Shown: piece after piece, positions 1 through 47,781 of the stretch | How the letters are laid out: every line of letters starts with the position of its first letter | Position numbering within the stretch: the first letter of the stretch is position 1 | Source: an uncultured bacterium | Lineage (GTDB): Bacteria > Bacteroidota > Bacteroidia > Chitinophagales > Chitinophagaceae | NCBI GenBank assembly: GCA_965363375.1 | Contig: CBDTUH010000001.1 | Span: 1 to 47,781 of the forward strand | DNA length: 47,781 nucleotides | Direction of reading: 5' to 3' | Notes under the pieces: generated by a model | Told to the model about the DNA's origin: nothing | What the model saw: the letters and a program-made list of their open reading frames with translations, nothing else | Database searches by the model: none | Made by a program: the position numbers and the translations under genes

Positions 1-2
1 CG

Positions 3-980
3 CTGGTAAAAGCGAGCGAAACTGTAGGTAAAGCTTTAAAGAAAGGCGATATCGTTGTTTATGAATCAACAGTATACCCGGGCGTAACGGAAGATGAATG
101 TGTTCCCATTTTGGAAAAAGTATCGGGCCTGAAGTTTAATGAAGACTTTTATGTAGGCTACTCGCCTGAAAGAATAAACCCCGGTGATAAAGAACATACG
201 GTGACAAAAATTAAAAAAGTTACCTCCGGTTCCACGCCAGAATCTGCAAAAATTGTAAACGACCTTTATAGTAGCATAATTATTGCTGGAACGCACCTGG
301 CGCCCTCCATTAAAGTAGCAGAAGCCGCCAAGGTTATTGAAAATGCCCAGCGGGATATCAATATTGCTTTTATTAATGAACTGGCCAAGATATTCAACCA
401 TTTAAAGATTGATACTCACGAGGTATTAGCTGCCGCGGGTACTAAATGGAACTTTTTACCGTTTAAACCGGGTCTTGTAGGCGGGCATTGTATTGGTGTA
501 GATCCTTACTACCTGGCGCAAAAGGCTATGGAAGTGGGCTACCACCCCGAAATAATTTTAGCAGGCCGCCGTCTGAACGATGGTATGGGTCCTTACGTAG
601 CCGATGAAGTAATCAAGCTGATGGTACGCAAAGGCATTCAGGTGGTAGGCAGCAAAGCCCTTGTACTTGGCATAACTTTTAAAGAAAACTGCCCCGATGT
701 ACGTAATACTAAGGTAATTGACATTATCAATCACCTCAAGAATTACCATATTAATGTGGATGTATACGATCCATGGGCGGACCCCAAAGAAGTGGAACAC
801 GAATATGGCATAAAAACCATGAAAGAACAGCCGGAAAACTGCAATTACGATTCCGTAATTGTAGCCGTTGGACATAAGGAATTTGATTATGCCATGATCA
901 AAAACCTGTGCAGCGATCCTTGTGTACTATTTGATGTGAAGGCTATTTTCGACAAAGAACTGGTAGATGCCCGCTTATAA
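3..980 (+). CDS. Nucleotide-sugar dehydrogenase (UDP-GlcNAc/GalNAc 6-dehydrogenase, TviB/WbpO type), 5'-truncated by window edge
   Basis: Frame is open from position 3 (LVKASETVG...YESTVYPG). Contains the motifs [28 protein letters not shown] and [14 protein letters not shown]. Confidence 0.9.
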
Positions 981-986
981 ATTTTT

Positions 987-1026
987 AAAAGGAAATTGAG
1001 AGGTTTAAACCTTTTGATTTCCTTTT
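987..1026. repeat. Head-to-head pair of the 21-bp motif forming a 40-bp imperfect palindrome
   Basis: aaaagga-aattg-agaggttta (987-1007) overlaps taaaccttt-tgatt-tcctttt (1006-1026), 6 nt after the stop at 980. Confidence 0.75.
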
Positions 1027-1115
1027 ACTCCAAACGCTCCTGAAAAACTAATTCTTTATCTAAGTTCTGAAAAACCACTTAACCCTATTTTAAATAAAGA
1101 ATTAACCTGCCTCTA

Positions 1116-1898
1116 ATGATCAAAAGAAGCGTTTTTTCCTGCACTTTGGCTACATTCAGCCTGAGCATTCTTATTTTAGTATTATTTAGTTCGTGCGAAT
1201 CTGCTAAGGCAAGAGGTTTTTTTACTGACCTGCCTGACAATGATATTATTCACCTGCCGCCAATGCCATATGAAGATAGGATTATTGAGCCGGGTGATTA
1301 TTTAAGCATTGTATTTACACCCAAAGTAAAAGAAGATGAAGCGGCTGCTTTCTGGGCGCCTCCTCCCTTGGCTACGGGTGCTGCTGCTAATACCGGATAT
1401 CAGGTAGACCCTAACGGCAATGTAGATCTGCCAATGTTAGGAAAGGTAAAAGTTTCCGGCCTTACTGCCGATGCGCTCCGCAACTCGCTTACCCGTAGTG
1501 CCAGTGTTTACCTGAAAGAACCCATGGTAGATGTACGTTTTACTACATTCCGTATTTCGGTAATTGGCGTAGGCGCCGGCATAAAAGAATTGCCGTCACA
1601 AAAGAATACCTTACTTGATGGACTGGCTATGGCCGGAGAAATAGAAAGAATGGGAAATCTGAATGATGTAAGACTTTTCAGAGAATATAAAGGACAACGT
1701 ACCATTTACAAAATAGACCTTCGGAAAAAAGAAGTGCTAAACAATCCAGAATTGTTTCAGCTGCGCCATAATGATGTTATCTATGTAAAAACCAGGCCTA
1801 GCGCCATTTACCGCGAAGATGTAAGATTCTTTACCTCTGTATTTTCTTTTGTGGTGGGCATCATCACATTAGGTTTCACCATTGCTAACAACAACTAA
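1116..1898 (+). CDS. wza: Polysaccharide export lipoprotein (OPX/Wza family)
   Basis: Lipobox-like LFSSC, polysaccharide export motif YQVDPNGNVDLPMLGKVKVSGLT, C-terminal hydrophobic helix. Lies directly upstream of wzc. Confidence 0.85.
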   Translation: MIKRSVFSCTLATFSLSILILVLFSSCESAKARGFFTDLPDNDIIHLPPMPYEDRIIEPGDYLSIVFTPKVKEDEAAAFWAPPPLATGAAANTGYQVDPNGNVDLPMLGKVKVSGLTADALRNSLTRSASVYLKEPMVDVRFTTFRISVIGVGAGIKELPSQKNTLLDGLAMAGEIERMGNLNDVRLFREYKGQRTIYKIDLRKKEVLNNPELFQLRHNDVIYVKTRPSAIYREDVRFFTSVFSFVVGIITLGFTIANNN

Positions 1899-1910
1899 AA
1901 AAATTTCGTT

Positions 1911-4247
1911 ATGGAACAAGTAACTTTTGAGGAAGAGAGCAGTAAAGGTTTTGATATAAAACGTTTCTTTTCGAAACTGGCAAAAAATTGGTATTGGTTT
2001 GTAATTACAATGGGGTTATTTGCTGGAATGGCTTATACTTATTTGCTTTTCACACCTACCACTTACAACGTATCGGCTTATGTACTGATAAAGCATCCGG
2101 CAGAAGCATCTAATATGCTTGGCGGTTCTGCTTTTGGAAGCAGTCAGAAAGAAAGCTGGCTGGATGTTAACAATGAGATTTTTAAATTCCGCTCCGGTTC
2201 CATTGTTCGGAAAGTAGTCGATTCTCTGGATCTTGACGTCCAGGTTAAAACTGATATAAAAGGAAAAAACCAGGTTGTTTCTTTAGACTCTATTCCATTT
2301 CAAATATATATTCAAAGAAAGCAACCTGATATTGCGAGCCCGGAATACAAACTTTCACTGCAGGAGTCTTCTTACACCTTACAATCGGAAAATGAGTCTT
2401 TGACCGGTTCTTACAATCAGCCACTTTTCGTTGGCGGCGACAGTTTGATTATTGCAAAAAAGAACAATGTATCAATTCCTTCCACCAAAGAATTTGATTT
2501 ACAGTTTTTAAGTAAAAGCGCAACGGTTTCAAAGTATATTGGACGCACAGAAATTGTTCCTGTTCCTAAAGCAGGTGAAGGTTTATTGCAAGTAACTGTT
2601 AGAGATGAAGTGCCGTCAAGAGCAAAAAAATTCATCAATGTTTTAGTTACAAATTATGATATTGCGAACCTAGATCATAACAACCAGGCGCTGCGCAAGG
2701 AAATGGACTTCCTGAATGAGCGACTGGCTTCAGTAAGTGAAGAGCTGGACGCACAAGCAAAACTTGTTCGCGATTTCAAAGCGGGTAACCAAGTATTTGA
2801 TGTTGCCTCTTCAGCCAGCCAACTGTTGGGAAGCTTACCTCAAATTGATAACCAGCGTACCAGCAACCTCTTGAGACAAGATTTAGCCAACCTGGTAGAG
2901 TCAAACATAAGAAGCTATAATGGCCGGGAAGAAATTGTACCTAACAGCAACGGACTTAATGATCCTGTTTTGAGCAGCCAGATCGGTAGCTACAATCAGC
3001 TGGTTTTGCAAAAGAGAAGTATTCTTGACAGGGGCACTGCACAAGACCCACGCCTGGACCCAATTAATGGCCAAATGGAAGAACTCAGAACGAATATTCT
3101 AAAAAACATCAGGAATATTAAAAGTGAGATCCGGGCCAACAATAATTCCCTTGCCAGCCAGGAAAGGAAAATAACAGGCCGTTTCTCTACCATGCCGGAA
3201 AAAGAAAAAGAACTGATTGAACTAAACCGTGTGCTGGGTATTAAGCAATCACTTTATACTTTCCTGCTGCAAAAGAAAGAAGATAAAAACCTGGAACTGG
3301 CATCTGCTGAAATTGCAGAATCTAGAATTGTGGATGGGGCAAAAAGTATATCTCAATACCCTGAGCCATCTCTTTTTTACATGATAGCACTCGGTGCCGG
3401 CTTGCTGTTGCCCATCTTAATCATCCTTGTTCGTATTTTAATGAACAATAAAATAGAAACACGACAGGATGTGGAAGCCCTCACAAAGCTGCCCATTGCA
3501 GGTGAAATAGGAGATGCCCGTAAAAAGAATAAAGAACTGGTAGTTACAAGCGACAACAATTCTCCAGAAGCTGAACATTTCAGAACTTTAAGAACCAATA
3601 TTTCTTACTTAACCCGGGGTATAGCTCATAAAACACTTTTGGTAACATCTTCAAAAAGTGAAGAAGGTAAAAGCTTTATCAGCCTGAACCTGGCCAATAG
3701 CATTGCCATTGGTGGTAAAAAAGTGGCCCTGCTGGAATTTGATCTAAGAAATCCAGGGTTGTCTACCAAATTGGAAATGGCCAACACTACAGGCATTGTT
3801 AACTTCTTGATGGAAGAAGCTACTTTGGAAGAAATTGTTCAGCCTACAACGAGTTCTGAAAATCTCTTCTTTGTAAGCTCTGGTTACCCACTGCCATCCA
3901 ATCCGGGTGAGATCATTCTTTCAGACCGGATGGAGCTGTTATTTGAGCACCTGAAAGAAAATTTTGACGTTATCATTATAGACACACCGCCGGTAGGCCC
4001 CGTTTCTGATGCATTGACACTCGGCAGGTTTGCCGATATTTCTTTCTTTGTTGTAAGGCATAAGTATACCTTGCGCACAACATTAAAGTTGATCAATAAA
4101 CTGAGTGAAGATAAAAAGCTGCCGCGCCTGACGCTTATCATTAATGGCATAATAGATAACAAGGAGTTTAATTACGGTAATGACTTTGCTTATGGTTATG
4201 GCTACCAGGCAGATGAAAAGAAAAAGAAAGCCATGATCAGTAATTAA
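1911..4247 (+). CDS. wzc: Polysaccharide co-polymerase / BY-kinase (Wzc/GumC family)
   Basis: Two TM segments around a coiled periplasmic region. Walker A TSSKSEEGKS, A' LLEFDLRNP, B IIIDTPP, and C-terminal Tyr cluster NYGNDFAYGYGY. Confidence 0.92.
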   Translation: MEQVTFEEESSKGFDIKRFFSKLAKNWYWFVITMGLFAGMAYTYLLFTPTTYNVSAYVLIKHPAEASNMLGGSAFGSSQKESWLDVNNEIFKFRSGSIVRKVVDSLDLDVQVKTDIKGKNQVVSLDSIPFQIYIQRKQPDIASPEYKLSLQESSYTLQSENESLTGSYNQPLFVGGDSLIIAKKNNVSIPSTKEFDLQFLSKSATVSKYIGRTEIVPVPKAGEGLLQVTVRDEVPSRAKKFINVLVTNYDIANLDHNNQALRKEMDFLNERLASVSEELDAQAKLVRDFKAGNQVFDVASSASQLLGSLPQIDNQRTSNLLRQDLANLVESNIRSYNGREEIVPNSNGLNDPVLSSQIGSYNQLVLQKRSILDRGTAQDPRLDPINGQMEELRTNILKNIRNIKSEIRANNNSLASQERKITGRFSTMPEKEKELIELNRVLGIKQSLYTFLLQKKEDKNLELASAEIAESRIVDGAKSISQYPEPSLFYMIALGAGLLLPILIILVRILMNNKIETRQDVEALTKLPIAGEIGDARKKNKELVVTSDNNSPEAEHFRTLRTNISYLTRGIAHKTLLVTSSKSEEGKSFISLNLANSIAIGGKKVALLEFDLRNPGLSTKLEMANTTGIVNFLMEEATLEEIVQPTTSSENLFFVSSGYPLPSNPGEIILSDRMELLFEHLKENFDVIIIDTPPVGPVSDALTLGRFADISFFVVRHKYTLRTTLKLINKLSEDKKLPRLTLIINGIIDNKEFNYGNDFAYGYGYQADEKKKKAMISN

Positions 4248-4275
4248 TACATTTTGTACTTCAACTTTTGTAAAC

Positions 4276-4314
4276 AGTGATAATCAGGTTAGCAATAGCT
4301 TGATTATCACTTTT
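4276..4314 (+). terminator. Probable intrinsic terminator after wzc
   Basis: agtgataatcaggtta-GCAA-tagcttgattatcact: 16-bp stem with 2 G-U pairs and a GNRA loop, followed by a T run. Confidence 0.7.
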
Positions 4315-4319
4315 ATCTT

Positions 4320-4340
4320 AAAAGGAAAAAGAGACGTTTT
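4320..4340 (+). repeat. 21-bp motif copy (perfect)
   Basis: aaaagga-aaaag-agacgtttt. Confidence 0.9.
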
Positions 4341-4416
4341 TCACAAGACTGATTGAACATCTTTTGCAGAAAATTTTTTCCATCTTTTTTTAATCCGTAT
4401 TACTTTAATAAAGGCA

Positions 4417-6216
4417 ATGAAGATTTCTTATAAGAATAATTTTTTAGGTTACTTCAAATTCTATTATAGTGTGTTGGGCAATAAAATTATCTACTGCCTG
4501 GCCATGAGTATACTTATAAGCTTTCTGGATGGTATAGGCATTGCCATGTTTATTCCACTTTTAGAAATTGCCAGCAACGCGGAAAGTGGCGTAGCTGATG
4601 AGGGAGCCTCTCTGGGAAAACTGCAATATTTAACTGACTTTATACAGCAGTTAGGAATGGAACTGAATGTTACCAATGTATTGATTATCCTGACCTCGCT
4701 TTTTACTTTAAAAGGTATTTTAAAGTATGTGCAGCTGAATTATTATGCCCGGATCAGGGAGATTTTTATTAAAAAAGTCCGGTACTTTTTAGTTGAAAAC
4801 TTACAAGGTATTTCCTATAGTGCTTTTTTAAAGCTTGATGCCGGTAAAATTCAAAACACACTGACCGGTGAAGTGCAGCGCTTGCTGCAAACTATGACCT
4901 ATTATTTTACGGCTTCACAGGCCATTTCTATGCTTGCAACCTATGTGGTGCTGGCATTACTGGCTAATTACCAATTTGCTTTGCTGGTAGCCGTAGGTTC
5001 TGCACTCTCCAACCTTATTTACAGGAAAATTTATAAATCCACCAAGCAGGCATCTTTTGCGTTGGCCAAGCAAGGCAGCGATTTTAACGGTCATCTTATA
5101 CAGTCCATTAATTATTTTAAATACCTGAAATCAACAAACACATTTGGAGCTTACTCCAACAAGCTCAAAAAAGTGATTAACGAAACTGGTGTGCTGAACT
5201 TGAAGATCGGCAAACTAAATGCTCTGGCCACTTCCATTAAAGAACCGCTTATTATTTGCATTGTCAGCCTGGTGATAGTGCTGCAGCTAAAATGGATGGG
5301 AACCGGTCTGGATGGAATCATACTAAGTCTGCTGCTTTTTTACAGGGCACTTACTTACCTGATTCTGGTACAAAGCTCCTGGCAAAAGTTTATTGAATTC
5401 AGCGGCGGTATGAATTCGGTGGCTGTTATGACGCAGCATATGACGGCTGCCAAAGAAAAGTTTGGTTCGTACCAGGTAGAAGCCATCAATGAGCAGCTTG
5501 AATTTAAAGATGTTACCTTCTACTACGACACAAAAGTTGCACTAAACCATATTAACCTGACCATTCCTGCCCGGCAAACCATTGCACTGATAGGAGAGAG
5601 CGGCTCCGGCAAAACAACCATAGCCAACATGATAGCCGGCTTGTTTTTACCAAAGAGTGGCGACATTTTAATTGACGGCATGCCTTTAAACCAAACCGAC
5701 CTGAACAGCTATAGAAACAAGATCGGATACATCTCTCAGGAGTCGGTTATTTTTAACGACAACATTTATAACAACATTACCTTTTGGGCTGAACCCACAG
5801 CTGAAAATAAAAGACGTTTTGAAGAAGTGATTGAAATGGCGTCTTTGAAAGATTTTATCGAAAGTCAGCCCGAAAAAGAACTGACCAATCTGGGTGACAA
5901 TGGTATATTAATATCAGGTGGCCAAAAGCAACGCATTTCTATTGCCCGTGAGTTGTACAAGAACGCTGAAATATTGATTCTGGACGAAGCCACATCTGCA
6001 CTGGACTCGGAAACAGAAAAGATGATCCAGGAAAATATAGAAAAACTGCACGGAAAATATACCATGGTACTGATTGCGCACCGCTTATCAACCATTAAAG
6101 AGGCGGACATCATTTATCTGCTGGAAGATGGAAAAGTTTCAGCCTCCGGCTCTTTCTACGAAATGATGAACAAATCAACCCGCTTCCAAAAAATGGTTTC
6201 GCTGCAGGCCGTTTAA
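4417..6216 (+). CDS. ABC exporter, fused TMD+NBD (MsbA/PglK-like), probable lipid-linked glycan flippase
   Basis: N-terminal multi-TM domain, Walker A GESGSGKT, signature ISGGQKQR, Walker B ILILDEATSALD, H-loop IAHRLST. Confidence 0.88.
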   Translation: MKISYKNNFLGYFKFYYSVLGNKIIYCLAMSILISFLDGIGIAMFIPLLEIASNAESGVADEGASLGKLQYLTDFIQQLGMELNVTNVLIILTSLFTLKGILKYVQLNYYARIREIFIKKVRYFLVENLQGISYSAFLKLDAGKIQNTLTGEVQRLLQTMTYYFTASQAISMLATYVVLALLANYQFALLVAVGSALSNLIYRKIYKSTKQASFALAKQGSDFNGHLIQSINYFKYLKSTNTFGAYSNKLKKVINETGVLNLKIGKLNALATSIKEPLIICIVSLVIVLQLKWMGTGLDGIILSLLLFYRALTYLILVQSSWQKFIEFSGGMNSVAVMTQHMTAAKEKFGSYQVEAINEQLEFKDVTFYYDTKVALNHINLTIPARQTIALIGESGSGKTTIANMIAGLFLPKSGDILIDGMPLNQTDLNSYRNKIGYISQESVIFNDNIYNNITFWAEPTAENKRRFEEVIEMASLKDFIESQPEKELTNLGDNGILISGGQKQRISIARELYKNAEILILDEATSALDSETEKMIQENIEKLHGKYTMVLIAHRLSTIKEADIIYLLEDGKVSASGSFYEMMNKSTRFQKMVSLQAV

Positions 6217-6227
6217 TGCCTTAGCAT

Positions 6228-6248
6228 AAAACGTCTGTTTTTCCTTTT
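6228..6248 (-). repeat. 21-bp motif copy (perfect, reverse)
   Basis: aaaacgtct-gtttt-tcctttt, 11 nt after the stop at 6216. Confidence 0.9.
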
Positions 6249-6276
6249 AAACCAAACTATACAGCCACCTTTAATT

Positions 6277-7356
6277 ATGATTTCAGTAAACAAGCCATTC
6301 CTGCCACCGATAGACGACTATAAACAGTTTATAGACGGCATTTGGCAGCGCAACTGGCTTACCAACAACGGACCGCTGGTAAACGAACTGGAACTGGAAC
6401 TGAAACATTACCTGCAGGCGCCGTATGTACTTTTTACAGCCAATGGCACCCTGGCACTTCAATTAGCCATACGGGCACTAGAATTAAAAGGAGAGATCAT
6501 CACTACACCCTATTCTTTTGTAGCTACCGCAAACAGCATTGTATGGGAGGGCTGCAAGCCAGTGATGGTGGACATTGATCCTGCAACTTTAAATATTGAC
6601 ACTACTAAAATTGAAGCAGCCATAACGCCCGAAACCTGCGCTATTTTAGCCACCCATGTATTTGGAAACCCCTGCGACATTGAAGCGATTGATGCCATAG
6701 CGTCCAGGCATAATCTTAAAGTTATTTACGATGCAGCGCACTGCTTTGGTACTACCTACAAAGGCAAGTCTGTGTACCTATATGGCGATGTAACCACTAC
6801 CAGTTTTCACGCCACCAAAGTTTTTCATACCATAGAAGGTGGTGCTGTTTTTACGAAAGACGCTGAAGTATTAAAGAAAATTGCCTTTATGCGCAATTTT
6901 GGACTGGATGGCCTTGAAAACTTTGCCTGCATTGGTATCAATGCTAAAAACTCAGAGTTTCATGCTGCAATGGGTCTGGCTAACTTAAGGCATGTATTTA
7001 CCGTTTTGGAAAAAAGAAAACAGGATTATCTCTACTACTCGCAACTGCTGCAAGGCTTATTTAAACAAGAGCAGGAAATAACAAAGAACGCTGAAATCAA
7101 TTATGCCTATTACCCAATCATTTTGCCTTCAGAAAAGGCGTTAAAGTCAATGGTAGAATTGCTGAATGCACATTCCATTTTTCCACGGCGGTATTTTTAT
7201 CCTGCTTTGAACACCCTGGATTATATTGAGCATTGCGAATGCCCGCATGCAACTGACATAGCTGCACGCACACTTTGCCTGCCATTGTATTACGAAATGT
7301 CAAAAGAAGAAATTCATTTTGTAGTACGAATTTTATTGAGGGCGCAAAACAATTAG
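6277..7356 (+). CDS. DegT/DnrJ/EryC1/StrS sugar aminotransferase (VioA-like)
   Basis: WLTNNGP, YDAAHCFG, SFHATK (PLP lysine), TIEGG, RRYFYP. Confidence 0.88.
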   Translation: MISVNKPFLPPIDDYKQFIDGIWQRNWLTNNGPLVNELELELKHYLQAPYVLFTANGTLALQLAIRALELKGEIITTPYSFVATANSIVWEGCKPVMVDIDPATLNIDTTKIEAAITPETCAILATHVFGNPCDIEAIDAIASRHNLKVIYDAAHCFGTTYKGKSVYLYGDVTTTSFHATKVFHTIEGGAVFTKDAEVLKKIAFMRNFGLDGLENFACIGINAKNSEFHAAMGLANLRHVFTVLEKRKQDYLYYSQLLQGLFKQEQEITKNAEINYAYYPIILPSEKALKSMVELLNAHSIFPRRYFYPALNTLDYIEHCECPHATDIAARTLCLPLYYEMSKEEIHFVVRILLRAQNN

Positions 7357-7359
7357 CAC

Positions 7360-8067
7360 ATGACGCTTGCTGTAATGCAGCCTTATTTTTTTCCCTACCT
7401 GGGGTATTTTCAATTGATAAATGCTGCCGACAGGTTCATTCTGGCAGACGAAGTGCAGTACATCAGGCACGGATGGATCAACCGCAACCGGGTTCAAAAT
7501 CAAAACGGAGATTGTACCTATATTATTGCTCCTGTTCAAAAGCATCCGTTAAAAACGACAATCAAAAACATTGCAGTTGTACCCGGTAAAAATTGGAAAA
7601 AAGAGGTCTTAAAAAAGCTGGAAAGCTATAAAAGAAAAGCGCCTTTCTATAAGCAAGTATATTCTTTTATAAATGATTGTTTTGAGTTTGAGGAGAGCAG
7701 CATTACTTTATTGAACCAACACTATTTGCTTAAGGCATGTCGCTATATTGGGATTGAAAAAGATATAAAGCTTCAATCGCAAATGGAACTGGATTATTCA
7801 AATGTCGAGAACAAAACCGACAGGGTATTGCAACTTTGCATTCAATTAGGTGCAGATAGCTATATAAACCTGCCAGGAGGCGCAGCGCTTTACGACAAAA
7901 ACATTTTTTTGAAAAATGGTATCGATCTGAAATTTATAAAACCCAACCTGCAGCCTTACCAGCAGCTGTCCGCTACTTTTGAACCTGCACTTTCAATTAT
8001 TGACGTGATGATGTTTAATGAGCCGGAAAAAATTAAGGAGATGGTTAAAGATTTTCAGCTCCAATGA
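7360..8067 (+). CDS. WbqC family protein (putative aminoacyl/glycine transferase)
   Basis: MQPYFFPYLGYFQLI, WINRNR, YINLPGG and LSIIDVMM are typical WbqC motifs. Confidence 0.85.
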   Translation: MTLAVMQPYFFPYLGYFQLINAADRFILADEVQYIRHGWINRNRVQNQNGDCTYIIAPVQKHPLKTTIKNIAVVPGKNWKKEVLKKLESYKRKAPFYKQVYSFINDCFEFEESSITLLNQHYLLKACRYIGIEKDIKLQSQMELDYSNVENKTDRVLQLCIQLGADSYINLPGGAALYDKNIFLKNGIDLKFIKPNLQPYQQLSATFEPALSIIDVMMFNEPEKIKEMVKDFQLQ

Positions 8068-9017
8068 AAGCAATCGGCGGTTATTTTGAACTGGAACTTC
8101 AAAAGGGAAAAGAGACGTTTCACACGGTTCCTGCATTGAAAAGCGGCAGGGCCGCACTACATGCCATTCTGAAAAAGTTGCGCCCGCAAAACGTCTATAT
8201 TCCCTTTTATACCTGCGATGGTTTGCTGGAATCTTTTGCTGCAGCAGCAGTACCTTACCAATTTTACGCCATAAATCATCAACTGGAACCGCAAGAATTG
8301 CCGGAGCTTAAGTCTGGTGAATATTTTTTGTACATCAATTATTTCGGCCTGAAAAACAAAATTGTTGAACGGCTGATAGAAAAATATGGCGACAAACTGA
8401 TTATCGATTGCTCGCAGGCTTTTTTTTACAAAGGTGATGGACAGGCCTGGAGTTTCAACTCATGCAGAAAGTTTTTTGGTGTTCCAGATGGTGGTTATAT
8501 ATATTATCCAAATGGTGTAGAAATAGAGGTTCCGAAGGAAAAAAACGAAGCCTATACCATCCAGCATTTGCTGCACCGGTTCAATGGAAATGTGAAAAAT
8601 GGCTATCCGTTTTTTGCCGAAAATGAAATACTGTGTAATGCAGACCTGAAAAGCATGAGTAGTCTAAGCGAATGTTTGCTTTCCCATATAAACTATGATG
8701 AATGCATGCTAAGGCGCAAAGAAAATTTCAGGTTTTTGCATCAAGAATTTAAAGACCGAAACCTGTTGAAATGGGAAGAAACCGAAAATGGAGTGCCAAT
8801 GGTGTATCCGCTTTTAACAGAAGAAAAAGTAAGACATGAAAAACTTTGGTCAAAAAACCTGTTTGTACCTATTTTCTGGCAAGATGTGATCAAAAGGAAA
8901 ATAAGAGGTTTTGCAACTGAAGAACATCTAACTAACCATTTACTGCCGCTGCCTGTTGACCACAGGTATACAGAAGAAGACATGCAGGAAATTGTTAGCC
9001 TCGTAAATAGCTTATGA
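8064..9017 (+). CDS. Divergent PLP-dependent DegT-like protein
   Basis: IGGYFELE, SGRAAL, YIPFYTC, IIDCSQAFF, SCRKFFGVPDGG, LPLPVDHRY. Confidence 0.7.
   Translation: MKAIGGYFELELQKGKETFHTVPALKSGRAALHAILKKLRPQNVYIPFYTCDGLLESFAAAAVPYQFYAINHQLEPQELPELKSGEYFLYINYFGLKNKIVERLIEKYGDKLIIDCSQAFFYKGDGQAWSFNSCRKFFGVPDGGYIYYPNGVEIEVPKEKNEAYTIQHLLHRFNGNVKNGYPFFAENEILCNADLKSMSSLSECLLSHINYDECMLRRKENFRFLHQEFKDRNLLKWEETENGVPMVYPLLTEEKVRHEKLWSKNLFVPIFWQDVIKRKIRGFATEEHLTNHLLPLPVDHRYTEEDMQEIVSLVNSL
8101..8208. repeat. Two intragenic 21-bp motif copies in opposite orientation
   Basis: aaaaggg-aaaag-agacgtttc (8101-8121, encodes QKGKETF) and aaaacgtct-atatt-ccctttt (8188-8208, encodes QNVYIPF). Confidence 0.8.
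8892..8912 (+). repeat. Intragenic 21-bp motif copy (AGAGG variant)
   Basis: aaaagga-aaata-agaggtttt, encodes KRKIRGF. Confidence 0.7.
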
Positions 9018-9556
9018 TCGATTATTCCGTATACATCCGTCCTCTTCAAATTGAAGACGCAGAAGTTTCTTACCGCTGGAGAAACAATCCAAAAATCTGG
9101 CGCTTCACCGGGTCGCGCCCCGACATTTTGGTAACACCTGAAATTGAAAAGGAATGGCTTGCTGGCGTGCTAAAGCGTGAAAACGAAAAAAGATTTGCCA
9201 TCTGCCTGAAAAGTAATGACGCTTATATCGGCAACATTTACTTTACCGATATCAAAGAGGGAGAAGCCCATATACACATTTTTATCGGCGATATTGAAAA
9301 CTGGGGAAGAAGAAGGGCATTTGAATCAATCGTACTTTTAGGCATTTATGGTTTTACACAACTGAACCTGCACACCATAAAGGCCGTTATAGACAAGAAC
9401 AATATATTATCGCGTGCGCTTGCCTCCTTCCTGCATTCTAGCCAGGTGGAGGAATTCACGGATGAAGCCACCCAGAAAACAATGACACGCTGGATATTTA
9501 CGCGCCAAATGTACGAACAGGATTTTCATCTCAAAGCTCTGCGGCACGTAAATTGA
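9014..9556 (+). CDS. GNAT N-acetyltransferase (RimJ/RimL-like)
   Basis: YIRPLQIED, WRNNPKIWRFT, YIGNIYF, HIFIGD. Overlaps the previous gene by 4 nt. Confidence 0.75.
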   Translation: MIDYSVYIRPLQIEDAEVSYRWRNNPKIWRFTGSRPDILVTPEIEKEWLAGVLKRENEKRFAICLKSNDAYIGNIYFTDIKEGEAHIHIFIGDIENWGRRRAFESIVLLGIYGFTQLNLHTIKAVIDKNNILSRALASFLHSSQVEEFTDEATQKTMTRWIFTRQMYEQDFHLKALRHVN

Positions 9557-9560
9557 TTTG

Positions 9561-9581
9561 GAAAGGGAAAACAGACGTTTT
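9561..9581 (+). repeat. 21-bp motif copy (1 mismatch)
   Basis: gaaaggg-aaaac-agacgtttt, 4 nt after the stop at 9556. Confidence 0.85.
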
Positions 9582-9614
9582 CTATTTTTTATCCGTATTC
9601 ATACCAACTAACTA

Positions 9615-10448
9615 ATGACTCAACCTGTTGTATCTGTAGGTATCATCACCTATAATCACGAAAAATTCATCCGGCAATGCCTGGAAGGAGTGATGATGCA
9701 AAAAACAAATTTTGCTTTTGATGTAATAGTGGGAGAAGACTGCTCCACTGACAATACCAGAAGCATCATCGAAGAATTTGTAGCAAAATACCCCGGAATT
9801 ATCAAACCTATTTATCAGGAAAAAAATGTAGGCGGCGCCAGGAATGCTTATGAATTTTGCTACCCACAGCTTACCGGAAAATACATTGCCATTTGCGAGG
9901 GCGACGACTACTGGACAGATCCTTATAAACTGCAAAAGCAATTTGATTTTTTGGAAAGCAATCCAGATTGCGTGATGTGTTTTCACCGCATCAACCGGGT
10001 GAATGAAAATGGTGAAATCTTAGCAAAGCGGGAAAGCTCCGACGAAGTAAAATACATGAGTCAGAAAGAGCTTTTTCATATAAGTATTCCTACACTTTCA
10101 ATAATGTTCAGGAATTGTATTAAAGAAATTCCTAAAGAAGTGATTGAAGCACAATGCGGCGATGCCTTTATCAGGGGTATGCTCTCTACTTATGGAAGGG
10201 CCGCCAATCTAGGTTTTGTAGGCGCGCATTACCGCATTCATCCAGGCGGATTTTATTCCTCCAAGCAAACCGTGGAACAGTTTTTATTCTCCTTGCACGC
10301 CAGAAAACAAATGATTCGGTCACCTTATTTTAATAAACTGCAAAAAAAAGAAATAAGAAGTGAATACAGGGAAAGAAAGGTTTCATACCTCTTTCATTTT
10401 TTAAAGAAAAAAGAACCCAAAAATTTCCTCAAAATCTTATTTACTTAA
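9615..10448 (+). CDS. Glycosyltransferase family 2
   Basis: VSVGIITYNHE, GEDCSTD, ICEGDDYW. Confidence 0.9.
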   Translation: MTQPVVSVGIITYNHEKFIRQCLEGVMMQKTNFAFDVIVGEDCSTDNTRSIIEEFVAKYPGIIKPIYQEKNVGGARNAYEFCYPQLTGKYIAICEGDDYWTDPYKLQKQFDFLESNPDCVMCFHRINRVNENGEILAKRESSDEVKYMSQKELFHISIPTLSIMFRNCIKEIPKEVIEAQCGDAFIRGMLSTYGRAANLGFVGAHYRIHPGGFYSSKQTVEQFLFSLHARKQMIRSPYFNKLQKKEIRSEYRERKVSYLFHFLKKKEPKNFLKILFT

Positions 10449-10457
10449 TTCGCTGTG

Positions 10458-11309
10458 ATGATTTCGATTGTAACACCCACTTATAACCGTGCACACCTGT
10501 TGCCCAATATGATCAAAAGTGTGCAGCAGCAAACTTTTGAAGACTGGGAATTGCTGATAGTGGACGATGGATCTACAGATAAAACTGAAGATGTTATACA
10601 ACCTTTTCTGAAAGATGAGCGAATCCGGTTCATCAGAAAAGAAAATAGTGGTGCTACGCATTCACGCAATGTGGGTGCCTGCGAAGCAAAAGGTCAGTTT
10701 CTAACTTTCCTGGATAGTGATGATGAAGCTTATCCTCAATGGTTACACGCTATCAGTAGTTTAATGGATAACGAAACGGCTATTATCTGTTGTGGTGCTG
10801 TAAGAAAATTGAGCAATGGCGAGAAACTAAAAGAAGAGCCCTGGCTTTACCGCTTTTTTGATGAAACCCTTTATGTAAAATTCACCTGCGGATCGCTTAT
10901 AGTTTCACGCTCTTTATTTGAAGAAGTAGGAGGATACGATGTTCATCTAAAATCCAACCAGCATACAGATCTTGGCTACAGGCTTCTAAACCATTTAAGA
11001 GGAAGTAACCTTAAGAAAAAATATACGAATGAATGCCTGATTCAGATCAACATTCATCAGGGCGCACGTATAAGAACCAACTGGAAGCAGGTAAGTGAAG
11101 GAAGCCTGCAGTTTATTGAAAAGCATTATGACTTTTTACTAAAAAATAAAAGTGTAAAACACATATCTGATATTTATTCGGTTATTGCTTTCTCCAACTA
11201 CAAGATGAATCAAAGGCAAAAATCCATACATTATTTGATGAAGTCAATCAGGCATAACCCTTCAAATTTCAGAAATTACCTGAAGCTCATTAAGTATGGA
11301 GTATTATAG
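10458..11309 (+). CDS. Glycosyltransferase family 2
   Basis: ISIVTPTYNRA, VDDGSTD, FLDSDD. Start is GTG 10455 or ATG 10458. Confidence 0.9.
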   Translation: MISIVTPTYNRAHLLPNMIKSVQQQTFEDWELLIVDDGSTDKTEDVIQPFLKDERIRFIRKENSGATHSRNVGACEAKGQFLTFLDSDDEAYPQWLHAISSLMDNETAIICCGAVRKLSNGEKLKEEPWLYRFFDETLYVKFTCGSLIVSRSLFEEVGGYDVHLKSNQHTDLGYRLLNHLRGSNLKKKYTNECLIQINIHQGARIRTNWKQVSEGSLQFIEKHYDFLLKNKSVKHISDIYSVIAFSNYKMNQRQKSIHYLMKSIRHNPSNFRNYLKLIKYGVL

Positions 11310-11343
11310 ATAAATCGTTTATAAATTAAGTTTTGAACAATTG

Positions 11344-12486
11344 ATGGAGCCTTACACCTTTAAAAAAGTCTTATTTGTTATTGATACACTGGAAATAGGC
11401 GGTGCGGAACAAAGCCTGCTGGCGAATACCAACCGTTTCAAAAAAATTCAACCTGTTATATGTCATATCTACAAGGGCGATTCATTAAAAGGACGTTTTC
11501 TTGAAAATGGGATAAAAGTGCATTCGCTGAATATAACTAATAAATATGCCTTTGTTAAAGCTTACAATGCACTGGCAAAAGTTGTAGAAGAAGAAAAGCC
11601 AGACCTCATTGTTGGTTATATTACCATGACAGAAATTATTTCAAGGCTGGTTGGGCGTCAAAAGAAAATTCCCGTGATCGGTACGTTTATTAATGACTTG
11701 TATGCACATGATTACAATAAACACCTGACCTGGAAAGCAAAGAAATTAGTGAGCCTTTTTAAAACGCTCAATAAGCTGACCAGCAAAATATGCGTTGGAT
11801 TTGTTGCCAACTCGCAAGCTATAAAAGAAGCCAATTCCATTCATTTGAACCTGCCTTTAAGTAAAATAAAAGTAATTAACCGTGGGCGTGAGAGCAAAAA
11901 AATCATTAAGAGAAACATGGATGATTCGCCTATTGAAACAAGTGTACGCTTTCTGAATGTAAGCCGACTGTTTCCTGTTAAAGGACATAAAGAATTGATA
12001 TCTGCTTTTTCAGGATTTGTTAAACATTATCCTGATGCTCAGTTACACATTGCCGGTGACGGGCCTGCCAGAACTGATCTTGAAAACCAGATTAAAAGCT
12101 TGAATTTGGAAAACAATGTTTCATTAATGGGCTCTCGCAATGACGTACCAGAAATTATGTGCCATTATGATTGCTTTGTGTTTCCATCGTTCATGGAAGG
12201 ATTTAGCGGTTCCGTAGTGGAAGCAATGTTTGCAGGACTTCCGATTTTAGCTTCAGATATTGGCCCTAATAAAGAAGCAGTGCAACACATGCAAACAGGT
12301 TATCTGTTCAAAACCGGGTCTGTCGAAGAACTAGAACAGGCTATGCACTGGTATATGAAAAACAAAATTGAAGCACTTGAACTGGCAAGAAATGCCTATG
12401 CCTATGCCAAAAAGCATTTTGAGCTGGACGATATCGTTAACGAGTTTGAACAATACCTTGTAGAATCAGCCGAGAATAATAATTGA
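11344..12486 (+). CDS. Glycosyltransferase family 4 (GT-B)
   Basis: IGGAEQS, SRLFPVKG, AGDGP, PSFMEGFSGSVVEAM. Confidence 0.9.
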   Translation: MEPYTFKKVLFVIDTLEIGGAEQSLLANTNRFKKIQPVICHIYKGDSLKGRFLENGIKVHSLNITNKYAFVKAYNALAKVVEEEKPDLIVGYITMTEIISRLVGRQKKIPVIGTFINDLYAHDYNKHLTWKAKKLVSLFKTLNKLTSKICVGFVANSQAIKEANSIHLNLPLSKIKVINRGRESKKIIKRNMDDSPIETSVRFLNVSRLFPVKGHKELISAFSGFVKHYPDAQLHIAGDGPARTDLENQIKSLNLENNVSLMGSRNDVPEIMCHYDCFVFPSFMEGFSGSVVEAMFAGLPILASDIGPNKEAVQHMQTGYLFKTGSVEELEQAMHWYMKNKIEALELARNAYAYAKKHFELDDIVNEFEQYLVESAENNN

Positions 12487-12496
12487 CAGATGAATC

Positions 12497-12517
12497 AAAA
12501 CGTCTCATTTTCTTTTT
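12497..12517 (-). repeat. 21-bp motif copy (reverse, 1 mismatch)
   Basis: aaaacgtct-cattt-tcttttt, 10 nt after the stop at 12486. Confidence 0.8.
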
Positions 12518-12556
12518 GATTTTTCCTTAACCTTATCAAAATACCTTAGCCGAAGC

Positions 12557-13477
12557 ATGCAACCACTTGTTTCTGTCATTATACCTACCTACAACAGGGC
12601 CGATATGTTGTCAAGGGCTATAGAAAGCCTGCAAAAACAAACCCATACCAACTGGGAAGCTTTGATTGTTGATGATGCATCAAAAGACAACACAGCTGAA
12701 GTAGTTGAAAAATGGCAACAGCAGGATAAACGTATTCATTTTTTTCCGTTAAAAAGCAATGGCGGCGCCTGTGTAGCCAGGAATGTTGGAATTGACAACG
12801 CAAAAGGGGAATTCATTACTTTCCTGGACTCTGATGATGAATATCTACCTGAAAAAATAGAACTTCAAGTTAGATGTTTTGAATCATCTGTTGTTGAAAA
12901 TATTGGCGTAGTTAGCTGTGGCCGGCAGGATGCCAGAGACGGCGTTATTTATTTGACCTGGATACCAAAACTGAAAGGCAATATAGTAAAGAACTTATTG
13001 CAGAAAGACCGGATAGGCGCTAACACTTCTTTCCTGATGGTGAAAAAAGAATTGCTCCTGCAGAATAATATTTACTTTGATCCGCAAATGCCGGCAGGGC
13101 AGGACTGGGATTTTTTAGTGCGCGTTTGCCAGCATGCAGGTTTTGATTTTGTTCCCCGTCCGCTGGTGATTATACACCACCATTCGGGTGAAAGAGTTTA
13201 TACAGGTGAAAGATCGCTGGTTGCTTTTGAAAAGCAGTATGAAAAAAACAAAAATCTGCTGCTCCAAAATTCAGAAGTGCATGACAAGTTTCTAATGAAA
13301 ATGGTTTCTCAAAACTACGTTTATGGTCATGGCGAAAAAGCCATACAAATACTGAGAAACCGCATGATGAATAAAAACCTGAAAACCAGGATCTGGGAAA
13401 GCGGTATCCGTGTTTTTCCCAGGTATGGCAGCATGCCCTCTAAAATGATGTACAGGATGCTGAAGCTTATATCCTGA
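12557..13477 (+). CDS. Glycosyltransferase family 2
   Basis: VSVIIPTYNRA, VDDASKD, FLDSDD, QDWD. Confidence 0.9.
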   Translation: MQPLVSVIIPTYNRADMLSRAIESLQKQTHTNWEALIVDDASKDNTAEVVEKWQQQDKRIHFFPLKSNGGACVARNVGIDNAKGEFITFLDSDDEYLPEKIELQVRCFESSVVENIGVVSCGRQDARDGVIYLTWIPKLKGNIVKNLLQKDRIGANTSFLMVKKELLLQNNIYFDPQMPAGQDWDFLVRVCQHAGFDFVPRPLVIIHHHSGERVYTGERSLVAFEKQYEKNKNLLLQNSEVHDKFLMKMVSQNYVYGHGEKAIQILRNRMMNKNLKTRIWESGIRVFPRYGSMPSKMMYRMLKLIS

Positions 13478-13501
13478 TTGCTATCTTAAAGTTTACTGAT
13501 T

Positions 13502-14644
13502 TTGAAAATTTTACACCTGATACAAAAAAGGCAGTTGCGCGGCGCAGAGGTTTTTACTTCGCAGCTTTCTAACCAATTGAATAGCCTGGGACATGAGGCC
13601 ATTATTGTCCCTCTTTTTAATGGTAATGCTGCTTTACCTTTTGAAGGAAAGATTATTGAATTAAAAGCATCGGCAAGCAAAAAATATTGGGATGTGGAGG
13701 CCTGGAAAAGATTGGCCCGCATTATTGATGAAGAAAAACCCGATATCATACAGGCAAATGCCGGAGATACGCTTAAGTATGCCCAGTTCTCAAAAATATT
13801 TTTTGGATGGAAACAACCCATTGTATTTCGCAATGCCAGTACGATTAGTTTATACATAAAAGGCACATTCGTTAAAAGTCTGTATCGCTATTTATTTAAC
13901 CGTACCCATAAAATAATTTCGGTTAGCTACAATTCGGCTAATGATTTTGAAACACTATTTCCAGCCTGTAAAAATAAAATTACGGTCATTCCAATTGGCA
14001 TTGAAATGGATAAAGCCATTGAGCAAAAAACGTCTCCAAATCCTTTTAAAAATATAACTGGTAATGGACCTGTATTGATTCATGTTGGCGGTTTTTCTTT
14101 TGAAAAGAACCACAAAGGTCTGGTAGCCATCTTTAAAAGGATTTTAAGACGTTTTCCTAAAGCTACCTTACACCTGGTAGGAGAAGGACCGTTAAGAAAA
14201 GAAACAGAAGCATTAATTGCAGGGGAAAATTTATCTGGGCAGGTTTTTTTTCACGGTTATCAAAAAGAGCCGCTGCAATGGATACAGTATGCCGATGCCC
14301 TATTATTGCCAAGTATCATTGAAGGTTTGCCTGGTGTAATCCTGGAAGCTTTTTACTGCCGCACTCCCGTAGTGGCTTTCAATACGGGTGGTATAAAAGA
14401 AATTGTCATTTCAAACGAAACCGGATACCTGGTTCCGCTCAACGACAATGAAGCTTTTGCAGAAGCGGTGGAAAACCTTCTTTCAGACAGTCAAAAAACA
14501 AATCAACTGGTTGAAAATGCTTATGAAATGGTAATGAGCCAATACACCAATACTCAGGTTGCAAAAAGGTTTGTTGACATTTATAAAAAGCTTACAACAA
14601 CAACAGAAAACAAGAAAATCAAAGTACCTGTAACACAGTTATAA
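13502..14644 (+). CDS. Glycosyltransferase family 4 (GT-B)
   Basis: TTG start, RGAEVF, VGEGPL, PSIIEGLPGVILEA. Confidence 0.88.
   Translation: MKILHLIQKRQLRGAEVFTSQLSNQLNSLGHEAIIVPLFNGNAALPFEGKIIELKASASKKYWDVEAWKRLARIIDEEKPDIIQANAGDTLKYAQFSKIFFGWKQPIVFRNASTISLYIKGTFVKSLYRYLFNRTHKIISVSYNSANDFETLFPACKNKITVIPIGIEMDKAIEQKTSPNPFKNITGNGPVLIHVGGFSFEKNHKGLVAIFKRILRRFPKATLHLVGEGPLRKETEALIAGENLSGQVFFHGYQKEPLQWIQYADALLLPSIIEGLPGVILEAFYCRTPVVAFNTGGIKEIVISNETGYLVPLNDNEAFAEAVENLLSDSQKTNQLVENAYEMVMSQYTNTQVAKRFVDIYKKLTTTTENKKIKVPVTQL
14027..14155. repeat. Two perfect intragenic 21-bp motif copies in opposite orientation
   Basis: aaaacgtct-ccaaa-tcctttt (14027-14047, KTSPNPF) and aaaagga-tttta-agacgtttt (14135-14155, KRILRRF). 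Confidence 0.8.
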
Positions 14645-15817
14645 ATGAAGACAATAGAAAAAACTTTCCTTAAAAGTGCAAAGGTTGAAGCGGAAGCACC
14701 AAAGCAGGTATTACATATCATTAAATCGCTTGGAAGAGGGGGTGCAGAAACGTTGCTTCCGGAAACATTAGCCAAACACAATAAAGAAAAATTCAGTTTT
14801 CATTATATTTATTTCCTGCCCTGGAAAAACCAGATGGTAAGCCAGATAACAGAAGCTGGCGGACAGGTAACTTGCTTTCAGGCAAACAACAATATACAGA
14901 TCTTCAGAAAGGTCAGCGAAATTGCCGCCTATGTAAAGCAGCATAACATCCAGCTTATTCATTGCCATTTACCCTGGGCCGGAATAGTGGGAAGGCTAGT
15001 AGGAAAAAAAACAGGAGTGCCGGTTGTATATACTGAGCATAACAAATGGGAGCGTTACCATAAATTCACTTATTACCTGAACAAATTGAGTTTTTCTTCG
15101 CAGCAAAAAGTAATTGCTGTATCTGAAGATGTTGCTCAATCTATCAAACTGCATTATAAAAAGCCCTACCCACAGGTTCAGGTAGTATTAAACGGAATTA
15201 ATACTGAAAAGTTTAGTAAAAACTGGAGTAACAATCAGGATGTCAGAAAAGAACTGAACATTCCTGGAAATGCTATTGTCATTGGTTTAGCGTGTGTGTT
15301 CAGGGTTCAAAAAAGGTTATTGACCTGGCTGGAAGTTGCCCGTCAGCTTCATCAGCAGTTCAAAGGGCTGCATTTTATAATTGCAGGTGATGGTCCTTTA
15401 AAAGAAGAAGTACACGCTAAAGCAGCTTCGATGGATATGGCTGGTCATATTCATTTTGTAGGATTGCAAAGTGAGATAAGGCCGTACCTGAAAGCAATGG
15501 ATATATTTATGATGAGTTCTGAATTTGAAGGTTTGCCCATTGCTTTATTAGAAGCCATGAGTATGGAATGTATGCCGGCATGCACGGCCGCCGGAGGTAT
15601 ACCGGAGCTGGTTAAGAATCAGCAAAATGGAGTGCTTGTACCGGTAGAAGAGCCTTTTCAATTGGTAGAAGCTTTACAAGCTTTCCTGTCCCAGCCAGAT
15701 AGAATAAATGAAATGGGTGTAGCAGCACGCAAAACGGTAGAAGAAGCATTTAGCATGCAACAAATGGTTGAGGATATCGAAACAATCTACTCAAATCTTA
15801 TAAATAGCAAACATTGA
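14645..15817 (+). CDS. Glycosyltransferase family 4 (GT-B)
   Basis: GRGGAET, YTEHN, AGDGP, SSEFEGLPIALLEAM. Confidence 0.9.
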   Translation: MKTIEKTFLKSAKVEAEAPKQVLHIIKSLGRGGAETLLPETLAKHNKEKFSFHYIYFLPWKNQMVSQITEAGGQVTCFQANNNIQIFRKVSEIAAYVKQHNIQLIHCHLPWAGIVGRLVGKKTGVPVVYTEHNKWERYHKFTYYLNKLSFSSQQKVIAVSEDVAQSIKLHYKKPYPQVQVVLNGINTEKFSKNWSNNQDVRKELNIPGNAIVIGLACVFRVQKRLLTWLEVARQLHQQFKGLHFIIAGDGPLKEEVHAKAASMDMAGHIHFVGLQSEIRPYLKAMDIFMMSSEFEGLPIALLEAMSMECMPACTAAGGIPELVKNQQNGVLVPVEEPFQLVEALQAFLSQPDRINEMGVAARKTVEEAFSMQQMVEDIETIYSNLINSKH

Positions 15818-17019
15818 TCGGCGGTCTTCTATTAATGGGTATTCTGTTTTTTTTATCAGAATCCTTCTTAAAAAAATTAAAAAGGGGCAAACCCTGGTTT
15901 AGCATTCAATTGATGAAAAACCTTTATTGGTTTCATATGTTGTTTGCCATAATTTATTATATCTATACCTTAGATGGTCGCTCCGACGCTTATGGTTATT
16001 ACGAAAGGCCGCAATATAAATATGATCTATGGTTTGGTGCTTATGAGGCCGGCACTTCTTTTATTGACTTTGTAGGATACCCCTTCATCAACTATCTGTT
16101 CTTCAGCTTCGAAATGATGATGGTGCTTTTTGCCTGGCTGGGGTATTTGGGATTTGTTTATTTCTATGTTGTATTTAAGGAAAATATCAAGTTTAAGCAT
16201 AAATTTTATGGCTATGATCTCATAACGTTATTCATCTTTTTGCCCAATATGCATTTTTGGACCGGATCGTATGGAAAGGGTTCCATTATTTTTTGGGGAT
16301 TGGGCATGGCCATTTATGGCCTCAGCCAGTTAAAATATCGAAAAGTAGCTTTACTGTTTGGCCTTTTGATAATTTATCACGTAAGGCCACACGTTTTTCT
16401 TTTTATGGCTGTAGCAATTATGGTTGGCTTATTTACAGGCAAACAAAAAGTTCCGGCGTATCAAAAAATATTGGTTTTTACTGGTAGTGCTGTTGCACTG
16501 ATTTTAATGTTCGATCAGATTGTTGCCTTTGCTGGATTGGACAGCGAAAACCTGGTGGAAAGCTTTGACCAGTTTTCCAGTCACCGATCAACCGAATTGG
16601 CAAAAGCGGGGTCCGGTATCGATACTTCTAATTATCCCATGATATTAAAGCTGTTCACTTTCTGGTACCGGCCTTTATTTGTTGATTCACCCGGACCGGT
16701 TGGTTTGATTGTATCAGTGGAGAATGTATTTTACCTGATGCTTACCGCCAAACTTTTCAAAGGTGGTTTCTTTAAGTTTGTAAAAGGAGCCTCTGCACTT
16801 GTAAAAACAAACCTGGTGGTATTTTTGGCTACATCCATTGCACTTTCCACTACCTTGTCCAATATGGGAATTATAGTTAGGCAAAAAAGCATGGTTATGT
16901 ATTTTTTGCTCTTTGTTATTATCGCCTTTATGGATTTTAATAAAGAAAAGTTGTTTGCCAAACGCATGGCAGCATTGGAACGAAAGAAGAAAGAAGATTT
17001 GGAAGGCGCATTAAATTAA
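15814..17019 (+). CDS. Polytopic membrane protein, putative Wzy-like polymerase
   Basis: About 10 hydrophobic segments, a periplasmic loop and NMGIIVRQK near the C-terminus. Sits among the GTs. Function inferred from context only. Confidence 0.6.
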   Translation: MIGGLLLMGILFFLSESFLKKLKRGKPWFSIQLMKNLYWFHMLFAIIYYIYTLDGRSDAYGYYERPQYKYDLWFGAYEAGTSFIDFVGYPFINYLFFSFEMMMVLFAWLGYLGFVYFYVVFKENIKFKHKFYGYDLITLFIFLPNMHFWTGSYGKGSIIFWGLGMAIYGLSQLKYRKVALLFGLLIIYHVRPHVFLFMAVAIMVGLFTGKQKVPAYQKILVFTGSAVALILMFDQIVAFAGLDSENLVESFDQFSSHRSTELAKAGSGIDTSNYPMILKLFTFWYRPLFVDSPGPVGLIVSVENVFYLMLTAKLFKGGFFKFVKGASALVKTNLVVFLATSIALSTTLSNMGIIVRQKSMVMYFLLFVIIAFMDFNKEKLFAKRMAALERKKKEDLEGALN

Positions 17020-17026
17020 AAGATAA

Positions 17027-18004
17027 ATGAGTGGTGTATTTACCGTATCCCTTGATTTTGAGCTGCACTGGGGTGTATTTGATAAGCGCGACCGAGATGC
17101 GCGGCAAACTTGCTATAAAAATACCCTTGCCATAATACCCAAAATGCTGCAATTGTTTGCCGAGCATGAAGTACATGTAACCTGGGCATCTGTTGGAAGT
17201 TTATTTGCCAAAAACCAACAGGAATGGGAGCAACTTAAACCCCTGAATCAACCTCATTATATCAATGAGTCTTTATCAGCTTACCAGTATGCGGCTAAAA
17301 ACGGTTTAGCCCAACACCACCATTGGGCTCATTTTGCCCCGGATAGTGTTGCTGCCATTTTGCAATATCCCGGACAGGAGTTGGGTACGCATACCTTTTC
17401 GCATTACTATTGCCTCGAACAATTGAAGGGGGGAGATGCTTTTGATGAAGACTTAAAAGCGGCTAACAAAGCTGCAGCACTTTTTGGAAGCAAACCCGTT
17501 TCTTTGGTTTTCCCGAGGAACCAGTTTAACCCCAAAAATTTACATACCTGTTTTACAAATGGTATTCAAGTGGTGCGCTCCAACCCAAAAACCTGGTTTT
17601 GGAGTCCAATTCCTGATGAAAATACAGGTATGATGAGAAAGATATTCAGAACGGGGGATGCTTATGTTCCTATGAGTACCATCCGTACATCTTACCCTTT
17701 AAGTTCTCTGCAGAAGGAAAAAGATTTACCAATTCAATTACCAGCAAGCAGGTTGTTGCGTTCCTGGTCGCCTAAGTACCCATTGTCAAACAAGCTGGCA
17801 CTTAAACGGGTATTAAATGAAATGCTAACAGCGGCCCAAAAAAAGGAATGCTACCATTTGTGGTGGCACCCCGAGAACTTTGGCGACTACCCGACGGAAA
17901 ACCTGCAAAACCTGGAAGCGATTTTAAAGTATTATAAACAACTCAAAAACAAGTTGGGTATGCAAAGCTGGAACATGGGCGAATACCTGCAACACGTCAA
18001 CTAA
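17027..18004 (+). CDS. Polysaccharide deacetylase (NodB-like fold)
   Basis: SLDFELHWG, ELGTHTFSHYY, FPRNQ, YHLWWHP. Confidence 0.82.
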   Translation: MSGVFTVSLDFELHWGVFDKRDRDARQTCYKNTLAIIPKMLQLFAEHEVHVTWASVGSLFAKNQQEWEQLKPLNQPHYINESLSAYQYAAKNGLAQHHHWAHFAPDSVAAILQYPGQELGTHTFSHYYCLEQLKGGDAFDEDLKAANKAAALFGSKPVSLVFPRNQFNPKNLHTCFTNGIQVVRSNPKTWFWSPIPDENTGMMRKIFRTGDAYVPMSTIRTSYPLSSLQKEKDLPIQLPASRLLRSWSPKYPLSNKLALKRVLNEMLTAAQKKECYHLWWHPENFGDYPTENLQNLEAILKYYKQLKNKLGMQSWNMGEYLQHVN

Positions 18005-18010
18005 ACTTAT

Positions 18011-18031
18011 AAAAGGGAAAAGAGACGTTTT
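18011..18031 (+). repeat. 21-bp motif copy (perfect) between convergent genes
   Basis: aaaaggg-aaaag-agacgtttt. Overlaps the stop codon of the minus-strand GNAT gene. Confidence 0.9.
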
Positions 18032-19028
18032 AAAAAAGTTCCATATCGCCTATTGAGTAGGCCCAGTTCTGAACATGCATCAGCTCCGGAAAACGCTCAT
18101 TCATATTCACATCTTTTAAGGTAACAACAGGACCTAAATTCTTGACAGGCAAAATACCCATCCAGTTAAAATACTTTTTATAAATATGGTATTGACGTCC
18201 AGAAAATGAAATAAGGTTAATGCTATTTGCACGACAAAATTGATGAACCTGTTTCTTCATGGTTTTATTAACCGCCGCCGGGTCAGCTTTTGAATTGAGC
18301 AGTATAAATTCAACCAAACGCAGCTCTTTGGTAAATGAATGATTTTTCACCCGGCTAATTAATAAGAAGTTTTCATTGTCTGTAAAATAATTGTAGCGGA
18401 ACAATGGGTTCACCGCATAGCGCCAGTTAATGTATTGGGGAGATAGCTTGGTGAAGAAAAAATCGTTCTCACCGCTAAAATTAGTAGCCAAATTGCTGAC
18501 TTCGGAAGGCCATGTTTGGGCAGGGGTGGGATCAATTCCTTCTGCTGCAAACTTATTTTTATTCAAATATTTTGAATAAACAAGCGACAGTGGATTTCTG
18601 AATGCAAATTTTAATGGCATTTTCCCTTGCTCCACCCATCCCATTTTTAAATAACCGGGCTTGCTTTTATCATTTGGAGTGTTAAATACAAAATGAACAC
18701 CCTCTTCTTTGCAGGCCTGCAATTGTTGCAGCGTTAGCTTTTTAAATATGCCTTTGCCCTGGTGCTGGGGGTGGGTAGCGGTATCAACAGCGCGGATGGC
18801 TCTGTAAGTAGCACCTTTCCATTGCCACTGCCATTGCATAAAGGCACGCAATCCAATCAGGGTTTGGTCTTCTTCAGCCAATAATACAAAAGAGCTACCA
18901 AAAGGGTTTTGCTCATGTTTCCAATTCCAAAGCGATTCCGATTTGGGTATCAGGCTTTCGCCCAATGATTGTTTCATTAATTGTATGATGGCTGGTTTGT
19001 CTTCAGTTGTAGCGGGTCTGATAATCAT
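18030..19028 (-). CDS. GNAT family acyltransferase (N-terminal GNAT domain plus C-terminal extension)
   Basis: IRPATTED, WKHEQNPFG, VDTATHPQHQGKGIF (acyl-CoA binding motif A), FNTPN, GYLKMGW. Confidence 0.85.
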   Translation of the reverse strand: MIIRPATTEDKPAIIQLMKQSLGESLIPKSESLWNWKHEQNPFGSSFVLLAEEDQTLIGLRAFMQWQWQWKGATYRAIRAVDTATHPQHQGKGIFKKLTLQQLQACKEEGVHFVFNTPNDKSKPGYLKMGWVEQGKMPLKFAFRNPLSLVYSKYLNKNKFAAEGIDPTPAQTWPSEVSNLATNFSGENDFFFTKLSPQYINWRYAVNPLFRYNYFTDNENFLLISRVKNHSFTKELRLVEFILLNSKADPAAVNKTMKKQVHQFCRANSINLISFSGRQYHIYKKYFNWMGILPVKNLGPVVTLKDVNMNERFPELMHVQNWAYSIGDMELF

Positions 19029-19072
19029 TTTTTAATAATTCTGGGAGGTACAGGAAAAGTAGTGATGCATGC

Positions 19073-19177
19073 AAAAGGGAAAACAGACGTTTTGCAAATT
19101 GCTTGCCATAACAAGAATAATAAAAAAAGGTGAGAACCAACAAACCTTTCTTTTTAATAACGTCTCAAAAACCTTTT
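19073..19177. repeat. Inward-facing pair of 21-bp motif copies in a divergent intergenic region
   Basis: aaaaggg-aaaac-agacgtttt (19073-19093, perfect) and ataacgtct-caaaa-acctttt (19157-19177, 2 mismatches). Confidence 0.75.
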
Positions 19178-19255
19178 ATTTGCAATCCCATCCTGTGTCA
19201 GCCACTTCACCCATTCGTTTATAAACTCAACTTATTCAAAAACGGATTTAACCTT

Positions 19256-20341
19256 ATGAAAATTTTAGTTACAGGAGCCGCAGGTTTTATAGGATTTCAT
19301 TTAATTCAAAAATTGCTTTCTGCAAATGCTACCATTGTAGGCATTGATAACATCAACGATTATTATGATGTAAATTTGAAATATGACAGACTGATGCAAT
19401 TAGGTATCAGCAGAGAAAGCGCGCAAAACAATTTACCAACTGTAAGCACAAAATATCAGAATTTCTCTTTCCAAAAATTAGCTCTTGAAGATACAGAAGG
19501 CATTGAGCAACTCTTTGAAAGGGAAAAATTTGATGTTGTATGCAATTTAGCAGCTCAGGCAGGAGTGCGCTATAGTTTAGAACAACCTTTAAAGTATATC
19601 AATAGTAATGTTGTTGGCTTTACCAATATATTGGAGTCATGCAGAAAGAATAAGGTAAGTCATCTGGTATATGCCAGCAGTTCCAGTGTTTACGGTATCA
19701 ATTCCAAAATTCCTTTCGAAACCGATCATCATACCGATCACCCGGTTTCATTATATGCAGCGACCAAAAAAAGCAATGAACTTTTAGCACATGTTTACAG
19801 CCATATTTATGGATTACCTACTACAGGCTTACGGTTCTTTACCGTTTATGGCCCCTGGGGACGGCCCGATATGGCTTATTTCTCGTTTACAAAAGCAATA
19901 ATGGAGGGAACCCCGATAAAGGTTTTTAACAATGGAAACCTTATGCGCGATTTTACCTACATAGATGATATTGTAGATGGCATTATGAAGGTTCTATACA
20001 AACCTGCGGTTCCAGATGAGAATTTCAAGACAGACGCGCCTCTGCCGTCCAGTTCCAGCGCTCCTTATAAGATATACAATATTGGCAACAACAATCCGGT
20101 TCAGCTTTTACATTTTATCAATATTCTTGAAAATGAGCTGGGCAAAGAGGCCGTGAAAGAATATCACGACATGCAGCCTGGAGACGTGTACGCAACATTT
20201 GCAGATATCGATGGCTTATCTAAAGATTTCAATTACCAGCCAACAACTTCAATAGAAGCCGGATTGAAGCAATTTGTAAACTGGTATAAAAATTATTATA
20301 AAACAGCGGTAAATAAAGAACTGGCAGAAAGCTGTTCTTAA
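19256..20341 (+). CDS. NAD-dependent epimerase, UDP-glucuronate 4-epimerase type
   Basis: Start likely ATG 19256 (MKILVTGAAGFIG). LAAQAGVRYS, YAATKK, FFTVYGPWGRPDM, MQPGDV. Confidence 0.9.
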   Translation: MKILVTGAAGFIGFHLIQKLLSANATIVGIDNINDYYDVNLKYDRLMQLGISRESAQNNLPTVSTKYQNFSFQKLALEDTEGIEQLFEREKFDVVCNLAAQAGVRYSLEQPLKYINSNVVGFTNILESCRKNKVSHLVYASSSSVYGINSKIPFETDHHTDHPVSLYAATKKSNELLAHVYSHIYGLPTTGLRFFTVYGPWGRPDMAYFSFTKAIMEGTPIKVFNNGNLMRDFTYIDDIVDGIMKVLYKPAVPDENFKTDAPLPSSSSAPYKIYNIGNNNPVQLLHFINILENELGKEAVKEYHDMQPGDVYATFADIDGLSKDFNYQPTTSIEAGLKQFVNWYKNYYKTAVNKELAESCS

Positions 20342-20361
20342 GTTTTTTCTTAAAAATTTAC

Positions 20362-21537
20362 ATGGGTTCTCAATTACAATTAATCCGTATTACCACAGTT
20401 CCACTTTCATTAAAAGTACTTTTAAGGCGACAGCTTCATTTTATGTCGCAGCACTTTAATGTACTGGCTGTATCGTCTCCCGGTGAAATGCTACAGGAGG
20501 TATCAGCACAGGAGGGTGTTGCAATCAAGGCTGTAGAAATGACTCGGGCCATAACACCTATTAAAGACCTGAAATCGCTTTGGCAATTGTATCTTTTATT
20601 AAAGAAACAAAAACCGGCAATAGTTCATACGCATACGCCCAAGGCAGGACTAATAGGGATGATGGCTGCAAAGATGGCCGGTGTGCCGGTGAGGCTACAT
20701 ACAGTTGCTGGCCTGCCGCTGATGGAAAGTGCGGGAAAAAAAAGAAAGCTTTTGGAAAGTGTAGAAAAACTTACCTATAGTTGCGCCACAAAAGTTTATC
20801 CGAATTCTAAAAACCTGGCAGAATTCATTTTGCGAAGCAGGTTTTGCCAGCCTGGAAAAATAAAAGTTCTGGGCAACGGAAGCAGCAATGGCATTGATAC
20901 CGAATTTTTTCAACCATCAGCTGAATTAGAATCAAAAGCGTCTGACATAAAAAAGCAGCATGCCATAAGCTCCAACGATTTTGTGTTTGTATTCATAGGG
21001 CGGCTGGTAAAAGACAAAGGAATAGAAGAACTGGTATTAGCATTTACAGAACTAAAAGTAAAATACAGAAACATTAAATTATTACTAGTTGGCCCTTACG
21101 AACCAGAGTTAGACCCGCTGGCTGTTGGTATTGAAAAAACGATAGAAGCGGATAACGATATTATATGCGCCGGCTTTCAGCAAGATGTAAGGCCTTATTT
21201 GCAGGCAAGCAACGCCTTGGCATTTCCATCTTACCGCGAGGGTTTCCCGAATGTACCAATGCAATCTGGCTGTTTCCATTTACCATCTATTGTAACAGAT
21301 ATAAACGGTTGTAATGAAATCATTCAAAATGAAATAAATGGCCTTATTGTAAAGCCGAAAGATAAAGATGCTCTTTACAACGCCATGGAGAAACTATTAA
21401 CTGACAAAACAGCTTACCAAACAATGAAGGAAAATTCCCGAGCAATGATTGTAGAACGATACGATCAAAACCATTTTTGGCAGCTTCTATTAAATGAATA
21501 TCAGGAACAATTAAAAAAAGAAGGTCTTGTATCGTAG
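20362..21537 (+). CDS. Glycosyltransferase family 4 (CapM-like)
   Basis: HTHTPKAG, GNGSSNGID, GRLVKDKG, PSYREGFPNV. Confidence 0.9.
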   Translation: MGSQLQLIRITTVPLSLKVLLRRQLHFMSQHFNVLAVSSPGEMLQEVSAQEGVAIKAVEMTRAITPIKDLKSLWQLYLLLKKQKPAIVHTHTPKAGLIGMMAAKMAGVPVRLHTVAGLPLMESAGKKRKLLESVEKLTYSCATKVYPNSKNLAEFILRSRFCQPGKIKVLGNGSSNGIDTEFFQPSAELESKASDIKKQHAISSNDFVFVFIGRLVKDKGIEELVLAFTELKVKYRNIKLLLVGPYEPELDPLAVGIEKTIEADNDIICAGFQQDVRPYLQASNALAFPSYREGFPNVPMQSGCFHLPSIVTDINGCNEIIQNEINGLIVKPKDKDALYNAMEKLLTDKTAYQTMKENSRAMIVERYDQNHFWQLLLNEYQEQLKKEGLVS

Positions 21538-22129
21538 TATTTTAAAGCGACTTTTAGATTTTTCAATAAGTTTTATTGGCTTGCTGTTGTTGTCGCCATT
21601 ATTTATAATAGTAACCATTGTTCTTGCCGTAGCTAATGATGGCAAACCCTTCTTTTTTCAGCAAAGGCCTGGAAAAGGTGGGCGCTTGTTTTTACTGGTA
21701 AAGTTTAAAACAATGAACGATAAGAAAGATAGAAACGGAAATCTTTTACCGGACGATAAGAGATTGACTACAATGGGCAAATTTGTAAGAAAAACATCGC
21801 TTGATGAAATTCCACAGCTCTTAAATGTATTAAAGGGCGATATGAGCCTGATTGGGCCAAGGCCATTGCTGGTGGAATACCTGCCGCTTTATAATGATTT
21901 TCAAAAACGCCGGCACGAGGTCAGGCCGGGTATAACAGGGTGGGCACAAGTAAATGGACGCAATACTTTAAGCTGGGAACAGAAATTTGCTTATGATGTT
22001 TGGTATGTTGACCACTTGAGTTTTAAGCTGGATGTACAAATACTTATGAAAACATTCTTGAAAGTATTTAAAGCAGAAGGCATCAATTCAAATACATACG
22101 CAACCATGGAAAAATTTACAGGAAATTAA
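21527..22129 (+). CDS. Monotopic phosphoglycosyl transferase (PglC/WcaJ-type initiating sugar transferase)
   Basis: KRLLD, KFKTM, RKTSLDEIPQL, MSLIGPRP, RPGITGWAQV. Confidence 0.92.
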   Translation: MYRSILKRLLDFSISFIGLLLLSPLFIIVTIVLAVANDGKPFFFQQRPGKGGRLFLLVKFKTMNDKKDRNGNLLPDDKRLTTMGKFVRKTSLDEIPQLLNVLKGDMSLIGPRPLLVEYLPLYNDFQKRRHEVRPGITGWAQVNGRNTLSWEQKFAYDVWYVDHLSFKLDVQILMKTFLKVFKAEGINSNTYATMEKFTGN

Positions 22130-22744
22130 ATGAAAAGAATGTACCTGTACGGGGCCAGCGGACATGCTAAAGTGATTATTGAAATTCTTGAAAAGGGAGG
22201 AAAAGAGGTTTTCGGTGTTTTTGATGACGATGAAAGCATCAAATCTCTATTTCATTATTCGGTAAATCCATATCCCGGAACGTTTGACCCGATAAAAGAT
22301 CAAATGATCATTTCAATCGGCAATAACAGCATTCGTAAAAAAATTAGCCTGGACCTTGAAATCAATTATGGTATTGCCATACATCCGTTCAGCAGTTTAT
22401 CGGAAAGGTGCACATTGGGTGCAGGCTCAGTAGTAATGGCCGGTGCGGTTGTTAATTCAGATGCTTTCATCGGTAAACATTGCATCATTAACACAAATGC
22501 CTCAGTTGACCATGACTGTAAATTGGCGGATTACGTTCACGTTTCACCAAATGTTGCCTTATGCGGCAATGTAGAAGTGGGTGAAGGTACTCATGTTGGT
22601 GCCGGCACCGTAGTAATACCTGGTGTAAAGATTGGTAAATGGTGTAATATTGGCGCGGGGTCTGTAATTATCAAAAATGTTCCCGATAATTCAACTGTAG
22701 TAGGAAATCCCGGTAGAATAATAAAAACAAATTTATTTATATGA
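22130..22744 (+). CDS. PglD/NeuD family hexapeptide-repeat acetyltransferase
   Basis: YGASGHAKV, VDHDC, left-handed beta-helix repeats, VVGNPGR. Confidence 0.9.
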   Translation: MKRMYLYGASGHAKVIIEILEKGGKEVFGVFDDDESIKSLFHYSVNPYPGTFDPIKDQMIISIGNNSIRKKISLDLEINYGIAIHPFSSLSERCTLGAGSVVMAGAVVNSDAFIGKHCIINTNASVDHDCKLADYVHVSPNVALCGNVEVGEGTHVGAGTVVIPGVKIGKWCNIGAGSVIIKNVPDNSTVVGNPGRIIKTNLFI

Positions 22745-23898
22745 GTTCTAAAATATGGCTCTCTTCCCCTCATATGAGCGGTTCCGAGTTAAAATACATC
22801 CACGAAGCTTTTGATAGCAACTGGATCGCTCCTTTAGGTCCTAATGTGGATGGCTTTGAAAAGGATTTACAGACGTTTTTAGGTGGTGATGTTCACGTTG
22901 CAGCACTAAGTTCGGGAACGGCAGCCATACACCTGGCCCTGGCTATATTAGGAGTAAAAGCTGGCGATGAAGTAATTTGCCAGTCCATGACCTTTTCTGC
23001 ATCTGCCAACCCTATTGCATACCAGGGTGCTACGCCGGTATTTGTTGATAGTGAGGCCGACACCTGGAACCTATCGCCTGAATACCTGGAAATGGCTATA
23101 GAAGACAGACTCAAAAATGGTAAAAAGCCAAAAGCCATAATAGTAGTTCATTTATATGGCATGCCCGCAAAAATGGATGAAATAACTGCAATCGCTAAAA
23201 AGTATGAAATCCCTGTTGTAGAAGATGCAGCAGAAGCACTAGGTTCTACCTACAAGGGTAAGGCTTTAGGTACGTTTGGTGATATCGGTATTTTGTCATT
23301 TAATGGCAATAAAATTATAACAACATCGGGTGGCGGAGCCTTGGTTTCAGCTAACGAAGACTATGTAAAAAAAGCACGCTTTCTTTCTACTCAGGCTTTA
23401 GACCCGGCACCACATTACCAGCATTCACACATTGGGTATAATTACCGCATGAGTAATATTTCTGCAGGCATCGGACGGGGTCAGATGGAAGTGATTAACG
23501 AACGGGTAGCGCAGCGAAGAAAGAATTTTGAATTTTATAAAAATGCTTTTTCATCTATTCATGAAATACAACTGGGAGAAGAACCGGGCACAAACTATTT
23601 TTCAAATCATTGGCTGACGGCAGCACTTATCAACGGGTCAGCCGTAACAAGAGAAGATATACGTTTGGCACTGGTGGAAGCAAATATTGATTGCCGTCCC
23701 CTCTGGAAGCCAATGCATTTGCAACCTATTTTTGAAAAGGCACCTTACTATGGAAATGGAACCAGTGACAGCCTATTTGAAAAAGGATTGTGTTTGCCAT
23801 CCGGCTCTAATTTAACAGAAACAGAATTGAATAAAGTAGTTTCTATCATTAATCGGGTTTTTGAACATACAAAAGCAGAAGTAGCAGCAAACCACTAA
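22741..23898 (+). CDS. DegT-family aminotransferase (PglE/EpsN-like)
   Basis: WLSSPHM, NWIAPLGP, EDAAEALG, SFNGNKIITTSGGG, RPLWKPMH. Confidence 0.92.
   Translation: MSSKIWLSSPHMSGSELKYIHEAFDSNWIAPLGPNVDGFEKDLQTFLGGDVHVAALSSGTAAIHLALAILGVKAGDEVICQSMTFSASANPIAYQGATPVFVDSEADTWNLSPEYLEMAIEDRLKNGKKPKAIIVVHLYGMPAKMDEITAIAKKYEIPVVEDAAEALGSTYKGKALGTFGDIGILSFNGNKIITTSGGGALVSANEDYVKKARFLSTQALDPAPHYQHSHIGYNYRMSNISAGIGRGQMEVINERVAQRRKNFEFYKNAFSSIHEIQLGEEPGTNYFSNHWLTAALINGSAVTREDIRLALVEANIDCRPLWKPMHLQPIFEKAPYYGNGTSDSLFEKGLCLPSGSNLTETELNKVVSIINRVFEHTKAEVAANH
22859..22879 (+). repeat. Perfect intragenic 21-bp motif copy
   Basis: aaaagga-tttac-agacgtttt, encodes EKDLQTF. Confidence 0.8.
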
Positions 23899-24078
23899 TT
23901 GCCAATGTAGTTCAATTAACTATTTTTACTATATTTAAATTTGTTAACTTATTAAAATCTCTAATCTAAAAAGAAATCAATATTTGATGATATCGGTCTG
24001 CAGGTGATTCTTTTTTTACTGAATTAGAAATAATGATGTAATAAATGTTGCTTTCCGGTTTAATATATTGGCAACCCT

Positions 24079-25146
24079 ATGTCAAAGCTTTTTCATTGTG
24101 AAATAGAATACATGCCCAGCCCGCACCTGATGCAATTGTATGCCGGCTTTTTCAAGCTGAAGCAGCAGGGAATTATTGAATTAGTGCTAAAGCCCCGCAA
24201 GTATATTCACAGAACAAACCCTGTTATAAATGCTACCATAAACGGTAAACATAAAGTGGTATATGATACACAGGATGGACTGAGCTGGATTGTAGGCACT
24301 GAAGAAGAGAATTTGAATTATTTTAAAAATAATTACCCTGTAGATTTTTATTTCAAAAGAAGCTACCATCCCAAAATGAAGGAGTTCAATCCTGGTAATT
24401 GCCATATTCATCCTTTGGGTTTTAACTACAACGTTCACCCTGACGAAAACCTGTTGCACCTTACTGATTCTCTTCCGCTAAAACTTAAATACTTAATCAA
24501 AACAACCCCTTCACTAAAAAAGGTTTTTAACAAGCGTTTTTTTTATGCACAGGATTTTGAATGGTATCCTGTTAAAAATGGTTTTGATCGCATACTCTTA
24601 TTAACCCGCGTATGGAATCCTAAAGGAGAAGATGTTTTTTCGAAAGAGGAGTCATATTTGAGAGAACAGATAAACCATATGCGTATAAAATGTCTGGATA
24701 CCTGTAAAAAAGAATTCAAAGACAGGTTTACAGGAGGGTTGTGGCTGGATTCTTTTTCAGACGCGCATTATAAGCCATACACATTACCATTGCAGCAAAC
24801 CAGTAAAAGCGCTTTTTTACAACAGGTAAAAAGCCATTCCATTTGTATTGCCACAACAGGTTTGTTCAAGTCAATTGGCTGGAAGATGGGTGAATATGTA
24901 GCAGCTTCAAGAGCGATAGTATCAGAAAAACTACAGTTTGAGGTACCGGGTGATTTTAAGGAAGGCCAAAATTACTTCGAATTCAGCACAAAAGAAGAAT
25001 TGGTACAAAAAGTGCATCAACTGTTGAGCCACAGAGACCTTATGCAACAAATGATGAAAAATAATTACGATTATTATAATAATTATCTAAAACCTGATAT
25101 CTTAGTGCTTAATACACTGCTGACCATTGCAAATAAAAATGATTAA
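24079..25146 (+). CDS. Hypothetical protein, possible GT-B/CgeB-like glycosyltransferase
   Basis: C-terminal ICIATTGL...GWKMGEYVAASRAIVSE resembles GT-B donor-binding C-domains. The ORF is clear but the family is uncertain. Confidence 0.55.
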   Translation: MSKLFHCEIEYMPSPHLMQLYAGFFKLKQQGIIELVLKPRKYIHRTNPVINATINGKHKVVYDTQDGLSWIVGTEEENLNYFKNNYPVDFYFKRSYHPKMKEFNPGNCHIHPLGFNYNVHPDENLLHLTDSLPLKLKYLIKTTPSLKKVFNKRFFYAQDFEWYPVKNGFDRILLLTRVWNPKGEDVFSKEESYLREQINHMRIKCLDTCKKEFKDRFTGGLWLDSFSDAHYKPYTLPLQQTSKSAFLQQVKSHSICIATTGLFKSIGWKMGEYVAASRAIVSEKLQFEVPGDFKEGQNYFEFSTKEELVQKVHQLLSHRDLMQQMMKNNYDYYNNYLKPDILVLNTLLTIANKND

Positions 25147-25280
25147 CTTCTGAATTTCTGCTCCATATCCACATTTGCACAGCTTTCAATCTCCAACATC
25201 CCCACAGAAACACCTTTCAATATCCGATATAATATTATATTTTAATCCCGTTTATTAAATCTTATAAAGACAACAAACTT

Positions 25281-26087
25281 ATGAAGGCAGTAATTTTAGC
25301 GGGTGGCTATGGCACCCGAATCAGTGAAGAAAGTGGCATTCGTCCCAAGCCAATGGTTGAAATTGGCGGCAAACCCATCTTGTGGCATATCCTGAAAATA
25401 TATTCTGCTTTTGGCATCAACGATTTTATTATATGTACCGGATATAAAGGGCACATCATAAAAGAATATTTTATGAATTATTGCCTGAATAATTCAGATG
25501 TTACGTTTGACATGCAAACCAACAGCATGGAAATTCATAGTAATAACACAGAGCCCTGGAAGGTAACCGTTGTGCACACCGGGCATAACTCCATGACCGG
25601 TGGCCGGCTTAAAAGGGTAAAACAATATATTGGTAATGAAACTTTCTGCATGACCTATGGAGATGGATTAAGCGATATCAACATTGCAGAATCCATAGCC
25701 TTTCATCGTAAGCAGGGCACAATGGCAACTTTAACAGCTGTGCAGCAGCCGGGTCGTTTTGGTGCCTTTACCTTAAGCACAGAAGATACCAGGATAAATC
25801 AGTTTCAGGAAAAGCCCAAAGGAGGCGATATGCCATGGATCAACGGCGGTTATTTTGTACTGGAACCGGAAGTGCTGGATTATATAGAAGGCGATGATAC
25901 TACCTGGGAGCGTGAGCCACTGGAAATGCTGGCCAAAGAAGGTGAGTTATCAGCTTATCGCCATGATGGTTTTTGGCAGCCCATGGATACCCTGCGGGAT
26001 AAAAATGTGCTGGAAGAATTGTGGCAAACAAAGCAGGCGCCATGGCTGAAATACATTCAGCAACAACCAGTGATGCAGCAATTGTAA
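25281..26087 (+). CDS. rfbF: Glucose-1-phosphate cytidylyltransferase
   Basis: [52 protein letters not shown]. Confidence 0.93.
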
Positions 26088-26097
26088 TATCAATTTT

Positions 26098-26118
26098 AAA
26101 AGGGAAAAGAGACGTTTT
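26098..26118 (+). repeat. 21-bp motif copy (perfect)
   Basis: aaaaggg-aaaag-agacgtttt, 10 nt after the rfbF stop. Confidence 0.9.
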
Positions 26119-26145
26119 AAAAAATTTGGAAAAGCGGCGGCTGAT

Positions 26146-26718
26146 ATGACATTCACAGAAACAAAAATAAAAGGCGCTTATATTATAGATATAAAGCAGA
26201 TAGGTGACGAGAGAGGTTTTTTTGGAAGATCGTATTGCAAAAGGGAATTTGAACGTTTGGGCCTCAATACAAATGTTGTACAGGCCAACATCAGTTCCAA
26301 CAAAAAAAAGGGGACACTACGCGGGTTGCATATGCAAATAGCGCCAGCCGAAGAAACAAAGATGGTAAGATGTACCCGCGGTGCCATTTTTGATGTGTTG
26401 GTAGACCTTCGTCAGCAATCCGAAACCTTTATGCAATGGCTGGGCGTTGAACTGAAAGCAACTGATTATAGGATGTTTTACATCCCCGAAGGATGCGCAC
26501 ATGGCTACCTAACGCTGGAAGATGATACGGATGTAATGTACCAAGTCACTGAATTTTACACCCCGGAAGCAGAACGAGGCTTTAAATGGAATGATCCGAC
26601 TTTTAACATCCAATGGCCAAAAGAGCCGGTAATTATTTCTGAAAAAGATAAGGCACAACCAATATTTCATCCGGATTTATTAATGCCGAATTTTAGTGAA
26701 AAAACAGAAACGTTATAA
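26146..26718 (+). CDS. NDP-4-keto-sugar 3,5-epimerase (RmlC/RfbC cupin family)
   Basis: DERGFF, GTLRGLH, VDLR, PEGCAHGY, WNDP. Confidence 0.9.
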   Translation: MTFTETKIKGAYIIDIKQIGDERGFFGRSYCKREFERLGLNTNVVQANISSNKKKGTLRGLHMQIAPAEETKMVRCTRGAIFDVLVDLRQQSETFMQWLGVELKATDYRMFYIPEGCAHGYLTLEDDTDVMYQVTEFYTPEAERGFKWNDPTFNIQWPKEPVIISEKDKAQPIFHPDLLMPNFSEKTETL

Positions 26719-26736
26719 ACGTCTTTATTTCCTTTT
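26716..26736 (-). repeat. 21-bp motif copy (reverse) beginning on the TAA stop codon
   Basis: TAAacgtct-ttatt-tcctttt. Confidence 0.85.
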
Positions 26737-26773
26737 AAACAAACAACATTATTGAAATATTAAGTTTCGGTAA

Positions 26774-27748
26774 ATGAAATCTCCAAAAGTATCTGTACTC
26801 ATACCTACCTATAATTATGCGCATATACTTGATGTTACCATTCAAAGTGTGTTGGCGCAAACTTATACCGACTTTGAGTTGATCATCGTAGATAACTGCT
26901 CTGCCGACAATACGGTTGAAGTAGTTGAAAAATACCTTTCTGATGCCCGTGTTTCTTTTTACAGAAACGAAAAAAATCTGGGGCTTACCGGCAACTGGAA
27001 CCGTTGCCTAGAACTAGCAAAAGGTGAGTACATCAAATACCTATGTGCTGATGATAAATTTCATCCACAGATACTTGAAAAATATGTTCCTATAATGGAC
27101 AGCCATCCTCAGGTTTCGCTTATATCCTGTCATAAGCAGGAATTTGATGAGAATGGACTAAAGAAAAAAGTGGTTTACCCACCTTTTAAGGGTGTGGAAA
27201 ATGGCCGCAAAGTGATATACGATATGATCCGGCACGATCAGAACTACTTAGGCGATCCTACAAGACCAATGATAAGAAAGTCCAATTTAAATGTGGGCCC
27301 CTTTAAAACACTGGAATTTATTACCGACTGGGAAATGTGGGTACGGCACTTATTAGTGGGCGAATGCTATGTAATACCCGAGGTGCTGGCATATGGCCGC
27401 AAGCATGAAGGTCAGCAGCAGGTGAGGTGTAAAAAGAAATCGATCAACCACCTGGAAATGTATACGCTTTACAATGCAATTCAAAAAGGTGATTATGTCA
27501 TTACCTTTCCCGAACATAAAAGGGAATTAAGAGGTTTTGTAAAACAAAAAGCTGCAAATTGTGCATTTGCCATGTACAAGCTATTACCAAAATTGCATAT
27601 CAAGGAAAATCGCGAGTTGTTCCTAAAGTTCTTCCATATTGCCCGCAAGGAAAAAATGATAGTTGATCCTTCGGTTCTTGGAGTATTCCGTCAAAAGTTG
27701 AAAGACAGGAAAGCAGCGAAAGAAATGGCACGCAGTATGGTCTTTTAA
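26774..27748 (+). CDS. Glycosyltransferase family 2
   Basis: VSVLIPTYN, VDNCSAD, NWNRC, LCADD, DWEMW. Confidence 0.88.
   Translation: MKSPKVSVLIPTYNYAHILDVTIQSVLAQTYTDFELIIVDNCSADNTVEVVEKYLSDARVSFYRNEKNLGLTGNWNRCLELAKGEYIKYLCADDKFHPQILEKYVPIMDSHPQVSLISCHKQEFDENGLKKKVVYPPFKGVENGRKVIYDMIRHDQNYLGDPTRPMIRKSNLNVGPFKTLEFITDWEMWVRHLLVGECYVIPEVLAYGRKHEGQQQVRCKKKSINHLEMYTLYNAIQKGDYVITFPEHKRELRGFVKQKAANCAFAMYKLLPKLHIKENRELFLKFFHIARKEKMIVDPSVLGVFRQKLKDRKAAKEMARSMVF
27518..27538 (+). repeat. Intragenic 21-bp motif copy (AGAGG variant)
   Basis: aaaaggg-aatta-agaggtttt, encodes KRELRGF. Confidence 0.7.
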
Positions 27749-27759
27749 CCATTCATTTA

Positions 27760-27780
27760 AAAACGTTTATTTTTCCTTTT
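27760..27780 (-). repeat. 21-bp motif copy (reverse, 1 mismatch) abutting the next ATG
   Basis: aaaacgttt-atttt-tcctttt followed directly by ATG at 27781. Confidence 0.8.
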
Positions 27781-29139
27781 ATGATTATAGTAGATAAATA
27801 TTTACAGCAAAGAGAAAAAGAAGGCCGGCCCATTAGGGTAGGGCTTTGGGGTGCTGGAGAAATGGCAAAAGGTATGGTGAACCAGGTAATGCGCTATACA
27901 CCCGGAATGGAAGTGGCCGTTATTGCCAACCGTACTTTAGGCAAAGCCATTGAAGCTTATGAATATACAGGCACCGAAGCTACCGTGTGTAATGATATAT
28001 CTTCATTGCAAAAGGTTATTTCATCCGGAGGTTTTGCTGTTACTACAAATGCCGAACTGCTGTGCGAAGTGGAAGGTCTTGATTTGTTGGTAGAGTGTAC
28101 CGGCACTATTAACTACGCCGCCAATCTTATTTTCAAAGCCATACAAAATAAAAAACATGTATTGCTTTTTAACCCCGAAGTAGATGCCACCATTGGCCCC
28201 ATTTTAAAAGTTTATGCAGATAGGGCAGGAGTAATGCTTAGTGGTTGCGATGGTGATCAGCCTGGTGTAATTATGAACCTGTACCGGTTTGTAAAAAGCC
28301 TTGGCCTACAGCCACTGATTTGCGGCAACATCAAAGGCTTGCAGGATTTTTACAGAAATCCTGCAACGCAAGCTGGTTTTGCGGCACGCTGGCAACTTAC
28401 CCCCGAAATGGTTACACAATTTGCGGATGGAACCAAGATTTCCATTGAGCAGGCTTGCGTAGCCAATGCAACAGGCATGGGTGTGGCCAAACGTGGCATG
28501 ATTGGTTTGAATTATAATGGACATATTGATGATATGACCACCATGTACGATGTAAATGAACTGAAACGCGTGGGCGGTATTGTTGATTATGTGGTGGGAC
28601 CCAAACCAGGGCCAGGCGTTTTTGTTTTTGCCACTACCGACGACCCCAAGACAAAGCATTATCTTAATTATGGGAAATTGGGCGAGGGTCCGTTATACAG
28701 CTTTTACACACCTTATCACTTAATTTATTTTGAAATCCCTCATTCAATAGCCAGGATGGTGCTATTTAATGACATCATCATGGCACCAATTGCAGGTCCT
28801 GTTGTAGAGGTGGCTACTTTTGCTAAAACAGACCTGAAAAAAGGAAAGCAACTGGATGGCCTGGGCGGTTACGATTATTATGGCCAGTGTGAAAATGCTA
28901 CTACCGCAAGAGCGGAGAACTTGTTACCTGTAGGACTTGCAGAAGGCTGTATACTAAAACGTGACTTACAACGTGACGAAGTAATAACGTTTGATGACAT
29001 TGAATTGCCGGAAGACAATCTGGTGCTGCAATTGTACCGGGAGCAAACGGAAATGTTTTTCGCGCAAAAGAATGCAGGTATTATAACATTAAATGAAACA
29101 ATTGATAATTCCTTACCCACATTAGAAGTAAACATATGA
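27781..29139 (+). CDS. NAD(P)-dependent oxidoreductase, homoserine-dehydrogenase-like with C-terminal SAF domain
   Basis: Rossmann motif VGLWGAGEMA, DGDQPG, FADGTK, YTPYHL, and SAF-like AKTDLKKGKQLDGLGG...LPVGLAEGC. Confidence 0.8.
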   Translation: MIIVDKYLQQREKEGRPIRVGLWGAGEMAKGMVNQVMRYTPGMEVAVIANRTLGKAIEAYEYTGTEATVCNDISSLQKVISSGGFAVTTNAELLCEVEGLDLLVECTGTINYAANLIFKAIQNKKHVLLFNPEVDATIGPILKVYADRAGVMLSGCDGDQPGVIMNLYRFVKSLGLQPLICGNIKGLQDFYRNPATQAGFAARWQLTPEMVTQFADGTKISIEQACVANATGMGVAKRGMIGLNYNGHIDDMTTMYDVNELKRVGGIVDYVVGPKPGPGVFVFATTDDPKTKHYLNYGKLGEGPLYSFYTPYHLIYFEIPHSIARMVLFNDIIMAPIAGPVVEVATFAKTDLKKGKQLDGLGGYDYYGQCENATTARAENLLPVGLAEGCILKRDLQRDEVITFDDIELPEDNLVLQLYREQTEMFFAQKNAGIITLNETIDNSLPTLEVNI

Positions 29140-30254
29140 TTTCAACAACCAGCAAACCAGTAGCTAATTCCATATTGAAACAGGATATGGAAGCTATTTT
29201 CGATGCCTTATCGGTTCAGGAAAAAGAAAGGCTTAAAAATTCGACACTGCTTCTTACAGGATGCGGTGGATTTTTAGGATATTATTTCATGCACTTTTTC
29301 GCTCATTATGCAGAGGAATTGCAATTAAAGAAAATAATAGCTTTAGAGAATTTTTTAACAGGCACCAAAGACTGGTTGGCAAACCTGGTGGAAAGCGACC
29401 CCGAACTGATTAAACTTCATGAGTTTAATGTAATTACAGATTCAATTGAAGATGTTCCTGGAGCTGCCGATGCTGATATGATCATTCATATGGCGTCCAT
29501 AGCATCACCTACCTTTTATAGAATTTATCCTATAGAAACGGTTGATGCCAATATTACCGGTTTGCGCAGGCTGCTCGACTTTTATGCACAAAAGGCAATA
29601 AAGGGGTTTTTATTTTTCAGCAGCAGCGAGATCTATGGCGATCCATTTCCTGAATTTATTCCTACAAAAGAAGATTACAGAGGCAACGTAGCGACTATAG
29701 GTCCGCGTGCTTGCTACGATGAGGCAAAGCGATTTGGAGAAACCTTATGTTACCTGTTCTCTCAAAAATATAAAATGCCTATTGGCATAGCAAGGCCCTT
29801 CAACAATTATGGCCCCGGTATGAATATTAATGACAAACGATTGCCAGCAGATTTTGCTAAAGCGGTAATTGAAGGTCGCGACCTGGAAATACTTTCGGAT
29901 GGTACACCCACACGCACATTTTGCTATATTTCTGATGCCATAACAGGATATTTGAAGGTAATGTTGCATGGAGAATTTGATGTATTCAACATTGGTATGG
30001 ACAAGCCCGAACTATCTGTAAAAGAGTTTGCCAATATATTTAATAAAGAAGGTAAAGAAATATTTAATTACGGAGGTAAAATATCTTTTTCACAATCTGC
30101 CGACAAAGAATACCTGACCGATAATCCCAACCGCCGCTGCCCGGATATCACTAAAGCCAGGACTGTGCTAAATTATAATCCGCAGGTAATGGTAGAAGAT
30201 GGGATTAAGCGATATTTACAATTTTTAAAAATCAATAACGGTCAATTAGTATGA
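29136..30254 (+). CDS. NDP-glucuronate decarboxylase (UXS/ArnA-like SDR)
   Basis: TGCGGFLG, MASIASP, SSSEIYGDP, GPRACYDEAKR, RPFNNYGP, TRTFCY, PNRRCPDI. Confidence 0.82.
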   Translation: MISTTSKPVANSILKQDMEAIFDALSVQEKERLKNSTLLLTGCGGFLGYYFMHFFAHYAEELQLKKIIALENFLTGTKDWLANLVESDPELIKLHEFNVITDSIEDVPGAADADMIIHMASIASPTFYRIYPIETVDANITGLRRLLDFYAQKAIKGFLFFSSSEIYGDPFPEFIPTKEDYRGNVATIGPRACYDEAKRFGETLCYLFSQKYKMPIGIARPFNNYGPGMNINDKRLPADFAKAVIEGRDLEILSDGTPTRTFCYISDAITGYLKVMLHGEFDVFNIGMDKPELSVKEFANIFNKEGKEIFNYGGKISFSQSADKEYLTDNPNRRCPDITKARTVLNYNPQVMVEDGIKRYLQFLKINNGQLV

Positions 30255-31540
30255 TAACAGTATTGGGTTTAGGTTTTGTGGGCCTTACAACCGCATTAGG
30301 ATTCAGCAAAAAAGGATTTAAAGTATATGGTATAGATGTAGCCGCCGAAAGAGTAGCAAGAATAAAAAAAGGAGAAGTACCTTTTTACGAACCGCATCTT
30401 GATGAAGTATTGCAGCAGGAACTGGGTTCTAATTTTATTATAGATGCTTCTTTGCAAGAAGCTGTAACTAATAGCAAACTTATTTTTATTTGTGTGGGTA
30501 CGCCTGGTAATGCAGATGGAAGTGCAAATCTTACCTACTTATTACAGGCCGTAAAAGATGTTTTTGAAAGTAGCGATGGAAGCTTTAAGGTAATTGTTAC
30601 CAAATCAACGGTGCCGCCGTCAACTGTTTCAAAAAAAGTAAAACCTTTTGTTGATGAATTAAATTCATCTTATAATAAGCCCGTCGGTCTTGCATCTAAT
30701 CCTGAATTTTTAAGAGAAGGATATGCGTGGGACGATTTTATGAACCCTGACCGGATTGTTATAGGTGTAGAAGATGAAGCATCAAAAGAAATATTAAATG
30801 AAATTTATCAGCCTTTTAATGCGCCCATTCATTATGTAAGTTATAATTCGGCTGAGTATATAAAATATCTATCCAACACCTTACTGTCAACGCTCATCAG
30901 CTTTAGCAATGAAATGGCCATGATAGGTGAAAGCATTGGAGATATAGATGTGCCGGCAGCATTCAAAATATTACACCAGGATAAACGTTGGTTTGGTGAG
31001 CCGGCATCAATGTCAAGCTATGTTTTCCCGGGTTGTGGTTATGGAGGCTACTGCTTACCAAAAGACACGGCAGCGCTTAGCAGCATTGCAAAAGAAAATG
31101 GTTTTGAAGCAAAAATGCTGAACAGCAATTTGCAGATAAATGAGGAGATTAAAGAGCATGCTGCCAATAAAATTACATCCAGCGTTTCAAAAGAGAAAAC
31201 TATTGGCATTCTGGGATTGGCTTTTAAGAGCGGTTCGGATGATGTAAGGCTTAGCCCTAGTAAATTTATTATAGAAAAATTATTGGCAAAAGGATTTTCA
31301 GACGTTTTAGCTTACGACCCCATGGCCAATGAAGTTTTCAACAAAGAGTTTGGACTTCCGATTACATATATCAATTCTTTAGAGGAAATTGTAGAAAAAG
31401 CGGATGTATTGGTGTTGTTAACCAGCTGGCCAGAGTTCAAGCAAAACAAGTCTTTGATTCATACAAAGCAGCTTTTTGATTTTCGCTATGCTTTTGCTGA
31501 ATTAAAAAAGAGCGAACCTGCTATTGTTGAAAATATATAA
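30251..31540 (+). CDS. UDP-glucose/GDP-mannose dehydrogenase family protein
   Basis: GLGFVG, CVGTP, KSTVPP, NPEFLREG, GYGGYCLPKD, GLAFK. Confidence 0.9.
   Translation: MITVLGLGFVGLTTALGFSKKGFKVYGIDVAAERVARIKKGEVPFYEPHLDEVLQQELGSNFIIDASLQEAVTNSKLIFICVGTPGNADGSANLTYLLQAVKDVFESSDGSFKVIVTKSTVPPSTVSKKVKPFVDELNSSYNKPVGLASNPEFLREGYAWDDFMNPDRIVIGVEDEASKEILNEIYQPFNAPIHYVSYNSAEYIKYLSNTLLSTLISFSNEMAMIGESIGDIDVPAAFKILHQDKRWFGEPASMSSYVFPGCGYGGYCLPKDTAALSSIAKENGFEAKMLNSNLQINEEIKEHAANKITSSVSKEKTIGILGLAFKSGSDDVRLSPSKFIIEKLLAKGFSDVLAYDPMANEVFNKEFGLPITYINSLEEIVEKADVLVLLTSWPEFKQNKSLIHTKQLFDFRYAFAELKKSEPAIVENI
31288..31308 (+). repeat. Perfect intragenic 21-bp motif copy
   Basis: aaaagga-ttttc-agacgtttt, encodes AKGFSDVL. 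Confidence 0.8.
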
Positions 31541-31558
31541 ACGTCTTGATTTCCTTTT
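31538..31558 (-). repeat. 21-bp motif copy (reverse) beginning on the TAA stop codon
   Basis: TAAacgtct-tgatt-tcctttt, directly followed by a terminator. Confidence 0.85.
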
Positions 31559-31588
31559 AAAAAAGCCTGTATTCGTATAGGCTTTTTT
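31559..31588 (+). terminator. Intrinsic terminator (potentially bidirectional)
   Basis: aaaaaagcctgta-TTCG-tataggctttttt. Confidence 0.85.
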
Positions 31589-31739
31589 AATTTTACAGTA
31601 TAAAACTTCTTTAATGAATTTGTAATCTTTTGAATTGGTAAGTAGCTCAGGACTTTATATTGAATTTTTTTTAAAAATTGCCATTATACCAGATTTTCAA
31701 ATTGAATTTAAAAGGTATAATAGTTGTTAAGAGGTGAAT

Positions 31740-32672
31740 ATGAATTTGAAAGGGTTAAAGGAAAATTATGGAATTACTGCAAATAAAGTTACTTCATTGC
31801 GAAGCAATGTTGCCATTGTAGAAACAGAGGGAAATGAAAAAACGATTCTTAAAAAAATACGAAAATCAAAATCCAGTAATTTTTTAAACCGGCACCGCTT
31901 TTTCAATGAGTTAAGAATTTATAAAGTAATTCAGAAAAATAGACACACTTACTTTCATGCACCAGAATTGATAGATTTTGGACCTGATCATATGATTTTA
32001 CAATACGTAAAAAGATGTGATAAAGAAAATATCCGGCTCTCTGAGTTTATAAAGGCGTACTATGAAATGCAAACACTTAATGTGCCTTTTAATTTTTGGT
32101 TCGATCTAAAAAATCAATCCATCCGCGGTTTTTATTACCGGGGCTTAATTGTGCCGCTCTTTACGCTTACCAGGCATTTGAAAATAAAAAAAGTAGCCGC
32201 GATTATTTTTCAATTTTTAAAACTTAGCCTGAAAACAAAAAAGTGCACTAATCGATATTGGCTTCATGGTGATCTTACCAGCCATAATGTATATTACAAT
32301 GTAACTGATAATAAACTTTATTTTCTTGACTTTGAAAATTTATTTTACACCCGTAAATGGCCTTTTCTTGAAATTATTCAGCGTTGCTTCTGGCTAAAAG
32401 ATGGTGGTTACGATTTTCATGTTGATATGAAATATTTGAATTTTTACCTGAATCATGCTACCATAAAAGGCAGTCAGGATTTTACTTTTATAAACTTGGA
32501 AAACCAGATTCGTTTTTGCTTGTTAATGACTTCGATACAAAACATTGCGATTGCTAAATCGAAAATTAAAAGAGATTCGTTTAAGTTATTATTAGATATA
32601 TCATTGGATAATACTTCATACAAAAGATTTTTTAATGAAAGAATAAAACCAACTTTAAGGACTCATTCTTAG
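31740..32672 (+). CDS. APH/choline-kinase-like phosphotransferase
   Basis: ILKK, NELRIY, catalytic loop LHGDLTSHNV, metal-binding FLDFE. Very AT-rich. Confidence 0.7.
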   Translation: MNLKGLKENYGITANKVTSLRSNVAIVETEGNEKTILKKIRKSKSSNFLNRHRFFNELRIYKVIQKNRHTYFHAPELIDFGPDHMILQYVKRCDKENIRLSEFIKAYYEMQTLNVPFNFWFDLKNQSIRGFYYRGLIVPLFTLTRHLKIKKVAAIIFQFLKLSLKTKKCTNRYWLHGDLTSHNVYYNVTDNKLYFLDFENLFYTRKWPFLEIIQRCFWLKDGGYDFHVDMKYLNFYLNHATIKGSQDFTFINLENQIRFCLLMTSIQNIAIAKSKIKRDSFKLLLDISLDNTSYKRFFNERIKPTLRTHS

Positions 32673-32781
32673 GGTAATTAATACTACCTTATTACCAATT
32701 ACCTTTAAATTATTAAACTGTACCTATAGTGTAAGAAGTAATAACTTGTTTACACTTTATCAATCACATATACAAGCTGCT

Positions 32782-34212
32782 ATGAAAAAATATGATCTTA
32801 TTATCATAGGAACTGGATTTGCATCTACATTTTTCTTGAAAAAATATCTCGAAAAAGTTGGTTCAGATAAAAAAGTATTGATTTTAGAACGTGGCTTTTT
32901 TTATCCTCATAAGGAAAGGGTAAAAGAACAAAGGGGTGAGACTGTTATTGATAAGCCACTGCAAATAAATGGCTACAATTCAATTATCAATAACAACAAA
33001 GAAAAAAGCTGGATTTTTCAGTCCACATTTGGAGGGAACTCTAATTGCTGGGTAGGATGTACCCCTCGATTTATGCCTAACGATTTTAAAATTAAAAGTC
33101 TTTACGGGGTAGGGCAGGACTGGCCAATAAGTTATGACGATTTGGATTCCTATTATTATGAAACGGAAGAAATAATGCATATTTCCGGTCCGGATGATAC
33201 TCCATTTCCAAGAAGTAAAAGTTACCCTCAGCCACCTCACATTTTTACTACAGTAGATGAATTATTGCATAGGGTTTATGGCAATCAATATATTGTTCAG
33301 CCAACTGCTCGATCAAGAGTTGCAGGTAAAGGCCGAAATGCCTGTTGCGTGTCGAATGAGTGTAAAGTTTGCCCTATGAACGCAAAGTTTACCATCGAAA
33401 ATGCCCAGCTGAATGTGTATAATGATAAAAGGGTTGAACTAGTTTACGGAGCACAAGTGCTTTATATGAGCATTGAAGGCAATACGGTAAAAAGCGTAAT
33501 TTATATTAAAGATGGTAGAGAAGAAGCAGCTTTTGGAGAAGCAGTTGCATTAGGTGCAAATGCCATATTCAATGCCCATATATTACTTAGCTCCGGCGAT
33601 GACAGCCCAAAAACAGGCAAGGGGATAGGTGAACAGGTAGGTGTTGGTGTGGTTGTATTTTTAAAAGATTTTGATAACGTGGGAGGCAGTACACATGTAA
33701 CCTCTAACGGATATATGCTTTATGATGGTGAGCATAGAAAAGAAGCAGCCGCCTGTTTAATGGAGGCTAATAATGTTCCAATAATAAGAATGGAAAGAGG
33801 AAAGTACAGGCATATCGCACATTTCAGGATGGTTTTTGAAGACTTGCCAGAAGACAGGAATTATGTAAATGTTACAAATGATAAAACAAAACCTGAAGTT
33901 CATTTTGTAGATCATTCTGATTATACTAAAAGAGGAATTGAAAGAATGAAACAAAAGCTTCCGGAATTGCTTTCATGCCTGCCTGTTGAGAAAATAGAAT
34001 ATCAAAAGCCATTTGATACGGAATCGCATATTATTGGTACCACCAGAATGAGCTTAGATATCTCAGAAGGCGTTGTCGACAAAAACTTGATTCATCACAA
34101 ATACAGAAACTTGTTTGTATTGGGTAGTGGTAGTTTTAGTACTTATGCACCAGCTAACCCAACCCTTACTTTGTCAGCATTATCCTTATACGCAGCCGAT
34201 AAAAGTTTTTAA
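32782..34212 (+). CDS. GMC-family FAD oxidoreductase (sugar dehydrogenase large-subunit type)
   Basis: Likely start ATG 32782 (MKKYDLIIIGTG). FGGNSNCW, DWPISYDDL, Cys cluster CCVSNECKVCP, HIIGTTRM, NPTLT. Confidence 0.88.
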   Translation: MKKYDLIIIGTGFASTFFLKKYLEKVGSDKKVLILERGFFYPHKERVKEQRGETVIDKPLQINGYNSIINNNKEKSWIFQSTFGGNSNCWVGCTPRFMPNDFKIKSLYGVGQDWPISYDDLDSYYYETEEIMHISGPDDTPFPRSKSYPQPPHIFTTVDELLHRVYGNQYIVQPTARSRVAGKGRNACCVSNECKVCPMNAKFTIENAQLNVYNDKRVELVYGAQVLYMSIEGNTVKSVIYIKDGREEAAFGEAVALGANAIFNAHILLSSGDDSPKTGKGIGEQVGVGVVVFLKDFDNVGGSTHVTSNGYMLYDGEHRKEAAACLMEANNVPIIRMERGKYRHIAHFRMVFEDLPEDRNYVNVTNDKTKPEVHFVDHSDYTKRGIERMKQKLPELLSCLPVEKIEYQKPFDTESHIIGTTRMSLDISEGVVDKNLIHHKYRNLFVLGSGSFSTYAPANPTLTLSALSLYAADKSF

Positions 34213-34213
34213 A

Positions 34214-34645
34214 ATGAAAAGAAGAAAATTTATCACATTAGTTGGCCTTGGGTCCGCTGCTGTTGCTTTACCATCTTTTACGTTTAATTCTGATGCTTTC
34301 TTAAAAAATGCTATTTCAGCAATTTTATATCGAGAACTGGACTATTTAAAATTAGATAAGGAGGGTGTAATTAAATTCACTGAGGACTTTACAAAAAAAA
34401 TTAATAGCTATTCATTCGGCAGATCAAAAAAGATGAGGGCAAGAATTGGCTCGGAGTATCTTTTTCCGGGTAGTGTAGAAAAAGAGCAATCTTCAAACTT
34501 GATAACTACTACTTTCTTATTGGCCAGTGATTTTTTTACGAGCCAAATGAATGAATCGAAAACCATCAAATACATAGGTTTATACGATGCATACAATAGG
34601 CCTTGTGCTAATCCTTTTTCTCATCTGTACTATACTAAGTCATAA
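34214..34645 (+). CDS. Small Tat-signal protein, probable dehydrogenase small (hitchhiker) subunit
   Basis: True start ATG 34214, 1 nt after the GMC stop. MKRRKFITLVGLGSAAVALP twin-arginine signal, FLLASDFF, C-terminal YDAY..PC.NPF. Confidence 0.7.
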   Translation: MKRRKFITLVGLGSAAVALPSFTFNSDAFLKNAISAILYRELDYLKLDKEGVIKFTEDFTKKINSYSFGRSKKMRARIGSEYLFPGSVEKEQSSNLITTTFLLASDFFTSQMNESKTIKYIGLYDAYNRPCANPFSHLYYTKS

Positions 34646-34731
34646 TTTATATTAGTAAAGTCAATTCTTACTATCCATTATGCAATATAGGTATTGAATA
34701 ATATTTATATATTAAAAAATTCTTTAATTAT

Positions 34732-34770
34732 TTAAAAAGGCAGTCAAAAAATTTCAGGCTGCCTTTTTAA
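34732..34770. terminator. Intrinsic terminator-like hairpin (bidirectional)
   Basis: ttaaaaaggcagtc...ggctgcctttttaa. Confidence 0.7.
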
Positions 34771-34977
34771 TTGGCACAATATTCTAATATCATTTAATGG
34801 AATAATTATCGGATAAGTAGAAATACTAAGTTTTAAAAAAAATAGGACAACTAGCACCACATTTTATCACCAGAATTAAATTTTTTGGAAATGCGGCATT
34901 AATATTGTTAAAGTGGCGGAAATTCCGCAACGGAATCCAATTTTTTTGAAAACCTTATAAACCACCAATTTCTTATC

Positions 34978-37900
34978 ATGAAAACCAACACCAGGAGAAG
35001 GTTCATCCGGAACACTTCTTTGACTGCAACTGGATTGTTCTTGACCTCTGTTACCAAAGCAAAGAATGATTCAATTTTATCGACTGCTATTGGATGTGGC
35101 CCCAATCAAACTTTGACCCTTTTTGGTACCGTTACTACTAAAAAATCCGGAAATTGGTCAGACCCCTCTACATGGGGAGGCAAAGTGCCAGGGAATACGG
35201 ATACGCCTCTTATTGTTTCAGGACATTCAGTTATATGTGATATTGACGCAGAAATTGCAGGATTGAATATTGAAGCGGGTGCTACACTTAAGTTCAGTGA
35301 CAACCAAAGTGCTTCTATACAATCGACAAAAAATATTGTTGTAAATGGTCTGCTTGAAATGACTCCTTCATCTGCATCCGTAAATCACCTGATTCAGTTT
35401 ACAAATATTGATGAAAGCAAAGTTGTAGGTGGCGGTCATATGGTTTTGGCTACTGATATTGGGCTTTGGGTTACCAACTCTGGAAAACTGAATTTAATTG
35501 GAACTCCAAAGCAATCCTGGACTAATTTATCCGGAAGCGTTAGTAAAGGAAGTACCGCAATATCACTAAAATCAAATCCTAAAGGCTGGGCAACTGGAGA
35601 TGAAATTGTAATTTGTCCTACCCAAAGCGTAACAGATTACGGCAGGGAACGCACAATACCTCTTTTTGAAAGAGTAAATATTACAGATTTATCAAGCAAT
35701 GCTGTTACTTTTAATAAAAGCCTAGAGTTCGATCATTTAAAAGTAGAGCCAGCAGGTAGCGACAAGTCTTGGACAGCCGAAGTTCTCAACTTAAGTCGGA
35801 ATGTCAGAATTGAAGGTACCGAAAACGGCAAAGCCCACGTTTTCATCAAATCTTCAGTTCCTCAAATAATAAAGAATGTAGCATTAAGATTCCTGGGACC
35901 AAAAACTGAAAATATCGGTCGTTATGCGCTTCACTTTCATCATTGCATGAATGGCTCAATAGGATCAATTGTTGAAGATTGCGTAGCTTATGATCAGGGA
36001 AGTCACTGTTTTGTTCCACATGGAAGCCATGGTATTACATTTATCAATTGTGTGGCTTTTAATTGCCTTCAGGAAGCCTATTGGTGGGATGAACGAGATG
36101 TTACTCACTATACAGTATACCATGGTTGCTTAGCTGCATTAGGTACACGTTCGGGATTTTTCTTAGGTATAGGTGATGAAAATAGCTGTATAAACTGTGT
36201 ATGTGTTAGTGCAGCTTTAGGCAGAGAAGGTGGCAGCCCTAACAATTCCGGGGCATTTTTCTGGGAGGCGAACAATGAAGGCATTTGGATATTTAAAAAT
36301 AACCTTTCACATAGCAATTATAACGGATTAAGGGTATGGCAAAATACACACAAAAATCATGTTATTGAGAATTATTGTTCCTACAATAATATGATTGCTG
36401 CTTTCCATGGTGCGTATATGAATAGTTATACCTATAAGTATGGCTACCATTATAACTCTTTATTCAAAGGAAAAGCAACTTCATCGCAAACAAGCGGCGT
36501 GAGGTTTGAACATGTTGTTTTCGATGCAGCCGGACAAGACTTTTCAATGGAGTACTCTGATTCTCCAATTGAATCATGGGATGAGCAAACAAATAAGTTC
36601 TATTACTGCACTTTCAAAAACTACACAGTAGCACCTATAAAATTTGAATCTGCCAAGCCAACTAACTCTGATGGCTCAACTATTGAAGTGGTAAAGATCA
36701 AAAAGTATGATTTGATTCATTGTGACCTTGGAAATAAATTACCGATAGTACATCAAGATGTTGAAAATGGTACAAGGATCCGAATTCAACCAAAGTCAGG
36801 GCAAGTAATTAAAATAGAGAAAGTTGGTACGCCTGATATGAGTAATGGTAAAATGGTGGTATCAAATATCGCTGCTTTTACAGCCAAAGTATGGGGAAAA
36901 GGTGATGGCTTGACCGGTGAATATTTTAATGGTACCATTGATTTCGAAGAATCAAAAAAAGTGGTAAAAAGGGTAGATTCTATTATTGCTTTCAATGAAT
37001 GGTCTACATTAGGGTCAGACCATCCTGAAATGTTCCATCATAAACTAAATAGCGATAGATATGCTGTAAGATGGAGCGGTAAGTTAATGGCACAGTATTC
37101 TGAAGATTATATTTTTCGTTGCAACTCAGCCGGTGGTATTAAATTGACTGTTAATGGAGAATTGATTATTGACCAATGGGACGCAGAACCTTTTAATATC
37201 AATGATCGTTTTGCATTAATTTCTAAGTCAATCAAGTTAGAAGCCGGCAAGTCCTATGACATTGTATTAGAGCATTGCAACAGAGGTGGATACAGAGGTT
37301 GCTTGCTTTCATGGAAAAGTATTTCCATGTCACAATTTGAAATTATTCCTCAATGTCAGCTCTATCCTTCCAACGCCGTTGTTACAGATCCGATAATTGA
37401 AAAACCGTCAGATAATATTGCGCCTATCGCCAAAGCAGGTGATGACGTTTCCATAACGTTACCCAATAATTCTGTAATGTTGGATGGCCAACAATCATTA
37501 GATAGCGATGGAAAAATCACAACCTATAAATGGACAAAAATCAGCGGTCCGGATAGCTATGTAATTGAAAATGCATCTATAGCATCAACAAAAGTAAAAA
37601 ACCTAGTAGAGGGTGAATATATTTTTAACCTTGAAGTAAAAGACAATAAAGGTTCTATAACCAGCGATGAGGTAAAAGTAACTGTAAATGCGGCTTCAAC
37701 AGAAACTAAGAATGGCCTTGTAGCTGAAGCTGGAAGTGATGTAACTTTGAAATTACCCAATAATAGTTTTACCCTGGATGGCAGTAGTTCTTCAATTGCT
37801 GTAGGAAAAATTAATTCTTATAAATGGTCAAAAGTAAGCGGCCCTACGCAATTTACGCTAAGCAGTGCCTCTTCCGCAAAAACAACATTGAGTAACCTGG

Positions 37901-38862
37901 TAGAAGGAACCTATGTGTTCAAACTACAAATAACTGATGATAATGGAAAGACCGCATCAGACAGTATCGCAATAACGGTAAACCCTGCAGCTGTTAATCA
38001 GCCACCGGTAGCATTGGCCGGTGATGACTATTCAATCCATCTGCCTACAGATAAAGCAAAATTAGATGCATTTGCATCAACTGACCCGGATGGTACAATA
38101 ACTTCATTCAAATGGACGAAAGTTAGTGGACCGGCGTCGTACTCCATTGAAAATGCAGCTGCGGCCTCAACTGTAGTGTCTAACCTCGTTAAAGGTAATT
38201 ACACCTTTCGTTTAGAAGTTAAAGATGATAAAGGCGCTGTTTCAACAGATGAAATAAATATATCTGTTAAGCCCAAGCAGGAGAAAGTTGAATTACCAAA
38301 AGTACAAGCTGGAAATGACATTGAAATCACACTGCCAACCAATAATGTTAGATTAAGGGGTATAGGTAAACCAGGTTCTGGTGGCGCAATTACTTTGTAT
38401 CAATGGACCAAAAAAAGCGGACCGTCAAAATATAAAATCGTCAACCCTAATGCAGCTACTACGGTCATCAATCAACTTCAGGTTGGAACTTATGTAATTA
38501 CATTATTAGTAGGAGATAGTAGTGGGCAAAAAGTATCGGATGAAGTGGTAATTACAGTTCTCCCAAAAGGTGGCGGACTGAACGATTCCAATTTAACAGA
38601 AGAATCCAATAAAACCACATCCCTAAATGTAAGTGTGTCGCCCAATCCCTCTACAAGTGTATTTAAGGTACACATGAATAGCAACAGTGACAAACCTATC
38701 ACTTTACGTTTATTCGATCGCTGGGGAAAAGAAGTAGGCGTTATGAAAAATGTAAAAAGTGGTGCCACAATCACAATACCCAATAATTTAAAAAGAGGAA
38801 CTTACTTTGGTGTGGCAGAGCAGGGTTTTCAAAAGAAGACAATGACGCTTATCAAAATGTAA
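34978..38862 (+). CDS. Large secreted protein: Tat-like signal, G8 domain, parallel beta-helix, PA14, four PKD-like repeats, T9SS type A C-terminal domain
   Basis: TRRRFIR; SGNWSDPSTWGGKVP; GRYALHFH; GLTGEYFNG...YAVRWSG; four copies of AG.D...LP...L.G......I..Y/FxW.K.SGP; C-terminal VSPNPS...FDRWGKEV...LKRGTYF...TLIKM. Confidence 0.8.
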   Translation: MKTNTRRRFIRNTSLTATGLFLTSVTKAKNDSILSTAIGCGPNQTLTLFGTVTTKKSGNWSDPSTWGGKVPGNTDTPLIVSGHSVICDIDAEIAGLNIEAGATLKFSDNQSASIQSTKNIVVNGLLEMTPSSASVNHLIQFTNIDESKVVGGGHMVLATDIGLWVTNSGKLNLIGTPKQSWTNLSGSVSKGSTAISLKSNPKGWATGDEIVICPTQSVTDYGRERTIPLFERVNITDLSSNAVTFNKSLEFDHLKVEPAGSDKSWTAEVLNLSRNVRIEGTENGKAHVFIKSSVPQIIKNVALRFLGPKTENIGRYALHFHHCMNGSIGSIVEDCVAYDQGSHCFVPHGSHGITFINCVAFNCLQEAYWWDERDVTHYTVYHGCLAALGTRSGFFLGIGDENSCINCVCVSAALGREGGSPNNSGAFFWEANNEGIWIFKNNLSHSNYNGLRVWQNTHKNHVIENYCSYNNMIAAFHGAYMNSYTYKYGYHYNSLFKGKATSSQTSGVRFEHVVFDAAGQDFSMEYSDSPIESWDEQTNKFYYCTFKNYTVAPIKFESAKPTNSDGSTIEVVKIKKYDLIHCDLGNKLPIVHQDVENGTRIRIQPKSGQVIKIEKVGTPDMSNGKMVVSNIAAFTAKVWGKGDGLTGEYFNGTIDFEESKKVVKRVDSIIAFNEWSTLGSDHPEMFHHKLNSDRYAVRWSGKLMAQYSEDYIFRCNSAGGIKLTVNGELIIDQWDAEPFNINDRFALISKSIKLEAGKSYDIVLEHCNRGGYRGCLLSWKSISMSQFEIIPQCQLYPSNAVVTDPIIEKPSDNIAPIAKAGDDVSITLPNNSVMLDGQQSLDSDGKITTYKWTKISGPDSYVIENASIASTKVKNLVEGEYIFNLEVKDNKGSITSDEVKVTVNAASTETKNGLVAEAGSDVTLKLPNNSFTLDGSSSSIAVGKINSYKWSKVSGPTQFTLSSASSAKTTLSNLVEGTYVFKLQITDDNGKTASDSIAITVNPAAVNQPPVALAGDDYSIHLPTDKAKLDAFASTDPDGTITSFKWTKVSGPASYSIENAAAASTVVSNLVKGNYTFRLEVKDDKGAVSTDEINISVKPKQEKVELPKVQAGNDIEITLPTNNVRLRGIGKPGSGGAITLYQWTKKSGPSKYKIVNPNAATTVINQLQVGTYVITLLVGDSSGQKVSDEVVITVLPKGGGLNDSNLTEESNKTTSLNVSVSPNPSTSVFKVHMNSNSDKPITLRLFDRWGKEVGVMKNVKSGATITIPNNLKRGTYFGVAEQGFQKKTMTLIKM
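37420..38562 (+). repeat. Four tandem ~290-bp PKD-like protein domain repeats
   Basis: Repeated units with YKWTKISGP, YKWSKVSGP, FKWTKVSGP and YQWTKKSGP. Boundaries are approximate. Confidence 0.8.
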
Positions 38863-38870
38863 TAATTTCA

Positions 38871-38903
38871 ATTAAAAAGCCGCCTTTATGGCGGCTTTTT
38901 AAT
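38871..38903. terminator. Bidirectional intrinsic terminator between convergent genes
   Basis: attaaaaagccgcc-tttat-ggcggctttttaat, a perfect 14-bp stem. Confidence 0.9.
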
Positions 38904-39820
38904 TAAGAAGGTTTCAAAACTGATTTTTTAAAATCCCTGAAAAAATAAATAGACTGCCTTTTTATTTTAAAGGAAAGTTTTTTGTAGGTCATTTTTGTAA
39001 GCATTTCATTGGACTCTAAACAATAGACATCTTTGCCTGTTATCTCAAAAATTCGTTGAGCCGCTACTTTACTACCTTCTAAAAACAATTCCAGCTTTTT
39101 TCTCCTTTTATATATTAGAGCTTTGAACCTTACAGAATCAGCTTCATTCTGTATTGCCATCAACAACTCCGTATATTTTATACCATTGTCATTTAGCCAT
39201 TGTTCCGTTTTCTCTCTGTATTTTTCAGGCCTGGTGGTGGTTACTACCGCAATATTTGATTTAGGAATAAAATTGGGCTGCACTTTGGATATATACTCAT
39301 CAAAGTTCCACTCTTTATTTTCTGTTTGGTTATAAGGCTGGCACAATACCCCTTCCAATTCCACACATGCTTTTCCTAAAATAGAATTGTGGAAAATATT
39401 CCATTCAAATAGCCGTGGCCTGTCCAGTAACATCAATGGAATATCAACCATTTCTTTACGGCCTGGTTCAGCATATATACAACAATAAATAAGTTGGTAA
39501 TGCTTATCCTTAACCAAAGCTTCCAGTTTCTGCCTGGCATCAACTATCGCTTTGCCAGTGGCCACACTATCATCTACAACCAATATTTTTCCTTTATAAG
39601 CATCATCCTGCCGTAGGTTTTTGTGTAAACTGGGAGCTACAATTTTACCTTGTATAAAACTATCAATATCTGTTAAAGGAAGGTTTAGGTATACCGAGAT
39701 AAAGTTTGCGGCCAGCAAACCGCTTCTGGGAATGCCGACTACTAAACTAACATCTTTAGGAATTTTATGAAGGTTTGACTTAATATCAGTGCTTAAATCT
39801 GCAAAAGATTTATAATTCAT
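38903..39820 (-). CDS. Phosphoribosyltransferase-like domain fused to a degenerate HAD-like domain
   Basis: VVGIPRSG and PRPP loop ILVVDDSVATG. The C-terminal half has CVELEGVLC, TTRPEKYREKTEQWL and FKA. Confidence 0.7.
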   Translation of the reverse strand: MNYKSFADLSTDIKSNLHKIPKDVSLVVGIPRSGLLAANFISVYLNLPLTDIDSFIQGKIVAPSLHKNLRQDDAYKGKILVVDDSVATGKAIVDARQKLEALVKDKHYQLIYCCIYAEPGRKEMVDIPLMLLDRPRLFEWNIFHNSILGKACVELEGVLCQPYNQTENKEWNFDEYISKVQPNFIPKSNIAVVTTTRPEKYREKTEQWLNDNGIKYTELLMAIQNEADSVRFKALIYKRRKKLELFLEGSKVAAQRIFEITGKDVYCLESNEMLTKMTYKKLSFKIKRQSIYFFRDFKKSVLKPS

Positions 39821-40049
39821 TTTTACGGATTACAAAAGTGAAAGTTCAGGTAGCAGCTACAGGATGATAGACTAAAAATAAAATTAGAAAACTAAACGTA
39901 AATAAAAAAGTTTGATTGATGCTTGCAAGAATTAATCCAGCTCTTTTTTTAAATACTAAAATGTGTAAATAGTCAAAAAAATATAAAATATTTGAACTGG
40001 CCTACTTTTTGATTACCTAACAAGCATAAATAAAACGGGTTTTTACTAT

Positions 40050-40078
40050 TTTGAAAAGTAATTTAATCCCTATATTTG
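40050..40078 (+). promoter_or_regulatory. Candidate Bacteroidota sigma-70 promoter for the CapD/PglF gene
   Basis: TTTG (40050-40053), 17-nt spacer, TATATTTG (40071-40078) matching TAnnTTTG. Confidence 0.5.
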
Positions 40079-40368
40079 AAGTATAATCCCATCCTCCTTC
40101 CTTTAAAAGACCAGCGAATCAACCTTAAATCAAGCATTTACCCGCTGGTTTAACCTTCCTGAAAAATCCATATTTGGTTCAATTTCAACTTCATAGAGCA
40201 ATGCTCTTGTAAATATAATGTGTTCTATATAATGAGAGCATGCCTGATCCAATCCTTTTATAAAACCTGCATTTCCCCCTAAGCGGGATTCCAATCCATT
40301 ATAAAGCCATAGCATTTCCAAATACCTGTGCCGCCAAATTTAAATTTAGCGTTACCTAATTTTTTGCT

Positions 40369-42390
40369 ATGAAAATGTTTTTACTTTCTTCCGGATCTGT
40401 ACCAAGGTGGGTTATCCAGCTAATCGACTTTATTGTCGCCAGTTGGTCTTTTACCTTATCTTATTTTATTTTAAAACAATTTGAATTCGCTGAAATTTAC
40501 AGGGGGCACTTCTTTCTGTATACAGGTGTCTATTGTGCGTTGGTAGTAGCCGTTTTTTATGGTATGCGCATTCATACCGGCCTTATTCGCTACTCCAATA
40601 CATTGGATATACTGCGAATTTTTTCCGCCGTTTTAATTACCACTGCTTTATATCCCATCATCATAAAATTCGGTATAGAGCCGTTTTTTAATTTTGATTC
40701 TTTGCCTTTATTGAAGGTGCTGGGCATCAATTTTTTTATAACAACTTCATTATTAATCATGCTGCGCACTACGGTTAAGGAAATTTTCCATTTTGCGCGC
40801 CGAACATCCAATCCCAACAAGGAGTGTGTTCTGATTTACGGTTCGGATAACAGGGCCATTCTCATTAAAAGAGCTATTGAGGCAACAAAGATGGACGCCT
40901 TTTCCATATTGGGTTTTATTGAGGCCAATAGTAAAAAAGTAAATGCATCAATCGAGCAGAAAAAAGTTTACCATATCAGCGACCTCGAAAACCTGAAAGA
41001 AAAATTTAATCTGCAAAAGCTGATCATCGAAAACGAGGACCTGGGGCAAAAACAAAAAAAAGCCATTATTGAGCAATGCCTTAAAATGGGAATCAAGGTA
41101 GTAACCGTTCCGCCTTCCGACCAATGGGTGTATGGCAAATTAAGCCTGAAACAAATAAAAGACCTGAATATTGAAGATCTGCTGCAAAGAGAACCTATTG
41201 TAATAGATAACCAGTCTATTTCCGAAGACCTTTCCGGCAAACGGATCTTAATAACCGGTGCTGCGGGCTCCATCGGGTCAGAAATTGTTCGCCAGGTGCT
41301 GAAGTACGAACCTGAAATGGTGATTCTTTGCGACCAGGCTGAATCTTTCCTGCACGAAATTCAGTTGGAAGTAGAAGAAAAGTTTCCGCTTGCCAAAATC
41401 GAGATCTTTATTGGCAATATTCAGAACCTGAAGCGCATGCACCTGTTGTTTAAAGAATACAAGCCCCAATATGTGTTTCATGCCGCTGCCTACAAGCATG
41501 TGCCCATGATGGAAAACAACCCGTCGGAAGCCATTCAAACGAATGTAATGGGTACAAAGAACATTGCGGACCTTTCCGTGCTGTTTGAAGTAGAGAAATT
41601 TGTAATGATTTCTACTGACAAGGCTGTGAACCCCACCAACGTAATGGGTACATCCAAACGCATTGCCGAAATGTACATCCAGTCGCTGAATGATAACGAC
41701 AATACGCTGTTTGATTTTTACAACCTGGATTATATCGACAGAAAGGAAATTAAAACTTATAACATAAAAGCCAAAACAAGATTTATAACTACCCGTTTTG
41801 GTAATGTGCTCGATTCAAACGGTTCTGTCATTCCAAGATTCCGTTCGCAGATACAAAAAGGTGGCCCAATAACGGTTACACACCCGGAAATCACTCGTTA
41901 TTTTATGACCATTCCGGAGGCAGTGCAGCTGGTATTAGAAGCAGGAACGATGGGCGTAGGTGGTGAAATTTATGTGTTTGATATGGGCAAACCGGTGAAA
42001 ATTGCAGCCCTGGCCAAACAAATGATTACCCTGGCTGGCCTGGTGCCGGATGTGGATATTAAAGTTACATACACAGGTCTCAGACCCGGCGAAAAACTGT
42101 ATGAAGAATTGCTGAACGAGGCAGAAAAAACATTACCGACGCATCACGAAAAAATCAAGATCGCCAAGGTAATCAATCATCCTTACGAAAAAGTATCGCA
42201 CGATATTGACGAACTCATTTTTCTGAGCAGCCACGATGACAATGACATCCTAGTGAAGAAAATGAAAGATATTGTACCGGAGTATATCAGCAACAATTCC
42301 AGGTATGAAAAACTCGATCGTACCAAGCTTATCGAAAAAGAAGCATTCGAAAACATAAGGCTGGAAGACGGGCAAAGCATTGCTGTCTGA
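40369..42390 (+). CDS. Membrane-anchored UDP-GlcNAc 4,6-dehydratase (CapD/PglF/WbpM family)
   Basis: Four N-terminal TMs, IEDLLQR, TGAAGSIGSE, HAAAYKHVP, ISTDKAVNP, RFGNVL, TRYFMT, GLRPGEKLYEEL. Confidence 0.93.
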   Translation: MKMFLLSSGSVPRWVIQLIDFIVASWSFTLSYFILKQFEFAEIYRGHFFLYTGVYCALVVAVFYGMRIHTGLIRYSNTLDILRIFSAVLITTALYPIIIKFGIEPFFNFDSLPLLKVLGINFFITTSLLIMLRTTVKEIFHFARRTSNPNKECVLIYGSDNRAILIKRAIEATKMDAFSILGFIEANSKKVNASIEQKKVYHISDLENLKEKFNLQKLIIENEDLGQKQKKAIIEQCLKMGIKVVTVPPSDQWVYGKLSLKQIKDLNIEDLLQREPIVIDNQSISEDLSGKRILITGAAGSIGSEIVRQVLKYEPEMVILCDQAESFLHEIQLEVEEKFPLAKIEIFIGNIQNLKRMHLLFKEYKPQYVFHAAAYKHVPMMENNPSEAIQTNVMGTKNIADLSVLFEVEKFVMISTDKAVNPTNVMGTSKRIAEMYIQSLNDNDNTLFDFYNLDYIDRKEIKTYNIKAKTRFITTRFGNVLDSNGSVIPRFRSQIQKGGPITVTHPEITRYFMTIPEAVQLVLEAGTMGVGGEIYVFDMGKPVKIAALAKQMITLAGLVPDVDIKVTYTGLRPGEKLYEELLNEAEKTLPTHHEKIKIAKVINHPYEKVSHDIDELIFLSSHDDNDILVKKMKDIVPEYISNNSRYEKLDRTKLIEKEAFENIRLEDGQSIAV

Positions 42391-42419
42391 TAGACATTTG
42401 TTAGAATAAATAATACTGG

Positions 42420-42449
42420 AAACCTTGCAAGCTATTGCAAGGTTTTTTT
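42420..42449 (+). terminator. Intrinsic terminator after the CapD/PglF gene
   Basis: aaaccttgcaa-gcta-ttgcaaggttt followed by a T run. Confidence 0.85.
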
Positions 42450-42471
42450 GTTGCAAGCCACTTATAACTAT

Positions 42472-42495
42472 AAAAAAAGCCCCCTTGCGGAGGCT
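42472..42495 (-). terminator. Minus-strand intrinsic terminator with no annotated upstream gene
   Basis: Minus strand reads agcctcc-gcaa-gggggct-tttttt. Confidence 0.65.
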
Positions 42496-42577
42496 AGCAG
42501 TCAATTCATGTAAGCGTTACAAATATCAATAAAAAAATGAGACACTCCTTATCTTTTTAAAAAATTTCCTTTGCGCT

Positions 42578-42800
42578 AAAACGTCTCTTTTCCCTTTTGA
42601 TACATATTGAATTTTACTGCATCATTTAAATAGCTGAAACAAAATACAAAAGGAAAAACGGACGTTTTATAACTATCAATGTAAAGAAAGAGACGTTGCA
42701 AATTATACAAAATTTAAAACGTCTCTTTTTCCTTTTAAATTTCTACCGGTTGATTCTCTGTTTATTTTAAAATTGGTAAAAAACGTCTTATTTTCTTTTT
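42578..42800. repeat. Intergenic array of 21-bp motif copies in mixed orientation
   Basis: Reverse 42578-42598, forward 42648-42668, partial forward near 42691 (agacgtt), reverse 42716-42736, reverse 42780-42800. Confidence 0.88.
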
Positions 42801-42851
42801 GAGATAAGGATAAATGGCTATGTGTTTTTGAAGGCTAAACGTTGTAGCAAT

Positions 42852-42918
42852 AAAAAAAGCCCCGGTGTAAAGACATCAGGGCAAACACACATGAGAAATT
42901 TTGTAGAACACAAAGATA
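42852..42918 (-). ncRNA. Candidate ~55-nt small RNA (promoter -7 box plus terminator)
   Basis: Minus-strand TATCTTTG at 42918-42911, then ...aatttctcatgtgtgttt-gccctgatgt-cttt-acaccggggc-ttttttt. Confidence 0.45.
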
Positions 42919-43126
42919 GAAGTGGTAAAACCGGCAAAACATGATTTAGCACTTTGTTGTTTGCTGACTTTTATCAGGTAAATTGACCGAAAGAACTTTT
43001 CCAGTTTTTTTCCACCCTTTTCCTTTATTAATTTTTATGTGCTAGCTTGTCATTCGAAATTTTGGATGTGGTATAATTTTTAAATAAATCATACACATCT
43101 TTTTTACTTACTAACGATTGCTCTTA

Positions 43127-46100
43127 ATGACTTCCAAAAAAATCACCAAGCTACTAGTAGCTAACAGGGGAGAAATTGCCATACGCATACTCCGCGCCTG
43201 CAGCGAGCTAGAAATCAAGACCGTTGCCATTTTTACGTACGAAGACCGTTATTCCTTACACCGCTACAAAGCCGACGAAGCTTATCAGATAGGTGCCGAA
43301 GACGATCCGCTGAAACCTTACCTCGATGCAGAAGCCATCATTCAAGTAGCCAAAAGATGCGGTGCCGAAGCCATTCATCCCGGCTATGGCTTTTTATCAG
43401 AAAATTTTGAGTTTGCGCGATTGTGCCGGCAGCACGGGATCATTTTTGTGGGCCCGGACCCGGAGGTGATGCAGCAGTTGGGCGATAAAGTATTGGCCAA
43501 GCAAATTGCCAAGCAATGCCAGGTACCCCTCATAGAAAGCAGCCAGCAGCCTCTTAACTCATTTGAAGTAGCCTTGGAAGAAGCCCGGCGTATAGGTTTG
43601 CCTGTCATGCTGAAAGCGGCAGCAGGCGGGGGTGGCCGCGGCATGCGCGTAATCAGGTCCGAAGAGGAACTGGAGAAAAATTTTAACGAAGCCCGCCGCG
43701 AAGCCAAAAACGCTTTTGGCGACGACACAGTTTTCTTTGAAAAGTTTATTGACCAGCCCAAGCATATTGAAGTGCAGATTGTGGCCGACCGGCACGGCAA
43801 CGTGATGCATCTTTTTGAGCGCGATTGCAGCCTGCAGCGCCGCTTTCAAAAAATTGTAGAAGTAGCACCGGCATTTAGCCTGCATCAAACGGTGAAAGAC
43901 CAGGTGTATGAATATGCCACCGCCATATGCCGTGCCGTAAACTATAACAACGTTGGCACCGTTGAATTTCTGGTAGACAAAGACAACAAGGTATACTTTA
44001 TAGAAGTAAATCCGCGCATACAGGTAGAGCACACCGTTACGGAAATGATAACCGGCATTGACCTGGTAAAAACGCAGATACACATTGCAGAAGGCTTTGA
44101 ACTTTATAGCAAGGAAATAGGTTTGCCGCAGCAGGCAGATATTAAAATGAATGGTTATGCCATTCAATGCCGCATCACCACCGAAAATCCTGAGGCTGAT
44201 TTTATGCCCGATTACGGAACCGTACTGGCTTACCGCAGTGCGGAAGGATTTGGCATTAGGCTGGATGAAGGCAGCGTGTACAACGGCGTTAAAATCTCTC
44301 CTTTCTTTGATTCGCTGCTGGTAAAAGTAACAGCACACTCCAGCACAGTTATCGATGCCGTGCGCAAGCTAAAGCGCGCCCTGATGGAATTTCGCATTCG
44401 CGGTGTGGAAACCAACATCCGTTTTTTATTGAATATTATCAGGCACCCAGAATTTATTGCCGGCAATGCCACTGTCAATTTTCTACAACAACATCCTGAA
44501 ATTATTACCTACAACACAGCGCAAGACCGCGGCACTAAAATTCTAACTTATCTGGCGGAAATTAGCATCAATGGCCATCCCGATGTGAAGGTAAAAGATG
44601 GCACAAAGGTTTTTGAAAAGCCACTCATCCCGCCTTATCATCCAAACAAGCCAATACCTGCCGGCACCAAGCAGCTGCTCGATGAAAAAGGCCCGGAAGC
44701 GGTTTGCCAGTGGTTGAAAAACGAAAAAAGCATTCATTATACCGACACTACCTTTCGCGATGCGCACCAGTCGCTGTTGGCCACGCGCATGCGCACGGTA
44801 GATATGCTAAAGGTGGCTTCTGCATTTGCACAATCTTTTCCGCAAACCTTTAGCATGGAGGTGTGGGGCGGCGCTACCTTCGATGTTTGCATGCGCTTTT
44901 TGTACGAAGACCCCTGGAAACGACTGCAGTTAATACGAAAGGCGGTGCCTAATATTTTATTGCAAATGCTACTGCGCGGCGCCAATGCCGTGGGCTACAA
45001 GGCCTATCCTGATAATTTGGTGGAGTCATTTATTGAAAAAAGCTGGGAGGCTGGCGTGGATATTTTCCGCATATTCGACTCGCTGAACTGGATGCCCAAC
45101 ATGGAAAAAAGCATTCAGGCAGTACGCCAAAAAACAGGAGGCATTGCCGAAGTAGCCATTTGCTACACTGGTGATATTCAAAACCCAAAACGCACCAAGT
45201 ACAACCTGCAGTATTATAAACAATTTGCTAAAGACATTGAAAACAGCGGTGCACATATGCTGGCTATAAAAGACATGAGCGGCCTGCTAAAACCCTGGGC
45301 AGCTTATGAACTGGTGAGCGAATTGAAAGCCACTGTCAACATTCCCATACACCTGCACACACACGACACATCCTCGCTGCAAAGCGCCATGTACCTCAAA
45401 GCCATTGAAGCAGGTGTAGATGCTATCGACTGCTGCATGGGCGCGGTATCGGGGCTTACTTCTCAGCCTTCTTTCAATGCCATTGCCGAAATGATGCAGT
45501 TTCACGAAAGGGAACTGCCTTATGACCTGAACCTGTTGCACCAGCATGCCACATATTGGGAAGCCGTACGCGAATATTATTATCCCTTTGAAAGCGGCCT
45601 CAAAGCGAGCAGCGCTGAAGTGTACCGGCATGAAATTCCGGGCGGTCAATACTCCAATTTAAAACCACAAGCTGCATCATTAGGGCTGGGTAACAAGATG
45701 GAAGACATCAAAAAAGCCTATGCTGATGTAAACGAGCTTTTTGGCGACATTGTAAAGGTAACTCCCAGTTCAAAAGTAGTGGGCGATATGGCGCTGTTTA
45801 TGGTTACCAACAATTTAACGAAAGATGATGTACTTCAGAAAGGGGAGAATCTGTCTTTCCCTGAATCGGTAGTTTCTTTCTTTAAGGGCGATATTGGCCA
45901 GCCTGTTGGTGGCTTTGACCCCAAATTGCAAAAAATCATTTTAAAAGACATTCAGCCTTTTACCGACCGGCCCAATGTGCACCTAAAGCCAATTGATTTT
46001 GAAAAGGAACTGGAAACGTTTCAACAGAAATTCGACAAAGATCTCACCTTTAATGACCTGCTTTCTTACCTGCTTTATCCAAAGGTGTTTGAGGAATATT

Positions 46101-46576
46101 ATAACAAGGTGAAATTGTACGGTGACGTCATGTTCATACCCACACCTAATTTTTTTTACGGCCTGAAAGACGATGAAGAAATTTTAATTGAGATTGATAA
46201 GGGTAAAAGCATTTTGGCACGTTTGCTCACCTTTACCGAACCCGATGATAAAGGCCGCAGAAAAGTATTCATGCGCCTGAATGGTCAGACCAGGATCATT
46301 GAAATTCAGGATCAGTCAGTAAAAATTTCCAGCCGCGAAAATGTAAAAGCAGACAAAACCAACAGTGCGCACGTGGCCGCACCATTGCAAGGTAAGCTAT
46401 CGCAGCTGCTGGTAAAGGAAGGAGATACAGTGAAGCACAACCAACCACTTTTTGTAATTGAGGCTATGAAAATGGAAACGACGATTACAGCTAATAAAAG
46501 CGGTGCTATTGAAAAGCTGATGCTGACAAGCGGTACCATGGTAAAGGCCGACGACCTGGTGCTGATACTAAATTAG
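43127..46576 (+). CDS. pyc: Pyruvate carboxylase
   Basis: Biotin carboxylase (ANRGEIA, HPGYGFLSE, GGGGRGMR), carboxyltransferase (DTTFRDAHQSL, WGGATFD, HLHTHD), biotinyl EAMKM. Start is TTG 43118 or ATG 43127. Confidence 0.97.
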   Translation: MTSKKITKLLVANRGEIAIRILRACSELEIKTVAIFTYEDRYSLHRYKADEAYQIGAEDDPLKPYLDAEAIIQVAKRCGAEAIHPGYGFLSENFEFARLCRQHGIIFVGPDPEVMQQLGDKVLAKQIAKQCQVPLIESSQQPLNSFEVALEEARRIGLPVMLKAAAGGGGRGMRVIRSEEELEKNFNEARREAKNAFGDDTVFFEKFIDQPKHIEVQIVADRHGNVMHLFERDCSLQRRFQKIVEVAPAFSLHQTVKDQVYEYATAICRAVNYNNVGTVEFLVDKDNKVYFIEVNPRIQVEHTVTEMITGIDLVKTQIHIAEGFELYSKEIGLPQQADIKMNGYAIQCRITTENPEADFMPDYGTVLAYRSAEGFGIRLDEGSVYNGVKISPFFDSLLVKVTAHSSTVIDAVRKLKRALMEFRIRGVETNIRFLLNIIRHPEFIAGNATVNFLQQHPEIITYNTAQDRGTKILTYLAEISINGHPDVKVKDGTKVFEKPLIPPYHPNKPIPAGTKQLLDEKGPEAVCQWLKNEKSIHYTDTTFRDAHQSLLATRMRTVDMLKVASAFAQSFPQTFSMEVWGGATFDVCMRFLYEDPWKRLQLIRKAVPNILLQMLLRGANAVGYKAYPDNLVESFIEKSWEAGVDIFRIFDSLNWMPNMEKSIQAVRQKTGGIAEVAICYTGDIQNPKRTKYNLQYYKQFAKDIENSGAHMLAIKDMSGLLKPWAAYELVSELKATVNIPIHLHTHDTSSLQSAMYLKAIEAGVDAIDCCMGAVSGLTSQPSFNAIAEMMQFHERELPYDLNLLHQHATYWEAVREYYYPFESGLKASSAEVYRHEIPGGQYSNLKPQAASLGLGNKMEDIKKAYADVNELFGDIVKVTPSSKVVGDMALFMVTNNLTKDDVLQKGENLSFPESVVSFFKGDIGQPVGGFDPKLQKIILKDIQPFTDRPNVHLKPIDFEKELETFQQKFDKDLTFNDLLSYLLYPKVFEEYYNKVKLYGDVMFIPTPNFFYGLKDDEEILIEIDKGKSILARLLTFTEPDDKGRRKVFMRLNGQTRIIEIQDQSVKISSRENVKADKTNSAHVAAPLQGKLSQLLVKEGDTVKHNQPLFVIEAMKMETTITANKSGAIEKLMLTSGTMVKADDLVLILN

Positions 46577-46577
46577 C

Positions 46578-46726
46578 AAAACGTCTCTTTTCTCTTTTGG
46601 TTTAGTGGTATTGGATGTAATTGATGAATGGCAAAACGTCTGTTTTTCCTTTTTCATTCAGCAGTCAGTTTTTTGCAATTTGAATTTTAAATTTTTACAT
46701 TTCTAAAAACGTCTGATTTTCCTTTT
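46578..46726 (-). repeat. Three direct copies of the 21-bp motif after pyc
   Basis: aaaacgtct-ctttt-ctctttt (46578), aaaacgtct-gtttt-tcctttt (46633), aaaacgtct-gattt-tcctttt (46706). Unique spacers of 34 and 52 nt. Confidence 0.9.
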
Positions 46727-46767
46727 GAACGGCATTACATTTCAGTACATTTTATGATTTAATTAAA

Positions 46768-46802
46768 GCTGCAAAGTGTTTATTTGATAAGCACTTTGCA
46801 GC
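46768..46802. terminator. Long hairpin, possible pyc terminator
   Basis: gctgcaaagtgtttat-ttg-ataagcactttgcagc, with a weak T tail. Confidence 0.55.
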
Positions 46803-46811
46803 CTCATTTTA

Positions 46812-46819
46812 TACCTTTG
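46812..46819 (+). promoter_or_regulatory. Candidate -7 promoter box (TAnnTTTG)
   Basis: TACCTTTG 15 nt upstream of the TTG start at 46835. No well-spaced -33 element. Confidence 0.45.
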
Positions 46820-46834
46820 AACCAAAGAAAAGGA

Positions 46835-47781
46835 TTGAAGCATTTAAAACATCTGAATAAATTTTTCTGGAAGTACAAAGGCAGGCTCGGCTTAGGTATC
46901 TTTTTTATACTGGTTTCCAATTATTTTGGCGTGCTGGCGCCGCAGGTAACCGGTTTTATTATTGAATATGTTCAGCGGTCGCTGAACATGCAAGGCAACA
47001 CGCCTGCAAAAAAAGCTCCCGAGTATGATGTGCTGGTGCAGCAATTTATCAATTATATCAACAGCCAAACCTGGTCGGTAAGTACTGTAGTGGCCATTGC
47101 CGGTATTACCATTTTGGTACTGGCCTTATTGCGGGGCATCTTTATGTTCTTTATGCGGCAAACCATTATTGTAATGAGTCGCCACATTGAGTACGACCAA
47201 AAGAACGAAGTGTTTCAGCATTATCAAAAGCTGGATACCGCTTTTTACAAAATAAACAGCACCGGCGACTTGATGAGCCGCATTGCGGAAGATGTTAGCC
47301 GCGTGCGCATGTTTACAGGGCCGGCCATTATGTATTTTATTAACCTGGTGGCGCTTATTTCGCTGAGCGTTTTTTTTATGTACAAACGCAGCCCCGAGCT
47401 TACGCTTTATGTGCTGTCGCCGCTGCCCATTTTAGCCTTTACCATCTATTATGTCAATACCATCATCAACCGCAAGAGCGAATCGTTACAGGCAACTTTA
47501 TCGAACCTTACGGTAAATGCGCAGCAATCGTATGCCGGTATTCGGGTTATCAAATCATTTGTGCAGGAGCGGGCCATGCAGGAACATTTTGAGAAAAATA
47601 GCGAGCAATATAAAAAAGAAGCTACCTCGCTGGCTAAAGTAGAGGCGCTTTATTTTCCTTCCATGTCGCTTTTTATAGGCCTCAGCACGCTGCTGACCAT
47701 CATGATCGGCGGGTTGAATTACATCAACAACCCCGAAACTACTGGACTTGATACCATAGTTGAATTTGTAATTTATATTAA
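46835..47781 (+). CDS. ABC exporter permease/ATP-binding protein (MdlA/MsbA-like), 3'-truncated and missing from the ORF track
   Basis: TTG start reads MKHLKHLNKFFWKYK, then MRQTIIVMSRHIEYD, STGDLMSRIAEDVSRVRMFTGPAIMY and GIRVIKSF. Open to the window end. Confidence 0.88.
   Translation, partial: MKHLKHLNKFFWKYKGRLGLGIFFILVSNYFGVLAPQVTGFIIEYVQRSLNMQGNTPAKKAPEYDVLVQQFINYINSQTWSVSTVVAIAGITILVLALLRGIFMFFMRQTIIVMSRHIEYDQKNEVFQHYQKLDTAFYKINSTGDLMSRIAEDVSRVRMFTGPAIMYFINLVALISLSVFFMYKRSPELTLYVLSPLPILAFTIYYVNTIINRKSESLQATLSNLTVNAQQSYAGIRVIKSFVQERAMQEHFEKNSEQYKKEATSLAKVEALYFPSMSLFIGLSTLLTIMIGGLNYINNPETTGLDTIVEFVIYI

Follow-up and report, generated by a model that had tools for sequence, protein, structure and literature searches.

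The genome examined here is saturated, at about one copy per kilobase, with a 22-bp bipartite motif. The feature is real and large and apparently undescribed in the literature: a family of species-specific, 21- to 22-bp genome tags within one Bacteroidota genus, which we infer to be Flavisolibacter. Among the explanations considered, we rank first, with a probability of roughly 40%, a tag that resembles an uptake sequence and would have spread through biased exchange of DNA, most likely by uptake.

RESULTS

The window, that is, the whole 47,781-nt stretch of DNA that was analyzed, is contig C1 of a 3.44-Mb, 445-contig, 77%-complete assembly (G000). An earlier note, made from the window alone, had claimed 16 perfect copies of a 21-bp motif, all of which we recovered (16/16), along with 12 near-perfect ones. 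Ten of the latter are 1-mismatch matches; the copy at 1006 has two mismatches and scores 16.3 bits, and the one placed at 19157 is missing from the 14-bit matches. A 1-mismatch match at 22192, which scores below 14 bits, had been missed. Altogether, the window holds 27 matches with at most one mismatch, compared with 0.00 expected from 100 shuffles.

An inverted pair of copies (987..1026; 987 on the plus strand, 1006 on the minus) starts 6 bp past the stop of the ORF at 111..980, and intergenic copies likewise follow the stops at 6216 (6228..6248, minus; 11 bp past), 9556 (9561..9581, plus; 4 bp past), and 26087 (26098..26118, plus; 10 bp past). Also intergenic are a consensus copy at 4320..4340 (plus; gap 4247-4417) and a copy at 12497..12517 (minus; gap 12486-12557). 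The copy at 19073..19093 (plus) has divergent genes on either side, while that at 18011..18031 (plus) occupies the gap of convergent genes (18004/18030) and that at 27760..27780 (minus) a 32-bp intergenic gap. Stop codons at 26718 and 31540 are overlapped by minus-strand copies at 26716..26736 and 31538..31558, respectively. Within coding sequence, three copies share the ORF at 8064..9017 (8101..8912; 8101 plus, 8188 minus, 8892 plus), two with T-tract spacers share that at 13502..14644 (14027..14155; 14027 minus, 14135 plus), and plus-strand copies lie in the ORFs at 22741..23898 (22859..22879), 26774..27748 (27518..27538), and 30251..31540 (31288..31308), the last being translated as KGFSDVL. 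Upstream of pyc is an intergenic cluster of four copies at 62- to 70-bp spacing (42578..42800; 42578 minus, 42648 plus, 42716 minus, 42780 minus), and 1 bp past the pyc stop (46576) begins a direct array of three (46578..46726, minus) with short repeat modules between its copies. The window's polysaccharide locus does carry motif sites.

Across the genome, the two arms and the fixed 5-nt spacer length first described held, but the motif is 22 rather than 21 bp long and its spacer is constrained rather than free. A pyrimidine (C or T) stands directly 5' of the 21-mer in 96% of copies, and the consensus is YAAAAGG-R(A/T)4S-AGACGTTTT (spelled out, TYAAAAGGAAAAAGAGACGTTTT), with a spacer consensus of AAAAG that follows an A-then-T rule. 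Perfect copies number 1,785 with a 5-nt spacer, as opposed to 23 with 4 nt, 10 with 6 nt, and 0 to 4 with other lengths, and Markov simulations of the genome yielded 0 (order 3) and 2 (order 6). With a 33-bit profile, 3,527 sites score at least 16 bits, compared with 5 in the reversed genome; these sites, which cover about 2.2% of all bases and 11.7% of noncoding bases, bear out the suspicion that the motif is genome-wide rather than locus-specific. The imperfect inverted repeat that had been noticed by eye is also evident (inverted self-similarity of 0.45 versus direct self-similarity of 0.25 to 0.32). The right arm may be similar to the site of BsmBI, to an invertible-promoter repeat of Bacteroides, or to half of a homing-endonuclease site. 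Rfam gave no match (88 kb examined), and literature searches on Bacteroidetes, Chitinophagaceae, and Flavisolibacter, with most subscription journals outside their coverage, gave nothing relevant, in agreement with the earlier note, which knew of no such motif in Bacteroidota. Nothing in the checks that were run speaks against the interpretation of the motif as a cis element for a trans-acting protein, which they support.

Copies are unevenly placed with respect to genes. Of the 3,527 sites, 344 (10%) lie in the 3,346 genes predicted by a hexamer-based caller, whose boundaries are approximate; about 90% are intergenic, and the motif is 45-fold denser between genes than within them. Copies concentrate at gene 3' ends, where they overlap stop codons in the sense (151) and antisense (124) orientations at offsets of -1 and 0, and 80 to 90% of convergent gaps of 80 to 600 bp contain one. 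Such crowding could mean that the motif terminates transcription, regulates genes, or arises from mutation or repair, for example, through a HIP1-like methylase bias, with no dedicated reader, and the closest inverted pairs, which have the same spacer in 69 to 72% of cases, would fit as well. However, close inverted pairs are few (about 100 among the 3,527 sites), orientation to genes in tandem gaps is nearly even (715 sense, 588 antisense), the Rfam search was negative, and the 33-bit profile carries far more information than would be needed by a methylase site or by a regulator acting at 3,500 sites. We consider an origin of this kind improbable and a dedicated reader protein likely, though some close inverted pairs may, to judge from their sequence, double as terminators.

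With respect to larger-scale organization, the suggested check for replichore strand bias revealed none that was clear (418 versus 373, P = 0.12; GC-skew proxy, 63 short contigs), and the same proxy over 203 contigs gave a rank correlation of 0.13 (P = 0.06); a strong strand skew, as in KOPS- or Chi-type replichore signals, is unlikely. Two integrase islands are devoid of the motif. Contig C27 (17.7 kb) and a 31 to 36% GC region of another (contig C2, 10.1 to 37.8 kb), together 45 kb, contain 0 sites versus about 46 expected. Two of the three tyrosine recombinases in G000 are found on these site-free islands.

To describe how copies arise inside genes, we used 1,955 genes of at least 200 residues, among which 292 have an ortholog-like match in sampled relatives. 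In protein alignments with these matches, gaps of six or more residues were found opposite none of 57 in-gene sites; small gaps occurred at 11 (19%) versus 6% in control windows, and protein identity was 0.40 at sites versus 0.61 in control windows. Site density was 22 to 29 per 100 kb at 45 to 65% identity to relatives and 0 above 85%, and it dropped from 31 to 1.5 with rising codon adaptation. Since the sites face no large gaps and favor poorly conserved genes, the motif overwrote codons in tolerant places rather than being inserted. Among 20 genes chosen by patterns for DNA repair, recombination, or replication, one pair of patterns being doubtful, 17 are listed without an internal site and one has two. 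The distance from in-gene sites to other sites slightly exceeds expectation (P = 0.03 with matching on codon adaptation, P = 0.12 for the within-gene comparison).

The spacers and the spacing of copies both bear on what reads the motif. At spacer positions 8 to 11 of 2,265 arm-defined sites, A-then-T sequences are overrepresented (TTTT, 58 versus 0.3 expected; ATTT, 65 versus 5.6), while those with T before A, a TpA step, are depleted (ATAA, 7 versus 99; TAAA, 8 versus 46). A-then-T without TpA is what one would expect if the shape of a narrow minor groove were being read. Furthermore, inverted neighbors are helically phased: back-to-back pairs peak at 27 to 28, 36 to 38, and 45 to 48 bp (R = 0.63 at 10.5 bp, n = 69, P about 1e-12), and head-to-head pairs at 22 to 25, 31 to 36, and 42 to 46 bp (R = 0.37, n = 68). 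Palindromy was looked for in the DNA between inverted neighbors and was not found, so a hairpin does not explain the 10.5-bp phasing. Together, the TpA-avoiding spacer and the phased inverted pairs indicate a double-stranded-DNA-binding protein, and we regard it as highly probable from these sequence patterns that the motif is a protein-bound duplex site. The reader could be an abundant cytoplasmic protein that coats or organizes the chromosome, or the motif could be a self mark against a defense nuclease; ordinary selection would then account for the gain of sites, and cooperative binding for the phasing and the polarity of arrays. The phased inverted pairs are in keeping with such a protein, as are direct neighbors, which are scarce below 40 bp and peak at 61 to 68 bp.

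Sites fall into 1,884 clusters, of which 1,023 are single copies and the rest mostly direct arrays of 2 to 7 copies, 45 to 75 bp apart, including polar arrays with 3 to 7 copies in a few hundred bases. Recurrent short-repeat modules fill the space between array copies. In four families, nearly all modules in G000 are found at most 90 bp from a copy and in a fixed orientation to it (25/25, 60/62, 38/39, and 30/32), and arrays have an ordered layout; module families also occur in motif-free relatives, at lower density. Where sites have a common downstream (571) or upstream (437) module, similarity reaches the motif edge and then stops, and the motif's variable bases track neither flank (excess of at most 0.12 versus 0.3 to 0.6 just outside). 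Adjacent direct copies share their spacer in 9 to 14% of cases, compared with 11% for random pairs. This independence from the flanks, along with adjacent copies that are no more alike than random ones, points to repeated crossing-over at the motif instead of duplication. Arrays at the same loci differ between G000 and a sister population; a short repeat bounds many module families in arrays that vary between relatives, as in dRS3/NIME. Several other origins were rejected: tandem or target duplication, by the unlike adjacent copies; an IS end, by those copies and by the lack of insertion-type gaps (0/57, and 0/24 in the sister comparison below); and CRISPR-like capture, because 550 of 1,249 spacers match elsewhere in the genome (other intergenic modules) and length is not fixed. 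One internal gene deletion was found in G000, and its joint is without the motif.

An alternative account of the arrays is that the motif is the target of a mobile element's site-specific recombinase or transposase, as proposed for Neisseria dRS3, and that the arrays are mini-cassettes built and shuffled by this enzyme. The fixed orientation of modules, the ordered layouts, the similarity that ends at the motif edge, and the flank-independent bases are all what it would predict. Yet in-gene copies are substitutions, adjacent direct copies are not target duplications, and IS110 (PF02371), Y1 transposase (PF01797), reverse transcriptase, and Rep_3 were not found in the 77%-complete G000 assembly (Rep_3 occurs only in G063 among 72 genomes); these observations, and the location of most tyrosine recombinases on site-free islands, weaken an insertion-type origin. 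Of the three candidates first put forward, therefore, the uptake sequence and the nucleoid-protein site are kept, and the recombinase or transposase is, in our estimate, unlikely.

The motif is restricted to a narrow lineage. None of the other 71 genus genomes carries it in bulk (0 to 10 matches at up to one mismatch, as in their controls); the 72-genome set includes the unpublished G070, on which no claim depends alone. Among 400 family genomes, two have one exact match each. Metagenome contigs with proteins 78 to 95% and 56 to 68% identical to those of G000 contain 18 sites in 11.1 kb and 5 sites in 3.7 kb, respectively, and viral contigs carry the G000 motif at 13 loci, in single copy each. 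Genome G004 has 10 copies in one stretch of about 5 to 6 kb with a second purH and comEC and G000-like codon use, which is either a transfer or an assembly chimera. The motif fingerprints the DNA of its lineage, and it was in this way that the foreign stretch in G004 was revealed.

Relatives have versions of their own. The sister genome G067 (guaB 90% identical to that of G000, support 99/98) is without the G000 motif and instead has RTATGGGKTTTTRAARRAGTT, with 655 exact matches of a 15-base pattern versus 2, in G067 only among the 72 genomes, and 145 profile matches in 215 kb versus 5; this version was not found in viral contigs. It occupies the same kind of array positions as the G000 motif, and in 66 ortholog pairs the 5 G000 and 19 G067 sites all align without gaps and never coincide (0/24). 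A third version, ACCCTTTTTNAAAGGTTTT, characterizes G496, a genome probably identical to that of genus member G015. Here, 465 exact matches were found versus 0, with no more than 4 in any of 250 family genomes, and 229 sites in 415 kb versus 4; sites are about seven times denser outside ORFs, in a count that includes shifted duplicates. In a purH tree, G015/G496 falls apart from G000-type plus G067 purH, with weak support, a patchy spread that would suit a mobile recombinase; against that enzyme, G015/G496 has few modules, mostly unlinked to its motif. In all three versions, A-R-A-S-G-T-T-T-like bases come after an A/T tract, and it is the left arms that differ; the common right part suggests one protein family.

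No comparable dyad was found in 14 other genus genomes sampled at 40 to 86 kb each, a search that weaker versions could escape. G061, G064, and G035 were rejected as right-arm-enriched carriers: they have tandem runs of a 9- to 10-bp unit (GGTTTT plus purines) at gene ends, not dispersed 21-mers, and the regions were chosen around matches, making density unrepresentative. One such run is a single mismatch from the G000 motif. Tandem units in these GC-rich genus members are what a polymerizing chromosome protein would need; the genes adjoining the runs are ordinary and include no candidate reader. The abundant word of G096, the palindrome ATTAAT, is a separate matter.

A ComEC match was found in 67 of 72 genus genomes. 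The gene is whole in L019 and intact on contig C8 of G004, where it has three strong internal copies of the G000 motif. In G067, comEC has an early stop and is missing residues 232 to 621, and the joint is a copy of that genome's own motif. This deletion is what a recombinase acting at the motif might leave, but it is a single event that could be an assembly collapse. As a rough inference, the few lesions in the comEC remnant leave room for comEC having been lost recently, in which case the motif would still be mostly intact. In the 77%-complete G000 assembly, comEC was not found, nor were the adjacent purH and mreBCD; comM, located in mid-contig, has a stop at position 279 of 499, and dprA, whole in G067, is split across two contig ends. 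A search for a ComEA-type HhH protein found none. As for the reader protein, paralog clustering yielded nothing, highly codon-adapted genes read by eye included no unrecognized abundant basic protein, and proteins common to G496 and G000 but absent from a 2.7-Mb motif-free sample, a filter that proved too leaky, gave no candidate.

DISCUSSION

Our preferred explanation begins with a putative species-specific double-stranded-DNA-binding protein that would read the 22-bp tag. By favoring tagged DNA during gene exchange, most likely uptake, this reader would ratchet the tag into every tolerant place. Once abundant, copies could serve as 21-bp crossover points at which intergenic modules are shuffled and DNA is deleted, and some close inverted pairs might also act as terminators. 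We rank biased exchange first on two grounds: reports on DUS/USS describe similar substitution at permissive places in genes, absence from islands, and species-specific versions, and wholesale replacement at new positions suits a drive better than a structural role.

Several observations count against this explanation. The in-gene share of 10% falls below the 35 to 65% of DUS/USS, most of the 20 chosen DNA repair, recombination, and replication genes are listed without an internal site, and in-gene sites are only slightly spaced out from others. Polar arrays of 3 to 7 copies exceed what uptake should reward. Furthermore, G067 keeps its motif despite a comEC with an early stop and a missing core, comM is truncated and comEC absent in the G000 assembly, no ComEA-type protein was found, and most genus members have ComEC yet no such motif.

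A chromosome-coating or -organizing protein, or a self mark, accounts better for the phasing, the arrays, and the persistence of the G067 motif alongside a dead comEC, and HIP1 has been argued to serve nucleoid structure (PMC5861425). Against it, a sister species has swapped the whole set for another sequence at other positions, which is odd for a structural role, the sites alter amino acids, and the codon-adapted genes offered no suitable protein. We view it as a tentative second choice. If the reader is a chromosome protein after all, its thousands of high-information sites would make it a protein of a new kind.

A bolder proposition, which we hold to be doubtful, is that a Flavisolibacter DNA-binding family with swappable left-arm specificity repeatedly takes over genomes, starting from a tandem 9- to 10-bp intergenic unit and rewriting thousands of sites, coding letters included, within sister-species divergence. 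If true, the result would be a drive system for self-tagging that has no relation to DUS, HIP1, or any known recombinase; it could isolate species genetically, and its side effect would be deletion of the cell's own uptake channel. Taken together, our results partly support the interpretation in the earlier note; the lineage restriction, the relatives' versions, and the module boundaries were not visible from the window.

Comparison with known systems

Several repeat families invite comparison. REP/BIME elements form intergenic mosaics downstream of genes, with a GC-rich hairpin and a RAYT (Y1) transposase. The G000 motif likewise takes part in intergenic mosaics downstream of genes, but a single copy has no GC-rich hairpin, no Y1 transposase was found in the incomplete G000 assembly, and in-gene copies arose by substitution. 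HIP1 is hyperabundant, with more than one copy per gene, in and between genes, and its function is unsettled (PMC5861425). The G000 motif is also hyperabundant inside and between genes; however, HIP1 is an 8-bp palindrome across a phylum, whereas the G000 consensus is 22 bp and asymmetric, not a short palindrome with a methylase site, is confined to few species, and is 45-fold denser between genes.

The dRS3 repeats of Neisseria come closer. As described in PMC1797815, they are 20- to 22-bp bipartite repeats that separate many short-module families in dynamic intergenic arrays and are proposed recombination points. The G000 motif is likewise bipartite and bounds many module families in dynamic arrays. 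Nevertheless, dRS3 is a perfect 6-bp inverted repeat plus 8 free bases, whereas the G000 motif is polar with a constrained spacer, occurs within genes too, and is mostly single (1,023 of 1,884 clusters), and no IS110-type phage recombinase was found in the 77%-complete assembly.

Uptake sequences share another set of traits with the motif, namely, hundreds to thousands of overrepresented copies (3,527 versus 5 in the reversed genome) and, as reported, substitution in tolerant genes, absence from islands, and even strands (PMC2817400, PMC2397512). They differ in that the G000 motif combines a length of 22 bp with two specified arms and is unlike the USS cores quoted in PMC3630211. Only 10% of its copies are in genes, not a third or more, the DUS/USS fraction in ORFs being 34.5 to 65% (PMC2817400). 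It also has polar arrays and helical phasing, its versions in sister Flavisolibacter species differ at about half the positions, and it belongs to a Bacteroidota host in which one carrier, G067, has a dead comEC. Long uptake sequences are established in two Proteobacteria families and are called unique in this respect by PMC3630211. The motif described here accumulates like an uptake sequence and bounds mosaics like dRS3, yet it belongs with neither. It represents a longer, independently built Bacteroidota family, with three mutually exclusive versions in a single genus, where dozens of motif-free relatives can serve as controls. Such a genus makes it possible to test how a motif of this kind originates, how quickly it rewrites a proteome, and whether it contributes to the splitting of species.

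Motif-bearing DNA in related genomes

In two relatives of the source bacterium (genome G000), the uptake channel gene comEC lies with motif copies, in one of the G000 type and in the other of that relative's own version. At the start of contig C8 of the genus member G004 (stretch L001, 1-6900), there is a second purH and comEC with GC3 like that of G000 and 10 motif copies. The pair is adjoined by G004's own mreBCD, and the native purH/comEC pair of this genome lies on C30. The C8 stretch represents either a transfer or a chimera. In the sister genome G067, comEC is a pseudogene (C256; L212 3122-3990), with an early stop and a frameshift near its end. Residues 232-621 are missing, and the joint is itself a copy of G067's own motif. 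Elsewhere in G067, contig C336 (L170) carries four sites of the G000 type, scoring 15-25 bits, in 16 kb, where the background is far lower, making transfer out of the G000 lineage possible.

Site-free stretches in the source genome

Some parts of G000 lack sites. Within the window's otherwise tagged polysaccharide locus, 11 kb (31560-42570) are without them; this stretch, whose open reading frames include ones of 1,294 and 673 residues, may be a more recent acquisition. The contig carrying the competence gene comM (C287) also has none, and comM (2194-3105) spans only positions 3-279 of 499 before entering a convergent gene. Finally, GC-rich, site-free DNA is joined directly after thyA on C165 from ~5370, and folA of the G000 type lies on C274. 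The join is probably chimeric.

Repeat units beside genes

In three GC-rich genus members (G061, G064, and G035; L288-L305), a GGTTTT-plus-purine unit of 9-10 bp is repeated in tandem directly after stop codons; the 21-mers may descend from it. Two G000 genes (C14 8187-8588; C204 near 6159), identified by a peptide pattern as encoding four-helix bundles, have on either side short-period repeat arms of the type that separates motif copies, but the motif itself is absent there. Another Chitinophagaceae genome has an 89-97-bp intergenic tandem repeat with runs of GATTTTGA (L077 15377-15900).

A separate observation concerns genome G096 (L063, L129-L143), where the palindrome ATTAAT is strongly in excess. 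TATTAATA was observed 542 times versus 110 expected (within 322 kb), while TTTATTAATG occurred 949 times genome-wide versus 72 in a reversed control. This palindrome is unrelated to the G000 motif, and its excess is either methylase-linked or akin to HIP1, the hyper-abundant 8-bp palindrome of cyanobacteria.
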